Of a stretch of 64,000 bases of DNA, positions 1-64,000 are shown piece after piece. Source of the stretch: Azolla caroliniana (taxonomy: Eukaryota; Plantae; Polypodiophyta). The notes beneath the pieces were generated by a model. It had not been told where the DNA came from and ran no database searches. It saw nothing but the letters and a program-made list of their open reading frames with translations. The position numbers and the translations under genes were made by a program. How positions within the stretch are numbered: the first letter of the stretch is position 1; every line of letters starts with the position of its first letter. The stretch lies in contig JBHGNT010000021.1 of assembly GCA_043228905.1 (NCBI GenBank), positions 12,586,001-12,650,000 of the forward strand, given 5' to 3'.

Positions 1-26
1 CGCACCCAGTAATTCTCGGTGAACTG

Positions 27-641
27 TGTCGAAAAACCCAGTGCTCGGCCACAACCGAGGAATAGGATCAACTCACAGAAAACGGGAAATACAAAGTGCA
101 CGAGGACAATAGAGAGAAAGGTACACTGGATATTTTACGTGGAAAACCCTAAATGGGAAAAAACCACGGGAGTCCTCAAACTCCAACTATCACTATGAAC
201 AGGGATGTACACTGGTGAAGCTACAAGGCAACAACCTTGAGCTCACTGTCTTCGCCACAGGCGGCGGTAATACACAGAGGCAACGACCTCTTCGTCTCTC
301 TCCCTCGGCTGCTCTCTCTTCGCATAAAAATGAGCAACAACAACAAAAACTGTTTGCACTAAGTCATATTTATACACATATGACTTTCGGGCTATTTACA
401 AATATAGCCTCAAGGGCTCTTGGCAAACATATTCACAGATATGTCCCCGCATCCGGATCTCTCTCCGGGTACATACGTCATCCGGCTCCGTAACCGGGGT
501 CTTCAGCATCCGGCTCCGTAACCGGGTACTCTTCATCCGGCTTCATGCCGGGTACTCTTCATCATACGGTTCCGTAACAGCCTCCGGGCTTGCCGTCATT
601 CATCTCCGGACATCCCATCCGGAGGGACCGAAATCCCAACA
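27..641 (-). repeat. 3' LTR of Copia-1
   Basis: Direct repeat of 4757-5371 (offset 4730), adjacent to the PPT. Confidence 0.95.
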
Positions 642-651
642 AACTCCCCCT

Positions 652-3600
652 TCACTTCGGCATGGGATGTCTCTCCAACCCGATCCTCTTCCGGCATGCT
701 TCCAGCTTGTCGGGTGTGAGCACCTTGGTTAACATATCCGACCCGTTCTCGTCCGTGTGGATCTTCGTCAGCACGAACTCCTTGTCTTCTATCCTTTCCC
801 GGATCCAGTGGTATCTACGCTGGATGTGTTTCGTCCGGGAATGGTAGGCCGCGTTCTTCGCAAGGTGGATGGCACTCAGACTATCGCAGTAGAGTCGGTA
901 CTCCTCCTGCCGGATACCGAGCTCTCTAATGAAGTCCTTCATCCATATTATTTCCTTGCCGGCTTCAACAGCCGCCATGTACTCCGCCTCCGTGGTTGAC
1001 AGCGCAACCGTCTTCTGCAGCCTCGACTGCCACGAAACAGCTCCACCTGCATACGTCATCACATACCCTGATGTGGACCGGCTGGTATCTGCATCAGCCG
1101 ACATATCCGAATCGGTAAAGCCGTCGAATTCGGGCTTACCGGAGCCGAATCGGAGGCACACGTTTGCCGTGCCCTTCAGGTATCGGAGTATCCACTTGAC
1201 CGCGTTCCAGTGCTCTTTGCCGGGATTGCTCATGTACCGGCTCACCACTCCGACTGCGTATCCTATGTCCGGTCTTGTACACACCATTGCGTACATCAAG
1301 CTTCCGATGGCAGAGGCATATGGTACTTTCATCATGTCCTCTTTCTCAGCCTTTGTCTTGGGGCTTTGCTTGCTGGACAACTTGCAGTTTGCCGGGAGGG
1401 TTGACCCGACCGGTCTTGCTTTCGACATGTTGAACCGGTGAAGCACCTTTGTCACGTACTTCTCCTGTGACAGCCACAACTGCTTCTTCTTCCGGTCTCG
1501 GATGATGTGCATCCCTAGTATTTGCCTCGCCGGACCCAGGTCCTTCATTGAGAAGGTTCGGTGAAGTGCTTTCTTCAGCATCCGTATCTTGCCCTGGTCC
1601 CGTCCGATGATCAACATGTCGTCCACGTACAGGAGGAGTATTAGAGAGTCTCCTCCTTCGAACTTCTTCACAAACACGCAGTGATCAGACTGCGTTTTGT
1701 GGTACCCTTCATCGGTCATGAAGGAGTCGAACTTTCGGTACCATTGCCGGGGAGCCTGCTTCAGTCCGTAAAGGCTCTTCTTCAACCGGCATACCAGGTG
1801 CTCCTTCCCTTTCTTCTCGAATCCTTCCGGTTGCTGCATGTAGATCTCTTCTTCGAGGTCACCGTGAAGGAATGCCGTCTTCACGTCCATCTGTTCTACC
1901 TCGAGGTCCATGCTTGCCGCTATGCTCAGCACCGTCCGGATGGAGGTCATCTTCACTACCGGGGCAAATATCTCGTCGAAGTCGACACCCTTCTTCTGCT
2001 GAAACCCCTTCACCACGATCCTGGCTTTGTATCTTGGGGGGTTTCCGGCATCTCCCGGTTTCAGCTTGAACAACCACTTGTTTCGAAGTGCCCGCTTTCC
2101 TTTCGGCAACTCCACAAGTTCATATGTGTGGTTCTCATGCAGGGAATCCATCTCGTCCTGCATGGCACTCAACCACCTGCGGCTCTGGGTGTCATGCTTT
2201 GCTTCTTCAAAGCTCTCCGGCTCCCCTTCGTCGGTTAGCAGCACGTGCTCTGGTTCCGGAAATCTCCGGGGGGCCCTTCTCTCTCTTAGAGGATATCTCC
2301 GTTCCGGAGCTTCGGTAACCGGTTCTTCCGATTCTTCTTCATCCGAATCCATTTCGGGATCGGGGCCGGTTCCGGTATCATTTTCATCTTCTTCGGCCGG
2401 TTCTGTTTCTTCACCGTCTTCGGCCGGATCCTCGAGTGCTAACCGGTCCCTTGCCGGTCGGGACTGCTCCTCGTAGAGTTGATCCTCACCGGTCGACTTG
2501 GAGCTCTTCATCTTCTTCTCCGACTCCCAGTCGGCAAGTGTCTTGTTCTCCATAAAGATGATATCACGACTCCGGAATATCTTCTTGTCGACCGGGTCCC
2601 ATACTCGGTAGCCGAACTCGTCATCGCCGTAACCGAGGAATATGCATGGCCGGGTCTTTAGATCTAGCTTTCCTCTCCGGTCCTTAGCCACATGCACATA
2701 TGCGAGGCACCCGAACACCTTCAGATGCCGGTAGGATACTTCCCTACCGGTCCACACTCTCTGCGGCGTGTCTCCGTCCAAAGGTACTGAGGGCGATCTA
2801 TTTATCACGTATGTCGCCGTCGACATCGCCTCAGCCCAAAACCCCTTGGGTAATTTCGCATGCGCTAGCATACTCCGGACCCTCTCCATTATGGTCCGGT
2901 TCATCCTCTTGGCCAGCCCGTTCAGTTCCGGCGTCTTCGGCACAGTAAACTCGAGCCGGATTCCCTTCGAGCGACAGTACTCCGCGAACTGCCCCCGGTA
3001 TTCTCCTCCGTTATCCGCTCGTATCGCTTTCAGCTTCTTGCCGGATTCTCTTTCCACTCTCGCGTGGAGTTCTTTGAGGACGGACAACACTTGGTCCTTT
3101 GTCTTCAACGGTGCCGTCCACAGCTTCCGGCTGTGATCATCAATGAATGTCACGAAGTACTGGGCTCTGCCATGTGACTTCGTTTCTACCTGACACACAT
3201 CAGTGTGCACCAACTCCAATGGTGCGCTACGTCTCGTCGGTGGCCTTGAGTGGAAGGAGGTTCGGTTCTGCTTACCGGCCAGGCAATCGGTGCACTTCTC
3301 CAGGTGCACATGCTTCACTGGAATAAGGTTGTCTTCTGCAAGCCTCTTCATCCCCTTCTCACTCATGTGGCACAGTCTTTTGTGCCACAGCTCACCGGCA
3401 GTGTCGGCTGCCACATTCAGCTCTTCCGGACACAACCAGGCATTCATAAGGTACAGTGTGTTGACTTTCCGGGCCCGAGCCACTATCAGGCTTCCCTTGC
3501 TGAACTTCATTACGCCGTTCCGGATGCTACCTGTGTAGCCTTCATCGTCTAGCCTCTCGGCCGAAATCAGGTTCAATCGAACCTCCGGAACGTGTCGGAC

Positions 3601-4725
3601 ATCCTTCAGCAGCATTTTGCATCCGGTCGGGGTTGTCAGCCATACGTCTCCTATGCCGGCAATCCGGCACGTACCTTCATTTCCCATCCGAACACAGCCA
3701 TGTTCACCGGCTGTGTAGGATGAGAAGTATCTACTTTCCGGGGTCAGGTGGAACGACGCTCCGGAATCGACCACCCAGGTAGTCTCATCGCCGGCAATGT
3801 TTAGTTCACCTTCTTCGGTGATGAGCATGATCTCCTCTTCACTTGCCGCGAGTGCCGTCGTTCCTTTCCGGTCCTGCCCTCGCCGATCCGGACCTCTCCG
3901 GTCCGTGGCTCCCCGGTATGCACCGTTTCTCTCCGGTGACTTCTTCGAATCGGTGTCATCGGCTCCGTTGTCTTTTCGGTAATGCCGACAATTCTTCCGG
4001 AAGTGCCCCGGCTTCCCACAGTGGAAGCATGTGGGTCTTCCTCTTGACTGCGACCGGGTCCCCGACTTCTCCCGTCTTTGCGGACTCCGGTTCCATTGTC
4101 TTCCCCGTTCCGATTCGGTAAGCAGCGCCTTCGAGTCGGAGGCCGGTTCTTTATCTCTCCGACGCGCTTCTTGGTTCAAAATACTTGTCTTTACCGTTTG
4201 TAGGGACAAGTTATCTTCGGTGCAGGAGGTGCTGAGAGTCACCACCAAGTTCTCCCAGCTGTCCGGCAATGTACACATCAGGATGATGGCTTGCATTGCA
4301 TCCTCCAACGGGAACTTGATCGCCGCAAGCTGGTTCACGAACCCCATGAACGTGCTCACGTGTTCCACCATATTCTCGCCGTCCCGGTACTTGAGGTTCA
4401 CTATCTTCCTCATCAGGGAGGTCCGGTTCAACGCATTCTTCCTCTCGTAGAGGCCCGACAGCTTCTTCCACATCTCATATGCGTTGGTGTCGTTCGCCAC
4501 ATGTTGTAGGACGCTTACATCGACATATTGCCGAATCGTCGCTACGGCTTTCCGGTTCAGGAGCTTCCACTCCGACTCTATTACTCCCTTGGGTATCTCG
4601 GCATTGTCGATCGGTTCGTACAGGTCTCGGACGATGAGAAGGTCTTCCATCTTTATCTTCCAGTCGGCGTAGTTCTGTGAGTTCAACACCATCATGCCCG
4701 GAGGCCCACTACCGCCGCCTTCCAT
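652..4725 (-). CDS. gag-pol: Copia Gag-Pol polyprotein (Gag, CCHC knuckle, protease, integrase, RT, RNase H)
   Basis: ATG at 4725 (MEGGGSG). Motifs CFHCGKPGHFRKNC, WVVDSGAS, WHKRLCH..C..C, VHTDV/ADNGGEY, QMDVKTAFLHG, LYVDDM, TDSD, TKHI, in Copia order PR-INT-RT-RH. Confidence 0.96.
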   Translation of the reverse strand: MEGGGSGPPGMMVLNSQNYADWKIKMEDLLIVRDLYEPIDNAEIPKGVIESEWKLLNRKAVATIRQYVDVSVLQHVANDTNAYEMWKKLSGLYERKNALNRTSLMRKIVNLKYRDGENMVEHVSTFMGFVNQLAAIKFPLEDAMQAIILMCTLPDSWENLVVTLSTSCTEDNLSLQTVKTSILNQEARRRDKEPASDSKALLTESERGRQWNRSPQRREKSGTRSQSRGRPTCFHCGKPGHFRKNCRHYRKDNGADDTDSKKSPERNGAYRGATDRRGPDRRGQDRKGTTALAASEEEIMLITEEGELNIAGDETTWVVDSGASFHLTPESRYFSSYTAGEHGCVRMGNEGTCRIAGIGDVWLTTPTGCKMLLKDVRHVPEVRLNLISAERLDDEGYTGSIRNGVMKFSKGSLIVARARKVNTLYLMNAWLCPEELNVAADTAGELWHKRLCHMSEKGMKRLAEDNLIPVKHVHLEKCTDCLAGKQNRTSFHSRPPTRRSAPLELVHTDVCQVETKSHGRAQYFVTFIDDHSRKLWTAPLKTKDQVLSVLKELHARVERESGKKLKAIRADNGGEYRGQFAEYCRSKGIRLEFTVPKTPELNGLAKRMNRTIMERVRSMLAHAKLPKGFWAEAMSTATYVINRSPSVPLDGDTPQRVWTGREVSYRHLKVFGCLAYVHVAKDRRGKLDLKTRPCIFLGYGDDEFGYRVWDPVDKKIFRSRDIIFMENKTLADWESEKKMKSSKSTGEDQLYEEQSRPARDRLALEDPAEDGEETEPAEEDENDTGTGPDPEMDSDEEESEEPVTEAPERRYPLRERRAPRRFPEPEHVLLTDEGEPESFEEAKHDTQSRRWLSAMQDEMDSLHENHTYELVELPKGKRALRNKWLFKLKPGDAGNPPRYKARIVVKGFQQKKGVDFDEIFAPVVKMTSIRTVLSIAASMDLEVEQMDVKTAFLHGDLEEEIYMQQPEGFEKKGKEHLVCRLKKSLYGLKQAPRQWYRKFDSFMTDEGYHKTQSDHCVFVKKFEGGDSLILLLYVDDMLIIGRDQGKIRMLKKALHRTFSMKDLGPARQILGMHIIRDRKKKQLWLSQEKYVTKVLHRFNMSKARPVGSTLPANCKLSSKQSPKTKAEKEDMMKVPYASAIGSLMYAMVCTRPDIGYAVGVVSRYMSNPGKEHWNAVKWILRYLKGTANVCLRFGSGKPEFDGFTDSDMSADADTSRSTSGYVMTYAGGAVSWQSRLQKTVALSTTEAEYMAAVEAGKEIIWMKDFIRELGIRQEEYRLYCDSLSAIHLAKNAAYHSRTKHIQRRYHWIRERIEDKEFVLTKIHTDENGSDMLTKVLTPDKLEACRKRIGLERHPMPK

Positions 4726-4741
4726 TTTCTGTGTTAACCTC

Positions 4742-4753
4742 GCTCTGATACCA
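4742..4753 (-). other. Primer-binding site (tRNA-iMet) of Copia-1
   Basis: TGGTATCAGAGC on the minus strand, 3 nt from the 5' LTR. Confidence 0.9.
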
Positions 4754-4756
4754 CTT

Positions 4757-5371
4757 TGTCGAAAAACCCAGTGCTCGGCCACAACCGAGGAATAGGATCA
4801 ACTCACAGAAAACGGGAAATACAAAGTGCACGAGGACAATAGAGAGAAAGGTACACTGGATATTTTACGTGGAAAACCCTAAATGGGAAAAAACCACGGG
4901 AGTCCTCAAACTCCAACTATCACTATGAACAGGGATGTACACTGGTGAAGCTACAAGGCAACAACCTTGAGCTCACTGTCTTCGCCACAGGCGGCGGTAA
5001 TACACAGAGGCAACGACCTCTTCGTCTCTCTCCCTCGGCTGCTCTCTCTTCGCATAAAAATGAGCAACAACAACAAAAACTGTTTGCCCTAAGTCATATT
5101 TATACACATATGACTTTCGGGCTATTTACAAATATAGCCTCAAGGGCTCTTGGCAAACATATTCACAGATATGTCCCCGCATCCGGATCTCTCTCCGGGT
5201 ACATACGTCATCCGGCTCCGTAACCGGGGTCTTCAGCATCCGGCTCCGTAACCGGGTACTCTTCATCCGGCTTCATGCCGGGTACTCTTCATCATACGGT
5301 TCCGTAACAGCCTCCGGGCTTGCCGTCATTCATCTCCGGACATCCCATCCGGAGGGACCGAAATCCCAACA
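4757..5371 (-). repeat. 5' LTR of Copia-1
   Basis: Direct repeat of 27-641, followed in element sense by the PBS. Confidence 0.95.
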
Positions 5372-7197
5372 AACTGTACATTACGGCAGCACGCACGTAT
5401 GGAGACGAAAGTACTAGACAACGGTTTGGCGTATGCGCGCGTCAAGAGCCAAGACGGTCGGGTCGGCATTCCGTCCAATTCATGACAGTGCGACCCAACC
5501 ACGAGTGGAACCGCGAGACCCTCGGCGGCGACAGCCAAGGGTATTTTTAGAGAGGGCTATCAAGGAGTGGCGCCGCGATAGTCCGGACACCCCGGGGAGA
5601 ACCCCACACATGTATTATAGGTAGGAAATTTTGGCTCTCCTAAAACGGAGGTTGTACGTTAACCGACATCAGTAGCCAGGAGAGGAAGCAGGTGGAGAGA
5701 CGACTTAGGGTCTGTGGAGTCCTCTCCCCCGACGAAGAAATTAGCAGCGCCGTGGAGGCGGTCTCTTTGGACGACACCTTGGGCGAATTACGAAAGGTGG
5801 TCGGTGAAGGCCTTAGAGAAGACCGGACCGTTCCGGTTAGCTCGATGGGAATGTACGAAGTCATCACGGACTTTAGGGAGAGGATCCGGTCGGATTGATC
5901 GGCTCGCGTGGATACGAAGTATAAGACTGTGGACCGGAAGGTGAGGCCAGTTGCGGTACCCTTGCCGGAGGGCAGCGGAGAACGGATAAAAGGGGTCGCG
6001 TCGGACCCAAGTTTACGGAATCCAACCGGGCATAGGGCACCGGTTCATCGAAATAACGCTACGAGAGCTCAAGGTTGGTGGGGGTGAGTTTCTACTGCCG
6101 GAGGAGCACCGGTTTCGGAGGATGCTCGAAAGGCACGTGAAGGCCTTCGCATTCTCGCCAAAGGAGATAAGGTGCGTAGACCCGACAATCGTAGAGGCAA
6201 TGGTGATCTTCACGGTACCGTATGTGCCGTGGAATCTCAAACCGATTCTGGTGCCCAAAGCTCACATCCCGATGTTGATGGAGCTACTGAAGCAGAAGGT
6301 GGATATGGGCATCCTCGAACCATCGAGTGCCCGATAATCGAATCGGTGGTTCACAGTGCCAAAGAAGAACGACACGTTGCGCTTCATACAGGACCTGCAA
6401 CTGGTGAACAAGGTGACCATCCGTAACACAGGAATCAGGCCGACCATAGATGAGTTCGCGAAGGCCTTCGCCGGAAGGTCGATCTATTCGGTCGGTGACT
6501 TATACTCGGGGTACGACCAGTTCCAACTAGCCGTAGAGAGCAGGGACATCACGACAATGCAGACTCCTCTTGGCTTGGTGCGGATGTGTACCCTACCGCA
6601 AGGAGGAGCGAATTCGGTGGCGCACATGGTGAACGCAATGAACAAGGTGCTGAGGGACTGCATCCCGGACATCACTATGTCGTTCCTAGATGACGTACCG
6701 ATAAAAGGGTGTCCGGTGGAGGATGCAGACAAAACGGTCGGGCCGGATGGATGCCAGAGGTTCGTCATGAACCACATCAACGACTGCGATAAGGTGCTGC
6801 AGAGGCTTGAGAGCACGCGGCTCACCTTCTCCGGGGAGAAATCAACGTTCGGGAGAGATGGAGATCCTGGTAGTCGGGCACCTGTGCGGGCCCTATGTCC
6901 GGAAACCGTCCCCGGCAAAGGTAGAAGCCATCTCCGTGATGAAGGATGATTGCGGGTTGGTTACGGAGGTCCGCAGATTCTTGGTGCGTGCGTGTTCAAC
7001 CACATCTGGATTCCGCACTTTGCACATGTCGCGGAACCGCTCTACGGGCTATTGAAGAAAGGGCGTAGGTTCGAGTGGAGGACGGAGCACACGGAGTCGG
7101 TCCGGAGACTGAAGGAGGTGCTTACCACGACACCGGCTCTCTAGAAAGCGGTCTACGGCAAGGAAGTCCCCATCTATGTGTCGGTGGACACGAGCCC
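5372..7197 (+). pseudogene. pol: Gypsy A pol fragment (protease C-terminus, RT, start of RNase H)
   Basis: YKTVDRKVRPV, WFTVPKKNDTLRFIQDLQ, DLYSGYDQ, LPQGGANS, FLDD; several stops and frameshifts. Confidence 0.88.
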
Positions 7198-7616
7198 TGT
7201 TACCGGCCGGCAAGGAGTCCAAAATACGGAGTGAAGGAATTAATTAAGTATGGTTGTAAATAAGCATAGTATGGACGGACGGACTGGAAATGGTATGCCG
7301 TTCCAGATCCGGACGGATCCCGAATAGGTGCGATAGGCACCGTTTTGTACTACGGGCCGGAAACCTATTTAAAGGCCCGGACCCCATTGTAATCGCAACG
7401 GATAATTAATAGAGCGTATGGTGTTTATACTTCTGTGTTGATTTCCGTTCTGTAATTACTGTTATATCTTACGCGTGTAATTAACAAAAGCGCTCTAATC
7501 GTGTAACCTACTTAAGTCGGTGTAATCGTTGAGTCATAATCCTATGCCGTAATCACCCTTTGGTGAAGTGTCTCCGTGACACCTTGTGTTAGGCCTTGTC
7601 CGGTCAGAGAACAACA
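7198..7616 (+). repeat. 5' LTR of Gypsy B
   Basis: TGTTACC...ACAACA, direct repeat of 36526-36944. Confidence 0.95.
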
Positions 7617-7622
7617 CAATTT

Positions 7623-7632
7623 TGGCGACCAC
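7623..7632 (+). other. Primer-binding site of Gypsy B, probably tRNA-Arg
   Basis: TGGCGACCAC 6 nt after the LTR; complementary to a ...GTGGTCGCCA tRNA end (recalled as plant Arg-TCG). The same PBS occurs in B'. Confidence 0.65.
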
Positions 7633-7669
7633 GATTCCTGCTTTCTCGTAGCGAACGACGGCTTAATGG

Positions 7670-10600
7670 ATGACTAGACCAACGCACGACCTGGTTACAG
7701 ACCGAGCTCGACGCCTCGCCGAACGGCAAAGACGGCGTGAGACTTTCCAGCAAGCAGCGCACGAAATTCGTTCGGATCGTTCGTTCTCCAACGAGATCCG
7801 GAGAGTCGCGGAGGAATCTCTTCGGTTACAGCAAACTCGCGACCAGGACGACGGAAGCGGTCTAAGTAGTCTCCGGGAAACCGAACGCCTCCTCGAGGCG
7901 CTGGCAAGCGGAGAAAACGAGGCAGAAGCCTTTTCAGCCTACGAATCGGATTCCGAAGGGGGATACAACGTGCACACGAACTACCGGAGCAGCAACGATA
8001 CCCCCGGCGGCCCGGAGGACGACGGGTCGGATACCGTGCCGACTCCAGAACCGGAACCGTTCGACCAGGGCTATCCGGAACCGCAAACGGAAGCCGTCAA
8101 CCCACCAACACCGGAAGTGGAAGAAGCAAAGTCACCGACACCAACGAAAGAGCCGGCGAAGGTACCGGAAGAAGAGCCGGTGAAGGAACCGGAAAAAGAA
8201 CCGGAAGAGGAACCGGAAAAAGCACCGGCAAAAGAACCAGAAGTGGAACCGGAGAGAAAACCGGAAAGACATCAACAAACGCCACTAAACCGCGACCTAA
8301 TACTGGACGACGACATGCCGTTCCAGTACTCAAAGAATCGCGATGATCCGGACGCGGAAGCGCATGTTCATGCCTTCGAGCAGACATGGGAAGCAAATCA
8401 CGCGTCCCAGCAATTGACACCGGAGGAAGAAGAACGCTCGAAGATAGCGGAATTCGGGGTCACGTTGGAAGGACCAGCGGCACGATGGCGGCGGACGCAG
8501 GACCCGGCGACCATCACAACCTTTGCAGAATTAAAAGCAAAATTCTTGCATTTTGTCCACAAGGAGGTCGACCAGACGATAATGGTGGGCCTGTTTTATA
8601 CGATCCAACAGGAGGCAGGGGAAAGCATTCCCCAATTCGTCATCCGTTTCCAACGAATGCATAGCCAGCTTGCCCGTGCACCCCCGGAGGAGGAATTACA
8701 GACGATATTTTTAAACGCACTCCGGGAACCGTTACGCACGGTGTGTACGGTGATCGACTTTCGAGGAAGCACCATTGACCAGGTCATTGACCGGGTTAGA
8801 GAAATGGAAAAGTCAAGCTCATGGCTTACACTAGGAGCACTGCAACGGGCGTTACCCACCGATGAAGATCTCCGGTTCCGGCAGGCAATTCAATGCACAA
8901 TCTGCTTGAATGCCGGACACTCGGCAGTGGAGTGCACCATGTGAACCCAGTGTGTGATTTGTCAATCCAAGAGTCATACAATGGACCGGTGCGAGTATAA
9001 CCTGCTAAACCGACAAGCACCACCCGTCCGACGGATCGAGCCAAGAAGCAGCCGAGACGAAGATGAAGATCGTTGGCAAAGAATGAACCGGTACCGACCG
9101 GCACAGGATGTCCGGTACGGAGACAGACAAGAGAATGATGGCCGGTACGGGGATTGGCATGATAACTACGACCGGTATGAGCGATCGGACCGTTATCGGG
9201 AGTCCAACAGACGACACGAGCAATACGACAGAGACCATTCCCCTGGTTACCGAAGGCACCAGGAGGACTACGGCCGATTTTACGATCCACCACGACAGGA
9301 CTACCGAAATAAAAATAAGAATAATAAGAAACGTAATTTCAAGAAAGGTGGTCACCCTAGGGACCCGGAACATGGAACCCCAAGGAGCCAACCGGCACAG
9401 AGCGCACCACTCACTACGGGACTGACTCCGGCTACCAGCAATGCTGAATCCAGCAATACCCGTAAAGAGTACTGCTACTACTGCAGGCAGGAAGGCCACT
9501 ACAGTAACCAGTGCCCGGCAAAGAGCTACGATAAACGACCAGCAGTTAATATGGTGGTTCCGGAAGTGGCGGATGTACAGCAAGTAACCACACGGTCGAA
9601 AGGCATGGCCAAAGAGTGGGAAACACAAGAGGCCATACGAAAACAGGCGACGGAATTGGTGAAGGAAGCCAATGAAAGGAATGTCGCGGACGCGGAACGG
9701 TAGAAGGCGAATACCATAGGGAGTGCCGGCGGTAGCCACGCAGAAAACGAGACATGGCAAGCACTGCAAGAATGTCAGATCACGTTGCCATTAGGAAGAC
9801 TCTTGCAGCTCGTGCCACGATTTACGGAAGGACTAAAAACGGTCATGACAGACGGTATAGCCCCACCGGCACCAGTCCTCTTCTCGAATCCGGAGGAGGG
9901 ACCGACGGTGGTGGACACTAGTAGTCCGGTGATTACAGCTATTGTCAAAGGGCACGAACTTCCCGGCACAGTAATCGATGGAGGTTCCGGGGTGAACGTA
10001 ATAAACCTCCGCACGTGTGATGCCTTGGGTATACATGAATGGGAGCCATGTCCGTTCTGGCTGCGGATGGCGGATACGAGCTCTGTATGGCCGACGGGCT
10101 TAATACGGAAATTGGAAGTCACCATAGGAGGTCACACATTTCACATCTCGGCTGTAGTGCTGCAGCTACAGGCGCAAGGCGCGTACCCACTGTTGCTGGG
10201 CAGACCATGGTTGAAAACAGCACACATCAAGCAAAATTGGCGGAAAAATATGATTACCTTCCGGCGCGAAAAAGCCAAGGTCCGGGTACCGACACAACCA
10301 CGGACGAGCAACAGTAAGGAATGCACACCGCTGTATGCGGAATGCGTGAACATGCTTGAAGGGTTGGCAGACGACGAAGAAGCCCAGTACTTGGAGGAAC
10401 ACCCGAAGATCGTACCACTTTTCGATATTGACGTGGCTGAAGCCGTAACGCCATACTTGCCGCAGCGGGACGAAACCGAAGCCGAACCAGACGAAGATTC
10501 GATTCGGGAATTACGGCAAGCACAGGAAGCGTTGGAACGGGAAATGGCCGTTTCCCAACGGGTAAAAACATCCCAGCTCGACGAAGTGAACCTAGGAAGC

Positions 10601-13233
10601 AAGGACGAATCAAAGCCGGTACACATCGCCAAAGAAATGAAGCCGGAAGATAAAGCGGCGATGATCAAACTTCTCACGGAGTTTCGCGACGTATTCGCCT
10701 GGTCATACGAAGACATGCGAGGGCTGGACCCTCAATTATATCAGCATCAGATCCACTTAGGCAAGGACGCGAAACCAGTGGCGCAAAGACGTTACCGAAT
10801 GAACCCCAACTACGCCGCCAAAGTGAAGGAGGAAATCGACAAACTCCTAAGAGTGGGCTTCATCCGGCCGGTAAAGAAAGCGACGTGGCTGAGCCCCATC
10901 GTCGTCGTCCCAAAGAAGAACGGTAAAATCCGCGTGTGTGTAGATGCCGTCGCCGGCCATGAAGTTTATAGCTTTTTAGACGGGTTCAGCGGATACAATC
11001 AAATCCGGATGCACCCTGACGACCAGGAGAAGACCGCGTTCGTAACCGAATGGGGAGTGTTTGTGGCCGTAGTAATGATGTTCGGACTAAAAACGGCACC
11101 AGCAACTTTCCAGCGAATCATCATGGAGATCTTCGGCGAATACATTCCAGCCTTCATGCAGGTTTTCCTGGATGACTTTGCAGTCTATAGCCGGGAAAAA
11201 GACCATTTGCAGCACCTACGGTTATGCCTTGAAAAGTGTAGGTTATACCGGCTAAGCTTAAACCTAGCAAAATGCATCTTTGGGGTTTCAAGTGGAATCT
11301 TACTGGGACACATTGTAAGTAAGGAGGGCATTGCGGTCGACCCGGACAAAGTAAACGCGATACTAGGGGCACCGGCGCCGAAAACGGCCAAAGCACTAAG
11401 CCGATTCTTAGGACAGATCCGGTGGCACAGCCGGATGCTCCGTCACTTGGCTGACTTGGCTACACCATTACACACCGCGGTACATCGGACACCGTTCCAA
11501 TGGACGGATACGGAGGATAAGGCATACAATGCCCTGAAGGTACTTTTGTCGCAAGCACCCGTCGTGCAGCCTCCGGATTGGAGCAAGGAATTTCATGTGT
11601 TCGTTGACGCTTCCGACATTGCTATCGACAGCGCCTTAATGCAACTTACGGAGCCCAAATGGTACCGGCTGGTATATTACGCCAGCCGGAAGCTGTCCCA
11701 AGCGGAGAAGAACTATTCGACTACGGAACGGGAGGCCCTGGGCATGATCTACAGTGTCACAAAGTTTCGTCATTACCTATTGGGAAGGAAGTTCTCCTTT
11801 CATGTGGATCACTCGGCGCTCCTGTACTTAGTGTCCAAGGCGTCCCTGACCGGTAAGTTGGCCCGTTGGACCTTGCTGTTGCAGGAGTTCGAATTCGAGA
11901 TCTTCCACCGGCCTGGAATCCAGCATGCCGTAGCAGACTACCTGAGCCGGTTAGAGTCCGGAGAATCAGGCGACGGAGTATCGGATGAATTCCCGGACGC
12001 AGAGTTATTCCGTATCACCCCGGAAACGGCAGCGGACGACACGGTGGCATCAGAAGATAGGTGGCTGACAAACATGCACCAGTTCCTAAGCACGGGCCTG
12101 CCACCGGAGGAAATGAACCGGGACGAGAGGAAACGACTGGCGGTGCAGAGCCGCAATTTCTGTCTGTTACGGGACACTCTCTACCACAAGGGAGCAGATG
12201 GAATATGGAGACGGGCAGTCCGTAGTGACGAGAAACAAGTAATCTTACGGGAAGCACACTGTGGGGTTGCCGGAGGACACTATGCCGGGGAAGCGATGGC
12301 AAGGAAAGTATGGCAGAGCGGCTTATGGTGGCCCACGACGTTAAAAGACGCCGTCAAGTATGCTAAGGAATGCGACCTATGCCAACGAATGGGCCAGCCT
12401 ACGGAGCAAGCACGGATGCCACACCAACCGGTACTTCCACTAGAGCCATTCCAGAAGTGGGGGTTGGATTTTGTCGGACCGTTCAAGCCATCGGCAATGA
12501 GAACAGGTAATCGTTATGTCATCGTGGCAACAGATTATTGCACTAAATGGGTGGAGGCTAAGGCCTTGAGAGACAACACCGCGTCATCCACAGCAAAATT
12601 CCTGTACGAGAACATTTGGTGCCGATATGGATGTCCGATTGAATTAATCAGCGACCAAGGAGGGCACTTCCTCGGCCAGGTAGTTGAAAGCTTAACAACG
12701 TTCTATGCCGTGGTCCATAAACGGAGCACACCGTACTACCCACAAGCAAACGGGTTAGCAGAGTCAACCAACAAAACGCTCTAGAACATTCTCCGCAAAA
12801 TCGTCAATGAAAACCGGACGGACTGGGATACAAAGCTCCATAGCGCGCTATGGGCGTACCGAACGGCATACAAAACAAGTATCCGGACAACGCCGTTCCG
12901 GTTAGCGTTCGGCTTAGAGGCGGTCGTGCCGGTGGAATTTCAGGTACCAAGCTTACGAATCCAACTACGAGAACGGCTGAATGAAAAGGAGTCGGAGGAA
13001 ATGCGGCTAGCAGCACTATGCGAACTGGAGGAGCAACGGCTGGCCAGCATCCTACACATGGAACTGGAGCAACGACGACGGAAAGCGTTCGTTGACCGTC
13101 ACCGGAAAGGTAATGAAAAGATGTTCGAAATCGGAAAGCCGGTGCTACTATTCCAAACGAGGATGGGCAAGATGCCGGGTAAACTCCGGTTTAGATGGAC
13201 AGGCCCGTATTGGCGGACACGGGAATACAACGG
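7670..13233 (+). pseudogene. gag-pol: Gypsy B Gag-Pol, one reading frame with three nonsense codons, an in-frame RT deletion and 3' truncation
   Basis: ORFs starting 7670, 8954, 9785 and 12926 share a frame; stops at 8942, 9701 and 12782. Three CCHC knuckles, protease VIDGGSG, RT FLDD, RNase H VFVDASD, integrase HHCC and DFVGP/SDQG/E; ends at WTGPYW. Confidence 0.92.
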
Positions 13234-14388
13234 TTGGCATGAATCCTCGGTATTACCTTCTTTCGTAGTTTCACCCTTAGCATTCTTCTCGGCTATCTCT
13301 TCATCGTATTCGTCGGCTTCGACATTCGTTTTCTCTCCGCCACCTTCCGTCTCTTCGGTCTCACGTTGCCTTTCGATCGCAACCGCCGGAGTCTCTGGAA
13401 TCAGTGGTGGGGAAGTCTCGATATGGCAATCCGCCATTGATTCGTCCATAGCCACCTCCGATTCGATTTCGTCTTTTGTGGCTACCTCCTTAATCACATC
13501 CGCTTCACACTCTTTATCTGCATCAATTATGCAAACATCTATTATGCTTACCCCTTTTTGACCCGATGTCTCGGGCACTTGTATCCCGAAATTTCCTTCT
13601 ACACTTGAATTATCGGCCTTATCCTTCGCCATCGTTCTTTCACAAGACGAGTGGGTGTCTTGTTCCACTCTTTCTCCCGTGGTACCATCATGTTGTATTT
13701 CGGCCTTCATATTGGCTTCATCATTTTTCCTCAATCGACCATCCTTCATGGGCCATGTCGTTGTTGACGAGATTCTCAGCTTCCTTTCATCATGTCTTCG
13801 GCATACCCTTTCGACTTTAGCCCAATCCTCGGTAAGGCCGTTCGCACCGTCATCATCTTCGAGTTCGATCCCAATGTCCATCCTTTCTTTCCGATCGATC
13901 GATCTTACGAACATTAAGACTTTATCTTCTCCCACCAATCTTCGTTCCCGCTCCGAGAGTCGAGCAAAACAATGCTCGAACTCTAGGAACGCTTGCGTTG
14001 CACTTCGGTGGGTCTTCTCCGATGCCACCCATTCGTCGAATTCTCGTCGATCTCGTCCCTTCGATCTCTTGTAATCACATGACTCTCGTAAAGCTTCTTC
14101 GAATGATCCCCATGTCGAGTTTTGTTGCCGTATCTTGTGGATTCTCTCTTGTAGCTCATCCGTGGCTACCCGATTGAAGGATGTCACTTGCAATCCTTCC
14201 AGTATCCCACATCGTATCATCTCCGCCTTGTAGTCACGTAGATAGCGTGACACATCGTTTCCGTTGAATTGTCCGTTTCGTTGTACGAGCCGCTTTACTG
14301 CCCCCGTGATCTCCGACATCGCTCGTTGTTCTTGTAGCATCCGCTCGAACATCATCATCATCGTTATCGCCTCTTGTTGATTCTCCAT
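13234..14388 (-). CDS. gag: Gag-like protein of element C with acidic low-complexity tail (truncated)
   Basis: FNGNDVSRYLRDY...EDKVLMFVRSID...IGIELEDDDGANGLTEDW, homologous to the ORFs of D and E; lies directly after the PBS. Confidence 0.72.
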
Positions 14389-14404
14389 CTCCTTGCCACC
14401 CGTC

Positions 14405-14422
14405 TTCACGTCGGGTTCACCA
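14405..14422 (-). other. Primer-binding site (tRNA-Trp) of element C
   Basis: Plus strand TTCACGTCGGGTTCACCA equals the recalled 3' end of plant cytosolic tRNA-Trp(CCA) plus CCA. Confidence 0.8.
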
Positions 14423-14427
14423 ACTTG

Positions 14428-15155
14428 TGTCGTGCCTTTCGGCTCCGGATCGTTGCGTGAGTCGGGTGGGAACCGCTGGGGTTTTGGACTAGGAAGAGGA
14501 GAGTTTTAAGGCTAATAAGAATATAAATATGTTGTAAGAAAGAGTTATAGCAAACTCGTGAATCCCACGAGTGTATTGTATTAGATTAATCAATATGAAT
14601 ATAAGAATATAAACTTCGGTTGAAAGAGAATGATATAGAATTCTCGTGAATCCCACGAGTATAGTTTATTAATTGGTGTTTTTTAGAAACATATCCAGTT
14701 TCCAAATATTTTTCACACACAATTACATTGTGCTCCCCATCCTTATGTAGTGATGAGGAAGTCTTAGTAATCCATGCTTTTTCTCTAACTATAGACCCCA
14801 TGCTTTTCCTATAGATAGACTATATGCTTTATCTAAAGTGATCATGCTTTTTTCTAACTTGTGCGTTTTTTATCATGCACGCTAGATGTGTATGTGTAGC
14901 TTTTTCTTTTGTTATGCGTTTTCCTAATGTTTATCCTAGCGTGAATTTACCTTTCTATGTGGGACATCTATGCTTTAACACTAATGAAATGCTAGTGTAA
15001 TGGTAAGACATTACATTATTAACATGGAGGTGCAAGGTTCGAATCTTGCCCTATGCATGTTCCATTTATTTTGCTATTTTCTTCTATTTCTTCATTTTTT
15101 ATTGAATCTAATACTATATACGTTTTTCACGTAGTGTACAAAATACACTACGACA
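14428..15155 (-). repeat. 5' LTR of element C
   Basis: Starts TGTCGTG 5 nt from the PBS and ends CTACGACA before ACGG. No second copy in the window. Confidence 0.7.
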
Positions 15156-15221
15156 ACGGACGTGAAAGCAAGGAGCGAAAAGGTACGTAGTGGGCATTTA
15201 AGAGCCGCCACGTTACTTAAT

Positions 15222-15248
15222 GGGTTGAAGCACGCTACGGGGTACCAA
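15222..15248 (+). repeat. Left terminal inverted repeat
   Basis: Inverted match to 28099-28125. Confidence 0.85.
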
Positions 15249-15767
15249 AAAAGTACTGTTTTTGGCCACAAAAATTGTCAGTACTTTCAATACTGTTAGT
15301 ACTGAATAATTCAGAAAAAAAATTAGAGAAAAAGAAAATCGATTTTGGAGAGTGGGGTGACTGTAGTACAAGTGTCATTTACTGTAGAAGGAGTGGGGGG
15401 AACACGTGAGGAGATGTTCTTCCATTTTGGGGGCTATTTTCCCCTCACGTCGATTTTGGCGCTTCCCCTCACGTCGTTTTGGCGATTCCCCTCATACTGT
15501 TCTTCCTCTATCTCTCTGAGCTTTTCATCACAGACATCCATGTCACGTTTCTGATTTTCCTTCAATCTAAATCTCAGACATCCATGTCTGGTTGGAGAGT
15601 TTGAGTTGAGGATTTCTGATTTTTTTAGGGTTTCTGTTTTTGTTAGGTTTCGGTTGAGGTACAGAGACTGTTCTGAGGGTTTAGGTAGCAGCCAATAGTC
15701 ACTTCTTTGACAACGACTTTCGTACTTCCACCGATTGCAGTTGATGTCGTGGTGATTTGGGGCTTTT

Positions 15768-16352
15768 TCCACCAAATCGAGGCGGCATTGGAGGTTCCTT
15801 CCACCAAATCGAGGCGGCATATCCAACGCTCCCTCCACCATTGGAGGTTCCTTCCACCAAATCGAGGCTGCATATCCACGCTCCCTCCACCATTGGAGGT
15901 TCCTTCCACCAAATCGAGGCGGCATATCCAACGCTCCCTCCACCATTGGAGGTTCCTTCCATCCTTTTTTTTATTTTCAGTACTAAAATGTTTCATTTCT
16001 TCATATTTTAGTACTAAATTTTTAGAATTGACATTTGCCATATTTGATATGTAATTCTAATGTTTGAAACAAAATATTTCTCACTTTGCAGGCCACATTT
16101 AAAAACATTTGATTGTGTTTTCTTGGTTGAGTCTATATATCCACGCTCCCTCCACCATTGGAGGTTCCTTCCATCCATTTTTTTCATTTTCAGTACTAAA
16201 ATGTTTCATTTCTTCATATTTCAGTACTAAATTTTTAGAATTGACATTTGCCATATTTGATATGTAATTCTAATGTTTGAAACCGGATTTATTTCTCACT
16301 TTGCAGGCCACATTTAAAAACATTTGATTGTGTTTTCTTGGTTGAGTCTATA
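15768..16352 (+). repeat. Subterminal ~53-bp tandem repeats and a ~215-bp tandem duplication upstream of the transposase
   Basis: CCACCAAATCGAGGCGGCATATCCAACGCTCCCTCCACCATTGGAGGTTCCTT about 3.5 times; ~15930-16140 repeated at ~16141-16352, each copy with a TTTGCAG|G acceptor-like site. Confidence 0.8.
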
Positions 16353-16408
16353 TAACATTAACTACTTTCGCAAGACACTTAATTTTTGTGGATAAATCTA
16401 GTGACCGA

Positions 16409-19400
16409 ATGGGGGTTCCTAACGAGAGTGAGTTGTCAAGTAACTCATGCATATCTGAAAGGACTAAGAGACGAGTGGTTCTTCACATAGTTCGTTATTT
16501 GGTAGAAATAACGAAGAGATTTAGTGAAGAGGATCGTAGGGATATTATTTGTAGAGTGTTACACCATCAAAGTTTGAATGAAGACATGGAGAGAATAAAA
16601 TTTAGGGACCAATGTGTTTCAGAAGAGATTGTGGAGTCTATGAAGTCATCCCTAGACTTAGTGAAAGGTGTAGAGAGCTTAGACAAACTTGCTGCAAAGA
16701 GGGCAGCCCTACACATGGTTGTGAATGGTGTGAGAGAAAAAAAATATAGTGATACTAAAGTTGCCTTAGCCCTGGGTATTCAAAGAAGGAACTTGAGGAA
16801 ACATCGCCGAAATATACACTCAAGCAAATTCAAGTGGCTGGGGTCGGGACGTAGACGACGATGTGATGCCTTATCTCAAGAGATTATTGAGAAAGTGGAT
16901 TCATTTTGGGCCAAAAATACGCGTGTCTCACCAAATAAGAAGGACGTGTGTAGACAACGAATAAGTCAGGGTATGTACCAGATTCACCCTAGACACTTCT
17001 TGGAGATGACAGAGGTATTCCATTTTTTTATATCAATTCACATTCCATAACTTTGTGTTTTGACCAAGTGTATATTAATGTTTGCTATATATATTGGTTG
17101 ATGTAGGCTGAATTGTACATGAACTTTAAAGACCAACATCCAAGCTTGACTGTCGGATTCCGCAAGTTCCAAGGTTTGAAACCATTTTATGTTAGAAAAT
17201 TAAATGAGAGGAATACATGTTGTTGTGTGTACCATGTGAAGATGGACATGTTAAGGGTTTCTGTGAATGCAATGCGTACTGATTCTAAGGGTATACATGG
17301 GGAATTATGTGTCTGCACTTGTGAGATTTGTAGACCAAATGGGGAGGATAATAGGTGTAATGCACGAAACATGACTTATGCATCCGTTTCTGAGCTATGG
17401 AGGTCTTGTGTTTGTGAAAAAGAACCATCGTGTGAGTGGCATCGTCGTACATGTCTATTAAGAACATGTAAGGTTTGTCCGCTACCATTATTTTGTAGGC
17501 AGGAGCTTGATATGGGAAATAGTCATATCGTGAAATGGAAATATTTGGAGTATGTGACTGAAAATATTGGCAAGGGAGTTGTAACTAAGCGTATCAAGGA
17601 AGTATATAAGGAGACATGTGCTGCTACCCTTGTCTCAGAATTTAAGAAACAACTTGGGGAGTTTATTCCACATAACTTCCGGAGTTATTGGCAAAATTCA
17701 CAGTTCAAGGAATGTATTAATAACTTACCAACGGGTGTCATTGTATCCGTTATTGATTTTGCAGAAAACTATACATTTAAAGTTCAAAATGAGGTTCAAT
17801 CAATGCATTGGTACAATGATCAATGTACAATACTTGTACATATTTGCTATTGGAGGCAAGACGGTGAGTTACATAAGAAATCAATATTTTACATTTCAGA
17901 TGATAAAAAGCATGATACACTATTTGTTCAACATTGTTTTAAGCTTCACCATGCAGATTTATTTTCTCTAGGGTTAACCTTTAACCGTCATTGGGTTTGG
18001 TCTGATGGTGCTGCCTCGCAGTTTAAGGCGGCACGATCGTTCTACTTTATCGCCAGGTAATTTTTAATCCATATGTTTAATACTTATCATGCAATGTGTA
18101 AGGAAGTAAATCTTGTGTTAGTGGATGCATACTAATTATGTTTGTAACTATTAACAAACAGTACTAGTCACATCGATGCATACTAATTATGTTTCTAACT
18201 ATTCGAATCTTGCACTTGTGAATGGATGCATGCATACTAATTTTGTTTGTATTATGTTGTACTAAGTAACTTTTAATCCATGTGAAGTGTTCTCCATAGA
18301 CACATTGTACTATGTTGTGTGTTGGTTCTGTACTATGTTGTGTTTACAAAAGGATGTAAAGTACTCATCTTGTACTCATAGTATTGTCCGTCCTTAAGAG
18401 AATTGTACTAAGTATCGATTAATCCATGTGAAGGGTTCTCCATAGACACATTGTACTATGTTGTGTGTTGGTTTTGTACTATGTTGTGTTTACAAAAGGA
18501 TGTAAAGTACTCATCTTGTACTTATAGTATTGTCCGTCCTTAAGAGAATTGTACTAATTATGTTTTAATCCATGTGAAGGGTTCTCCATAGACACATTGT
18601 ACTATGTTGTGTGTTGTATCTGTACTATGTTGTGTTTACAGGAGGATGTAAAGTACTCATCTTGTACTCATAGTATTGTCCGTCCTTAAGAGAATTGTAC
18701 TAATTATGTTTTAATCCATGTGAAGGGTTCTCCATAGACACATTGTACTATGTTGTGTGTTGGTTTTGTACTATGTTGTGTTTACAAAAGGATGTAAAGT
18801 ACTCATCTTGTACTTATAGTATTGTCCGTCCTTAAGAGAATTGTACTAATTATGTTTTAATCCATGTGAAGGGTTCTCCATAGACACATTGTACTATGTT
18901 GTGTGTTGGTTTTGTACTATGTTGTGTTTACAAAAGGATGTAAAGTACTCATCTTGTACTTATAGTATTGTCCGTCCTTAAGAGAATTGTACTAATTATG
19001 TTTTAATCCATGTGAAGGGTTCTCCATAGACACATTGTACTTTGTTGTGTGTCCTATCTGTACTATGTTGTGTTTACAGGAGGATGTAAAGTACTCATCT
19101 TGTACTCATAGTATTGTCCGTCCTTAAGAGAATTGTACTAAGTATCGATTAATCCATGTGAAGGGTTCTCCATAGACACATTGTACTTTGTTGTGTGTCC
19201 TATCTGTACTATGTTGTGTTTACAGGAGGATGTAAAGTACTCATCTTGTACTCATAGTATTGTCCGTCCTTAAGAGAATTGTACTAAGTATCGATTAATC
19301 CATGTGAAGGGTTCTCCATAGACACATTGTACTATGTTGTGTGTTGGTTTTGTACTATGTTGTGTTTACAAAAGGGTGTAAAGTACTCATCTTGTACTTA

Positions 19401-20525
19401 TAGTATTGTCCGTCCTTAAGAGAATTGTACTAATTATGTTTTAATCCATGTGAAGGGTTCTCCATAGACACATTGTACTATGTTGTGTGTTGTATCTGTA
19501 CTATGTTGTGTTTACAGGAGGATATAAAGTACTCATCTTGTACTCATAGTATTGTCCGTCCTTAAGAGAATTGTACTAAATCAGTATTTACTCATGTTGT
19601 ACTCATAGTATTGTACTCATCTTGTACTCACCAAAGCAGGTATTTCTCCTTATTCAATATTCGTATGCAATGGAATTACTTCGGGTCTGGACATGGAAAA
19701 GGAGAGCATGATGGCGCGGGGGCTGTGATCAAACGTGCCCTTACAAGTGAGCAGTTGGATAATAATGGCGCTAAGTTACAAAATGCACATGATGTTGTGC
19801 AGTGGCTAACATGGAAGATGTCAAATGATGGTAAGAACAGATTGTTTGTTGAAGTTCGCGCTGATGAGGTCGATAGAACTAAATCATATGGTTGTAAAAC
19901 CGTGAAAGGGACACGCAGCACCCATTGTGTGTTAGGGTTTAGCCGCAAGGACACAACCCAATTGTTACTCCGTAGTTTATCATGCTTTTGTTCCATGTGT
20001 CTAGATGAAGCTTGGGATAAATGCATCAACCTATCAATCGTGGAGCCCTGGAAGCTGCAGAAGCTTGAGCCTGAACTACAAGATGATATTGAAGAGGATG
20101 TGCATTCAAACGATATTGTATACTACAACCAAAATCAAGACTTGGCAGTTTTATTGGAAGTTGGAGATCATTTTGCAGTGCTCAAATATTCTCAGAATGA
20201 AGATTTAGAAGACTACTACATTGTGGTGTGCAAGCAAGGAAAGACATTATTGAAAGAAGTGGTGAGGGATGGTTGGGGCAACAATTTCAACGTTGGTGAG
20301 TCTGTCGTGTATGGAAACTATTATGCAAAGTTGCCGCAGTGCAAGAACACATATGCATTACTAAAAGAAGCACCCATCGCAATAATCTACGCTGATGCCA
20401 TTCTTGCGATCAAATTCAATATGACTCAAGCAAAGCACAAGGTTAAGGGATACAACACTGTCTACAAGGTCCCCCAAGAGGTTCATGAGCACATATTAGG
20501 GGAGGTCTCTCTATTTAATGCTTGA
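16409..20525 (+). CDS. Sola2-like DDD transposase, 3 exons (16409-17014, 17107-18056, 19640-20525), 813 aa
   Basis: GT-AG introns join in frame with no stops. Cys-rich region (CCCVYH, CVCTCEIC), then IDFAENY...QSMHW...ISDDKKHD...WSDGAASQFK...WNYFGSGHGKGEHDGAGAVIKR...CFCSMC. Confidence 0.85.
18265..19580 (+). repeat. 146-bp tandem repeat, about 9 copies, inside transposase intron 2
   Basis: AATCCATGTGAAG recurs every 146 bp at 18275, 18421, 18567 ... 19443. Confidence 0.93.
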
Positions 20526-21639
20526 AAGTCACCCTATCAATACATTGTACTAGAAAACTGAAAAACATCCACTTGGAGTTCACTATTAATTTTGATGATT
20601 GACAAATGAATTGATATATTTCGTCTTTCTTCCAAAGGGTTTATGCCTCTCAACCACTTGTACTTATCTTTCATAATATATTAGTTGTTATCAACAGGAC
20701 TTGGATTTCTTCATTGCCGATATTGCTCATGTTTCCTGATGTTATTTGAGCATAGGAGTTTTGCAGAGTTGGTGTGTCCTCTGTTGGCACATAAATCTGC
20801 TCTTCTTTTGCTACGAAGAGAAGATTGTTAGTTGAATTCATTAAAGACTTTAATATTGTAAGATTTTCTACTGTAAGTTCATTTTTCAAAGGGGGCGATG
20901 AATTCTGTGAAGACAACAATGAAAATTATTCTCTCAGAATCCTTTTTTGTTTCATGATATGTCCTGTGAAGCCATCTGAGTTTTTACTTCTTGTATATAA
21001 GTCCTGAATATCCAGGCTATGGATTTTAAAGTACAAACCTTCCTTTCCTTAACAAAATAATCCAACTTCTGAAACAATAATTTGTGATAGCTCAAAAAGG
21101 TAAGTGTTTCCTTACTACTGTTAGTGGATGATTCATCCTTTGGGATGATATCATCAAAATATGGCCCACATTGCTTCAACAATTTGCACACATTCTGGTT
21201 ACCGTCCAAATGGGATTGATGAAACAGTCTATACTTCAGGATATCTTCAATAACACCCAATACCCGATATTTTCTATTTCTCATCATCAACACCTAAAAA
21301 CCTAAATTTTCCTAGCAAGCTAAGAAGACTTTCAAGCATTTTATCTACAATAGACTGAAAGACTTTGCGAGGATTAGGAGATGATCTCAAAAAAGAAACA
21401 AAACGTTGTAAAATAAGAATACTTAGATCAAAAAGTATATTCCCATTGTTTTTGATATATGTTGATGAGCAAAATATAGAAGCAATCCTTAAACATGAAC
21501 GTGATTTCACACTGGTATAACTATTTCAGATTCATGAACTGGATTTTTTACATTGGCAATTGAAACAGTATTTTGGTATCCAAATAGTTCAATTTCAGAC
21601 ATCACTAACAACTAAAGTTCAAGTACAATCGAAAGACAA

Positions 21640-24600
21640 TCAGGCACTAGAGGGTAACTTGGCCGATCTTGTAATGCGCTTGTTGTTGGTGCCAGATTTT
21701 TCTGATTTTACATTCTTCTTTATCTTAAAGACTTTAGGTATGAGCTGACTAAGTGGCACTTCATCATCAGAGGCATCAGAGACAGGCGTGGATGCGCGGG
21801 CACCTTGTACTGGTGGCAAGCTTGAGAGAGCAACTATGTTTTCTGCAACTGCAATGCTTGTACACAAATCCACAAAGGTGCTGTCGATAGACAAATTATC
21901 ACTCATCTCCTGAATGCTTGTACTCCTAGCGATCTTTATTGCCCTATCATCATCACCGATGCCTATACACTCGTTCTTATTAGACTCCTGTATGTGGACC
22001 GTGGCAGTAGTCATGGTCAACTCCTCTTGTACGATGGATGTCACCTCATTCTTAAGACAACGTTGTTCGCTCTGAGTACAATCAGGCCCACCTTCATTAG
22101 TAACGTTGTTCACTCTACACTCCTCATGGGATTCTGTACAATCAGGCTTATCTTCAGGGAAAGCGATGTTCTTTCCACGATCCTCATGGGCTTCACAAGA
22201 CACTACTAGCACATTCTCAGTACAATCAAGCTCCTCTTCATTACTAGCAATGTTCTTTCCATGATCCTCATGGGAATCTTTAGATAGTACTAGCACATTA
22301 TCAGTACAATCAGTCTTCTCTTCAGCACTTGCCACATTATCAGTACAATCAGTCTTCTCTTCAGTACTTGCCATATTCTTTCCACACTCTTCATGGGCTT
22401 CAATCTTCTCTTCAGTACTTGCCATATTCTTTCCACACTCATAGGCTTCTTTAGACATAGTGTTGTTTGTACATGCCAGCTGCTCTTCACATATGAATGC
22501 TTCGTTTTTCTCACAATCCTCATGTGTGGAAGATGTGCTTCTAGAGTCTGCCTCCTTGCAAAGGTTAATTTGATTCTGACTCTGATGGGAATCTGATTCT
22601 GCACTTGTGCTCCATGAAGTTCCCGATTCATTTGATTGCAGTTGGGAATCAGACTGCTCTTGTAAACCTAATTAATGGGATTCCAAAGAATATTGGTATG
22701 AACTCACATACTCAAAAGTTTGCAAACAATGAACATAGGGTTTAGGGCCACATTTTTACCTAATGTTACATCGTCATACTGTACAGCCGTAGATACCCCA
22801 TTGCAAGTGGTGGGCTCGGTCATCTTCTCCACAACATCTAGGTGCTCAACAGTGTTGTTATGATCTATAATAACAACAAGAATAGGGTTGTTATGAGCTA
22901 AATCATTGTTTTCAAAGTCTGGCTTTTGACGTGTACCTGGGAGTGTGATAAATTCGTCTTCATGATCAGGTTTTGGACTCGTGTCTCCGTCACCAAATAT
23001 CATTTCATCATCAGCTAGTAACACAAGTACATGGTATTAGACAATGGATTAGGTTGACAATGCTCCAGACAGGTGAGAACTTATATGACTCACCATTGCA
23101 TTCAACTTTGCCTTTCTTGCCGTTTCCATACAACATTCTTGCAGCATTTCTCTTCTTACTGGGCTCTATTTGTAAAGAAACTGCATTTCTCTTCTTAGTG
23201 GGCTCTATTTCTTGATGTTGACCGGAGCTTGGGGAATTTGTTTGTAGAAGCATATGTTCCACTGCTCCAATGGCCCTTCTCATACATTCATCCTCATCAT
23301 AAAAATCATAGGTTATTGGTAATGATGGTCCCTGAACCTTGGAATGTGCAGCAGATATTGAGGGTTTAGGCACAGGGGCTGGTTGTTCCATTACCTTCCC
23401 TGGCGTGGAGTTGCTTGACACTACAACATTCATTGCAAGAAACAAAAAAACCTTGAATGTTAGTACCATCATCTAAAATATATAATGTAGGTCACAAGAG
23501 CTGCTTCCCATTTTACACAATGTACCAGTCATGAACAATGTACTACTCACATAGTTCCTAAATTATTGAACTAGTACTAATAAGGAACATTGTACTGCTC
23601 ACTTAGTTCCCAATTTACACGATTAGTACTAATCATGCACAACATACACAAGTAGTACTAATCATGCACAATATACTACTCACTTAGTTACCAAATTACA
23701 CAAGTACTAATCCCGAAAAATGTACCACTGACTAAGTCAAATTAATAAGTAGTACTAATCTTGAACAATGTACTACTCACTTATTTCCTAAATCACTGAA
23801 CTAGTACTAATCCCGAACAACGTAATGCTCACTTAGTTCCCAATTTACACAAGTAGTACTAATCATGCACAATATACTACTCACTTAGTTAGCAAATTAC
23901 ACAAGGAGTACTAATGCCGAACAACGTAATGCTCACTTAGTTCCCAATTTACACAAGTAGTACTAATCATGCACAATATACTACTCACTTAGTTAGCAAA
24001 TTACACAAGGAGTACTAATCCCGAACAATGTACTGCTCACTTAGTTCCCAATTTACACAAGTAGTACTAATCATGCACAATATACTACTCACTTAGTTAC
24101 CTAATTACACAAGGAGTACTAATCCCGAACAACGTAATGCTCACTTAGTTCCCAATTTACACAAGTAGTACTAATCATGCACAATATACTACTCACTTAG
24201 TTAGCAAATTACACAAGGAGTACTAATCCCGAACAATGTACTGCTCACTTAGTTCCCAATTTACACAAGTAATACTAATCATGCACAATATACTACTCAC
24301 TTAGTTACCAAATTACACAAGGAGTACTAATCCCGAACAATGTACTGCTCACTTAGTTCCCAATTTACACAAGTAGTACTAATCATGCACAATATACTAC
24401 TCACTTAGTTATCAAATTACACAAGGAGTACTAATCCCGAACATTGTACCACTGACTTAGTCAAATTACACAATTAGTACTAATCCTGAACAATGTACTA
24501 CTCAACAATGTACCACTGACTTAGTCAAATCACACAATTAGTACTAATCCTACAAAATGTACTACTCACTTATTTTCTAGATTACTGATCTAGTACTAAT

Positions 24601-26610
24601 AAGGTACAAAACTAGTACTAATAAGGAACAAAGTACTACTCAGTTCCCAAATTACAAAACTAGTATTAATCATGAGCATTGTACTAGTAACTTAGTTCAC
24701 AAAGTACAGAACTAGTACTATTCATGAACCATGTAGTACTTACTAAGTACTAATCCAACAAATGTAGATTGGTATTTTGCACACAAGTAATACTAAACAT
24801 GATATGTCTTCTACACACCTAGTTACATAACTTGTACTAATTACACCAACAGTATTAATCTTGAACAGTATTAGTACTAAACGTGATATGTGTTTGACAC
24901 ACCTCATTTCCAAATTACAATAATTGTACTATTATTCAACAATTTACTATACACCTTGTTCCCAAATTACATTACTAGTACTAATTCCCAAGTTACACAA
25001 ACAATCTTAACAGTCAACAGTGTACTATAAGTATAGTGTTTACTAAACTAATACTAGGCAAGTTGCAATATAGATTGGACGATGTTGTACCTGGTTCCCT
25101 TTTAGTACTACTAATTGTGGAAAATATCCCTTCAACTACACATACCAATTATATATTAAGAGTACTGCCAATACTAACCCACATAATTAGGGTTCCACAT
25201 AATAGTTGTTAGAGATTACACTAAATTTGAAGTATGAATTGTGGCATACACTAGTTCTAGTCCAAATGTTAATTGACATCATATAATACAAACAATAGAA
25301 TAGTAGAGCCACATACCGTACGGGTGTACTTTTAAACCCCAAGCATAGTACCACTCAGCCGCAATTGTAGTTTTACAGTCCATACATGTATTCTCTTTCT
25401 CAAAATGATACTTAGCACATAGCACATGATATGTGTGCAAGCATGGTGTAATCACAACATCCATAGCCTCCAGCTTGAATCCGAGGCCACAAAATATACA
25501 CCTGGAAGATTGCAAACACAAGTTATAATATATTAGTTGCTCACTTATTTATACCAAAGAAGTAGAAATAAATAACTTTTAAAGCCAATACCGTGATATA
25601 GCTATACTAATAATGGTACTTTCTATACCACTTGGGTGCTCAATTACAGATGGACACAAAGTATCAAAACCATTTTGTTTTAAATCCTGCATCAAGCATG
25701 CAAGGTTCTCAGAATGCAACTTTAAGGCTGACAACTTATTATCTATTTCTTCATGTGCATTCCTGCAAGTATCAAGGTCTCTCATCTGTGAACCTAATTG
25801 AGTGCCCATATTGTTTAGCTCTTTCTTCAACTCCTCTTTCAAGACCTCACTTTCTGAATTTTGGATTGTCGATGCAATCCATTCATATGTAGTTTTTATT
25901 GAAGAAAATTTCTTTTCTGCCTGTATCTCAGCTGATTTAACTGCTTCCAAATCAGCAAGTAGTGTTTGTATTCTTGAGCTCATAGAAGCTATGCAACCGG
26001 CCATCATCTGTTCATGCTTTTCAGTCATTGTGGCCCGTACCTTTGCCTCTAGAACTTGGTGGATAGGTGTTATAGCTAGAATATCCACATGAGAGGTTCC
26101 AGATGACTTCAAGCCAGTGTTGGTACTGGAGGACCCTTTGTAATGTTCTGACCGGTGCCGATTAAAATCTTCCCAATTTACGTCAATGCCACCTTGAACT
26201 TCACATGCAAAAGCACGTGCAAAAACAGTACCCACCTCATTGTTAGTGATTTGATTTGTATCATAAACATGTTCGTATCTCGTCTTCAATAAATTCATGT
26301 ATTCCCTCTTCAAACCACTTATGTGGAATCCTCGCCTTGTGTCGGGATGTGCTGACCCCCAGGTTTTTAACAACCACTCTCTCAGCTCTGGATACACGTC
26401 AGGTCGTGCTCGAAGGAAATAATTCCATCCAAGAGGTGTGTCTCGTCTGATGGAGTGGTACATCTTCTTTCTCTGTGTTGATGAATTCATCACCCTTTCT
26501 CTTGTGGGTGTCTTCTTGCTTTCTTTCATGGGTGTCCTTCTTCCTTCCTTCACTGGTGTCTTCACTTTCTCTTTCATCAATGTCTTCTTTATGGGTGTCC
26601 TTCTCGTCAT
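21640..26610 (-). CDS. Transposon cargo gene: coiled-coil + RING-H2 finger + acidic repeat tail, 5 exons (26610-25592, 25501-25317, 23420-23094, 23014-22760, 22667-21640), about 937 aa
   Basis: Four GT-AG introns each join neighbouring ORFs in phase; total 2814 nt with no internal stop. Exon 2 encodes CIFC-x14-CLHTYHVLC-x10-CMDC. Confidence 0.78.
23500..24760 (-). repeat. 104-bp (2 x 52-bp) tandem repeat inside cargo-gene intron 2
   Basis: TCCCGAACA-type anchor at 23811, 23915, 24019, 24123, 24227, 24331 and 24435; decayed copies on both sides; rich in AGTACT. Confidence 0.9.
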
Positions 26611-27159
26611 TGTCCTAGTCAACACAATTCTCAGGGAATGAATATGCATGTACTAGAAGAAAACTCAAGCAATTACCATCAACACATAGCAAATCATCTC
26701 ATTGCATGTACAAACCATGTCAAACAAACAATAACCCTAAATAGTCGGAAAAAAACTCCATTGTAAATCATCATAGCCAACTCCATCATTGTAAATCATT
26801 GTAAATCATCGCATCGCATGTACAAGCCAACTCCATCACATCGTAAAACACACAAGCCAACTCCATCACAAGCCAACGAAAACATTGTAAATCATCATAG
26901 CCAACTCCATCACATCGCACGTACAAGCCATGTCAAACACACAAAAACCCAAAATAGTCGGAAAAACACTCATCCATGTCAAACTCACACAAAATAAAAC
27001 AGATGGACAAGAAACAAGAACAAAACGAAAACATAGCAACTCATCATAGCCAACTCCATTTACGTTGCATGTACAAACATGTCTAACACACAACCACCTC
27101 GATCAAAATATTTTCATACATTTTTAAAAGGAACACAGAGAAACACAGAGAAAACAAAA

Positions 27160-27450
27160 ACACAGAGAATACCTGGAGGTTGTACAACTTGCAGAGGTAC
27201 CAGACCGTGTTGATTTCGACAAACGAGGCTGCTGCAGAGGAGACAAACGAGCATAGACAGAGGAAACAAACGAGCATACAGACAGACAAGAAACATTCAG
27301 AAAAAGAAAACATTGAGTATTGGGCATGCAACACAGAGAATACCTGGAGGTTGTACAACTTGCAGAGGTACTAGACCGTGTTGATTTCGACAAACGAGGC
27401 TGCTGCAGAGGAGAGAAACGAGCATAGACAGAGGAAACAAACGAGCATAC
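27160..27450. repeat. 171-bp tandem duplication upstream of the cargo gene
   Basis: ACCTGGAGGTTGTACAACTTGCAGAGG at 27171 and 27342. Confidence 0.8.
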
Positions 27451-27741
27451 ACAAGGAAGGAAAATCAACAACACATACAACGAGCAGGGGAAACAAAAAT
27501 CTCTGCGTTCAGAGATCGAACCTGGCACAGAGGGGAACACAAGAACAGCTACGCGGGGAAACAGAGCATCGAAGGTGGAGTGAGAGAGAGAAACAGAAAG
27601 AAAGAAAGAAACAGAGCTTTGAAAGAAAAAAACAGAAAGAATCGAAGGTGGAGTGAAAGAAAGAAACAGAGAGATAGACCTGTAATATATATGTCGTCTT
27701 TCTTTAACTTTCTGCCACTGTCTGTCTGACAACTTCGAGAC

Positions 27742-27744
<3 letters not shown>

Positions 27745-27803
<59 letters not shown>

Positions 27804-27852
27804 CCAATTGACACGTTCGACTACCCATACCAGAGAGAGAGAGAGAGAGAGA
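27745..27852. repeat. (GA)n microsatellites
   Basis: Pure GA runs at ~27745-27799 and ~27832-27852. Confidence 0.95.
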
Positions 27853-28098
27853 TACTGAGACTGACCAACTGTCACAATGGATACCTTCTCCAGGTGTGCT
27901 TTCGTACAACTCTACCTAGGAGACTGGGGCAACAATTAATGTATTAAATATGGCCTAGGGACATTTCGAGTGTGACGTACAATATCTTTGTGCATTTGAG
28001 TGTGACGTAATGAATTTGTTTTTTGTTTTTTGAAACTTATTTACAATTTTTAATGTTTATTTTCTTCTTCGATTTAGTACTAAATTTTTGGCCAAAAG

Positions 28099-28125
28099 TT
28101 GGTACACTGTAGCATGCTTCGACCC
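28099..28125 (-). repeat. Right terminal inverted repeat
   Basis: Ends ...GCATGCTTCGACCC, followed by TAAT. Confidence 0.85.
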
Positions 28126-28150
28126 TAATACTAAATTGGTACACGACGTG

Positions 28151-28428
28151 TGTTGGAAGCAATGTCGTCAGTGCGGAAGATCTTGAAGCACTCGATTCCT
28201 GTTTATTCCCTGTGTATGACAGAATGTAGGTCGTTGCACAGAGAGAGAGAGAGAGACACAAAAAGACTCTTTATTTCACAAAGCAATCATACAACAACCA
28301 ACCTCACAAAGAGGTTACAAGGTCACTATATATAGTGACCGACTTAGGGCAACTACCCTTTATGCTAATTACATAAATGGCCGAAACGGGATGGTGTGAA
28401 TACGTCCATTATACACATGTATTCGACA
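28151..28428 (-). repeat. 3' LTR of Copia-2
   Basis: Direct repeat of 33302-33579. Confidence 0.95.
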
Positions 28429-28621
28429 CTCCCCCGTAATGGGCGTATACATGGGTTATCTAAGATTACAGGTATAGACTTAGGTTCTCGGACATATCAG
28501 CTTTGTTCGAGTCGGCAGGATCCGAAGACAGAAGACCGAACTGGTCGGGTCGGAACAGTTGAAGCCGATCATTAAGGAGCTGATGTCGGTTTTCGGGAAC
28601 CATCCTGCTTTGTGTCCGGCT

Positions 28622-31600
28622 CTAACCGGACTGGTTTGTCGTTACGCCCATCTGATGCCGAAGAGACCGAAAACGGTCTGCCGAGAGACATTTGGTCATT
28701 CCATCTGCGACATTATCGGTTGTGGATATTTTCTCTAGACCGATTTTCCCTGAAATGACGCAGTCCCGAACGAAGTGATATCGAACGTCGATATGTTTGG
28801 AGGCGTTGTGGTGAACCGGATTTTTCGACAAGGCAACAGCACCTTGACTGTCGCTGTAGACAACTGGAGCCGAGTCATGTTCGACTTGTCGAAACGTGTG
28901 CGCCAGCCGACCGAGCCACAAAGCTTCTTTTGCTGCGTCGGACGCAGCTACATATTCTGCTTCGGTCGTTGAGGTCGCTGTGCACTCCTGAAGTTTCGAC
29001 TTCCACGAGATTGCTCCATTCCCGAATTTGAAGCAGTATCCGGTTGTTGATTTCCGACTGTCTATACAGCCGGCGAAGTCCGAGTCGGTGTAACCGACTA
29101 CGCCTGAGGTTCGGTTCGGTCCGAAAAGAATGCCATGGTCTTTTGTGCCAGCCAGATATCTGAACACATGCTTGACTGCGTTCCAATGCGATCGGCCAGG
29201 ATTGTGCATAAATCTGCTAACGACTCCTACGGCATGAGAGATGTCAGGCCGTGTCGCGACCATCAGGTACATAAGGGAGCCGACTGCCGGTGCATACGGT
29301 ACCGACTTCATATCTTCCCCCTCCGAACCGGATGTCGGGCAGTCTCGCTGAGAGAGCCGAAGATTCATAGGGAGTGGGGTTGAAGCAGATTTGGCTGATT
29401 GCATGTTGAAGCGTTCCAAGACACGTCCGATATAGTCGGTCTGAGACAAAAAAAGATGTCGTTTATTGCGATGCCGACTAATCTTCATGCCAAGGATGTG
29501 TCGTGCCGGACCGAGGTCCTTCATGGCAAACTTCAACCGCAGTTGCCGAACAAGATCGGCAAGTTCGCCCGCGTGGCGTCCAGAAATTAGCATGTCGTCC
29601 ACGTAAATGATGAGGAAGATGGGTGATCCATCTCGAGCTGTGTTGGTGAAGAGACAATGGTCCTCATCGCTTTTGGAGAAGCCGATTGATTGGATGAAGT
29701 CGTCGAACTTCTTGTACCATTGTCGCGGTGCCTGTTTGAGGCCGTATAGACTCTTCCTGAGTCGGCAGACTAGATGTTCTTGGCCAGTTGCCACGAAGCC
29801 TTTTGGCTGCTCCATATAAATTTCCTCCTCGAGATCACCATGGAGGAAGGCTGTTTTGACATCTAGCTGAATCAGCTCCAAGTTGTCGGCTGCCACGACG
29901 CCGAGCAGAAGACGAAGGGTTGTCATTTTCACCACTGGTGAAAAAATCTCGTCGAAGTCGACGCCATATTCTTGTCGGAAGCCCTTCGCAACTAATCTGG
30001 CCTTGTACTTTGGGGTGGTCGAATCAGACGTCTCTTTTAGTCGATAAACCCACTTGCAAGGAAGAGCACGTCGGTTCCTAGGTAATTCGACCAGATCCCA
30101 AGTCTTGTTTGCCCGGATGGAGTGCATTTCCGACTCCATCGCCAGATGCCAGGTGGCCGAATCGACAGATGTCGATGCTTCTTCGTAAGACGTCGGTTCG
30201 CCGGCGTCGGTGAAGAAAATTCCAGGAGAATACCTCTCCGGAGGTTGCGACAGTCTCTCGGATCGTCGAGGTATGATTGGACTGGTCGCATCGGGTATCG
30301 AGGTCGGATGGTCCGAAACCGAATCATTCGGCTGTGCCGAGTCAGAGTTGTCCGAGTCGGTAGTATAAGGTTCAGCTACCCGTGAAGCTGACCGTGTGTT
30401 GAGAGCGGGGCCTTCTTGAAGGGTCGGCACATCGGAGAATGTTACCCTTCGGACTTCGATCGGTTTTTCGACTGATGGATTCATAGCCGACTCGTTGAAC
30501 ACAACGTCCGAACTTCGAACGATTTGTCTGCATTCGGGGTCCCAGAGTCGGTATCCCATTTCGCCGTCTGATCCATATCCAAGGAAAATGCATTTCCTGG
30601 ACCGAGGTGCAAGTTTTCGGCGATCATCTTTCGGAATGAGGGCGTACGCCTCGCATCCGAAGATCCTCAGCTTGTCGTAATTCGGCTTACTGCCGATCCA
30701 TAGTTCCTGAGGAATTTGAAGTCCTAGAGGTCGACTTGGCGACATATTGATTATGTGTACTGCCGTGAGTAGAGCCTCTGCCCAGAAGCCATCCGACAGT
30801 CCGGAGTGTTGGAGCATGGAAACTATCCTTTCTTGGATTGTCCGATTCATTCGTTCGGCAATCCCGTTTTGCTCCGGACTGTGTGGTGCCGTAAATTCAT
30901 GTCGGATGCCGCGTTGTCGGCAGAATTTGACGAATTCATCGGATTTGAACTCTCCCCCATTGTCTGTCCGAAGGCATTTCAGCTTTCGGTCGGTTTGATT
31001 TTCTACCATAGCGAGCCAATCGGTGAAGATCGAGAAGACACGATCTTTGGTGCGAATTGGATAAGCCCACACCTTTCGAGTCGAATCGTCAATAAAACTG
31101 ACGAAGTAAGAGGCACCGCCTAGAGACTGATGCGGCATTGGGCCACAGACGTCCGAATGGACTAAATCGAGAGGTCTCGTTTCTCTTGGTGCTGATGTCG
31201 GGTGTGATGCGGCTACTTGTTTGCCATACTGGCAATGCTCGCAGAATTGATGGTCCGAGAAGGAGAGTTTGGGGATGTATCCGGCGCTAGATAGGTGCGT
31301 GATGCCGGCCTTGCTGAGGTGTCCTAATCTTCGGTGCCATAATGATGACACAGGAATATCCACCAAAAACAGGTTACCCTCTCTGAGCGTAACATGTAAC
31401 GGATACAGTGAGTGTATCTTGGGTCCTCTAGCAAGCAGGAGGTTCCCCCTGTGGAGTGTCCACCCTCCCGAAGAAAAACCGGCACGAATGCCGTCTTCAT
31501 CTAGTTGTCCGACAGAGATCAATGGCCTTGAGAGCTCGGGTACATGTCGGACATTGTGGAGTACAAGTGTAGAGCCACCTGCAAGGTTGAGCTCTACTGT

Positions 31601-32638
31601 GCCGATTCCGATGATGTCACAGTGTTGCGAGTTGCCGACCCGAACTGAGTCGGAGTGACGGATCGTATATTGCCGAAATTGGGATCGATGAGGAGTCACG
31701 TGAAATGACGCGCCCGAATCTAAGAGCCATGTGCTCGATTCTTCAGTCGTGAGCAGAACTTCTGATCCAACTGGATTTTCTATTGATAGTATATTCGGGT
31801 CGTCCGGTAGTACATCAGCTGAGAAGCTGACGTAATTGATCTCCTCATGCCGGCCACTCTTCTTGTTGTTCTTGTTCTTGAGTGCGCGGCAGTCGGCTTT
31901 GATGTGTCCGGGTTTCTTGCAATAGTTGCAGATTCGGTTATCCCGTGACTGGCTCCGTCTTCGCTGATTGTTCGGCGGCCGTGAGGAATCTCGTCCTCGT
32001 ATGTTCGATCGGTCTGTCGAACCTTGTACTACGTAGGCGTCGTCTGTTGAGTCTTTGGCGAAAGACTTTCTCCGAGCTGCTTCGGTCAGGATTGCGCTCG
32101 TGACTTCGGAGTATTTAACAGCCGTGGTTGACGCGTTGCACACGGTTGTGACGAAAGTTTCCCATGATGGGGGAAGGCTGCTCATGAGTATCATTGCTCT
32201 GAGTTCATCCTCGATTGCCGTCCCCTGTGACGAGATTTGGGAGCTTATGCTTTCGTACTCATTGAGGTGTGCTTGGACCGAGTCGGATTCTTTCATCCGC
32301 AAGTTGTAGAGGCGCCGGATCAGAAACATCTTCGTTGCGGCGACCTTCTTTTCGTAAGTGTCCGACAGTGTTTTCCACAGTTCGAATGCTGTCGTACACG
32401 ATTGCACCGTAAAGTATACCGATTCCGATAGGTGCATCCGGATCGTGGCGCGGACAATTCTGTCCAGCTTCTGCCACTCAATTGGTTTGTATCCTTCTGG
32501 AGGTTCTTCATTTTCGATGGGGTCGATTTGCCCCTTGACTATGAGATAGTCCTGCATTTGTTCCTTCCAGAAGTTGAAGTTCGATCCATCGAACTTTCGT
32601 AGACTCATTTCTGACGAGCCAGATGTTGATGCCATCAA
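28622..32638 (-). CDS. gag-pol: Copia Gag-Pol polyprotein, about 1338 aa
   Basis: CNYCKKPGHIKADC, WLLDSGAS, WHRRLGH, VHSDVCGP/TDNGGEF, QLDVKTAFLHG, IYVDDM, YTDSD, SKHID; uninterrupted. Confidence 0.96.
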   Translation of the reverse strand: MMASTSGSSEMSLRKFDGSNFNFWKEQMQDYLIVKGQIDPIENEEPPEGYKPIEWQKLDRIVRATIRMHLSESVYFTVQSCTTAFELWKTLSDTYEKKVAATKMFLIRRLYNLRMKESDSVQAHLNEYESISSQISSQGTAIEDELRAMILMSSLPPSWETFVTTVCNASTTAVKYSEVTSAILTEAARRKSFAKDSTDDAYVVQGSTDRSNIRGRDSSRPPNNQRRRSQSRDNRICNYCKKPGHIKADCRALKNKNNKKSGRHEEINYVSFSADVLPDDPNILSIENPVGSEVLLTTEESSTWLLDSGASFHVTPHRSQFRQYTIRHSDSVRVGNSQHCDIIGIGTVELNLAGGSTLVLHNVRHVPELSRPLISVGQLDEDGIRAGFSSGGWTLHRGNLLLARGPKIHSLYPLHVTLREGNLFLVDIPVSSLWHRRLGHLSKAGITHLSSAGYIPKLSFSDHQFCEHCQYGKQVAASHPTSAPRETRPLDLVHSDVCGPMPHQSLGGASYFVSFIDDSTRKVWAYPIRTKDRVFSIFTDWLAMVENQTDRKLKCLRTDNGGEFKSDEFVKFCRQRGIRHEFTAPHSPEQNGIAERMNRTIQERIVSMLQHSGLSDGFWAEALLTAVHIINMSPSRPLGLQIPQELWIGSKPNYDKLRIFGCEAYALIPKDDRRKLAPRSRKCIFLGYGSDGEMGYRLWDPECRQIVRSSDVVFNESAMNPSVEKPIEVRRVTFSDVPTLQEGPALNTRSASRVAEPYTTDSDNSDSAQPNDSVSDHPTSIPDATSPIIPRRSERLSQPPERYSPGIFFTDAGEPTSYEEASTSVDSATWHLAMESEMHSIRANKTWDLVELPRNRRALPCKWVYRLKETSDSTTPKYKARLVAKGFRQEYGVDFDEIFSPVVKMTTLRLLLGVVAADNLELIQLDVKTAFLHGDLEEEIYMEQPKGFVATGQEHLVCRLRKSLYGLKQAPRQWYKKFDDFIQSIGFSKSDEDHCLFTNTARDGSPIFLIIYVDDMLISGRHAGELADLVRQLRLKFAMKDLGPARHILGMKISRHRNKRHLFLSQTDYIGRVLERFNMQSAKSASTPLPMNLRLSQRDCPTSGSEGEDMKSVPYAPAVGSLMYLMVATRPDISHAVGVVSRFMHNPGRSHWNAVKHVFRYLAGTKDHGILFGPNRTSGVVGYTDSDFAGCIDSRKSTTGYCFKFGNGAISWKSKLQECTATSTTEAEYVAASDAAKEALWLGRLAHTFRQVEHDSAPVVYSDSQGAVALSKNPVHHNASKHIDVRYHFVRDCVISGKIGLEKISTTDNVADGMTKCLSADRFRSLRHQMGVTTNQSG

Positions 32639-33301
32639 ATTCGGTTTCGGTTGACGAAGCTCGGTTCGGAGTTGACTGTGAACCTTGTTGGAGTGCAGCC
32701 GGTTGGCTCACCCGATATCGTTCTAGTCGGATTTGAACCCGAGTCGGTTCAGCTTCGGAACTTGCTCGAATTGACTCCGGTAACTTGAGGGACAGAACCG
32801 ACTGGTCTTCCCGAGTGTTGCCGAGTCGGAGTGAGCCCGGTTCGCTTCGGATATATGTGCCGAGTACCGATTATTGAAACCGATTATCTGGACCGATTTT
32901 GCTTCGGTTGACTGCAGCGACGAGAGAGATAGATCCAACTGATCCTCTCGAATGTCGATCAGCCTGATGAAGCACGAATTTGGGGTTGTTGTCTTGAGAC
33001 CGATCTGCACCGAGTGGTTACAACGAGCAGCGTTTGGTGACCTCTTCGGATGCCGTTTAACCGAATGGAGCACGATCGTGTCAATGATGCACAAGGGGAT
33101 TTCACCTCGAGCGGTTACGATCACAAGGAACAGAGTACAACCTGAGGGCTTACTCCAAGCAAGAGGATCTAACGCGATGAGGTGCAAACCTCGTTTTTGT
33201 TCTTCTTCTCTCTTTCTTCGAATGACGCAGGAAACCGAGTGCAGAGACGACGGCCGACAGCGGATTGAAGGACCGACTACTGTGCAGGCTCTGATACCAG
33301 A

Positions 33302-33579
33302 TGTTGGAAGCAATGTCGTCAGTGCGGAAGATCTTGAAGCACTCGATTCCTGTTTATTCCCTGTGTATGACAGAATGTAGGTCGTTGCATAGAGAGAGAG
33401 AGAGAGACACAAAAAGACTCTTTATTTCACAAAGCAATCATACAACAACCAACCTCACAAAGAGGTTACAAGGTCACTATATATAGTGACCGACTTAGGG
33501 CAACTACCCTTTATGCTAATTACATAAATGGCCGAAACGGGATGGTGTGAATACGTCCATTATACACATGTATTCGACA
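33302..33579 (-). repeat. 5' LTR of Copia-2
   Basis: Direct repeat of 28151-28428, adjacent to the PBS. Confidence 0.95.
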
Positions 33580-33803
33580 ACGTGCACATGCTCGGAAAAG
33601 GCGCCAAGACGCACAGAGAAAAAGCAGAACGCATGGAGACCTTTTCATTTCGCGAGCCAAGAAGCACAGAAGCACCAAGGCGGTTGAAGCTTATCAGACG
33701 TGAACCTGCACTCAGAGAACCCCCACGTTCGGAACTCTCTCTCTCTCGCTCTCACTCTCATCACCACTCTACCTCGCCATCTTTCCTCGACCTCGAAGCA
33801 GAC

Positions 33804-36473
33804 ATGGACCCACAAACGCTGTCGGAAGCGGCCAGGAAATGGCTCAGGCAACACGGACTGGATGGGTTCTTGACCATCATGGAGGCACCACCGCACAAAG
33901 AAGCCGACCGGGTCATCAAGGAGCTCGACACAGAAGTCATCACCGAGGAAGCGATCCGTGCGCTAACAGGCCTTCCGGAGGGAGGTATTTTCAGATCGAT
34001 AACCCAACCTCGGAGCAACTCATCCGATATTTCGGTGAGTACTCTCTAGCCGGCAAAGGCTATCGAACGCAGGGCGGCGAAGATCCGCTATTTAGGGAGA
34101 TAGCTCGAGTGCTCCATGAGTACGGCCACGTGTACCCCCGACCCCCTGTCATGCCAAAAAATCGGGCAGGGATGATCATAGCCACCTATGAAGGGATCAA
34201 GGTGGATTGGCTGGTGTTGATTGCAGACGGTTTGTGCGCGGCAATCGACACGGTACGAGGAAAGGACGGCAAGGAGGGCCGGAAGCTGTGGCATGCCGTA
34301 GCTCAGTGGATAACATTGCTCGCGCCGCCGGTCGAGACCGTCCAGCCAAAGAAGCGGCCAAGATTATCGGAAGGAAGCACCTTGAAACCCGCGTCCAAAC
34401 GACAGCAGCTGCTGGCGTCGAAGGCGACGAAAGGGAAGAAACGGCTCCCAGAACCGGAGGAGGTGTCACCGGTCCGACCCGTTAAGATAACCATACGGCG
34501 ACCGGGACAGAAGGAACCGGAACCCTTGACGGCACAGATACATGCCGTTACCCAGGAAGAGGAAACGAAGGAGCCAGTAGAGCACCTCCAACGACGGTCA
34601 AGAAGTAGGACCGCCGGGACAGCAGGGGAGCGTTCGGACCCGCAAAAGGAAGAAACGCCCCCAACTCAACCTGAGCAAACCACAAGGGAGGAACCGGAAC
34701 CGGTGCGTATAGAACCGGCCTTGTCGACTTCTATACAAGAAGTCATTCCAACGGCTCCGGAGATGGCGAGAACCGGAACTCAACAGCCGGCGAGCCCAGC
34801 CAGCACACACAGCGGCCAAGGAGTAGAACCAGAACGGCAGATACAGGCACTCAGGCTAGACAATTCCACAGTGAACGAGCCGACCCGACTAGTACAACAG
34901 CAAGGCACCAGTAGCATGTGGCTACGGTGGGTAGGCGAGTAGATCGCCGGAGCGGTCGAGTACATAGAGGCGGAGGAGAGAGCGCACCACGAACGGTTGC
35001 TCGTCACAACCGTAGATCTAGAGACGGCTCGGTCCAGAATCCGGAGCCTTGAACAAGACTTGGACAGGGTCACAAGGGAAATGGCTCAATTGGCTTTGAC
35101 AACACAAGTCCAAGCACCGGTGACTCCGGGCAATGTACAGAATAAAGCGTCAGATCAACCTGTACATAGCAATCAGACCCCGGCAACGGAAACCGTTTCG
35201 GAGAGAAATGCGGCACAAGCCCAAGAGCTTGCGGACTTAAAGGGATGAGCTAGCTGCCCAAGAAGCGCTGAGGAGCCGCGAAAGAGAGTTGAAGACGGCA
35301 ACGAAGGTAGAACTCAAAAAGACTGCTGAGAATCTACGCTGGGCCGAGGAGAGCTTACGAAAAGGCCACCAAGCGTACGACCGGCTCAAGGAGGAGAAGG
35401 AGAAAATGCTGCAAGAGAAGGACAGGCTCCGGAGAAACGCCGAAACAGAAGTAGAGCGCCTGAAAGAGGAACTCCGGCAGCTAAAGGACCGGGAGGACCG
35501 GAACCATCGCCAGATCAACGGCAAGCTCAAACAAAAAACGGAGGAATTTGAGCACTTGCACCGGGAGTATAAACGGTTGCAAACGGAGCACAAGGAACGG
35601 ACGGATGAGCTCCGGCAAGCAGTTGATCGGACCGCAACGGCATACGCTAATGAACAAGCGGAAACCAGAAGACGGTGGGAAGAGGCGGAGAAGGTTCGGA
35701 CAGAGCTCCTCAGGCAACAGCAGGCGGAAAGAGAAAGAGCGGCGGAGGTACTGCAGAGGTTGCAAACAACATATCAATGGCAGCTGACGCGCTACAGAGA
35801 GCAGGCGGAGGATACGGCTAATCTCATCAAGCAGTTGAAGGAGGAACGACAAGTTGTGGAAAGTAGAGTGCAAATGGGAGCAAGTCGCATCCAGGATATC
35901 ATGCGGGCCTGGTTGAACCAGACCAAGAGCTTGATTGACAACGGTTCCGTCAAATGGTGGACCAAGTGGGCCCCAAACGCGGCGGAACTCCAATTGCTCC
36001 GGGCCGACGTAGAGAACCGGCGGAAGGAGGGAGATGATTGCTATATGCTGACTTCCGAAGACTTCACCGGCATAAGAGATGAGCTGGCCGAAGACTTTCA
36101 AGCCTTGGCAGAGGACCAACTAGGGCAAGTCCGGCAACTTGTAGCTCAGCTGGACGACGACAGGCTGGAGGCGCAGATCCAGTTTGAAAGCTACGAGAGG
36201 TCCCGGATCCGGGAAGAGAAAGCACGAGAACCAGTAACGGTCAACCTCAGTGATGAGGAACCGTTACTAGAAGGAGACCGGACCGGAAGCAGTCAAACGG
36301 GGATGCCGGAGTCAGAGAAACAAACGGAGCAGCCGCCTATAGAGCAGCCGGAGCAGTCTCAGTCCCAACCGCAACCACAGCAGCAGCAGCAAGCACAGCC
36401 GCAACAACCACAACCGGAAGAACAATTGGAAACTCTGGAACAAAGTATTTTGGACAATTTGGGTGAACAATGA
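33804..36473 (+). pseudogene. Extra 3' ORF of Gypsy B (~890 aa reconstructed): globular N-terminus, disordered middle, long coiled coil
   Basis: MDPQTLSEAARKWL start at 33804; frameshift near 33985, in-frame TAG at 34940, frameshift near 35240; ends 52 bp before the 3' LTR. A homologous coiled coil occurs in B'. Confidence 0.72.
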
Positions 36474-36525
36474 AGGGGCCGAGAAGGGTTCGACGTACAA
36501 GGTACTGTCCCACGGGCGTGCCATG

Positions 36526-36944
36526 TGTTACCGGCCGGCAAGGAGTCCAAAATACGGAGTGAAGGAATTAATTAAGTATGGTTGTAAATAAGCATAGTAT
36601 GGACGGACGGACTGGAAACGGTATGTCGTTCCAGATCCGGACGGATCCCGAATAGGTGCGATAGGCACCGTTTTGTACTACGGGCCGGAAACCTATTTAA
36701 AGGCCCGGACCCCATTGTAATCGCAGCGGATAATTAATAGAGCGTATGGTGTTTATACTTCTGTGTTGATTTCCGTTCTGTAATTACTGTTATATCTTAC
36801 GCGTGTAATTAACAAAGGCGCTCTAATCGTGTAACCTACTTAAGTCGGTGTAATCGTTGAGTCATAATCCTATGCCGTAATCACCCTTTGGTGAAGTGTC
36901 TCCGTGACACCTTGTGTTAGGCCTTGTCCGGTCAGAGAACAACA
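36526..36944 (+). repeat. 3' LTR of Gypsy B
   Basis: Direct repeat of 7198-7616, followed by TSD AGCCC. Confidence 0.95.
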
Positions 36945-37983
36945 AGCCCGACCGGGATCGGGTGGGTGATCAGTCAAGAGGACAAGGACGGCGTAAAGTT
37001 CCTGATCCGGTTTGGGGCGAAGGTATTGAGCGAGCGGCAGCGAGGATACGCCCAAGTTAAGCGCGAGCTATGGGGTATCATTTTGGCAGTTAAGGCCGAC
37101 AAAGACCATCTGATCGGGACGGAAGTAATCATTGAGACGGATTGCCTACCGATTCTTCCTACGCCAGGTGCAGAAGAAGGCATACCGGTTCTTCCTACGG
37201 GAAGGGCGCATATGGAAGCACCCGAAGAAGCGAAGCGGCACCCCACTCCGCGTAGTGGTGAAGGAGGATGAGTAGAAAGCGCTGCTTATGGCTTACCATG
37301 AGAGTCCTTGGGCCAGACACCGTGGGACATGGGCCACGTTTGAGAAGCTGAAGGGGAAGTACTCGTGGCCGGGACTATACCGGGACGTGCATCGGTTCGT
37401 AACGACTTGCGAAAACTGTCAGATGCACTCTATAGTCTGACATCGAGACGAGCTTCACCCGACCTACCCTCTAACCGTCCACTTCAAGTGGATGGTGAAT
37501 CTGGTGACGATGCCAATGGGGGTAGGGCAGATGCGATATCTGGTGCTGGCTCGGGAGGACCTGACGAACCAGGTAGAAGACCGAGCGTTGTAGAACAAAA
37601 CGACTGCGGCCGTGTCCTGGTTTCTAATCAAAGATGTGGTATGCCGATAAGGGTGCGTCGGCAAGATTGTGGCCAACCGCAGAGAACTAGACGCGCAAGA
37701 GGCTGAAGACTGTTTGACCGACTAGGGGTTAAACTCTCGCTCGCCACGGCGTACAATCCGGAGGCTAACGGGAAGGTGGAACGCGGACACGGACCGATCG
37801 TCAAAGTGTTAGTACGGGCGTGTGGAGACCAAGTCGGAAACTGGCCATTGTGGGTAACGAGGTTCATGTTGGCGGAACTAATGTACGGGCAGAAGCCGAT
37901 CATGCCGGTGGAACGGACGATTTCTTCATGGGCCACGGTTGGCTAGAAGGACGAAATGAGCAGGGAAGAGTTGTTGGCGGCAA
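36945..37983 (+). pseudogene. pol: Gypsy A pol fragment (RNase H, integrase)
   Basis: SPTGIGWVISQED...YAQVKRELWG...ETDCLP; integrase HH-CC remnant and YNPEANGKVER; stops and deletions. Confidence 0.85.
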
Positions 37984-38755
37984 TGTCGCGTTGTTACGCG
38001 CGTGCGTGGAGAAAGGCGGGACCACGGGGGTCTTGGACTAGGGAGTGATGGAGCGTAGGAAGTCGTGCTTCACCGTTTCCGGGGCATCCCAGAAGCACAC
38101 CGGAAGCAACCGAAGAGAGAGAGAGCGAGAGAGCGCTTAACACCGACTCACGCACACACACTCACACACACACACACAGGCCAACCCGACTCACACCCTT
38201 AAGTACAGGAAATGCAGGAAAGGGGAAGCACCCGACACCAACGAAGACGCGAATATACACAGACAGACGCAAACGTATATATATATATATATATATAAGA
38301 AGAATACATTCCCGGCGTCGAGCCGGACCGAGGTAGGTTACAATAGTTGTCAGCTGCCAAGCCGCCGGTCGGGGAGCTCACGGGCTCGTCGCGCCAAGCA
38401 GGGTCTTGCGCAAGAGATGAGCTGAAGCAAACCTTAAGCGAACACGAAGGGGGGAAGAAGAAGAAGAAGAAGAAACTAACTCTAAACCTAACGGTATACC
38501 CTCTAATGCAAAATGGGCAACCCCTTCACAAAGGGCGTTCCCTTCCTTTTATAGAACAAGGACATGGATGCGTTACAATGTGGGATAAACCCCCGACTTA
38601 CATGGGACTGTCTGTCCCGACTTGACTACTCTTCGGCGCCATAAAAGCGCCCTCGTTATTGACACTAAATGTACATGGGTACGTACACACGTTGCACCCC
38701 GCTGATGTAGCCAATGTTTCCCGGTTTCCGCCTCTGGCCGAAATTCTTCACGACA
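37984..38755 (-). repeat. 3' LTR of element D
   Basis: Repeat of 42196-42965; contains GA, CA and TA microsatellites. Confidence 0.93.
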
Positions 38756-40718
38756 TCCGCCCCCACCTAACCGCACATCCACCGGTATGTGCCAAGTCCG
38801 GTTGAAGGGTGAGAGATTTCGGCCGGTGAGAAACCAGTCTTCTGTGATCCGCATCCCGACTCGCTGCCGGTTTGATCCGTCGGCTTTGATTCTTCCTTCG
38901 CGCTTACCTCCCTGTAGGCTCGTTCGACCCGTCGATGGGTCCTCTACCGCGATCTCTGTAGTACGCATACTTCCGCTGGCCCTCGTTCGGCCGTATGAAC
39001 GCCCTGCTCCCGTCGTATGCCCTTGTCCTCTTGCCGCCACCTTCCTTCTCCATGGTCTTACATCGCCGCGTCGGCTCGAACCGCCATGGTCTCCGGAACG
39101 GTGTGAAGGATCTCTTTCGGTCTTCTCCACGCTCGTATTCCCGCACCGGCACCTCCGTGTGCCACATACCCTTGTCCGTTGTTTGGCACTGCCTGTATCG
39201 TACTCCGGTTCATTGCACGCCTTGTCGGCCCCCTTTCCGACCAGATCGTGCATCGCCGCTCCCCGCATACTGGTGTCCTTTGAATCCGAGGAACACCCCG
39301 TAGTAGCCCGCTTGGCCCTTCCCATCTTCGTGCTGTTGCAATAGGTCCTGAGTCTTCCGCTTGCCGTCGTCCCCTCGCCCCCACCAACTTGTCACCCCGG
39401 GCTTGCCGTGTCAGTCTTTGCTACTTCGACAGAGCTACCGAGATCTACGAAGCGAGTGTGGAGGATCCTCCTTCGGCCTCTCTTGCCATCCCCTGACTCC
39501 GACCCTGTGCAGTCCACTAGGCACTTGTCACCTCGTTTCCGGCACCTCCCTTGTGCCGTCTTCCGTGCGGAACACCGTCCCGTAGTCACGCTTCGATCCA
39601 GCCCGCAATGGCCACTTGCGAGACTCTTGTTCTGTCCCAGGTGTGCCTTTCCAGCCTGACACACCTCCCCGTGTTTGCCCCTACCGGCTGCTTCCGAAAC
39701 ATCGTGTCGTCGGGTCCCATTCCCTGCCGCCACCTTCCTTCTCCCTCGGTCTTACGTTGCCACGTTGGCCGATCAGCCGGGGTCTCTGGATCAGTGTGAG
39801 GGTCCCATAGGACCAGGCTTCGTTTCTATGCTTGCCGAAATTCGGGTGCCTTTTGTTTGAGTCTCTCCTGGACTCTCCTCGTGTCTTCCGCGTAGTCGGG
39901 TCCAGTTTCCCGCCGCCACCTTCCTTCTCCCTCGGTCTTACGTTGCCACATTGGCCGAACAGCCGGAGTCTCTGGTTAAGTGTGAGGATCCCATAGGACT
40001 AGACTTCCTTATGCCCACTGACCTTGCCGGAAGGTCCGATTTGGTTCGTGGCCGCCTCGCCGGCCTGATACATCCTTGCCATTTGTCGCCTCCTGTCGTC
40101 CGATCACGTTCTCCTGCCGCCACCGACCTTTCCTATAGGACTCACATCGGCACTTGGGCCGACCGCCAGATCAGTGTGAGGATCTTCGTGGGACCGCCCA
40201 TCCGTAGCCCTTGCCTTCGTCACCTCGCCGCCACCGTCAATATCTTGGTCTTACGTCGTCCGCATTGCCGACTGCCGAAGTCTCTAGAACCGGTGTGAAG
40301 GATCCTCCTTAGACCGCCGATTTGTCTTCCCGACCCTGTCCCGGGTCGTCCTTTTCCGCATGCCGAGAGGGCGGTTTACTCCGCACCCTCTCCCGTGGTA
40401 CCGGTGTACCGTCTCCTCGGCCTCTCCATAGGCCTGCTCTCTACCTCCCTCCTAGAATGGTCATCCGGGAGTCCGCTCCGCCCGGTTCTCGTCCGGGTCC
40501 GTTCGTCCTTCTCTGGATTGCCGAGTCCCGTTCTCCTGTCGCCACCGATCTCTCTTATAGGACTCACGCCGGCACTCGGGCCGGCAGCCGGATCGGTGTA
40601 AGGAACTCCATAGGACCGGCTTTCATTCTCCTTCCAACTCTCAACCTTCGCCCGGTCGGTCTTTCTCCCCATGTAAAAGAGGGCGGCTCGTCCCGCACCC
40701 CCTTCCGTATCGGCACTT

Positions 40719-42158
40719 TCATGCCGAATCCGGCCCCAATCGAACGATCCACGACCGGATCACGCTCCACCCGTATCGGAATGCCGATCTCCTCGTGCCG
40801 CGTCTGTCCTCGGCCTCCTCACAGGCCGTTTCCCATCCATCTTCGCTGGCATCATGCCAGGACTCCTCGGTACCGCCATCCATCTCCCCGGTCTTACATG
40901 GGCATACGGGCCCGAATGCCGAGTTCTCCGGAATCGGGTCCGTGGGCTTTCGTCCGTTCCTTCCCCGTATCGTCTCGCCGGTGATTCTTGGCCTTTCGCC
41001 GCTGCCTTCCTCCGCTTGGGACTCACGTGGGCACTCGGGCCCGACTGCCATCGTCTCGGGAGCAAGTGTGGGAAGACACAAAGAATCGCCCGTCCGTTTT
41101 ACGCCCTTGTCCGTAGCCACCGACTCTTCGTGGTCGGCGGTCGTCTTCTTACCGATCGCGCAAGCCCCGTCTGGGGTTGCTTCTCCAATGACCGGGATCT
41201 CGGGCTGACACGCCCGAAACCGCTGGTCCCATCGTTCCGGTTCTGCGATCTGTATCTCGGCCTCGTCCTTGGCCGTTCTATCTCCGCAAGTCGAGAGGGC
41301 GTTTCGTTCCGCACCCTCTCCCGTGGTACCGTGGTACCGATCTTCCGCTGTCGCGTGGGGCAAGTCCGTCTCCTCAGTCTCGGCTTGCGGCCTCCGTCTT
41401 TCCTTTTCCTCGAGCATCGCCTCAAAAGCTGTGTACGCCTCCGCAATCCTGGCCCCAACGCCGACCCTTGCCGACTCTCTTTGCCGTTTGGCCTCTTCCC
41501 GTTGTGATGGCACGCCGTCGCGTACCTTCCTCTTGGCCTTCTCGGCTCGCTCGTTGTCTAGCCGTTGGCACACCCTTCTGACCTCCGACCAGTCCTCCGT
41601 AAGCCCATTCGCTCCATCATCGTCTTCGAGCTCAATCCCGATGGCCTCCCGTTCCGCTCGGTCGATCGACCTGACGAACAATAGGACCTTGTCCGCCCCC
41701 ACCAAACCTTGTTCCCGCTCCGGGAGCCGAGCAAGCCGCTGCTCGAACTCTCGATACGCCTTGGCCGCACCCTGATGGGTCTTTGCCGATGCTACCCACT
41801 GGTCAAAGTCGTGCCGTCCCTGGCTCTTCCGCCGTCCTCCGTATGCCTTCAGGAGCGCCTCTTCGAAGGCCTCCCACGAACTATGAGCCTCACGGAGCTC
41901 CTTTATTTCCGCATGCATCCGGACAGCCACGACCCGATAGAAGAACTCCAGCCTTAACGCCTCGTCTACGCCACGCTCCTCCATTTCCGTGTTGTAGGCT
42001 TCCAAGTAAGATGGGACTTTGTCCCCGTTGAAACGGCCGACTCTTTCGACCACTCGCTCAACCGCTTGTTGCGCTGCTTCTTGCCTCATCACCACTCGTG
42101 CCGACTCCAACACCACTTCGGCCACCATCTCCGCAAGGTCGTCGTCTTCCGACTCCAT
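40719..42158 (-). CDS. gag: Gag-like protein of element D, 479 aa
   Basis: FNGDKVPSYLEAY...DKVLLFVRSID...IGIELEDDDGANGLTEDW; ATG about 15 nt after the PBS. Confidence 0.78.
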   Translation of the reverse strand: MESEDDDLAEMVAEVVLESARVVMRQEAAQQAVERVVERVGRFNGDKVPSYLEAYNTEMEERGVDEALRLEFFYRVVAVRMHAEIKELREAHSSWEAFEEALLKAYGGRRKSQGRHDFDQWVASAKTHQGAAKAYREFEQRLARLPEREQGLVGADKVLLFVRSIDRAEREAIGIELEDDDGANGLTEDWSEVRRVCQRLDNERAEKAKRKVRDGVPSQREEAKRQRESARVGVGARIAEAYTAFEAMLEEKERRRPQAETEETDLPHATAEDRYHGTTGEGAERNALSTCGDRTAKDEAEIQIAEPERWDQRFRACQPEIPVIGEATPDGACAIGKKTTADHEESVATDKGVKRTGDSLCLPTLAPETMAVGPECPRESQAEEGSGERPRITGETIRGRNGRKPTDPIPENSAFGPVCPCKTGEMDGGTEESWHDASEDGWETACEEAEDRRGTRRSAFRYGWSVIRSWIVRLGPDSA

Positions 42159-42195
42159 CCTCCCTTGCCGCCTTTCACGTCGGGCTCACCAAATA

Positions 42196-42965
42196 TGTTG
42201 CGTTGTTACGCGAGTGCATGGAGAAAGGCGGGACCACGGGGGTTTTGGACTAGGGAGTGATGGAGTGTAGGAAGTCGTGCTTCATCGTTTCCGGGGCATC
42301 CCAGAAGCACACCGGAAGCAACCGAAGAGAGAGAGAGAGAGAGAGAGCGCTTAACACCGACTCACGCACACACACTCACACACACACACACAGGCCAACC
42401 CGACTCACACCCTTAAGTACAGGAAATGCAGGAAAGGGGAAGCACCCGACACCAACGAAGACGCGAATATACATAGAAAAACGCAAACGTATATATATAT
42501 ATATATAAGAAGAATACATTCCCGGCGTCGAGCCGGACCGAGGTAGGTTACAGTAGTTGTCAGCTGCCAAGCCGCCGGTCGGGGAGCTCACGGGCTCGTC
42601 GCGCCGAGCGGGGTCTTGCGCAGGAGATGAGCTGATGCAAACCCTAAGCGAACACGAAGGGGGGAAGAAGAAGAAGAAGAAGAAACTAACTCTAAACCTA
42701 ACGGTATACCCTCTAATGCAAAATGGGCAACCCCTTCACAAAGGGCGTTCCCTTCCTTTTATAGAACAAGGACAGGGATGCGTTACAATGTGGGATAAAC
42801 CCCCAACTTACATGGGACCGTCTATCCCGACTTGACTACTCTTCGGCGCCATAAAGGCGCCCTCGTTATTGACACTAAATGTACATGGGTGCGTACACAC
42901 GCTACACCCCGCCGATGTAGCCAATGTTTCCCGGTTTCCGCCTCTGGCCGAAATTCTTCACGACA
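42196..42965 (-). repeat. 5' LTR of element D
   Basis: Repeat of 37984-38755, adjacent to the PBS. Confidence 0.93.
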
Positions 42966-43300
42966 ACGGATCCGGCAACTTGAGCGAAGGCTGGAGGACG
43001 TGGAATGGGCGAAGGAGAACCTGCACGCGGCAAGGGAATGAAACAAAACCGGTTCGACCGGACGCACCGACTACGATCGAGGAAGATTGAGGAAGGCGAT
43101 TGGGTGCTGGTTTACGACATCAGCCTCGACAACCAGCATAAGGCGACCCGCAAATTCGCAAGGAGATGGTTCGGGCACTACACGGTGACAAGCACGAACG
43201 ACAACGGCATGTACCATCTTGCGGAGCTCGACGGGGCACGATTGGCGGTGCCAGTAGCCGGGATGCGGATTAAAGCGTTCAAGAAGCAGTACAAAGACGA
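42966..43300 (+). pseudogene. pol: Gypsy A integrase C-terminus (GPY/F-like region)
   Basis: RIRQLERR...GDWVLVY...KFARRWFGHY...YHLAELDG...RIKAF; no chromodomain evident. Confidence 0.8.
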
Positions 43301-43443
43301 GCGGAGCGGGGGAGTGATAACGACAACGATCGGTTTAGGGATGCCGATAATTCGGAGAGCGACGAGTGAACGCGAGCCGGTTTTCTCTGGTATTTTCCCC
43401 TCTTCGGCGCATACCGGTGGATGCGCGGTTTGGTGGGGGTGGA

Positions 43444-44093
43444 TGTTGTGAAGAAAACAGGCTAGAAGCGGAATCGGCGAAGCAGGGGGCATGAACCAGC
43501 CCTACACTTTTCCACACCAATTAATACCTTGTACATAACTAGGAGTAGGACGATGGGTGTAAATACACTAGATGTGATGCATTGAGTGTCTAGGAAATCA
43601 AAGAGTATCTTTGTTTGAAAGGACAGAGAATAAATTGATGAAAATGAGGGTGCAACGGCTTGCCTCGACGGCCTATAAAAGGGAAGGAAGAAGGGGATGA
43701 AGATATCGGTTTTCAGGAGCGAGGACTAAGTGCTGTCGGACTGGGACTGAGCTCTCACCTCCATCGTTCGTCATTCTCTGCAGGATATTGGACTGAGTTG
43801 CCTCTGCTTCGTGGACAGCCCTTGTGCTTCTGGCAGAGGCTCCACAGTGCAGTTGGGACTGTGTGTGCGCGTGAGCATCGTGTGTGTGTGTGTTCGCCTG
43901 AGTTGGGTACGTTGCCGGCTTGCCGGTTGTAATCGTTATTGATTTTGTAATTAAGACTTTGTTCTCTCTCTCTTTCTCCCTCTGTGTTTCTGCAAGCTGG
44001 TCTCTCTCTCTCTCTCTTCCTTCTCACGCTCCTTGGTTCAAGACCCCTACAGTCCCGCCTCTTTCCACACGCGAAGAGCATAACAATTCGACA
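43444..44093 (+). repeat. 3' LTR of Gypsy A
   Basis: Follows the PPT; TGTTGTGAAG...TTCGACA; contains TATAAAA; termini resemble the D/F LTRs. Confidence 0.78.
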
Positions 44094-45805
44094 CCAGCTC
44101 TGGCTTATCTAGCCGATCCGGCTCCAATTGTGCTTTCCGCTCAACAATTTGTTATGATCGTCATCCAAATGCTTATAATCCTGGTGCAGTCGGTCGAAGT
44201 CGTCGGTTTTCTGTTTGAGCTTTTGATTTATAAGCCGGCGAGCGCGGTACTCACGGTCTTTTTGTTGCCGGAGCTCTTCTTTGAGGCGCTCAATCTCCAC
44301 TTCCACCGTCCTCCGGAGTTTCTCTTTTTCTTGCAGGAGTTTTTCTTTCTCTTCTTTCAGCCGATCATACGCTTGATGCCCTCTTCTCAAGCTTTCCTCT
44401 GTTCGGCGGAGGCTGTCGGCCGTTCCTCCTCTGTCGCTTTTTTCAATTCTCGTTCCCTGGCTCGTAAGGCTTCTTGTGCTGCTAGGTCTTCCCTTAGTGT
44501 GGCAAGCTCCTGTGCTAATGATTCATGAGTATTCGGGCCTGCCACCGTCACTGGGGTTTGATTGTTCTGTTTTGATTATTGTGGTCCTTCTATGACCAAC
44601 TTGGCCATTTCTGTTATGGCCTTCTCTACGTCTTCTTCCATGCTTCGGATTCTTGACCGGGCCATCTCTAATTCCTCGGTTGTCGCTAGCAATCGGGCTT
44701 CCTGCGCTTTCTCTTATGCTTTTAACTAGCCGACAACACCAGTCACTTGATCTACCACCCATCGGAGCCATCGACTACCGGTGCGTTGTGGTCATGCTGG
44801 TTCTGGTCGTGGGATGGCGTTTTCACTGGTCATGAGCCTACTATTGACGGTTACGTCAAACGGCTGCTCCGGTTCTGGCTGTTGTTGCTACGACGGTGAT
44901 GCTGGTAATTCAATGACCAGTTCTTGATTCATTGGTACTATCGTGTCCATCTGGGGTGTCATGGTTGCTACGGTAATTCGAATGGGTGCTGCATTCGCCG
45001 TCTGAATCTGATTCGAAGGTCGAGAATGGTTCCGAATCGCCTCCCCCTATCCCTAGTGCCTGCAGAATGGATTCCGTGTTCTGGAGACTGCTCAAGGTGC
45101 TTCCTTCGTCCGGTTGGGAATTCTGCTGCCTGCGGAGTGACTCTACAACCACTCGCCGGATTACTTTGGAAAATGAGCGATCCGCACGGATCTCTTCTGC
45201 CGCCTGTGGGAAAGCCTCTCGCTTTCGCAATCGTTCGGCAAGTCTTCTTGCTCGCTCCGTAACCAGGTCGTTTGTTGGTCTAGTCATCCATGCCCGTCGT
45301 TGTTCGCTACGTTTGTGCAGGAATCGTGGTCGCCAAAAACTGTGTTATCACTAGGGCCGGACAATGGCCTAACACAGGGTGTCCCTCTGAGACACTTCAC
45401 CAAAGGGGTGTTGCGGTGAGATAGAGTTAGACCGACGATTAATGGAACCCTAATTGGTTACTAAGCGACAGGATCATTAGTCACAATACACGCGTAGGAT
45501 AAATTACACTTAGCACAGAACGATAATTAACAATGATTAAAATACAAAACAACAACACTCTATTAATTATCCGCTCATGATTACAATCTAACCGGCCCTT
45601 TTTATAGGTCTCCGGTTTTAGGTACAAACCAGTGCCAACCAAGAACCGGCTACGAACCGGTCCGGATCCGGATCGGCATATCGATTCTGTGTCCGTCCGT
45701 TCGCTTCTCAAATCATAATAATTCTATATAGATATATAATCAGCTCCCGGTTATTAATTATCCCCTCGTTTCCCATTCTGGACTTCCCTTGCCGACCAAC
45801 TAACA
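44094..45805 (-). mobile_element. Internally deleted Gypsy B-family copy (B'), interrupted by Gypsy A
   Basis: LTR 45343-45805 homologous to the B LTR; PBS TGGCGACCACGAT; gag start MTRPTNDLVTERARRLAER at 45287 joined to extra-ORF coiled coil (GHQAYDRLKEEKEK). Confidence 0.85.
45343..45805 (-). repeat. 5' LTR of B'
   Basis: TG..CA ends; shares blocks such as GACACTTCACCAAAGGG and CCGTCCGT with the B LTR. Confidence 0.82.
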
Positions 45806-46589
45806 ATCTACTACGTCACCTTAGCGCCTCCCTAACTAGTGTTGTTTGCACTTGTGAGTGCCCAATTTGTCGGTCGAACCCGCAAGAGCACTATAAATCA
45901 ATTGAGCATGTTATCTCTTCCATGAGTTTTCTTATAGGTTCAGGATTGTGTCCAAGAGAAAGTGAGGCCATCTTCCACAGTCATAAATGTGTCATAGGTT
46001 TATGTCAAGATTGTGGCCCTAGTAGATTTAGGTGGTGTCCAAGTGAATTGAGTAGTGAAATATTAATCTCCATCAAGTTATTTTAGTCAATTGACACCAA
46101 TTTCGAAGGAAAGGTGTGTAAAAGAAAGGATCTAGTTAGGAAGTCGCTTAAACCAAGGGATTTGGCATCTCTATTTGTAGTATCTCTAGGAAAGTTCATT
46201 AAACACAGCTTCATTTATTCATGGCAAAGCCCATCAGTTTAAGACTTGCATATCTGATTTTCGAAATGATGCAGTAGTCTTAGTAGTAGATTTCACAGAC
46301 AATTATACTTTCAAGAAGCAGAATGAAATTCAGTCTATGCATTGGTGTTCAGTGCAGGTAACCATTTTTGTGCATATAACATATTTTCGAGTTTCAGGTG
46401 ATGTTAAAAAAGTAGTTCATTTTTTTATTTCTGATGATAAGAAGCATGATACCTTGTTCATCCAACATTGTTTTAACTTACATTGGCAATGGTTATTAGC
46501 TAAACGTTTGGAGCTTACTCAACATTGGGTCTGGTCTGATGGAGATGCGTCACAATTCAAGGCTAGACGTCCATTTTATTTTGTGAGGA

Positions 46590-49535
46590 GAGGAACGAGA
46601 TCCCATGTCTCGTTTTATCATAAAGCTTCCATCTCCTCATTCATCCCATCGACCCATCGCGGATCCTTTGCGGCTTCGGAAAGCGTTTCCAGTTCCCGTA
46701 CTCATGCCACTTGCATCATAAAAGCGTAGTGATACGCCATGTACTCTTCGTAGCCGTAGCGGTTTACGGGGTTCTTTTCACGTGTGGATCGATGTAGCTC
46801 TCGATCCGTGGGGAGTATGGCTTTCTTCGCTCCATCTATGCAGATGTCGAGATCTTCAAATTCATTGTCAAGAGAGTGAAGCATCTCGGTCTCTTCCTGA
46901 TCATCATATTCCCACTTTTTCGCCTTCCCTTTGTCCAGCTTCAAACTCGGCCGAGATGTGCTTTCATCACTCGGCGGCTCTGATGGCCCACTCAGTCGTG
47001 TCGTAATTGGGCTGTCTTCTAACATCTGTATGAGCCGATCCTCTACTGTTATTTCTATTTCAATGTCATCCGCGTCGAGCGGGGTTGGAGTCGAAGTATT
47101 CTCTGATGCGTACCAGGATGCGTATTCGTCGAAGACTACGTCTCAACTTGTTCGAACGTTACGGGTAGATGGGTTGTAGCATTTGTACCCCATCTATTTG
47201 AGTGAGTATCCTACGAGGATGCATTTTTCCAACTTTGGGTCAAGCTTTTGTCGCGTATCGTCGGGAATATGTACGTAGGCGATAGAACCGAAAATGTGGA
47301 CATGTGACACGTCCAGCTTCTTTTCGAAGAATTTCTCATGCGGAGTTATATCGTGTACTCTCAAGGTTGTGCACCTGTTCAGGAGATATACGGTCGTATT
47401 TGCCGCTTCTGCCCAATATGATTTTGGCAGGTTCTTCTCGTTCATGGCTCATGCGACTTCTACTTCATCGGATAGATCCAAGTGTTCCTAGAGAAGTCGT
47501 CGATGAACATGACATAGTATCGGCATCTGCCGAATGTTGTTGTCTGGGCTGGTCCCCACACATCTGAATGTACGACATCCAGGATTCCTTTGCTCACATT
47601 CCGCTCTTTGGGGAATGGGTGACAACGTTGCTTTCCAAACTGACATGCTTCGCATATGCTTGTAATCTCCTTTGCCGTAAAGGTCGGGAGTCTGATTACG
47701 ACTCCTTTAGATTGCATGTTCTGGAGCTTTTGGAGATTGATGTGGCCGATTCTCTTGTGCCACAATTTCAAGTCGATTTCAACTTTCTGGCCCTTTGCAA
47801 ATATGGCCGACTTTACCTCACTCGATTCGAGGATGAACATACGGCCTTCACGACAGCCGTGAGCTATGACTTGATCGCCTTTTTCGATGAAGCACCCATT
47901 GTTATTGAAGCCTACTTGCATTCCTTGTTCGACAATCTGGCCAACTGAGACCAGGTTTTTCGTGATAGTGGGGACATGCAGCACGTTCTTGAGGTAGGTC
48001 TGTTTGCCGTCCTTTCCGAATGGGACGTTCCTGATATGTTGTATTGGGTGAGTCGTGTCATCTCCTATTTCGACATATCCAGGACGTTCAGGCTTCCGTA
48101 GTTCCCGATACCAATCTTCATGGGACGTCATGTGATTGGATGCTCCCAAATCAACAAACCATACGTTGTTCGGAGTGGAATCGGTAGTTGACGCAAGTGC
48201 AGACATTGAGTGCGCTTCGTGCTTCATTATGAACATTCCGCCGCGGTCGCCGTACTCGGAGTTCATGGCATAATTTGTCAGTTTTCGACCTTGCTAACGC
48301 TTTTTCTTCCGACAATCCTCTTCGTAGTGGCCGGGTTTTCCGCAGTACCTGCACTCAACTAGGTTCCTACGGTTGGTTGGTCCGGCGTGATGAATCCCCC
48401 TTCCGCCGAACTCTTTGGGGCCTATTCTGCCCGCTTGCCATTGGTGGGAGTTACGCTCTTGGTTGTGTCGGCCTTGGCTGAATCGACCTCTCCTTCCACG
48501 GCTTTGTCCTCTTCCTCCATCGAAGTTCGAATATAGCATTTGTCCGTCATGCGCGTTGTTCCTTTGACGCACGTGATTCTCTTCAACTAGCAACAATGAT
48601 TGGAGATCAAAAAAGGAGGGAGGATTCTCTCTTGTGAGAACGGTCGATCTTATTGCGCCAAATCGTGGTGCCAAGCCACTGAGGCATATCTGCACCATTT
48701 CTTCGTCGTCAATGCTAACATTGATCGATCCAAGGGCATCGCACAACTCCTTGATCTTTAAGGTGTAGTTGCTGATTGACATGTCCCTTTATTGAAGATT
48801 GTTCAGCTCCTGTCAAAGTTGGAGCTTTCGTCAGCCGTATTGGCTGCGAAAATCTTCTTGAGGTTTTCCCACACCTGCTTCGGCGTTTTTGCCTCTCGAA
48901 TGTAGCCAAGCATATGATCATGAATGCATGATGCAAGGCAATACAACACACGGCTTGCGGCTTGTGGCCTGATCCCAAGCGGGATAGTCGACGTGTGTTG
49001 GGTTGGTTTGTGATTCGTGAGCTCCTTCGATGTAGCTCCAGTAGCCTTGTTCGACAAGGTATTGATGCATCTTGTATTCCCAAGATGCAAAGTTCATTCT
49101 GTCGAGCTTCTCGGTAGGAAGTGCGCTTCCCATTTGAGTATTCATGGTGATTTCTTCTCTGTTGATCGTCGGCGTGTAGCACAACACAGTCGAATAGGCT
49201 TAATCAGGCAACCACACACTCTGATACCATGTAACGGAATGGGAGGCAAGAGTAATTGCAATGCAGCGGAAGAAGATTGAGTGTGTGTGTGTGAGAGAGG
49301 CAACAGAGGGAGGGAGACAGAGAGAGAGAGCTCTTAAGCCAGAGATAGAAAAATTGTATATTAACCAAAAATACATCAAACATAAAACATCCAACAGTAA
49401 CTAAGTTACAATGCGTTGGTTTATATACCAACTAAGCTAGGGCAAGTGCCCTTTCTACTATTTACAAAACTAGCCCAACATGTCCATGAGCTAGTGTGAA
49501 ACCTATCTATGGGAAGTTGAGTTTGACTCTCAACA
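46590..49535 (-). mobile_element. Truncated degenerate Copia element (5' LTR, gag, protease, integrase; RT mostly lost)
   Basis: LTR 49230-49535, PBS TGGTATCAGAG; CRYCGKPGHYEEDC, WFVDLGASNHM, WHKRIGH, VHSDVWGP; ends at ETWDLVP. Confidence 0.88.
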
Positions 49536-51290
49536 TGGTGTTTATTCCTTGTAGGCCCGAGCTATCAAACATGAATTTTGGGAAGTGAAGATAGATGAAG
49601 TAAATAGGGAGAAGACTTGGGAGTGCCAAGGAATTCCCGAATTATGATCTCTCCATGATGTTCAAGGTTATTCTAGGTTGGATGGTCATTGTATTGCGGT
49701 TAGAGAATTAATTTGTTTTTGCTTCCATTGTGTGCAGGGAAATTGGAGGTATTGTTTAAACAAAGCATATATTCAGAATTGGGAGTATCATACGTTGAAT
49801 GATAAGGAAGTAGTTGATGGAGAAACAGAACAGAATGTTGACTTCACATATCAAGGACGTGGAGATACTCTGAGTGATGTCTTAAATGTTGGGGATAATT
49901 TCGCTGTAAATTTAGAGGGTGTTGATTTCTATATATTGAAGTGCACGGTGTCGCGAAAATACGACGAGGATACGTGAACTTGAGGTAGGACCCCGGGGCC
50001 TCCGACCGGAAGATATCAGATTCGTATGATTATATTAAACAATTAATACAAAATGAGAAAGATTCACAAATTTCATTAATAAAGGGAAAGAAAGATTACA
50101 ATCAATCTCAAGATTGAGATTACAAAAATTTTAGTTAATGGAGATTACTAGAGTAATAGATAAGAGGAAATTAAGATATGAATTCTATAGAAAATTAGGG
50201 TTTTTGGCTTTGATAAGAGATTATGGTTTTATGAGTTGAATAGCTTCCATATGGAAATTTAGGGTTATGAGTAAGATATGGCTTCCGTAAGGAAATTATG
50301 GTTTACTTGAGAGATAGCCTCCTTTCCGTATGGAAAATCTAGGGTTATGAGTAAGATATGACTTCCGTAAGGAAATTATGGTTTACTTGGCTTCCGTAAG
50401 GAAATTTAGGGTTTATGGGCCTTATGGCTTCCGTAGGGAAATTAGGGTTTATGAGAGATATGGCTTCCCTAAGATAAGGGAGTTGAGAAGGAAAAGAAAA
50501 TTAATGGAGGGAGAATATGTGTAAAAGAAATGGAATTTTATATGGAGTTCCCCCTTGATCATAGCCTTCCATGTTACTTTACTTTATGCATGCCCTCCAA
50601 CTTTAGTTGCATACGTCCACATGGCCTCTACTTTTAGTTGCATAGCTTTTTCTTTTAGTTGCATGACTTTCCACCTTTTCTTTGCATGCCTTCCAACTTT
50701 TTGCATACGTTCACATGGCCTTTACTTTAGTTCCCTTTACTTTACTTTAATAACCACATGATCTTGTTATCCGTTCGGTTTGCGTCCAGCCTCGTCCGGT
50801 CGACGGTTCCGGTTTGCTTACCGACCGGTTTCCAGTTTTGCTTACCGGTCGGTTTCGGTTTTGCTTACCGGCCGGTTTCGGGTTTTGAAACCGGCCAGTA
50901 AGCAACAACCATAAGGTGGAAGTGGCAAAGAGTAGCACGACAAAGGCAATGCCAAACTACAAAATTCCTCCACACTCGTTTGAGAGACTTGGGCATTAAT
51001 CGATGTAAGACCCAAGCGAAGGACGATGGCAGCGAGGAATCAAGGGTTAAAGCCAATGTGTGCAACAAGGAAGTAAAGCAAAGCAAAATGATGAAAGTCC
51101 ATGCATGCGACAAAGAGGTCAAGCAAAGCACGAAGACAAAAGTTAATGTGTGCGACAAAGAGACCAAGCAAACCTCGAAAAGCAAAGATATGGGCCAAGT
51201 GGGCCAAGCGGATATGACTTGTCCTCAGCCACCTTTGACTCGATGTCATTTTTCATGGCTATCTCTTTGGACTCATAGGCCTCGTACCCA

Positions 51291-52867
51291 TTGATCCTCT
51301 TCATCGAGCAAGCCTCGATTATTCTTCCCTCTTCTTTGCATGTGTTAATTTTGGCCTTCACTTCCTCACCACCACCTTCCGTCTCTTGGGTCTCACGTTG
51401 GTTCTTTGACGCAACTTCCCAAGTCTCTGGAGCATGTGTGGAGAAAATCCGGCCATGGTCATTGTCAACGCTTGTTATCTTGTTTATAGTCACCCCCTCG
51501 ATGTCGTCTTTAGCGGCGAGATCCTCAATTACACTAGCCTCGCTCTCTTTATCTCCATTCCTGCAAGCTTCAATTTGGCTTGTTCCATCATCCGTTGTTT
51601 CGAACACGATGCATGTTCCGAAACATTCCGCCTCCTTTGAAATGGCCGTCATCATTCTCAAGTCATCATCAATATTCTTTTCATGTTGGATGCGTTGTTT
51701 AGGCGTCTCGACTTCTTCAGATGGTCTTGAATTTTCTACACTTGGTCTTACCAAGTCAACATCATCGAGCCATCGATGACGCCTGTCGATCTTGTTGCAT
51801 GCTTGCTTCACCGCAACCCAATCCGCCACAAGCCCGTTCGCTTGGCTATCATCTTCGAGGAGAATCCCCAACTCTCGTCTATCCTTCATGTCCACAACTT
51901 TCAAGAAGTACAAAGTCTTGTCTTCCTCAAGTAGCACTTGGTCCATGGCAGGGAGATGACAAAACATTTGGTCGAACTCGTCGTACACCCTCGAGACGCT
52001 CATCGTCTTATTTTTCTTCTCTATCCATTTCATGAGGACATGTCGAGTCATCCTCGTTGAGTCTTCAGTCGCGAACTCCGCTAATATCGCTTTCTCGAAC
52101 TCCGACCACGTTGTCTTCCCTTCTTGAAGCTCGATGACCCGCCTTTGGACATTGTTGGCGGCAACTCTCTTGAAGCTTGCGATTTGATGTGCTTCGGACA
52201 CGTCCCTTTTGTATGCGTCAAGGAACTTCGTAACGTTCCTTCCATCAAATTGACCCTCGAGCTCTACGACACGGTGTCGTGAAGAATTTCGGCCAGAGGC
52301 GGAAACCGGGAACATTGGCTACATCGGTGGGGTGCAGCGTGTGAACGCACCCATGTACATTTAGTGTGAATATCGAGGGCGCCTTTATGGCGCCGAAGAG
52401 TAGTCAAGTCGGGGCAGACGATCCCATGTAAGGCGGGATTTGTCCCACATTGTAACGCATCCCTTTCCTTGTTCTATAAAAGGAAGGGAACGCCCTTTGT
52501 GAAAGGGTTGCCCATTTTGCATTAGAGGGTATACTGTTAGGTTTAGAGTTAGGTTCTTCTTCTTCTCCTTCTGCGTGTTTCGCTTAGGGTTTGCTTGGTT
52601 CGGCCTCCTGTGCAAGACCCCGCTCGGCGCGATGAGCTGAGAGCTCCCCGACGGCGGCTTGACAACAGACGACTACTGTAACCTACGTCAGTCCGGCTCG
52701 ACGCCGGGAATGTATTCTTCCCTTCATATATATATATATACGTTGTCTGTGTATATTCGCGTCGTTGTTGGCGTCGGGTGCTTACCCTTTCCTGCGTTTT
52801 CTGTACATAAGGCGTGAGTCGGGTTGTGCACGTGTGCGTGTGCGTGTGCGTGAGTCGGTGTTAAGCA

Positions 52868-52941
<74 letters not shown>

Positions 52942-53190
52942 TTCTCCCTTCGGTTGCTTTTGGTGTGTCTCTGGGATGCCCCAGAAACAGTGAAGTGCGA
53001 CTTCCTACGCTCCATCACTCTCTAGTTCATGACCCCCGTGGTCTCGCCTTTCTCCACGCACGCGCGTAACAACGCGACAACGGTCGACGGCCTTCTCCAT
53101 GCTCGCATCGTTTTCTCGAGATCTCATCATTTGTTCGACGATTATCATCATCCTTTCGAATTCTCCCGCTTGATTACTTGAGGATGCCAT
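51291..53190 (-). pseudogene. gag: Gag-like ORF of element E, split by solo LTR F
   Basis: MASSSNQAGEFERMM...AVD|RVVELEGQFDGRNVTKFLDAY...EDKTLYFLKVVD...LLEDDSQANGLVADW. Confidence 0.78.
52275..53079 (+). mobile_element. Solo LTR F of the element-D family
   Basis: Inverted homologue of the D LTRs; TSD ACGG at 52271-52274 and 53080-53083; contains a long (CT)n run at 52870-52937. Confidence 0.92.
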
Positions 53191-53257
53191 CTCCAAGTAT
53201 CGGTCGATCCTCGATTTGATCCTTCCTGCCGTCTCTTTCACGTCGGGTTCACCAAAA

Positions 53258-54657
53258 TGTCGGGAAAATACGATGAGGACACGTGAACTTGAGGCAGAAC
53301 CTCGGGGCCTCCGACCAGAGGATATCAAATAGATTAAGAAGTAGCCGAAATAAGAAAGATTGACAATTTTCATTAACAATTCGAAAGAAAGATTACAATC
53401 AATCCCAAGATTGAGATTACAAAAAGTTTAGCTAATGGAGATTACTAGAGTAATAGATAAGAGGAAACTAAATATGGATTCAATAGAAATTTAGGGTTTT
53501 TGGCTTTGATAAGAGATTTTAGATTTTGAGAGATATGGCTTCCGTAGGGAAATTTAGGATTTATGGCTTCCGTAAGGAAATTAGGGTTTTTGAGTGTTAT
53601 GGCTTCCGTAGGGAAATTTAGGGTTTTTGGCTTCGATAAGAGATTATGGTTCATCAGTTGAGTAGCTTCCGTATGGAAAAATTTGGAATTATGAGTGATA
53701 GATCTTCCGTAGGGAAAATTAGGGTTTTTGAGTCTTATGGCTTCCGTAGGGAAATTAGGAATTATGAGCCTTATGGCTTCCGTAGGGAAATTAGGGTTTA
53801 TGAGAGATATGGCCTCCCTAAGATAAGGGAGCTGAGAAGGGAAAGAAAATTAATGGAGAGAGGATGAGTGTAGGGAAAAAAATGGAATTTTATATGGAGT
53901 TACCCGTTGATCATATGCATGTCCACTTTTTGTTGACTGGCCTCTACTTTTAGTTGCATAGCTTTTTCTTTTAGTTGCATGACTTTCCACCTTTTCTTTG
54001 CATGCCTTCCAACTTTTTGCATACGTTCTCATGGCCTTTACTTTAGTTCCCTTTACTTTACTTTAATAACCACATGATCTTGTTATCCGTTCGGTTTGCG
54101 TCCAGCCTCATCCGATCGCCGGTTCCGTCTGGTCGCCGGTTGCCACCGCCTCACCGGCTCCGCCGCCGATTCCGGTTTTCTTACCGGCCGGTTTACGATT
54201 TTCTTACCGGCCAGTTTCAGTTTTGCTAACCGACCGATTTCGGGTTTTGCTTACCGGCCAGTTTTGGTTTTGCTTACCGTCCGATTTCCGGTTTTGCTTA
54301 CCGGCTAGTTTCCGGTCAACAAAACCGAAACCGGCCGATAAGAAAACCGAAACCGGCGGCGGAGCCTGTGAGGCGGCGGCAATCGACGATTGGACGATTT
54401 CCGGTTTTTGGGAACTCGGCCACCATTATCTATCAAGACAAAGTGGCCAAAGTGCTCTTAGCACAAATGAAAAATGAGGGATCTCAAGGTGCTTATATAG
54501 CCAGAGTCTTAAGTTTCCTATCTATGTGGGATAAATCATAGTTCTATTTTCCCTATCTTCTCAAACATCCATCTTTCTATAACATGCCATTAAACTAACA
54601 TAAAGTACTTATTTTATTATTTATTTGTTTACATAGTGTGAGAAGATTCACACGACA
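53258..54657 (-). repeat. 5' LTR of element E (1.4 kb) with ~32-bp TTAGGG-containing tandem repeats
   Basis: TATGGCTTCCGTAGGGAAATTAGGGTTT units at ~53480-53830 and ~50190-50480. Confidence 0.82.
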
Positions 54658-55004
54658 ACGGTTAGTAAACAATGTGCAACGCAAAATATATTAGATGCAT
54701 GGGGAAATGTTGTATCTACCGGGACATTCTTCATCGAAGGTATTTTTTATGCAAGACTAGATGATTACGATTATGTGTATAGGCTATTAGAAGACAAACC
54801 AGTGGCGTACATATACTCTCATTTGGTCAGGTGTATCAGTGTTGCTATACAATAGCTGCTCAGTTTTATACACAGTTAGTGCTAATGTGTATGAATGTAT
54901 TTACAACAGTATGCCATGGAATTTGTAGCTACAAGTAGCAATTACCAATTTTCTTGTAAAACAAACAAAGCACATGTATTGCAAATAAACAGTTTAATGG
55001 ACCT

Positions 55005-55765
55005 TGTTGGCCGGCAAGACAAAAAGGGCCGGTTAGAGTCCAGAATGTAAAAGGGATATTTAATTAGGAATAGGGAGTTGAAATGAATAAGTATTATGCT
55101 ATTTTGAGAAGTGAACAGACGGACCCAGAATCGGTATGCCGATTCAGATCCGGACCGGATCGTTGCCGGTTGCCGGTTGACACCGGTTTGTAACTCAGTC
55201 GGAGACCTATAAAAGGACTCGGCAAGAATGTGATCAACAACGGATAATTAATAGAAGAACTGTTGTTTACGTATGTTAGTGTCTATCTGGTTACCGTCAT
55301 GTGCTTAATATCATTAATCTTAGGAACACTTCACCAAAGGGTGGTACGGGAAGATATGGATAGACCGTAGTATTCAATGGATCTTAACCGGTTACTAACC
55401 AGCACTCTCAATTAGTCGTAACCCACGCGTAAGATTAATGATATTAAGCATAGGACGGTAACCAGATAGACATTAACATACGTAAACAGCAATTCTTCTA
55501 TTAAGTATCCGTTGTTGATTACATTCTTGCCAGGTCCTTTTATAGGTCTCCGACTGAGTTACAAACCGGTGCCAACCGGCAACTAGCAACGATCCGGTCC
55601 GGATCTGAATCGGAATACCGATTCTGGGTCCGTCCGTTCGCTTCTCAAAATAGCATAATACTTACTAATTTCATCATACTTATTAATTTCAACTCCCTAT
55701 TCCTAATTAAATATACCTTTTACATTCTAGACTCTAACCGACCCTTTTTGTCTTGCCAACCAACA
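55005..55765. mobile_element. Foldback (inverted-repeat) element built from two B-family LTR ends
   Basis: Arms ~55005-55322 and ~55430-55765 are reverse complements; TG..CA ends; 5-bp TSD GACCT at 55000-55004 and 55766-55770. Confidence 0.85.
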
Positions 55766-56149
55766 GACCTCTTTGGGAGTTTTTTTTTTATATACAGTCT
55801 ACTTTTTGTGCTTCTTTCTCAATAAAATCGTGTGTCTTTTTTATATACAATGTTCTTTCTTCAAAACTAGTTTAATAATATCGTTTAGGGTTCTTCTCTC
55901 TAAGATACAGATTACTCAAGTGAACCATGTACAAGTTAAAATAGTTTGTATAATTTTAAGAAAAAGCACTATCATGAAATCAACAATCCTGAACATACTC
56001 TTAAAATTACACAGTAGATAAGTTACTTAAAACAAGCAATTTAATTCTTCATTGATTAATCTGTCGTCAAATTACATATTTATAGCATCCCATTGCCAAT
56101 GTCTTCAAATTGCCTATAAACAACTAAGCTCTTGCTGGTCAGTCGAACT

Positions 56150-57390
56150 TCTCTACATATATGATCTGCATACCGAGCTCGGTATGGAGTCCACAATGAT
56201 GCAGTTAGTTGGCACCTCAATGTTGTCACCAAGTAGTGTTCAAGCATTTCATCGGTAGAGTGAGACAACATCTACGAATGTTGAAGTAATGCCGGAAATG
56301 TTCTGTATCCAAACTCAATGTATTGTCGGCATTATAATCTGGCCCAAACATAAGAAAGTCTTTTAAATCTTGCAACATCCTTCTGCTCACAATTCTCTCG
56401 TGTCCACTGACCCTTGAAATGTTGTCGCCACTTCGGGAAGAATCTTTCTACACACATCTGTACGTGGTTTTTCACTCCAAATAAACAAATCAAAGTATTG
56501 CACAACCCACTCTAGAAATTGATTTGCGTCCCTCCTTGGTGTCATATATCGCACACTCATCAAGACTTTATCAAGCTCCAAGATCAAGGATCTTCTTTCA
56601 ACTTCTAATGGTTTAGGTTTCCATTCCTATAATTGAGCCTCTGTTACACCAATTACTCAAGTTCTATCGACACAATTGGTGTCCTTTTCCTCTTCAAACC
56701 CCTGGTCGACTGTGTTGGGTCTGGCTTCACATTCTGGTGCTCTTGTATTGTTGACTTAGTCATTAGCTCAGTGCATGTAGATACTGATCTGGTCGATATC
56801 AGCCCACTGGTATCACATGCTCCATCTACCTGCAAAATCAAATCATCTGTGCAGCATGCTTGATCAACTTGCATTACTAGATCATTCACTGTTAGTTGCT
56901 ACATCTACTTTCAAGATGTGGCCCTCTAAACACACAACAACATCAACAGTTTCCACGCTGCCATCAGCCTTAGGAGAATTAGATTCAAACCCTTTAGACT
57001 CTGCAACATCAGAAAACACCAACATATTCACACTCACAAAGTAACTAACAGTCTCACAAGACAACATAATAAATATGAAATATTTTCCATCGTAGAACAA
57101 CATGAACATAATTATCTTGGAGAAACATCATAGAGTTCCATTACATAATGTGGATCAAGCAACAACCAATCATAGAGTTCCATTACATAATGTGGATCAA
57201 GCAACAACCAATCATAGAGTTCCATTACATAATGTGGTGCTTTTTCACATCATTGCCTAATTCAGTGCCATCTTCCAAAAGAATAGGGTGGAGCTTATCT
57301 GAAGGAGATGTGATAGCAGGACTCTTACTTTCAGCCATGTTAGCAGCTATCTCCTCATCGGTAGAACCGTCATTAGCACAGGAAACTAAC
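56150..57390 (-). pseudogene. Decayed multi-exon gene with FCP1/NIF (HAD phosphatase)-like domain, probable cargo of the Sola2 relic
   Basis: RSLILELDKVL...PRRDANQFLEWVVQYFDLFIWS...YNADNTLSLD resembles NIF domain motifs; in-frame stops; convergent to the relic transposase. Confidence 0.5.
57128..57237. repeat. 42-bp tandem repeat, about 2.6 copies
   Basis: ATCATAGAGTTCCATTACATAATGTGGATCAAGCAACAACCA repeated. Confidence 0.85.
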
Positions 57391-57408
57391 ATGAACACAC
57401 GCTCCCGA

Positions 57409-58665
57409 TGAACAACGCTCGGCCACAACCGAGCTTAGAATCATAAAACATAGAAAAACGGGGAATGAAGGCACGACACAGTGAAGAGAAGAGTACACAG
57501 GATGTTTACGTGGAAAACCCAAATACAGGAAAAACCACAGCAGCCCACAGACTACAAATTATCACTATGTCAGAATGTACAAAATGGTAAAGCACCGAAG
57601 CAACGACCTCGAGCTTTCTATCTTCACCACAGGTGGCGGTTACATCAGAGGCAACGACCTCTTCCTCTCTCTCACTCTCTCTGTACACAGTTGCGCGCAC
57701 TAATCTTGCGCCAACAAGAATAACAACAACATCAAACAAAAGTTTGCCCTAAGCCATATTTATACTAATAGGACTTTTCGGCTATTTACAAATATAGCCA
57801 CGATGGACTCTCAAAAACATATTTACGAATATGTCTCTTCATCCGGTGAGCACTCCTCACCGGGCCTGCATCATCCGGCGTTTGCCGGGTACTCGTCATC
57901 CAGTTCTCACCGGGTCTTCCGTTTCCGGGTACTCCTCATCCGGTTTTTGCCTTGGCTGAGTTCGCTCATCAGTATTGTTCTTCTCACTTCCCATCCGGAG
58001 GGACCTGTTTCCTAACAAACTCCCCCTTCACTCCGGCATGGGATGTCTTACTAGTCCGATCCGCTTCCGGCATGCATCCAGCTTGTCGGGTATCAGTACT
58101 TTGGTCAACATATCTGACCCGTTCTCGGCCGTGTGGATCTTCGTCAGCGCGAACTCCTGGTCATCTACTCTTTCCCGGATCCAGTGATACCTTCGCTGGA
58201 TATGCTTCGTCCGGGAATGGTAGGCCGCATTCTTAGCAAGGTGGATGGCACTTTGACTGTCGCAGTAGAGCCGGTATTCATCTTGCCTGATACCGAGCTC
58301 TCCGATGAAGTCCTTCATCCATAATATTTCCTTGTCAGCTTCCACAACCGCCATGTACTCCGCCTCCGTGGTTGACAACGCAACCGTCTTCTGCAGCCTC
58401 GACTGCCACGAAATAGCTCCCCCTAGATATGTCATTACATACCCGGATGTGGACCGGCTGGTATCCACATCAGCCGACATGTCCGAATCGGTAAAACTGT
58501 CAAGTTGAGGTTTTCCGGAGCCAAATCGGAGACACATATTTGAAGTGCCCTTCAAGTACCGGAGTATCCATTTGACTGCGTTCCAGTGCTCCTTGTCGGG
58601 ATTGCTCATAAACCGGCTCACCATTGCGACTGCGTATCCTATATCCGGTCGGCAGAGGCATATGG
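57409..58665 (-). mobile_element. Copia-1-family relic (3' LTR ~57409-58017, PPT, RT/RNase H end), interrupted by Copia-3
   Basis: LTR and C-terminal protein (RPDIGYAV...RIGLVRHPMPE) closely resemble Copia-1; small deletion near 58650. Left boundary approximate. Confidence 0.85.
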
Positions 58666-58943
58666 TGTCGAATACATGTGTATAATGGACGTATTCACAC
58701 CATCCCGTTTCGGCCATTTATGTAATTAGCATAAAGGGTAGTTGCCCTAAGTCGGTCACTATATATAGTGACCTTGTAACCTCTTTGTGAGGTTGGTTGT
58801 TGTATGATTGCTTTGTGAAATAAAGAGTCTTTTTGTGTCTCTCTCTCTCTCTCTGTGCAACGACCTACATTCTGTCATACACAGGGAATAAACAGGAATC
58901 GAGTGCTTCAAGATCTTCCGCACTGACGACATTGCTTCCAACA
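58666..58943 (+). repeat. 5' LTR of Copia-3
   Basis: Reverse complement of the Copia-2 LTRs. Confidence 0.95.
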
Positions 58944-59606
58944 TCTGGTATCAGAGCCTGCACAGTAGTCGGTCCTTCAATCCGCTGTCGGCCGTCGTCT
59001 CTGCACTCGGTTTCCTGCGTCATTCGAAGAAAGAGAGAAGAAGAACAAAAACGAGGTTTGCACCTCATCGCGTTAGATCCTCTTGCTTGGAGTAAGCCCT
59101 CAGGTTGTACTCTGTTCCTTGTGATCGTAACCGCTCGAGGTGAAATCCCCTTGTGCATCATTGACACGATCGTGCTCCATTCGGTTAAACGGCATCCGAA
59201 GAGGTCACCAAACGCTGCTCGTTGTAACCACTCGGTGCAGATCGGTCTCAAGACAACAACCCCAAATTCGTGCTTCATCAGGCTGATCGACATTCGAGAG
59301 GATCAGTTGGATCTATCTCTCTCGTCGCTGCAGTCAACCGAAGCAAAATCGGTCCAGATAATCGGTTTCAATAATCGGTACTCGGCACATATATCCGAAG
59401 CGAACCGGGCTCACTCCGACTCGGCAACACTCGGGAAGACCAGTCGGTTCTGTCCCTCAAGTTACCGGAGTCAATTCGAGCAAGTTCCGAAGCTGAACCG
59501 ACTCGGGTTCAAATCCGACTAGAACGATATCGGGTGAGCCAACCGGCTGCACTCCAACAAGGTTCACAGTCAACTCCGAACCGAGCTTCGTCAACCGAAA
59601 CCGAAT

Positions 59607-62600
59607 TTGATGGCATCAACATCTGGCTCGTCAGAAATGAGTCTACGAAAGTTCGATGGATCGAACTTCAACTTCTGGAAGGAACAAATGCAGGACTATC
59701 TCATAGTCAAGGGGCAAATCGACCCCATCGAAAATGAAGAACCTCCAGAAGGATACAAACCAATTGAGTGGCAGAAGCTGGACAGAATTGTCCGCGCCAC
59801 GATCCGGATGCACCTATCGGAATCGGTATACTTTACGGTGCAATCGTGTACGACAGCATTCGAACTGTGGAAAACACTGTCGGACACTTACGAAAAGAAG
59901 GTCGCCGCAACGAAGATGTTTCTGATCCGGCGCCTCTACAACTTGCGGATGAAAGAATCCGACTCGGTCCAAGCACACCTCAATGAGTACGAAAGCATAA
60001 GCTCCCAAATCTCGTCACAGGGGACGGCAATCGAGGATGAACTCAGAGCAATGATACTCATGAGCAGCCTTCCCCCATCATGGGAAACTTTCGTCACAAC
60101 CGTGTGCAACGCGTCAACCACGGCTGTTAAATACTCCGAAGTCACGAGCGCAATCCTGACCGAAGCAGCTCGGAGAAAGTCTTTCGCCAAAGACTCAACA
60201 GACGACGCCTACGTAGTACAAGGTTCGACAGACCGATCGAACATACGAGGACGAGATTCCTCACGGCCGCCGAACAATCAGCGAAGACGGAGCCAGTCAC
60301 GGGATAACCGAATCTGCAACTATTGCAAGAAACCCGGACACATCAAAGCCGACTGCCGCGCACTCAAGAACAAGAACAACAAGAAGAGTGGCCGGCATGA
60401 GGAGATCAATTACGTCAGCTTCTCAGCTGATGTACTACCGGACGACCCGAATATACTATCAATAGAAAATCCAGTTGGATCAGAAGTTCTGCTCACGACT
60501 GAAGAATCGAGCACATGGCTCTTAGATTCGGGCGCGTCATTTCACGTGACTCCTCATCGATCCCAATTTCGGCAATATACGATCCGTCACTCCGACTCAG
60601 TTCGGGTCGGCAACTCGCAACACTGTGACATCATCGGAATCGGCACAGTAGAGCTCAACCTTGCAGGTGGCTCTACACTTGTACTCCACAATGTCCGACA
60701 TGTACCCGAGCTCTCAAGGCCATTGATCTCAGTCGGACAACTAGATGAAGACGGCATTCGTGCCGGTTTTTCTTCGGGAGGGTGGACACTCCACAGGGGG
60801 AACCTCCTGCTTGCTAGAGGACCCAAGATACACTCACTGTATCCGTTACATGTTACGCTCAGAGAGGGTAACCTGTTTTTGGTGGATATTCCTGTGTCAT
60901 CATTATGGCACCGAAGATTAGGACACCTCAGCAAGGCCGGCATCACGCACCTATCTAGCGCCGGATACATCCCCAAACTCTCCTTCTCGGACCATCAATT
61001 CTGCGAGCATTGCCAGTATGGCAAACAAGTAGCCGCATCACACCCGACATCAGCACCAAGAGAAACGAGACCTCTCGATTTAGTCCATTCGGACGTCTGT
61101 GGCCCAATGCCGCATCAGTCTCTAGGCGGTGCCTCTTACTTCGTCAGTTTTATTGACGATTCGACTCGAAAGGTGTGGGCTTATCCAATTCGCACCAAAG
61201 ATCGTGTCTTCTCGATCTTCACCGATTGGCTCGCTATGGTAGGAAATCAAACCGACCGAAAGCTGAAATGCCTTCGGACAGACAATGGGGGAGAGTTCAA
61301 ATCCGATGAATTCGTCAAATTCTGCCGACAACGCGGCATCCGACGTGAATTTACGGCACCACACAGTCCGGAGCAAAACGGGATTGCCGAACGAATGAAT
61401 CGGACAATCCAAGAAAGGATAGTTTCCATGCTCCAACACTCCGGACTGTCGGATGGCTTCTGGGCAGAGGCTCTACTCACGGCAGTACACATAATCAATA
61501 TGTCGCCAAGTCGACCTCTAGGACTTCAAATTCCTCAGGAACTATGGATCGGCAGTAAGCCGAATTACGACAAGCTGAGGATCTTCGGATGCGAGGCGTA
61601 CGCCCTCATTCCGAAAGATGATCGCCGAAAACTTGCACCTCGGTCCAGGAAATGCATTTTCCTTGGATATGGATCAGACGGCGAAATGGGATACCGACTC
61701 TGGGACCCCGAATGCAGACAAATCGTTCGAAGTTCGGACGTTGTGTTCAACGAGTCGGCTATGAATCCATCAGTCGAAAAACCGATCGAAGTCCGAAGGG
61801 TAACATTCTCCGATGTGCCGACCCTTCAAGAAGGCCCCGCTCTCAACACACGGTCAGCTTCACGGGTAGCTGAACCTTATACTACCGACTCGGACAACTC
61901 TGACTCGGCACAGCCGAATGATTCGGTTTCGGACCATCCGACCTCGATACCCGATGCGACCAGTCCAATCATACCTCGACGATCCGAGAGACTGTCGCAA
62001 CCTCCGGAGAGGTATTCTCCTGGAATTTTCTTCACCGACGCCGGCGAACCGACGTCTTACGAAGAAGCATCGACATCTGTCGATTCGGCCACCTGGCATC
62101 TGGCGATGGAGTCGGAAATGCACTCCATCCGGGCAAACAAGACTTGGGATCTGGTCGAATTACCTAGGAACCGACGTGCTCTTCCTTGCAAGTGGGTTTA
62201 TCGACTAAAAGAGACGTCTGATTCGACCACCCCAAAGTACAAGGCCAGATTAGTTGCGAAGGGCTTCCGACAAGAATATGGCGTCGACTTCGACGAGATT
62301 TTTTCACCAGTGGTGAAAATGACAACCCTTCGTCTTCTGCTCGGCGTCGTGGCAGCCGACAACTTGGAGCTGATTCAGCTAGATGTCAAAACAGCCTTCC
62401 TCCATGGTGATCTCGAGGAGGAAATTTATATGGAGCAGCCAAAAGGCTTCGTGGCAACTGGCCAAGAACATCTAGTCTGCCGACTCAGGAAGAGTCTATA
62501 CGGCCTCAAACAGGCACCGCGACAATGGTACAAGAAGTTCGACGACTTCATCCAATCAATCGGCTTCTCCAAAAGCGATGAGGACCATTGTCTCTTCACC

Positions 62601-63623
62601 AACACAGCTCAAGATGGATCACCCATCTTCCTCATCATTTACGTGGACGACATGCTAATTTCTGGACGCCACGCGGGCGAACTTGCCGATCTTGTTCGGC
62701 AACTGCGGTTGAAGTTTGCCATGAAGGACCTCGGTCCGGCACGACACATCCTTGGCATGAAGATTAGTCGGCATCGCAATAAACGACATCTTTTTTTGTC
62801 TCAGACCGACTATATCGGACGTGTCTTGGAACGCTTCAACATGCAATCAGCCAAATCTGCTTCAACCCCACTCCCTATGAATCTTCGGCTCTCTCAGCGA
62901 GACTGCCCGACATCCGGTTCGGAGGGGGAAGATATGAAGTCGGTACCGTATGCACCGGCAGTCGGCTCCCTTATGTACCTGATGGTCGCGACACGGCCTG
63001 ACATCTCTCATGCCGTAGGAGTCGTTAGCAGATTTATGCACAATCCTGGCCGATCGCATTGGAACGCAGTCAAGCATGTGTTCAGATATCTGGCTGGCAC
63101 AAAAGACCATGGCATTCTTTTCGGACCGAACCGAACCTCAGGCGTAGTCGGTTACACCGACTCGGACTTCGCCGGCTGTATAGACAGTCGGAAATCAACA
63201 ACCGGATACTGCTTCAAATTCGGCAATGGAGCAATCTCGTGGAAGTCGAAACTTCAGGAGTGCACAGCGACCTCAACGACCGAAGCAGAATATGTAGCTG
63301 CGTCCGACGCAGCAAAAGAAGCTTTGTGGCTCGGTCGGCTGGCGCACACGTTTCGACAAGTCGAACATGACTCGGCTCCAGTTGTCTACAGCGACAGTCA
63401 AGGTGCTGTTGCCTTGTCGAAAAATCCGGTTCACCACAACGCCTCCAAACATATCGACGTTCGATATCACTTCGTTCGGGACTGCGTCATTTCAGGGAAA
63501 ATCGGTCTAGAGAAAATATCCACAACCGATAATGTCGCAGATGGAATGACCAAATGTCTCTCGGCAGACCGTTTTCGGTCTCTTCGGCATCAGATGGGCG
63601 TAACGACAAACCAGTCCGGTTAG
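59607..63623 (+). CDS. gag-pol: Copia Gag-Pol polyprotein, about 1338 aa
   Basis: Same as 28622-32638 except three residues seen (E/G, H/R, R/Q). Confidence 0.96.
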   Translation: MMASTSGSSEMSLRKFDGSNFNFWKEQMQDYLIVKGQIDPIENEEPPEGYKPIEWQKLDRIVRATIRMHLSESVYFTVQSCTTAFELWKTLSDTYEKKVAATKMFLIRRLYNLRMKESDSVQAHLNEYESISSQISSQGTAIEDELRAMILMSSLPPSWETFVTTVCNASTTAVKYSEVTSAILTEAARRKSFAKDSTDDAYVVQGSTDRSNIRGRDSSRPPNNQRRRSQSRDNRICNYCKKPGHIKADCRALKNKNNKKSGRHEEINYVSFSADVLPDDPNILSIENPVGSEVLLTTEESSTWLLDSGASFHVTPHRSQFRQYTIRHSDSVRVGNSQHCDIIGIGTVELNLAGGSTLVLHNVRHVPELSRPLISVGQLDEDGIRAGFSSGGWTLHRGNLLLARGPKIHSLYPLHVTLREGNLFLVDIPVSSLWHRRLGHLSKAGITHLSSAGYIPKLSFSDHQFCEHCQYGKQVAASHPTSAPRETRPLDLVHSDVCGPMPHQSLGGASYFVSFIDDSTRKVWAYPIRTKDRVFSIFTDWLAMVGNQTDRKLKCLRTDNGGEFKSDEFVKFCRQRGIRREFTAPHSPEQNGIAERMNRTIQERIVSMLQHSGLSDGFWAEALLTAVHIINMSPSRPLGLQIPQELWIGSKPNYDKLRIFGCEAYALIPKDDRRKLAPRSRKCIFLGYGSDGEMGYRLWDPECRQIVRSSDVVFNESAMNPSVEKPIEVRRVTFSDVPTLQEGPALNTRSASRVAEPYTTDSDNSDSAQPNDSVSDHPTSIPDATSPIIPRRSERLSQPPERYSPGIFFTDAGEPTSYEEASTSVDSATWHLAMESEMHSIRANKTWDLVELPRNRRALPCKWVYRLKETSDSTTPKYKARLVAKGFRQEYGVDFDEIFSPVVKMTTLRLLLGVVAADNLELIQLDVKTAFLHGDLEEEIYMEQPKGFVATGQEHLVCRLRKSLYGLKQAPRQWYKKFDDFIQSIGFSKSDEDHCLFTNTAQDGSPIFLIIYVDDMLISGRHAGELADLVRQLRLKFAMKDLGPARHILGMKISRHRNKRHLFLSQTDYIGRVLERFNMQSAKSASTPLPMNLRLSQRDCPTSGSEGEDMKSVPYAPAVGSLMYLMVATRPDISHAVGVVSRFMHNPGRSHWNAVKHVFRYLAGTKDHGILFGPNRTSGVVGYTDSDFAGCIDSRKSTTGYCFKFGNGAISWKSKLQECTATSTTEAEYVAASDAAKEALWLGRLAHTFRQVEHDSAPVVYSDSQGAVALSKNPVHHNASKHIDVRYHFVRDCVISGKIGLEKISTTDNVADGMTKCLSADRFRSLRHQMGVTTNQSG

Positions 63624-63816
63624 AGCCGGACACAGAGCAGGATGGTTCCCGAAAACCGACATCAGCTCCTTAATGATCGGCTTCAACTGTTCCGACCCGA
63701 CCAGTTCGGTCTTCTGTCTTCGGATCCTGCCGACTCGAACAAAGCTGATATGTCCGAGAACCTAAGTCTATACCTGTAATCTTAGATAACCCATGTATAC
63801 GCCCATTACGGGGGAG

Positions 63817-64000
63817 TGTCGAATACATGTGTATAATGGACGTATTCACACCATCCCGTTTCGGCCATTTATGTAATTAGCATAAAGGGTAGTTGCCCTA
63901 AGTCGGTCACTATATATAGTGACCTTGTAACCTCTTTGTGAGGTTGGTTGTTGTATGATTGCTTTGTGAAATAAAGAGTCTTTTTGTGTCTCTCTCTCTC
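63817..64000 (+). repeat. 3' LTR of Copia-3 (partial)
   Basis: Direct repeat of 58666 onward (offset 5151). Confidence 0.93.

What the first reader, a model, noticed from the sequence alone, without database searches (positions are those of the whole stretch)
13230..54661. tRNA-Trp-primed LTR group with 4-bp TSDs and a fixed ACGG target
Seen: E is flanked ACGG/ACGG (49945, 54658) and solo LTR F ACGG/ACGG (52271, 53080). D has ACGG on the right (42966), and its host codons GCA CGG imply the same target although the left copy is damaged. C has ACGG on the right (15156). Context is C-ACGG-W in D, E and F. C, D and E carry an 18-nt Trp PBS, and all LTRs have TGTYG...CGACA ends. The Copia and Gypsy B insertions here have ordinary, unrelated 5-bp TSDs. 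Known: plant LTR elements typically make 5-bp TSDs with weak sequence preference, and Trp priming is uncommon. Inference: a sequence-specific, CpG-centred integrase.
Basis: partly seen in the sequence, partly recalled or inferred. Interest (0 to 1): 0.78.

Follow-up and report, generated by a model that had tools for sequence, protein, structure and literature searches.

The report
Phygy-type retrotransposons inserting at CG sites
These plant retrotransposons duplicate four bases centred on CG when they insert and carry a tryptophan-tRNA-like priming site, so they likely belong to the already described moss 'Phygy' group; the target is 'any-CG-any' rather than a fixed ACGG.

Summary
The junctions are real. 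E and solo LTR F have exact 4-bp ACGG duplications. C and D have ACGG only on the right: C's left ACGG is a deletion breakpoint and D's left copy is damaged. C, D and E carry an 18-nt Trp-type PBS.

The combination is published. Neumann et al. 2019 (PMC6317226) list Phygy as 4-bp TSD (100%), motif NCGN, tRNA-Trp (81%), no aRH. G's clade lacks aRH and a chromodomain, which excludes TatI.

'Fixed ACGG' fails outside the window. Contigs that leave the D/F LTR terminus in four public runs gave majority flanks CCGT, ACGC, ACGC and ACGT: CG fixed, outer bases variable. TGTYG/CGACA termini also occur on the two 5-bp-TSD Copia elements here.

Likely mechanism: a 4-bp-stagger integrase kinks the target at a central CpG step, as PFV does at YR steps. 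An acidic residue at the PFV Ala188-equivalent position (76 of 76) is a testable lead. Placement on a tree beside named Phygy sequences could not be run.

The parts
49949..54657 (-). Element E: 5' LTR 53258-54657, Trp-type PBS, gag (interrupted by F), partial 3' LTR 49949-50899 lacking its U3 end and PPT; no pol. Inserted in a transposase-like ORF.
49945..49948 (+). Left TSD of E (ACGG)
54658..54661 (+). Right TSD of E (ACGG)
52275..53079 (+). Solo LTR F, D family (80% to the D LTR), inserted in E's gag in the opposite orientation; TSD ACGG at 52271-52274 and 53080-53083
37984..42965 (-). Element D: LTRs 42196-42965 and 37984-38755 (96% identical), Trp-type PBS ending at 42191, gag ORF 40719-42185, PPT, no pol (gag-only). 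Right flank ACGG 42966-42969; left copy damaged. Inserted in G's integrase.
13234..15155 (-). Element C fragment: 5' LTR about 14428-15155, Trp-type PBS ending at 14422, truncated gag. Right flank ACGG 15156-15159. The left end is a deletion joining it to B's integrase.
5556..7197 (+). Element G pol, part 1 (RT and start of RH; degenerate, 67% to P0126). Its gag, PBS and 5' LTR lie upstream of Copia A, outside the window.
36945..37983 (+). Element G pol, part 2 (RH, integrase N-terminal and core), resuming after Gypsy B
42966..43313 (+). Element G pol, part 3 (integrase C-terminus; no chromodomain), resuming after D
43406..44093 (+). Element G PPT region and 3' LTR (about 43445-44093, TGTTG...CGACA); right flank CCAG, one transition from CCGG
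7198..36944 (+). Gypsy B (control): separate RT clade grouping with angiosperm elements, 5-bp TSD AGCCC; host of C
28151..33579 (-). Copia (control): 5-bp TSD ACGTG; its LTR also begins TGTCG in element orientation
27..5371 (-). Copia A (control): 5-bp TSD AACTG; its LTR also ends CGACA in element orientation; lies directly upstream of G's pol

Best explanation
C, D, E, F and G are Ty3/gypsy retrotransposons, likely of the Phygy lineage, that leave 4-bp duplications with CG in the middle and likely prime reverse transcription with tRNA-Trp. Shown: the junctions, the PBS, the shared gag type and the RT clade. Inferred: D (gag only) and its solo LTR F were mobilised in trans by the RT and integrase of an autonomous G-type element, which shares their PPT region and LTR ends. 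Inferred from retroviral intasomes: the integrase joins the two LTR ends 4 bp apart on opposite strands, which needs a sharp kink at the central base step. CpG is a flexible pyrimidine-purine step, and repair of the gaps duplicates N-CG-N. Because it is CG and not any YR step, some direct base reading is likely as well; an acidic residue at the PFV Ala188/HIV Ser119-equivalent position is a candidate. The outer bases are biased at most, not fixed.
For: Two-sided 4-bp TSDs in 2 of 2 complete cases, and CG-centred right flanks in 4 of the 5 right junctions. Majority flank has CG at positions 2-3 in 4 of 4 runs (20, 17, 28 and 6 contigs), with varying outer bases. [quoted passage not shown] C/D/E gag matches the N-terminus of 16 G-type polyproteins of Riccia (best E 8e-20, 3e-14 and 2e-22). 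L016 joins G-type integrase, PPT, an LTR ending CGACA, a PBS and this gag on one contig. G's RT lies in a 100/100 clade with Riccia, Adiantum and metagenome sequences, apart from B and the angiosperm elements. No aRH or chromodomain was found in the G-type proteins scanned. YR-centred bending for 4-bp integrases: PMC4422553, PMC4005685. Acidic residue at catalytic D+3 in 76 of 76 genuine motifs among 120 G-type hits, against 0 of 98 among 120 B-type hits.
Against: No named Phygy sequence could be placed on the tree (the REXdb FASTA and element table were too large to read), so lineage membership rests on matching features. Phygy was defined as P. patens-specific, and no hit was named Physcomitrium. 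G's own PBS and left TSD are outside the window, and its right flank is CCAG, not NCGN. Four of four ACGG-class sites is unlikely under unbiased NCGN (p about 0.003). One search gives majority letters, not counts; it omits flanks beginning with T and covers only the D/F family. In PFV, Ala188 contacts bases outside the TSD rather than the central step, which weakens the acidic-residue idea as the source of CG reading.
Confidence: 0.85

Rival explanations
1. The integrase recognises one fixed tetranucleotide, ACGG/CCGT.
For: All four right flanks of C, D, E and F are ACGG. X1's majority flank is CCGT. Two single contigs also show ACGG at the terminus (table 5c).
Against: Majority flank ACGC in X3 and X5 and ACGT in X6. 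Simulated probability of majority C at position 4 is 0.002 (n=17) or 0.0002 (n=28) if half the sites were ACGG/CCGT, and about 0 at 90%. G's flank is CCAG. The published motif is NCGN.
Confidence: 0.04
2. Same lineage and CG core, but with a real bias in the outer bases (for example A/C first), so that ACGG/CCGT is the commonest of several targets. This refines the best explanation and does not exclude it.
For: Four of four same-class sites: p about 0.003 under NCGN, about 0.04 under MCGK. The first flank base is A or C in 4 of 4 run majorities.
Against: T-first flanks were invisible by design. Majority C at position 4 in two runs does not fit MCGK. The window sample is four sites, chosen after the fact.
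Confidence: 0.4
3. The elements belong to TatI, the only other REXdb lineage listed with 4-bp TSDs and tRNA-Trp priming.
For: TatI: 4 bp (100%), tRNA-Trp (75%), n=4.
Against: TatI has aRH in 100%, between protease and RT. No aRH (RVT_3) match lies there in the G-type polyproteins scanned; the only RVT_3 hits (E about 0.05) overlap the ordinary RH. No CG preference is reported for TatI.
Confidence: 0.02
4. A separate, unnamed Ty3/gypsy lineage of bryophytes and ferns has converged on Trp priming, 4-bp TSDs and a CG target.
For: No tree with a named Phygy member was possible. G-type RT is very distant from the B and angiosperm elements.
Against: It needs three independent coincidences. The relative L016 has a different PBS that resembles tRNA-Thr (identity recalled, not tested), Phygy's listed second primer. 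Riccia members carry DUF4100, a family I recall as described from Physcomitrella (recalled; the paper search found nothing).
Confidence: 0.09

Closest known systems
Phygy (Ty3/gypsy, non-chromovirus; REXdb, Neumann et al. 2019, PMC6317226)
   Same: 4-bp TSD, NCGN target, tRNA-Trp PBS, no aRH, no chromodomain, RT-RH-INT order.
   Different: Defined from Physcomitrella patens only, with mean size 8.6 kb. Tree placement untested.
TatI (REXdb; club-moss)
   Same: 4-bp TSD and tRNA-Trp PBS.
   Different: Has aRH between protease and RT, which was not found here; no CG target reported.
ZAM-subgroup errantiviruses of Drosophila (PMC5408687)
   Same: Gypsy-type elements with a CG-containing palindromic target (CGCG).
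   Different: Insect lineage with a full CGCG motif; here only the central CG is fixed. An analogy of mechanism, not membership.
Prototype foamy virus intasome (PMC4422553, PMC4005685)
   Same: 4-bp stagger with a kinked central YR step; best solved-structure match to the G-type integrase region (E about 5e-20).
   Different: PFV prefers any YR weakly and has Ala at position 188; the G clade has Glu/Asp there and a much stricter CG.
TR-GAG non-autonomous elements (seen only in a search listing; definition recalled)
   Same: Two LTRs, PBS, gag and PPT without pol, as in D and contig L013.
   Different: Here tied to a Trp-primed, CG-targeting Gypsy partner.

Membership tests
Phygy | RT/RH/INT cluster with P. 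patens Phygy elements (the primary definition) | not testable with these tools
   REXdb FASTA and element table too large; no named Phygy protein among hits. The tree shows only a distinct 100/100 clade with Riccia, Adiantum and metagenome members.
Phygy | 4-bp TSD | tested here: met
   E and F, 2 of 2 two-sided cases.
Phygy | NCGN target | tested here: met
   C, D, E and F right flanks; majority CG at positions 2-3 in 4 of 4 runs. G's flank is CCAG.
Phygy | tRNA-Trp PBS (minor: tRNA-Thr) | tested here: met
   C, D, E and L013; match to a published mammalian tRNA-Trp probe. Host tRNA genes not available (none in the window).
Phygy | No aRH and no chromodomain; RT-RH-INT order | tested here: met
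   Pfam on full-length G-type proteins; G's integrase ends at 43313, about 120 bp before the PPT.
Phygy | Length 7.7-10 kb, polyprotein spanning the internal region | tested here: inconclusive
   G is incomplete in the window; D is a 5.0-kb gag-only derivative; C and E are deleted.
TatI | aRH between protease and RT | tested here: not met
TatI | 4-bp TSD and tRNA-Trp PBS | tested here: met
Chromoviruses (Galadriel has 38% 4-bp TSDs) | Chromodomain after integrase; tRNA-Met or self-priming | tested here: not met
   No Chromo hit; the PBS is Trp-type.

The most novel reading that the evidence does not exclude
The Phygy-type integrase reads CpG directly, possibly methylated CpG, with an acidic residue at the Ala188/Ser119-equivalent position that is invariant in this clade. 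That would steer a chromodomain-less element into methylated, transposon-rich DNA by sequence alone. All five members here sit inside other transposons, and each insertion recreates its own target on both sides. It would be a plant retroelement integrase with a defined, possibly methylation-sensitive target, spread across liverworts and ferns.
Probability: 0.15. Interest if true: 0.6.

Novelty: new member of a known kind. Interest (0 to 1): 0.2.

Why it matters
The headline properties are already published for Phygy, so the finding mainly extends that lineage to another plant genome and to gag-only derivatives. What remains open is how the only plant LTR lineage reported with a target motif selects CG. 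I saw no mechanistic study in the listing of the 18 papers that name Phygy (I read passages of three of them). The invariant acidic residue, and a high-copy family with many contig junctions in public runs, make this testable.

Tried and rejected
No whole genome is held, so the genome-wide TSD table could not be made. The PBS pattern in viral contigs gave 10 hits, none with retroelement similarity; the pol query there found nothing. The LTR-terminus pattern in metagenomes gave 4 loci: 2 bacterial chance matches and 2 D-family contigs that show only PPT-side junctions. The first read-laying run was crowded by internal variants, and its one terminal consensus (X5, 20 contigs, CCGT) runs into PPT-like letters, so I did not count it. 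Cluster look-ups named no plant species. The Atlas search of the integrase returned generic fungal and animal Gypsy integrase clusters. DUF4100 was absent from the window ORFs, L013 and four gag homologues. CpG-context substitutions between D and L013 were barely enriched (19 of 220 against 33 of 498), so they say nothing about CpG methylation. Four look-ups of earlier findings were empty. Rejected: C's left ACGG as a TSD; a CACTA terminus reading of C's right end, because the sequence is continuous with a PBS-bearing LTR and gag; TGTYG/CGACA as a family marker. No structure was predicted.
Full report
Observation. The window (48% GC, no N, no whole genome held) is a nest of transposons. Self-alignment and Pfam resolve three intact Copia ORFs, a degenerate Copia, Gypsy B (7198-36944) and the group in question. 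E (49949-54657, minus) and solo LTR F (52275-53079, plus) are each flanked by ACGG on both sides. Three- and five-base matches fail, and the host reading frame is open across the empty site in both cases. D (37984-42965, minus; LTRs 96% identical) has ACGG on the right, while its left copy is damaged. C (13234-15155, minus) has ACGG on the right. The ACGG at 13230 is not a TSD: seven B-family homologues were printed, and six continue the integrase for 45 or more residues beyond that point (the seventh was not located by my anchor), a continuation absent from the window. In element orientation the sites read CCGT (C, D, E) and ACGG (F).

PBS and termini. An 18-nt PBS follows the 5' LTR of C, D and E. 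It agrees at 13 of 15 positions, past the CCA complement, with a published mammalian tRNA-Trp probe (PMC5737633, passage; the same primer sequence is in PMC7555719, passage). The controls have 5-bp TSDs. Both Copia elements also have TGTCG/CGACA at one end, D's 5' LTR has a mutated end, and E's left LTR lacks its U3 end. The terminal motif is therefore neither universal nor diagnostic.

No pol lies inside C, D or E. A degenerate pol, element G, runs on the plus strand in three pieces (5556-7197, 36945-37983, 42966-43313), split by B and by D, and is followed by a PPT and a 3' LTR (about 43445-44093) with right flank CCAG. Its PPT region resembles D's. G's RT found 232 relatives among 513 candidates, 120 listed: metagenome proteins at up to 83% identity, Riccia sorocarpa and Adiantum nelumboides. 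The gag of C, D and E matches the N-terminus of 16 of those Riccia polyproteins. Contig L016 joins a G-type integrase, PPT, an LTR ending CGACA, a PBS and the same gag. On an RT tree of 39 rows (23 G-type chosen from 168, 14 B-type from 30, plus the two window RTs), G falls in a 100/100 clade apart from B and the angiosperm elements. D keeps both LTRs, PBS, gag and PPT without pol. L013, from an independent 3.9-kb metagenome contig, has the same layout at 89-93% identity, so D represents a gag-only family. E and C are too deleted to say.

Is the target fixed? Within the window, four central CGs have p about 1e-5 without preference. Four sites of one class have p about 0.003 under NCGN and about 0.04 under MCGK (post hoc). 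To go beyond four sites I laid contigs of four public runs from four studies (organisms A and B) on D's PPT-side LTR terminus, so that insertion junctions appear as loose ends (1464, 820, 1175 and 184 contigs laid; 111 loose-end rows not shown). At the exact terminus, 38755, the majority flanks were CCGT (20 contigs), ACGC (17), ACGC (28) and ACGT (6), with overall agreement of only 0.39-0.54. CG holds positions 2-3 in all four runs; the outer bases vary. A majority C at position 4 has simulated probability 0.002 (n=17) and 0.0002 (n=28) if half the sites were ACGG/CCGT, against 0.05 and 0.03 under NCGN at window frequencies. Limits: these are majority letters, not counts; how the tool weights them is unknown; T-first flanks are hidden; the runs share insertions; one-sided flanks do not give TSD length.

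Comparison with what is known. Neumann et al. 2019 (PMC6317226; sections 7 and 9, passages, and supplementary file 5 read) state that Phygy elements are the one exception among plant LTR lineages, with an insertion preference for NCGN. [quoted passage not shown] PMC6911290 (passages) reports 4-bp TSDs as commonest in Phygy, with GC-rich centres in 4-bp TSDs overall. PMC12885004 (passages) reports Phygy in a liverwort, enriched at centromeres. The only other lineage with Trp and 4 bp, TatI, always has aRH between protease and RT. The G-type proteins scanned show none there, and no chromodomain. PMC7466625 (passages) gave no lineage labels for the P. patens families. The defining test, a tree with named Phygy sequences, could not be run because the two relevant supplements were too large to read. 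Those files also hold the per-element TSDs that would show whether Phygy itself is biased towards ACGG/CCGT.

Mechanism. Shown: the 4-bp duplication, the CG core, the PBS and the shared gag and RT clade. From the literature (PMC4422553 and PMC4005685, passages): integrases with a 4-bp stagger kink the target at the central step and favour flexible YR dinucleotides; in PFV, Ala188 and Arg329 contact bases. Inferred: the same geometry applies here, with added base reading that narrows YR to CG. PFV integrase is the best solved-structure match to the integrase region after Ty3 Gag-Pol, and HMMER aligns a Glu to Ala188. Among 120 G-type hits my pattern matched 82; six were off-target and dropped, and all 76 others have Glu (63) or Asp (13) there. 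Among 120 B-type hits it matched 99; one was dropped, and none of 98 is acidic. Retroviruses have small neutral residues there. Against the idea: Ala188 contacts lie outside the duplication, and these sequences are kin, so the count is one evolutionary event. Drosophila ZAM-group elements target CGCG (PMC5408687, passages), a parallel case. Whether methylation of the CG matters is untested. Copies differ mostly by C>T and G>A changes (58 of 105 changed places in X1), which fits deamination but says nothing about the target at insertion.

Verdict. The feature is real, correctly spotted as CG-centred and 4-bp, but already described as the signature of Phygy; the 'fixed ACGG' is an over-reading of four sites. 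New member of a known kind, interest 0.2. The open point worth pursuing is how this integrase selects CG.

Noticed in passing
window 15222-28125: A 12.9-kb DNA transposon inserted in Gypsy B: imperfect terminal inverted repeats beginning GGG, 4-bp TSD TAAT, internal 146-bp and 52-bp tandem arrays, and a transposase-like ORF (17107-18060) whose Atlas neighbours are unnamed or DUF7869 clusters. A 4-bp AT-rich TSD suggests Sola (recalled, untested).
   Followed up: partly
window 28151-33579 and 58665-64000: Two copies of one Copia element, 99.87% identical over 5335 bp, in opposite orientation 25 kb apart, both with an intact 1361-aa ORF: a very recent local transposition or an assembly duplication.
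   Followed up: no
table 5c, run X5, at window 42969: One contig runs through the LTR terminus and ACGG and then directly into another TGTCG-type LTR end: two elements separated by exactly the 4-bp site, as expected if a TSD is reused as a target.
   Followed up: no
L016:2056-2090: A G-type relative has a different PBS that resembles tRNA-Thr (identity recalled). L015 and L016 are plant retroelement contigs inside a cyanobacterial genome assembly, i.e. contamination.
   Followed up: partly
window 33704-36473 and 44094-45800: Gypsy B carries long extra ORFs without Pfam match between pol and its 3' LTR. A pol-less B-like derivative on the minus strand is the host of G's 3' end.
   Followed up: no
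window 55037-55740: B-like LTR fragments arranged as an inverted pair next to E.
   Followed up: no
window 46100-46590 and 49500-54960: A second transposase-like gene, similar to 17863-18029, is interrupted by a degenerate Copia (about 46600-49200) and by E.
   Followed up: no
P0034, P0038, P0045, P0053, P0064, P0108: Riccia G-type polyproteins carry DUF4100 (PF13352) between gag and protease, which suggests this 'unknown' family is part of the retroelement polyprotein.
   Followed up: partly

Follow-up and report, generated by a model that had tools for sequence, protein, structure and literature searches.

The Sola2 group of DNA transposons is reportedly that of Bao, Jurka and Kapitonov in 2009. 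Sola2 elements end in 5'-GRG...CYC-3' and, to our knowledge, no Sola element has been shown experimentally to move, the group being known from sequence only. A 4 bp target-site duplication is a feature of Sola elements (PMC10741241; PMC3627910), and an AWWT target is a hallmark of Sola1 (PMC3845634). The dictyostelid Sola2 elements DFa-2 and PPa-1/4/5 carry a transposase and a second large gene in about 12.9-15 kb, with DFa-2 being 12,887 bp long (PMC3627910). The available text on conifers gives Sola-2 as 0.6% of the Cryptomeria genome (PMC11539532) and, for Cupressus, ranks it first in abundance among the DNA transposon groups (preprint 10.64898/2026.07.23.736688). The basic type is therefore already known in land plants.

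We describe here an element of 12.9 kb from a fern-like plant, which occupies positions 15222-28125 of the window, the whole stretch of 64,000 nucleotides that was analysed (Table 1). It is very probably a complete two-gene Sola2 copy that entered the 3' part of a young Gypsy-type retrotransposon by cut-and-paste, with duplication of the target TAAT. The 27 bp terminal inverted repeats, GGG...CCC, are imperfect and agree at 23 of 27 positions; a degenerate 27-mer of the end is found at two places within the window, both of them the repeats, against a chance expectation of 0. The duplication is the same 4 bp on both sides and one of 5 bp does not fit. The G+C content drops from about 52% outside to 34-42% within the element. 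The LTRs of the host are identical at 415 of 419 positions and the four differences are all transitions, from which the age of the Sola2 insertion is roughly less than 0.4-1.2 million years. The age of the host LTRs is an upper bound for the insertion, and a recent event is supported. A preliminary description of this DNA had claimed imperfect 27 bp inverted ends starting with GGG, a TAAT duplication, a large size with a second gene, a position inside a Gypsy element with LTRs that differ at about 4/419 sites and recent movement. Our analysis bears out the anatomy, with an LTR difference of exactly 4/419, and supports the movement through this upper bound.

Table 1. Features of the element and its host retrotransposon, in positions of the window.
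Feature	Position	Strand	Basis
Host Gypsy-type LTR retrotransposon	7198-36944	+	LTRs 7198-7616 and 36526-36944; duplication AGCCC
Left target-site duplication, TAAT	15218-15221	none	Flank reading
Left terminal inverted repeat, GGG start	15222-15248	+	Inverted-end match; four other left ends
5' subterminal region	15252-16354	none	AGTACT at 15252, 15280, 15298 and 15979-16223
Transposase exon 1, 202 codons	16409-17014	+	Open frame; GT donor at 17015; collinear with full-length relatives
Transposase exon 2, Cys-rich region, first and second catalytic D	17107-18056	+	Open frame; collinear relatives
Array in transposase intron 2, about 10 units of 146 bp	18111-19724	none	Tandem repeats; also in sister copy L053
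Transposase exon 3, third catalytic D and C-terminal domain	19640-20525	+	Open frame; collinear relatives; TGA 20523-20525
Three conserved coding blocks 3' of RING exon (23014-23472, 22707-23036, 21643-22671)	21643-23472	-	L115 matches
Array of 52 bp units (about 23643-24566) and neighbouring sites, after RING exon	23573-25161	none	Each with AGTACTAAT
Second gene, RING-H2 exon	25282-25501	-	Translation; Pfam; conservation in L115 and L116
Second gene, first coding exon: basic disordered start, small helical domain, long helical hairpin	25592-26649	-	Homologues; structure model
Right terminal inverted repeat	28099-28125	-	Inverted-end match; seven other right ends with differing flanks
Right target-site duplication, TAAT	28126-28129	none	Flank reading

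The transposase frame opens with an ATG at 16409 and continues through three exons for 2439 nt, that is 813 codons, to a TGA. The two introns have GT..AG borders and the frame runs on across each joint; frame and length are from coordinate arithmetic, the exons having been used separately in every search, alignment and fold. The three-exon frame of 813 residues without stops, as originally proposed, is thus confirmed, and the DFAENY, WSDG and HGKGEHDG motifs said to mark it are present in the translation. The candidate catalytic aspartates are residues 419 (DFAENY in exon 2, numbered by arithmetic), 502 (WSDG, exon 2) and 543 (HGKGEHDG, exon 3). All three exons are collinear with full-length relatives. 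The search gave 4383 relatives at E <= 0.001, the best-matching of which belong to fern, liverwort, moss and Klebsormidium; a mollusc comes next. Neither the exons nor 10 full-length relatives gave any Pfam domain. In the structure model of one relative, P0027 (pLDDT 80.8), the first aspartate ends strand 266-271, the second follows strand 362-367 and the third opens helix 413-431. A Foldseek comparison of this model with the PDB returned weak rows only (E >= 0.013), of RNase H-like type (PIWI, terminase nuclease, RNase H). Our model suggests an RNase H-like fold for the transposase, in which Asp419 would lie on strand 1, Asp502 after strand 4 and Asp543 in the helix that follows.

Metagenome contigs hold other members of the family. 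The 17-mer of the end has 112 matches, mostly chance occurrences in bacterial contigs, and 11 of these extend to the full end (four left and seven right), each with a different flank and all starting with GGG. The copies, at 95-98% identity, represent at least 11 further insertion sites of the same Sola2 family. The four other left ends confirm the left boundary, since their flanks differ directly before the GGG. Further full copies with duplications of their own had been anticipated; the ends with different flanks are there, but the 4 bp duplication could be read and verified at the present copy only, there being no contig with both ends of a second one. At one Adiantum and one liverwort locus with a Sola2 transposase, a search for ends with such a duplication gave nothing convincing. 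Exons 1 and 2 of the sister copy L053 are likewise open and differ from those of the element by 15 synonymous and 10 non-synonymous changes (pN/pS 0.17, P 1.5e-5); at the level of the coding sequence, purifying selection between copies of the transposase is evident.

The element, being structurally intact, is a good candidate for a first working Sola2 element and its autonomy is plausible. The alternative that survives best is that the copy, intact in structure, is dead or fully silenced, a recent relic no longer able to move, for example through its changed ends or host methylation. We give this somewhat less than an even chance. Its ends differ from the usual family ends at four of 54 places, two of them CpG transitions, and the four changes might weaken binding by the transposase. 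Moreover, a query of 1746 letters outside the tandem arrays found almost no reads (0, 0 and 2) in three polyA RNA runs with the same species label, the presence of the organism in these runs being without control. No excision, empty site or insertion polymorphism came to light. Set against this are the open frames of all three transposase exons and of the first and the RING exons of the second gene, the presence of the catalytic triad, an insertion younger than a host with 99% identical LTRs, and the splicing of family transcripts. With respect to the latter, a contig of public run X18 displays the GT..AG joint 17014|17107, and a contig of the same run has a loose end at 18059, beyond which it reads into exon 3; the second intron is covered through this loose end only. 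We guess that the run is probably of RNA origin. The spliced contigs represent sister copies, 96-99% identical, and not provably the element itself; of the two predicted junctions, one is seen directly and the other through a loose end, probably in transposase transcripts spliced at the level of the family.

The second gene is on the minus strand, convergent to the transposase. Its first exon has seven homologues of 96-38% identity with an invariant block, and is in frame with the RING exon across an intron with a GT donor at 25591-25590 and an AG acceptor at 25503-25502. The translation of the RING exon carries the eight ligands of a RING-H2 finger, C-x2-C-x15-C-x-H-x2-H-x2-C-x10-C-x2-C, in C3H2C3 spacing. 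This exon is 81% identical in the diverged contig L115, where the ligand pattern is kept, and 56% identical in L116, where it is kept with a longer last spacer; the Pfam match to zf-RING_2 (24.1 bits, E 4.5e-5) is below the cut-off of 27.3. The three downstream blocks, with approximate exon borders, are acidic and Ser-rich with a basic tail; L115 has collinear counterparts at 46, 35 and 30% identity, and Pfam and the PDB gave no match. No Pfam PMD or NIF/FCP1 domain was found in any minus-strand block of this copy, and sequence searches of the PDB were blank, though such a domain may lie in further exons of the gene. For the first exon, Foldseek comparison of the model with the PDB gave coiled-coil look-alikes and no significant match, and a Protein Atlas search gave no usable match. 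What emerges is a conserved gene, convergent to the transposase, whose product combines a helical domain and a coiled coil with a RING-H2 finger.

A second characteristic is the palindrome AGTACT, which occurs at 50 sites in the element against 4.3 expected, an enrichment of about 12-fold. As AGTACT(AA) it is strongly enriched next to each end as well as within two internal arrays. The 5' subterminal repeats comprise 52/53 bp units at 15755-15961 and a 213 bp duplication at 15924-16354, and each 146 bp unit of the intron array has one AGTACT and four more GTACT. L115 and L116 have clusters of the AGTACTAAT motif at the corresponding place, and AGTACT clusters are at the same positions in these two, in Adiantum (L113) and in liverwort (L114). 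The clusters of the diverged fern lineages and the liverwort element have irregular spacing and different spacers. The occurrence of arrays at the liverwort Sola2 locus as well, where the RING gene has so far not been found, suggests that the motif is old.

We propose that the transposase would bind the element ends, probably through the AGTACT sites, and then cut and rejoin the element. The RING protein would be a helper owned by the family, ubiquitin-ligase-like, which may serve transposition or counter host silencing. A more ambitious version, which we put forward tentatively and consider unlikely as it stands, is of a currently active fern Sola2 family whose transposition would depend on three parts inherited together: the D-D-D transposase, the RING-H2 helper and arrays of the palindrome AGTACTAA that recruit one of these two proteins.

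Alternatively, the second gene may be a passenger, a captured fragment of a host gene without a role, and the AGTACT arrays satellite-like expansions. We regard this as improbable. At one Adiantum and one liverwort locus, a search up to 10 kb from the Sola2 transposase gave no homologue of the accessory gene. The arrays of this copy are simple tandem repeats, and any motif within such repeats would be multiplied; Sola2 elements elsewhere bear unrelated cargo, for example Fanzor1. However, at protein identities of 60% and 38% the first exon is still joined through the intron to the RING exon, and the invariant blocks and all eight RING ligands are retained. The AGTACT clusters, for their part, recur at the same positions with irregular spacing in diverged ferns and the liverwort element, and are also found beside both ends. 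A literature search found no description of a RING accessory gene or of motif arrays in Sola elements.

Membership of Sola2, as proposed in the preliminary description, is supported by the catalytic blocks, for which printed alignment rows were compared by eye. The core of the element reads IDFAENYTFKVQNEVQSMHW / YISDDKKHD / WSDGAASQFK / WNYFGSGHGKG. The corresponding blocks of Sola2-1_HM from Hydra are GDFAENYTFVVQDEIQSYHW / FISDDITHD / FTDGCAGQYK / WNFFATSHG, and those of sea-urchin XP_003724602 are similar (E.12 rows, supplement file 5; Majorek et al., 2014). Sola2_DFa-2 from Dictyostelium has MDFKEN / FWSDGAKHFKS / YHGKSDVD (Bao & Jurka, 2013; PMC3627910). The element matches all three, and the consensus of 25 relatives has the same blocks. 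The 4 bp duplication, the GGG...CCC ends, which fit the GRG...CYC rule, and the lack of a Pfam transposase domain agree with this assignment. Two other Sola groups were considered and set aside: the printed row E.10_Sola1-1_AP carries different blocks, and TAAT is not the AWWT preferred by Sola1; the row E.13_Sola3-1_HM differs in all three blocks. That Sola2 is the wrong label for a member of some other superfamily (Sola1, Sola3, Zator, CACTA or similar), an idea favoured by Sola1 being the group usually cited for mosses, is largely refuted and very improbable indeed, given the different Sola1 and Sola3 core rows, the block-by-block match to Sola2 and the absence of any Pfam match to CACTA, MULE, hAT, PIF, piggyBac or Transib domains in the exons and their relatives. 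The earlier view of Sola2 as a group mainly of animals and protists did not stand, since Sola-2 is annotated in conifers and this transposase has its nearest relatives in ferns, a liverwort, a moss and Klebsormidium.

With its ends defined, its gene model established, the transposase showing signs of selection and an insertion within about the last million years, this intact Sola2 copy is a concrete starting point for a transposition assay and perhaps for a new plant gene-transfer tool. Judging from the RING-H2 gene and the motif arrays, Sola2 elements of plants may bring their own helper system, a matter relevant to the persistence of large DNA transposons in fern genomes, which are very large and heavily methylated. 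Should the three-part dependence be true, a Sola element would for the first time be open to experiment, and it would be a transposon with its own ubiquitin ligase.

Short transposase-binding motifs repeated in subterminal regions are familiar from En/Spm (CACTA) and Ac/Ds, and En/Spm uses two proteins encoded by the element. The transposases are unrelated to that described here, where the motif, to which binding is presumed, is also present in large intron arrays. The conifer annotations place the Sola-2 group, in abundance, in land plants; the passages available give RepeatMasker class totals only, with nothing on structure, second gene, ends or activity. The dictyostelid elements resemble ours in having two genes, a similar length, short imperfect inverted ends and AT-rich 4 bp duplications, though the latter are AWWT-like rather than TAAT, and their second gene encodes Fanzor1 (TnpB-like) in place of a helical, coiled-coil, RING-H2 protein. 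Sola2-1_HM (E.12) shares the core DFAENYTF.VQ.E.QS.HW; ISDD..HD; [ST]DG...[QF][YK]; W.[FY]F...HG nearly letter for letter, and the 4 bp duplication, the inverted ends and the lack of a Pfam domain are common to both. In contrast to the Hydra element, that described here resides in a fern-like land plant, extends over 12.9 kb, has two transposase introns and a TAAT duplication, and carries a conserved RING-H2 second gene together with AGTACT arrays.

The element shows the Sola2 features that were tested and lacks those of Sola1 and Sola3. Majorek et al. 2014 (supplement 5) printed catalytic cores for Sola1-1_AP (E.10), for Sola2-1_HM with a sea-urchin protein (E.12) and for Sola3-1_HM (E.13). 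Their Sola2 rows read GDFAENYTFVVQDEIQSYHW, FISDDITHD, FTDGCAGQYK and WNFFATSHG; the corresponding blocks in the element are IDFAENYTFKVQNEVQSMHW, YISDDKKHD, WSDGAASQFK and WNYFGSGHGKG, which bears out the preliminary assignment to the Sola2 group. The Sola1 and Sola3 rows are unlike the element in every block, which argues strongly against both identities. The Sola2 transposase of Dictyostelium DFa-2 carries MDFKEN, FWSDGAKHFKS and YHGKSDVD in the same order (PMC3627910, supplement 3), and the same catalytic blocks appear in the consensus of 25 relatives. There was no Pfam match in the transposase exons or in ten full-length relatives; superfamilies with Pfam models are therefore excluded, a result compatible with Sola, for which no Pfam model exists (PMC5751038).

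Arithmetic places the catalytic triad at D419, D502 and D543 in this copy. In the model of a transposase relative (P0027; pLDDT 80.8) the three aspartates occupy, in turn, the end of a strand, the position directly behind the fourth strand and the beginning of the helix that follows, a predicted RNase H-like layout. A Foldseek search with this model gave weak matches only, mostly to RNase H-like proteins.

An exhaustive HMMER search with exon 2 found 4383 relatives at E<=0.001, the closest being from the fern Adiantum (58%), the liverwort Calypogeia, the moss Ceratodon and the alga Klebsormidium, followed by animals such as the clam Mya. Contrary to the earlier view that placed it mainly in animals and protists, Sola2 is not confined to these groups: the best relatives are those just named, and Sola-2 is listed in the conifer genomes of Cryptomeria (PMC11539532) and Cupressus (preprint 10.64898/2026.07.23.736688).

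The coordinates of the features are collected in the table.

Features of the element, its host and related loci (window coordinates unless a contig is named)
Feature	Position	Strand	Remarks
Left TIR arm	15222-15248	+	border reading
Right TIR arm	28099-28125	other strand	border reading
TAAT duplication, left copy	15218-15221		directly outside left TIR
TAAT duplication, right copy	28126-28129		directly outside right TIR
Transposase exon 1	16409-17014	+	starts with ATG; then GT
Transposase exon 2	17107-18056	+	AG before, GT after
Transposase exon 3	19640-20522	+	AG before, then TGA
Second gene, first frame	25579-26649	minus	356 codons
Second-gene intron	GT 25591-25590, AG 25503-25502	minus	in-frame join to RING-H2 exon
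AGTACT near left end	15252, 15280, 15298; further in 15979-16223
AGTACT near right end	28076
AGTACT(AA) clusters, fern and liverwort	L115 1661-2356; L114 9611-9671, 13070-13479, 18065-18352; L113 10790-10916		L115, diverged fern-lineage contig; L114, liverwort locus; L113, Adiantum locus
Host Gypsy LTRs	7198-7616 and 36526-36944		5-bp duplication AGCCC
Second small LTR retrotransposon in the same Gypsy host	28151-33579		duplication ACGTG; 25 bp right of element

The transposase gene consists of three plus-strand open frames, and full-length relatives of 721-890 residues are collinear with all three. The 813-residue reading frame first described stands: its 2439 nt contain no stop, the introns are bordered by GT..AG and coordinate arithmetic places both joints in frame. 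Each exon was used separately in searches, alignments and folds, and the placement of reads and contigs was tested on 16360-18105 (1746 letters), outside the tandem arrays. One contig from the public run X18 lacks 17015-17106, a gap bordered by GT..AG that corresponds to intron 1; another fits up to 18059 and continues with 30 letters matching exon 3 from 19643 with one difference. Since the letters GTA are common to both sides of this second joint, it was placed at 18056|19640. The RNA origin of X18 is a guess, and an unspliced piece is also present in the run. With 1-4% divergence from the window, the contigs derive from sister copies, in which both joints are thus seen in presumed RNA. The spliced contigs support the three-exon gene model and indicate that the Sola2 family, as sister copies, is transcribed. 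Three polyA RNA runs labelled as the same species gave 0, 0 and 2 reads, with no control for the presence of the plant in those runs.

In the liverwort Calypogeia fissa (L114) the counterparts of exons 2 and 3 adjoin directly, and the site of fern intron 2 lacks an intron. From this comparison, the array-bearing intron seems either to have been gained later, on the fern side, or to have been lost in the liverwort.

The borders of the element were confirmed as first described. The 27-bp TIRs are identical at 23/27 positions, each arm starting with GGG, and a degenerate 27-mer (<=3 mismatches) matches only the two element ends in 64 kb, with 0 matches expected by chance. TAAT lies on both sides and the fifth flanking base is unequal, so the target-site duplication is 4 bp. 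The G+C content is ~52% in the flanks and 34-42% in the interior. An allele with ...TTACTTAAT joined straight to ACTAAATTGG across 15221|28126 would, if found, be the empty site and indicate recent mobility.

When metagenome contigs were scanned with the terminal 17 bp of the element, 112 matches came up, most by chance. Eleven of these, four at left ends and seven at right ends, continue through the complete end and into the interior with 95-98% identity; each time the similarity ends exactly at GGG and the flanks are unlike one another. The terminus is therefore exact, and the family occupies at least 12 insertion sites. The 4-bp duplication is readable in this copy only, as each metagenome contig carries one end at most; the 4-bp flanks of the family ends lean towards AT without a strict consensus. 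At four positions, including two CpG transitions, the ends of this copy depart from those usual in the family. The sister contig L053 runs from the left end through exon 2 with both exons open. Compared with the window it has 15 synonymous and 10 non-synonymous changes (pN/pS 0.17; binomial P against neutrality 1.5e-5), from which we conclude that selection for a functional transposase acted while the lineages of these copies diverged.

The window also holds a decayed Sola2-like transposase from a different lineage, at 45793-46585, 49576-49944 and 54688-54840; its WSDG half shows 59% identity, a frameshift lies near 46230 and other insertions split it. No accessory-gene homologue was found beside it in the window. 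The Adiantum nelumboides protein P0151 (L113, JAKNSL020007561.1), annotated with 1036 residues, combines parts of a Gypsy polyprotein and a Sola2 transposase, matching window 12065-13234 plus exons 2-3. It is likely to be a gene-model artefact spanning nested transposons.

The Gypsy host, the element and a small LTR retrotransposon, each with its own duplication, represent three clean nested insertions. The host LTRs show four differences in 419 bp, all transitions, which gives an age of ~0.37 million years if the rate is 1.3e-8 per site per year, or of 0.7-1.2 million years if it is slower. The element inserted later than this, so the recent insertion first proposed holds with the host-LTR age as its upper limit. 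The divergence between copies (3-5%) exceeds that of the host LTRs and is therefore mostly older than this insertion. The 5.4-kb LTR retrotransposon at 28151-33579 (279-bp LTRs, 1-2 differences) has a second copy at 58665-64000 in opposite orientation, 99.87% identical; this family has been active very recently.

The first frame of the second gene has seven homologues (96, 90, 62, 60, 60, 60 and 38% identity) with one invariant block. Its model opens with a basic, disordered stretch and further contains a small helical domain and a long hairpin of helices; Foldseek returned coiled coils only. Neither a plant-mobile-domain-like fold nor a dead phosphatase domain was found in the minus-strand blocks of this copy with Pfam, in the first-exon model with Foldseek or by PDB sequence searches. 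The second exon carries a complete RING-H2 ligand pattern, with a Pfam zf-RING_2 score of 24.1 bits, below the cut-off. In the diverged fern-lineage contigs L115 (60% lineage; RING exon 81% identical) and L116 (38% lineage; 56%) the first exon and the RING exon stand in the same order, separated by an intron of ~80-100 bp, and L115 retains three further second-gene blocks of this copy in order. The second gene is thus a single multi-exon gene conserved in the family and convergent with the transposase. No accessory homologue was found within 10 kb of Sola2 transposase remains in one Adiantum and one liverwort locus. Upstream of the second gene, the 3' subterminal part of the element contains an extended (GA)n microsatellite with purine-rich repeats (27737-27860); this region is common to sister copies L001, L045 and L088.

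The element contains 50 copies of the palindrome AGTACT, where 4.3 are expected (200 shuffles gave at most 9); the remaining 51 kb of the window has ten. Its usual context is AGTACTAA, and it occurs once per unit both of the 146-bp array in transposase intron 2 and of the 52-bp array after the RING exon. Tandem repetition alone could account for the counts in this copy. In relatives, however, there are also clusters, with irregular spacing and other spacers: L115 (14 sites) and L116 have them directly behind the RING exon, the Adiantum copy has one where its exon 2-like part gives way to the exon 3-like part, and AGTACT reaches 55 sites around the liverwort transposase gene against 7.3 expected. 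The fern and liverwort AGTACT(AA) clusters occupy equivalent places within DNA that is not alignable. We infer that these are putative binding sites for the transposase or the RING protein.

Our search of the literature on Sola elements found neither a conserved RING-H2 gene nor AGTACT arrays described; Sola2 in land plants and the two-gene Sola2 design are already published. The element is valuable chiefly as a candidate with which Sola function could be tested for the first time. Two-gene Sola2 elements of equal size are known in dictyostelids (PMC3627910); they share with the Azolla element the two genes and the size, but their cargo is Fanzor1, whereas here it is a RING-H2 gene.
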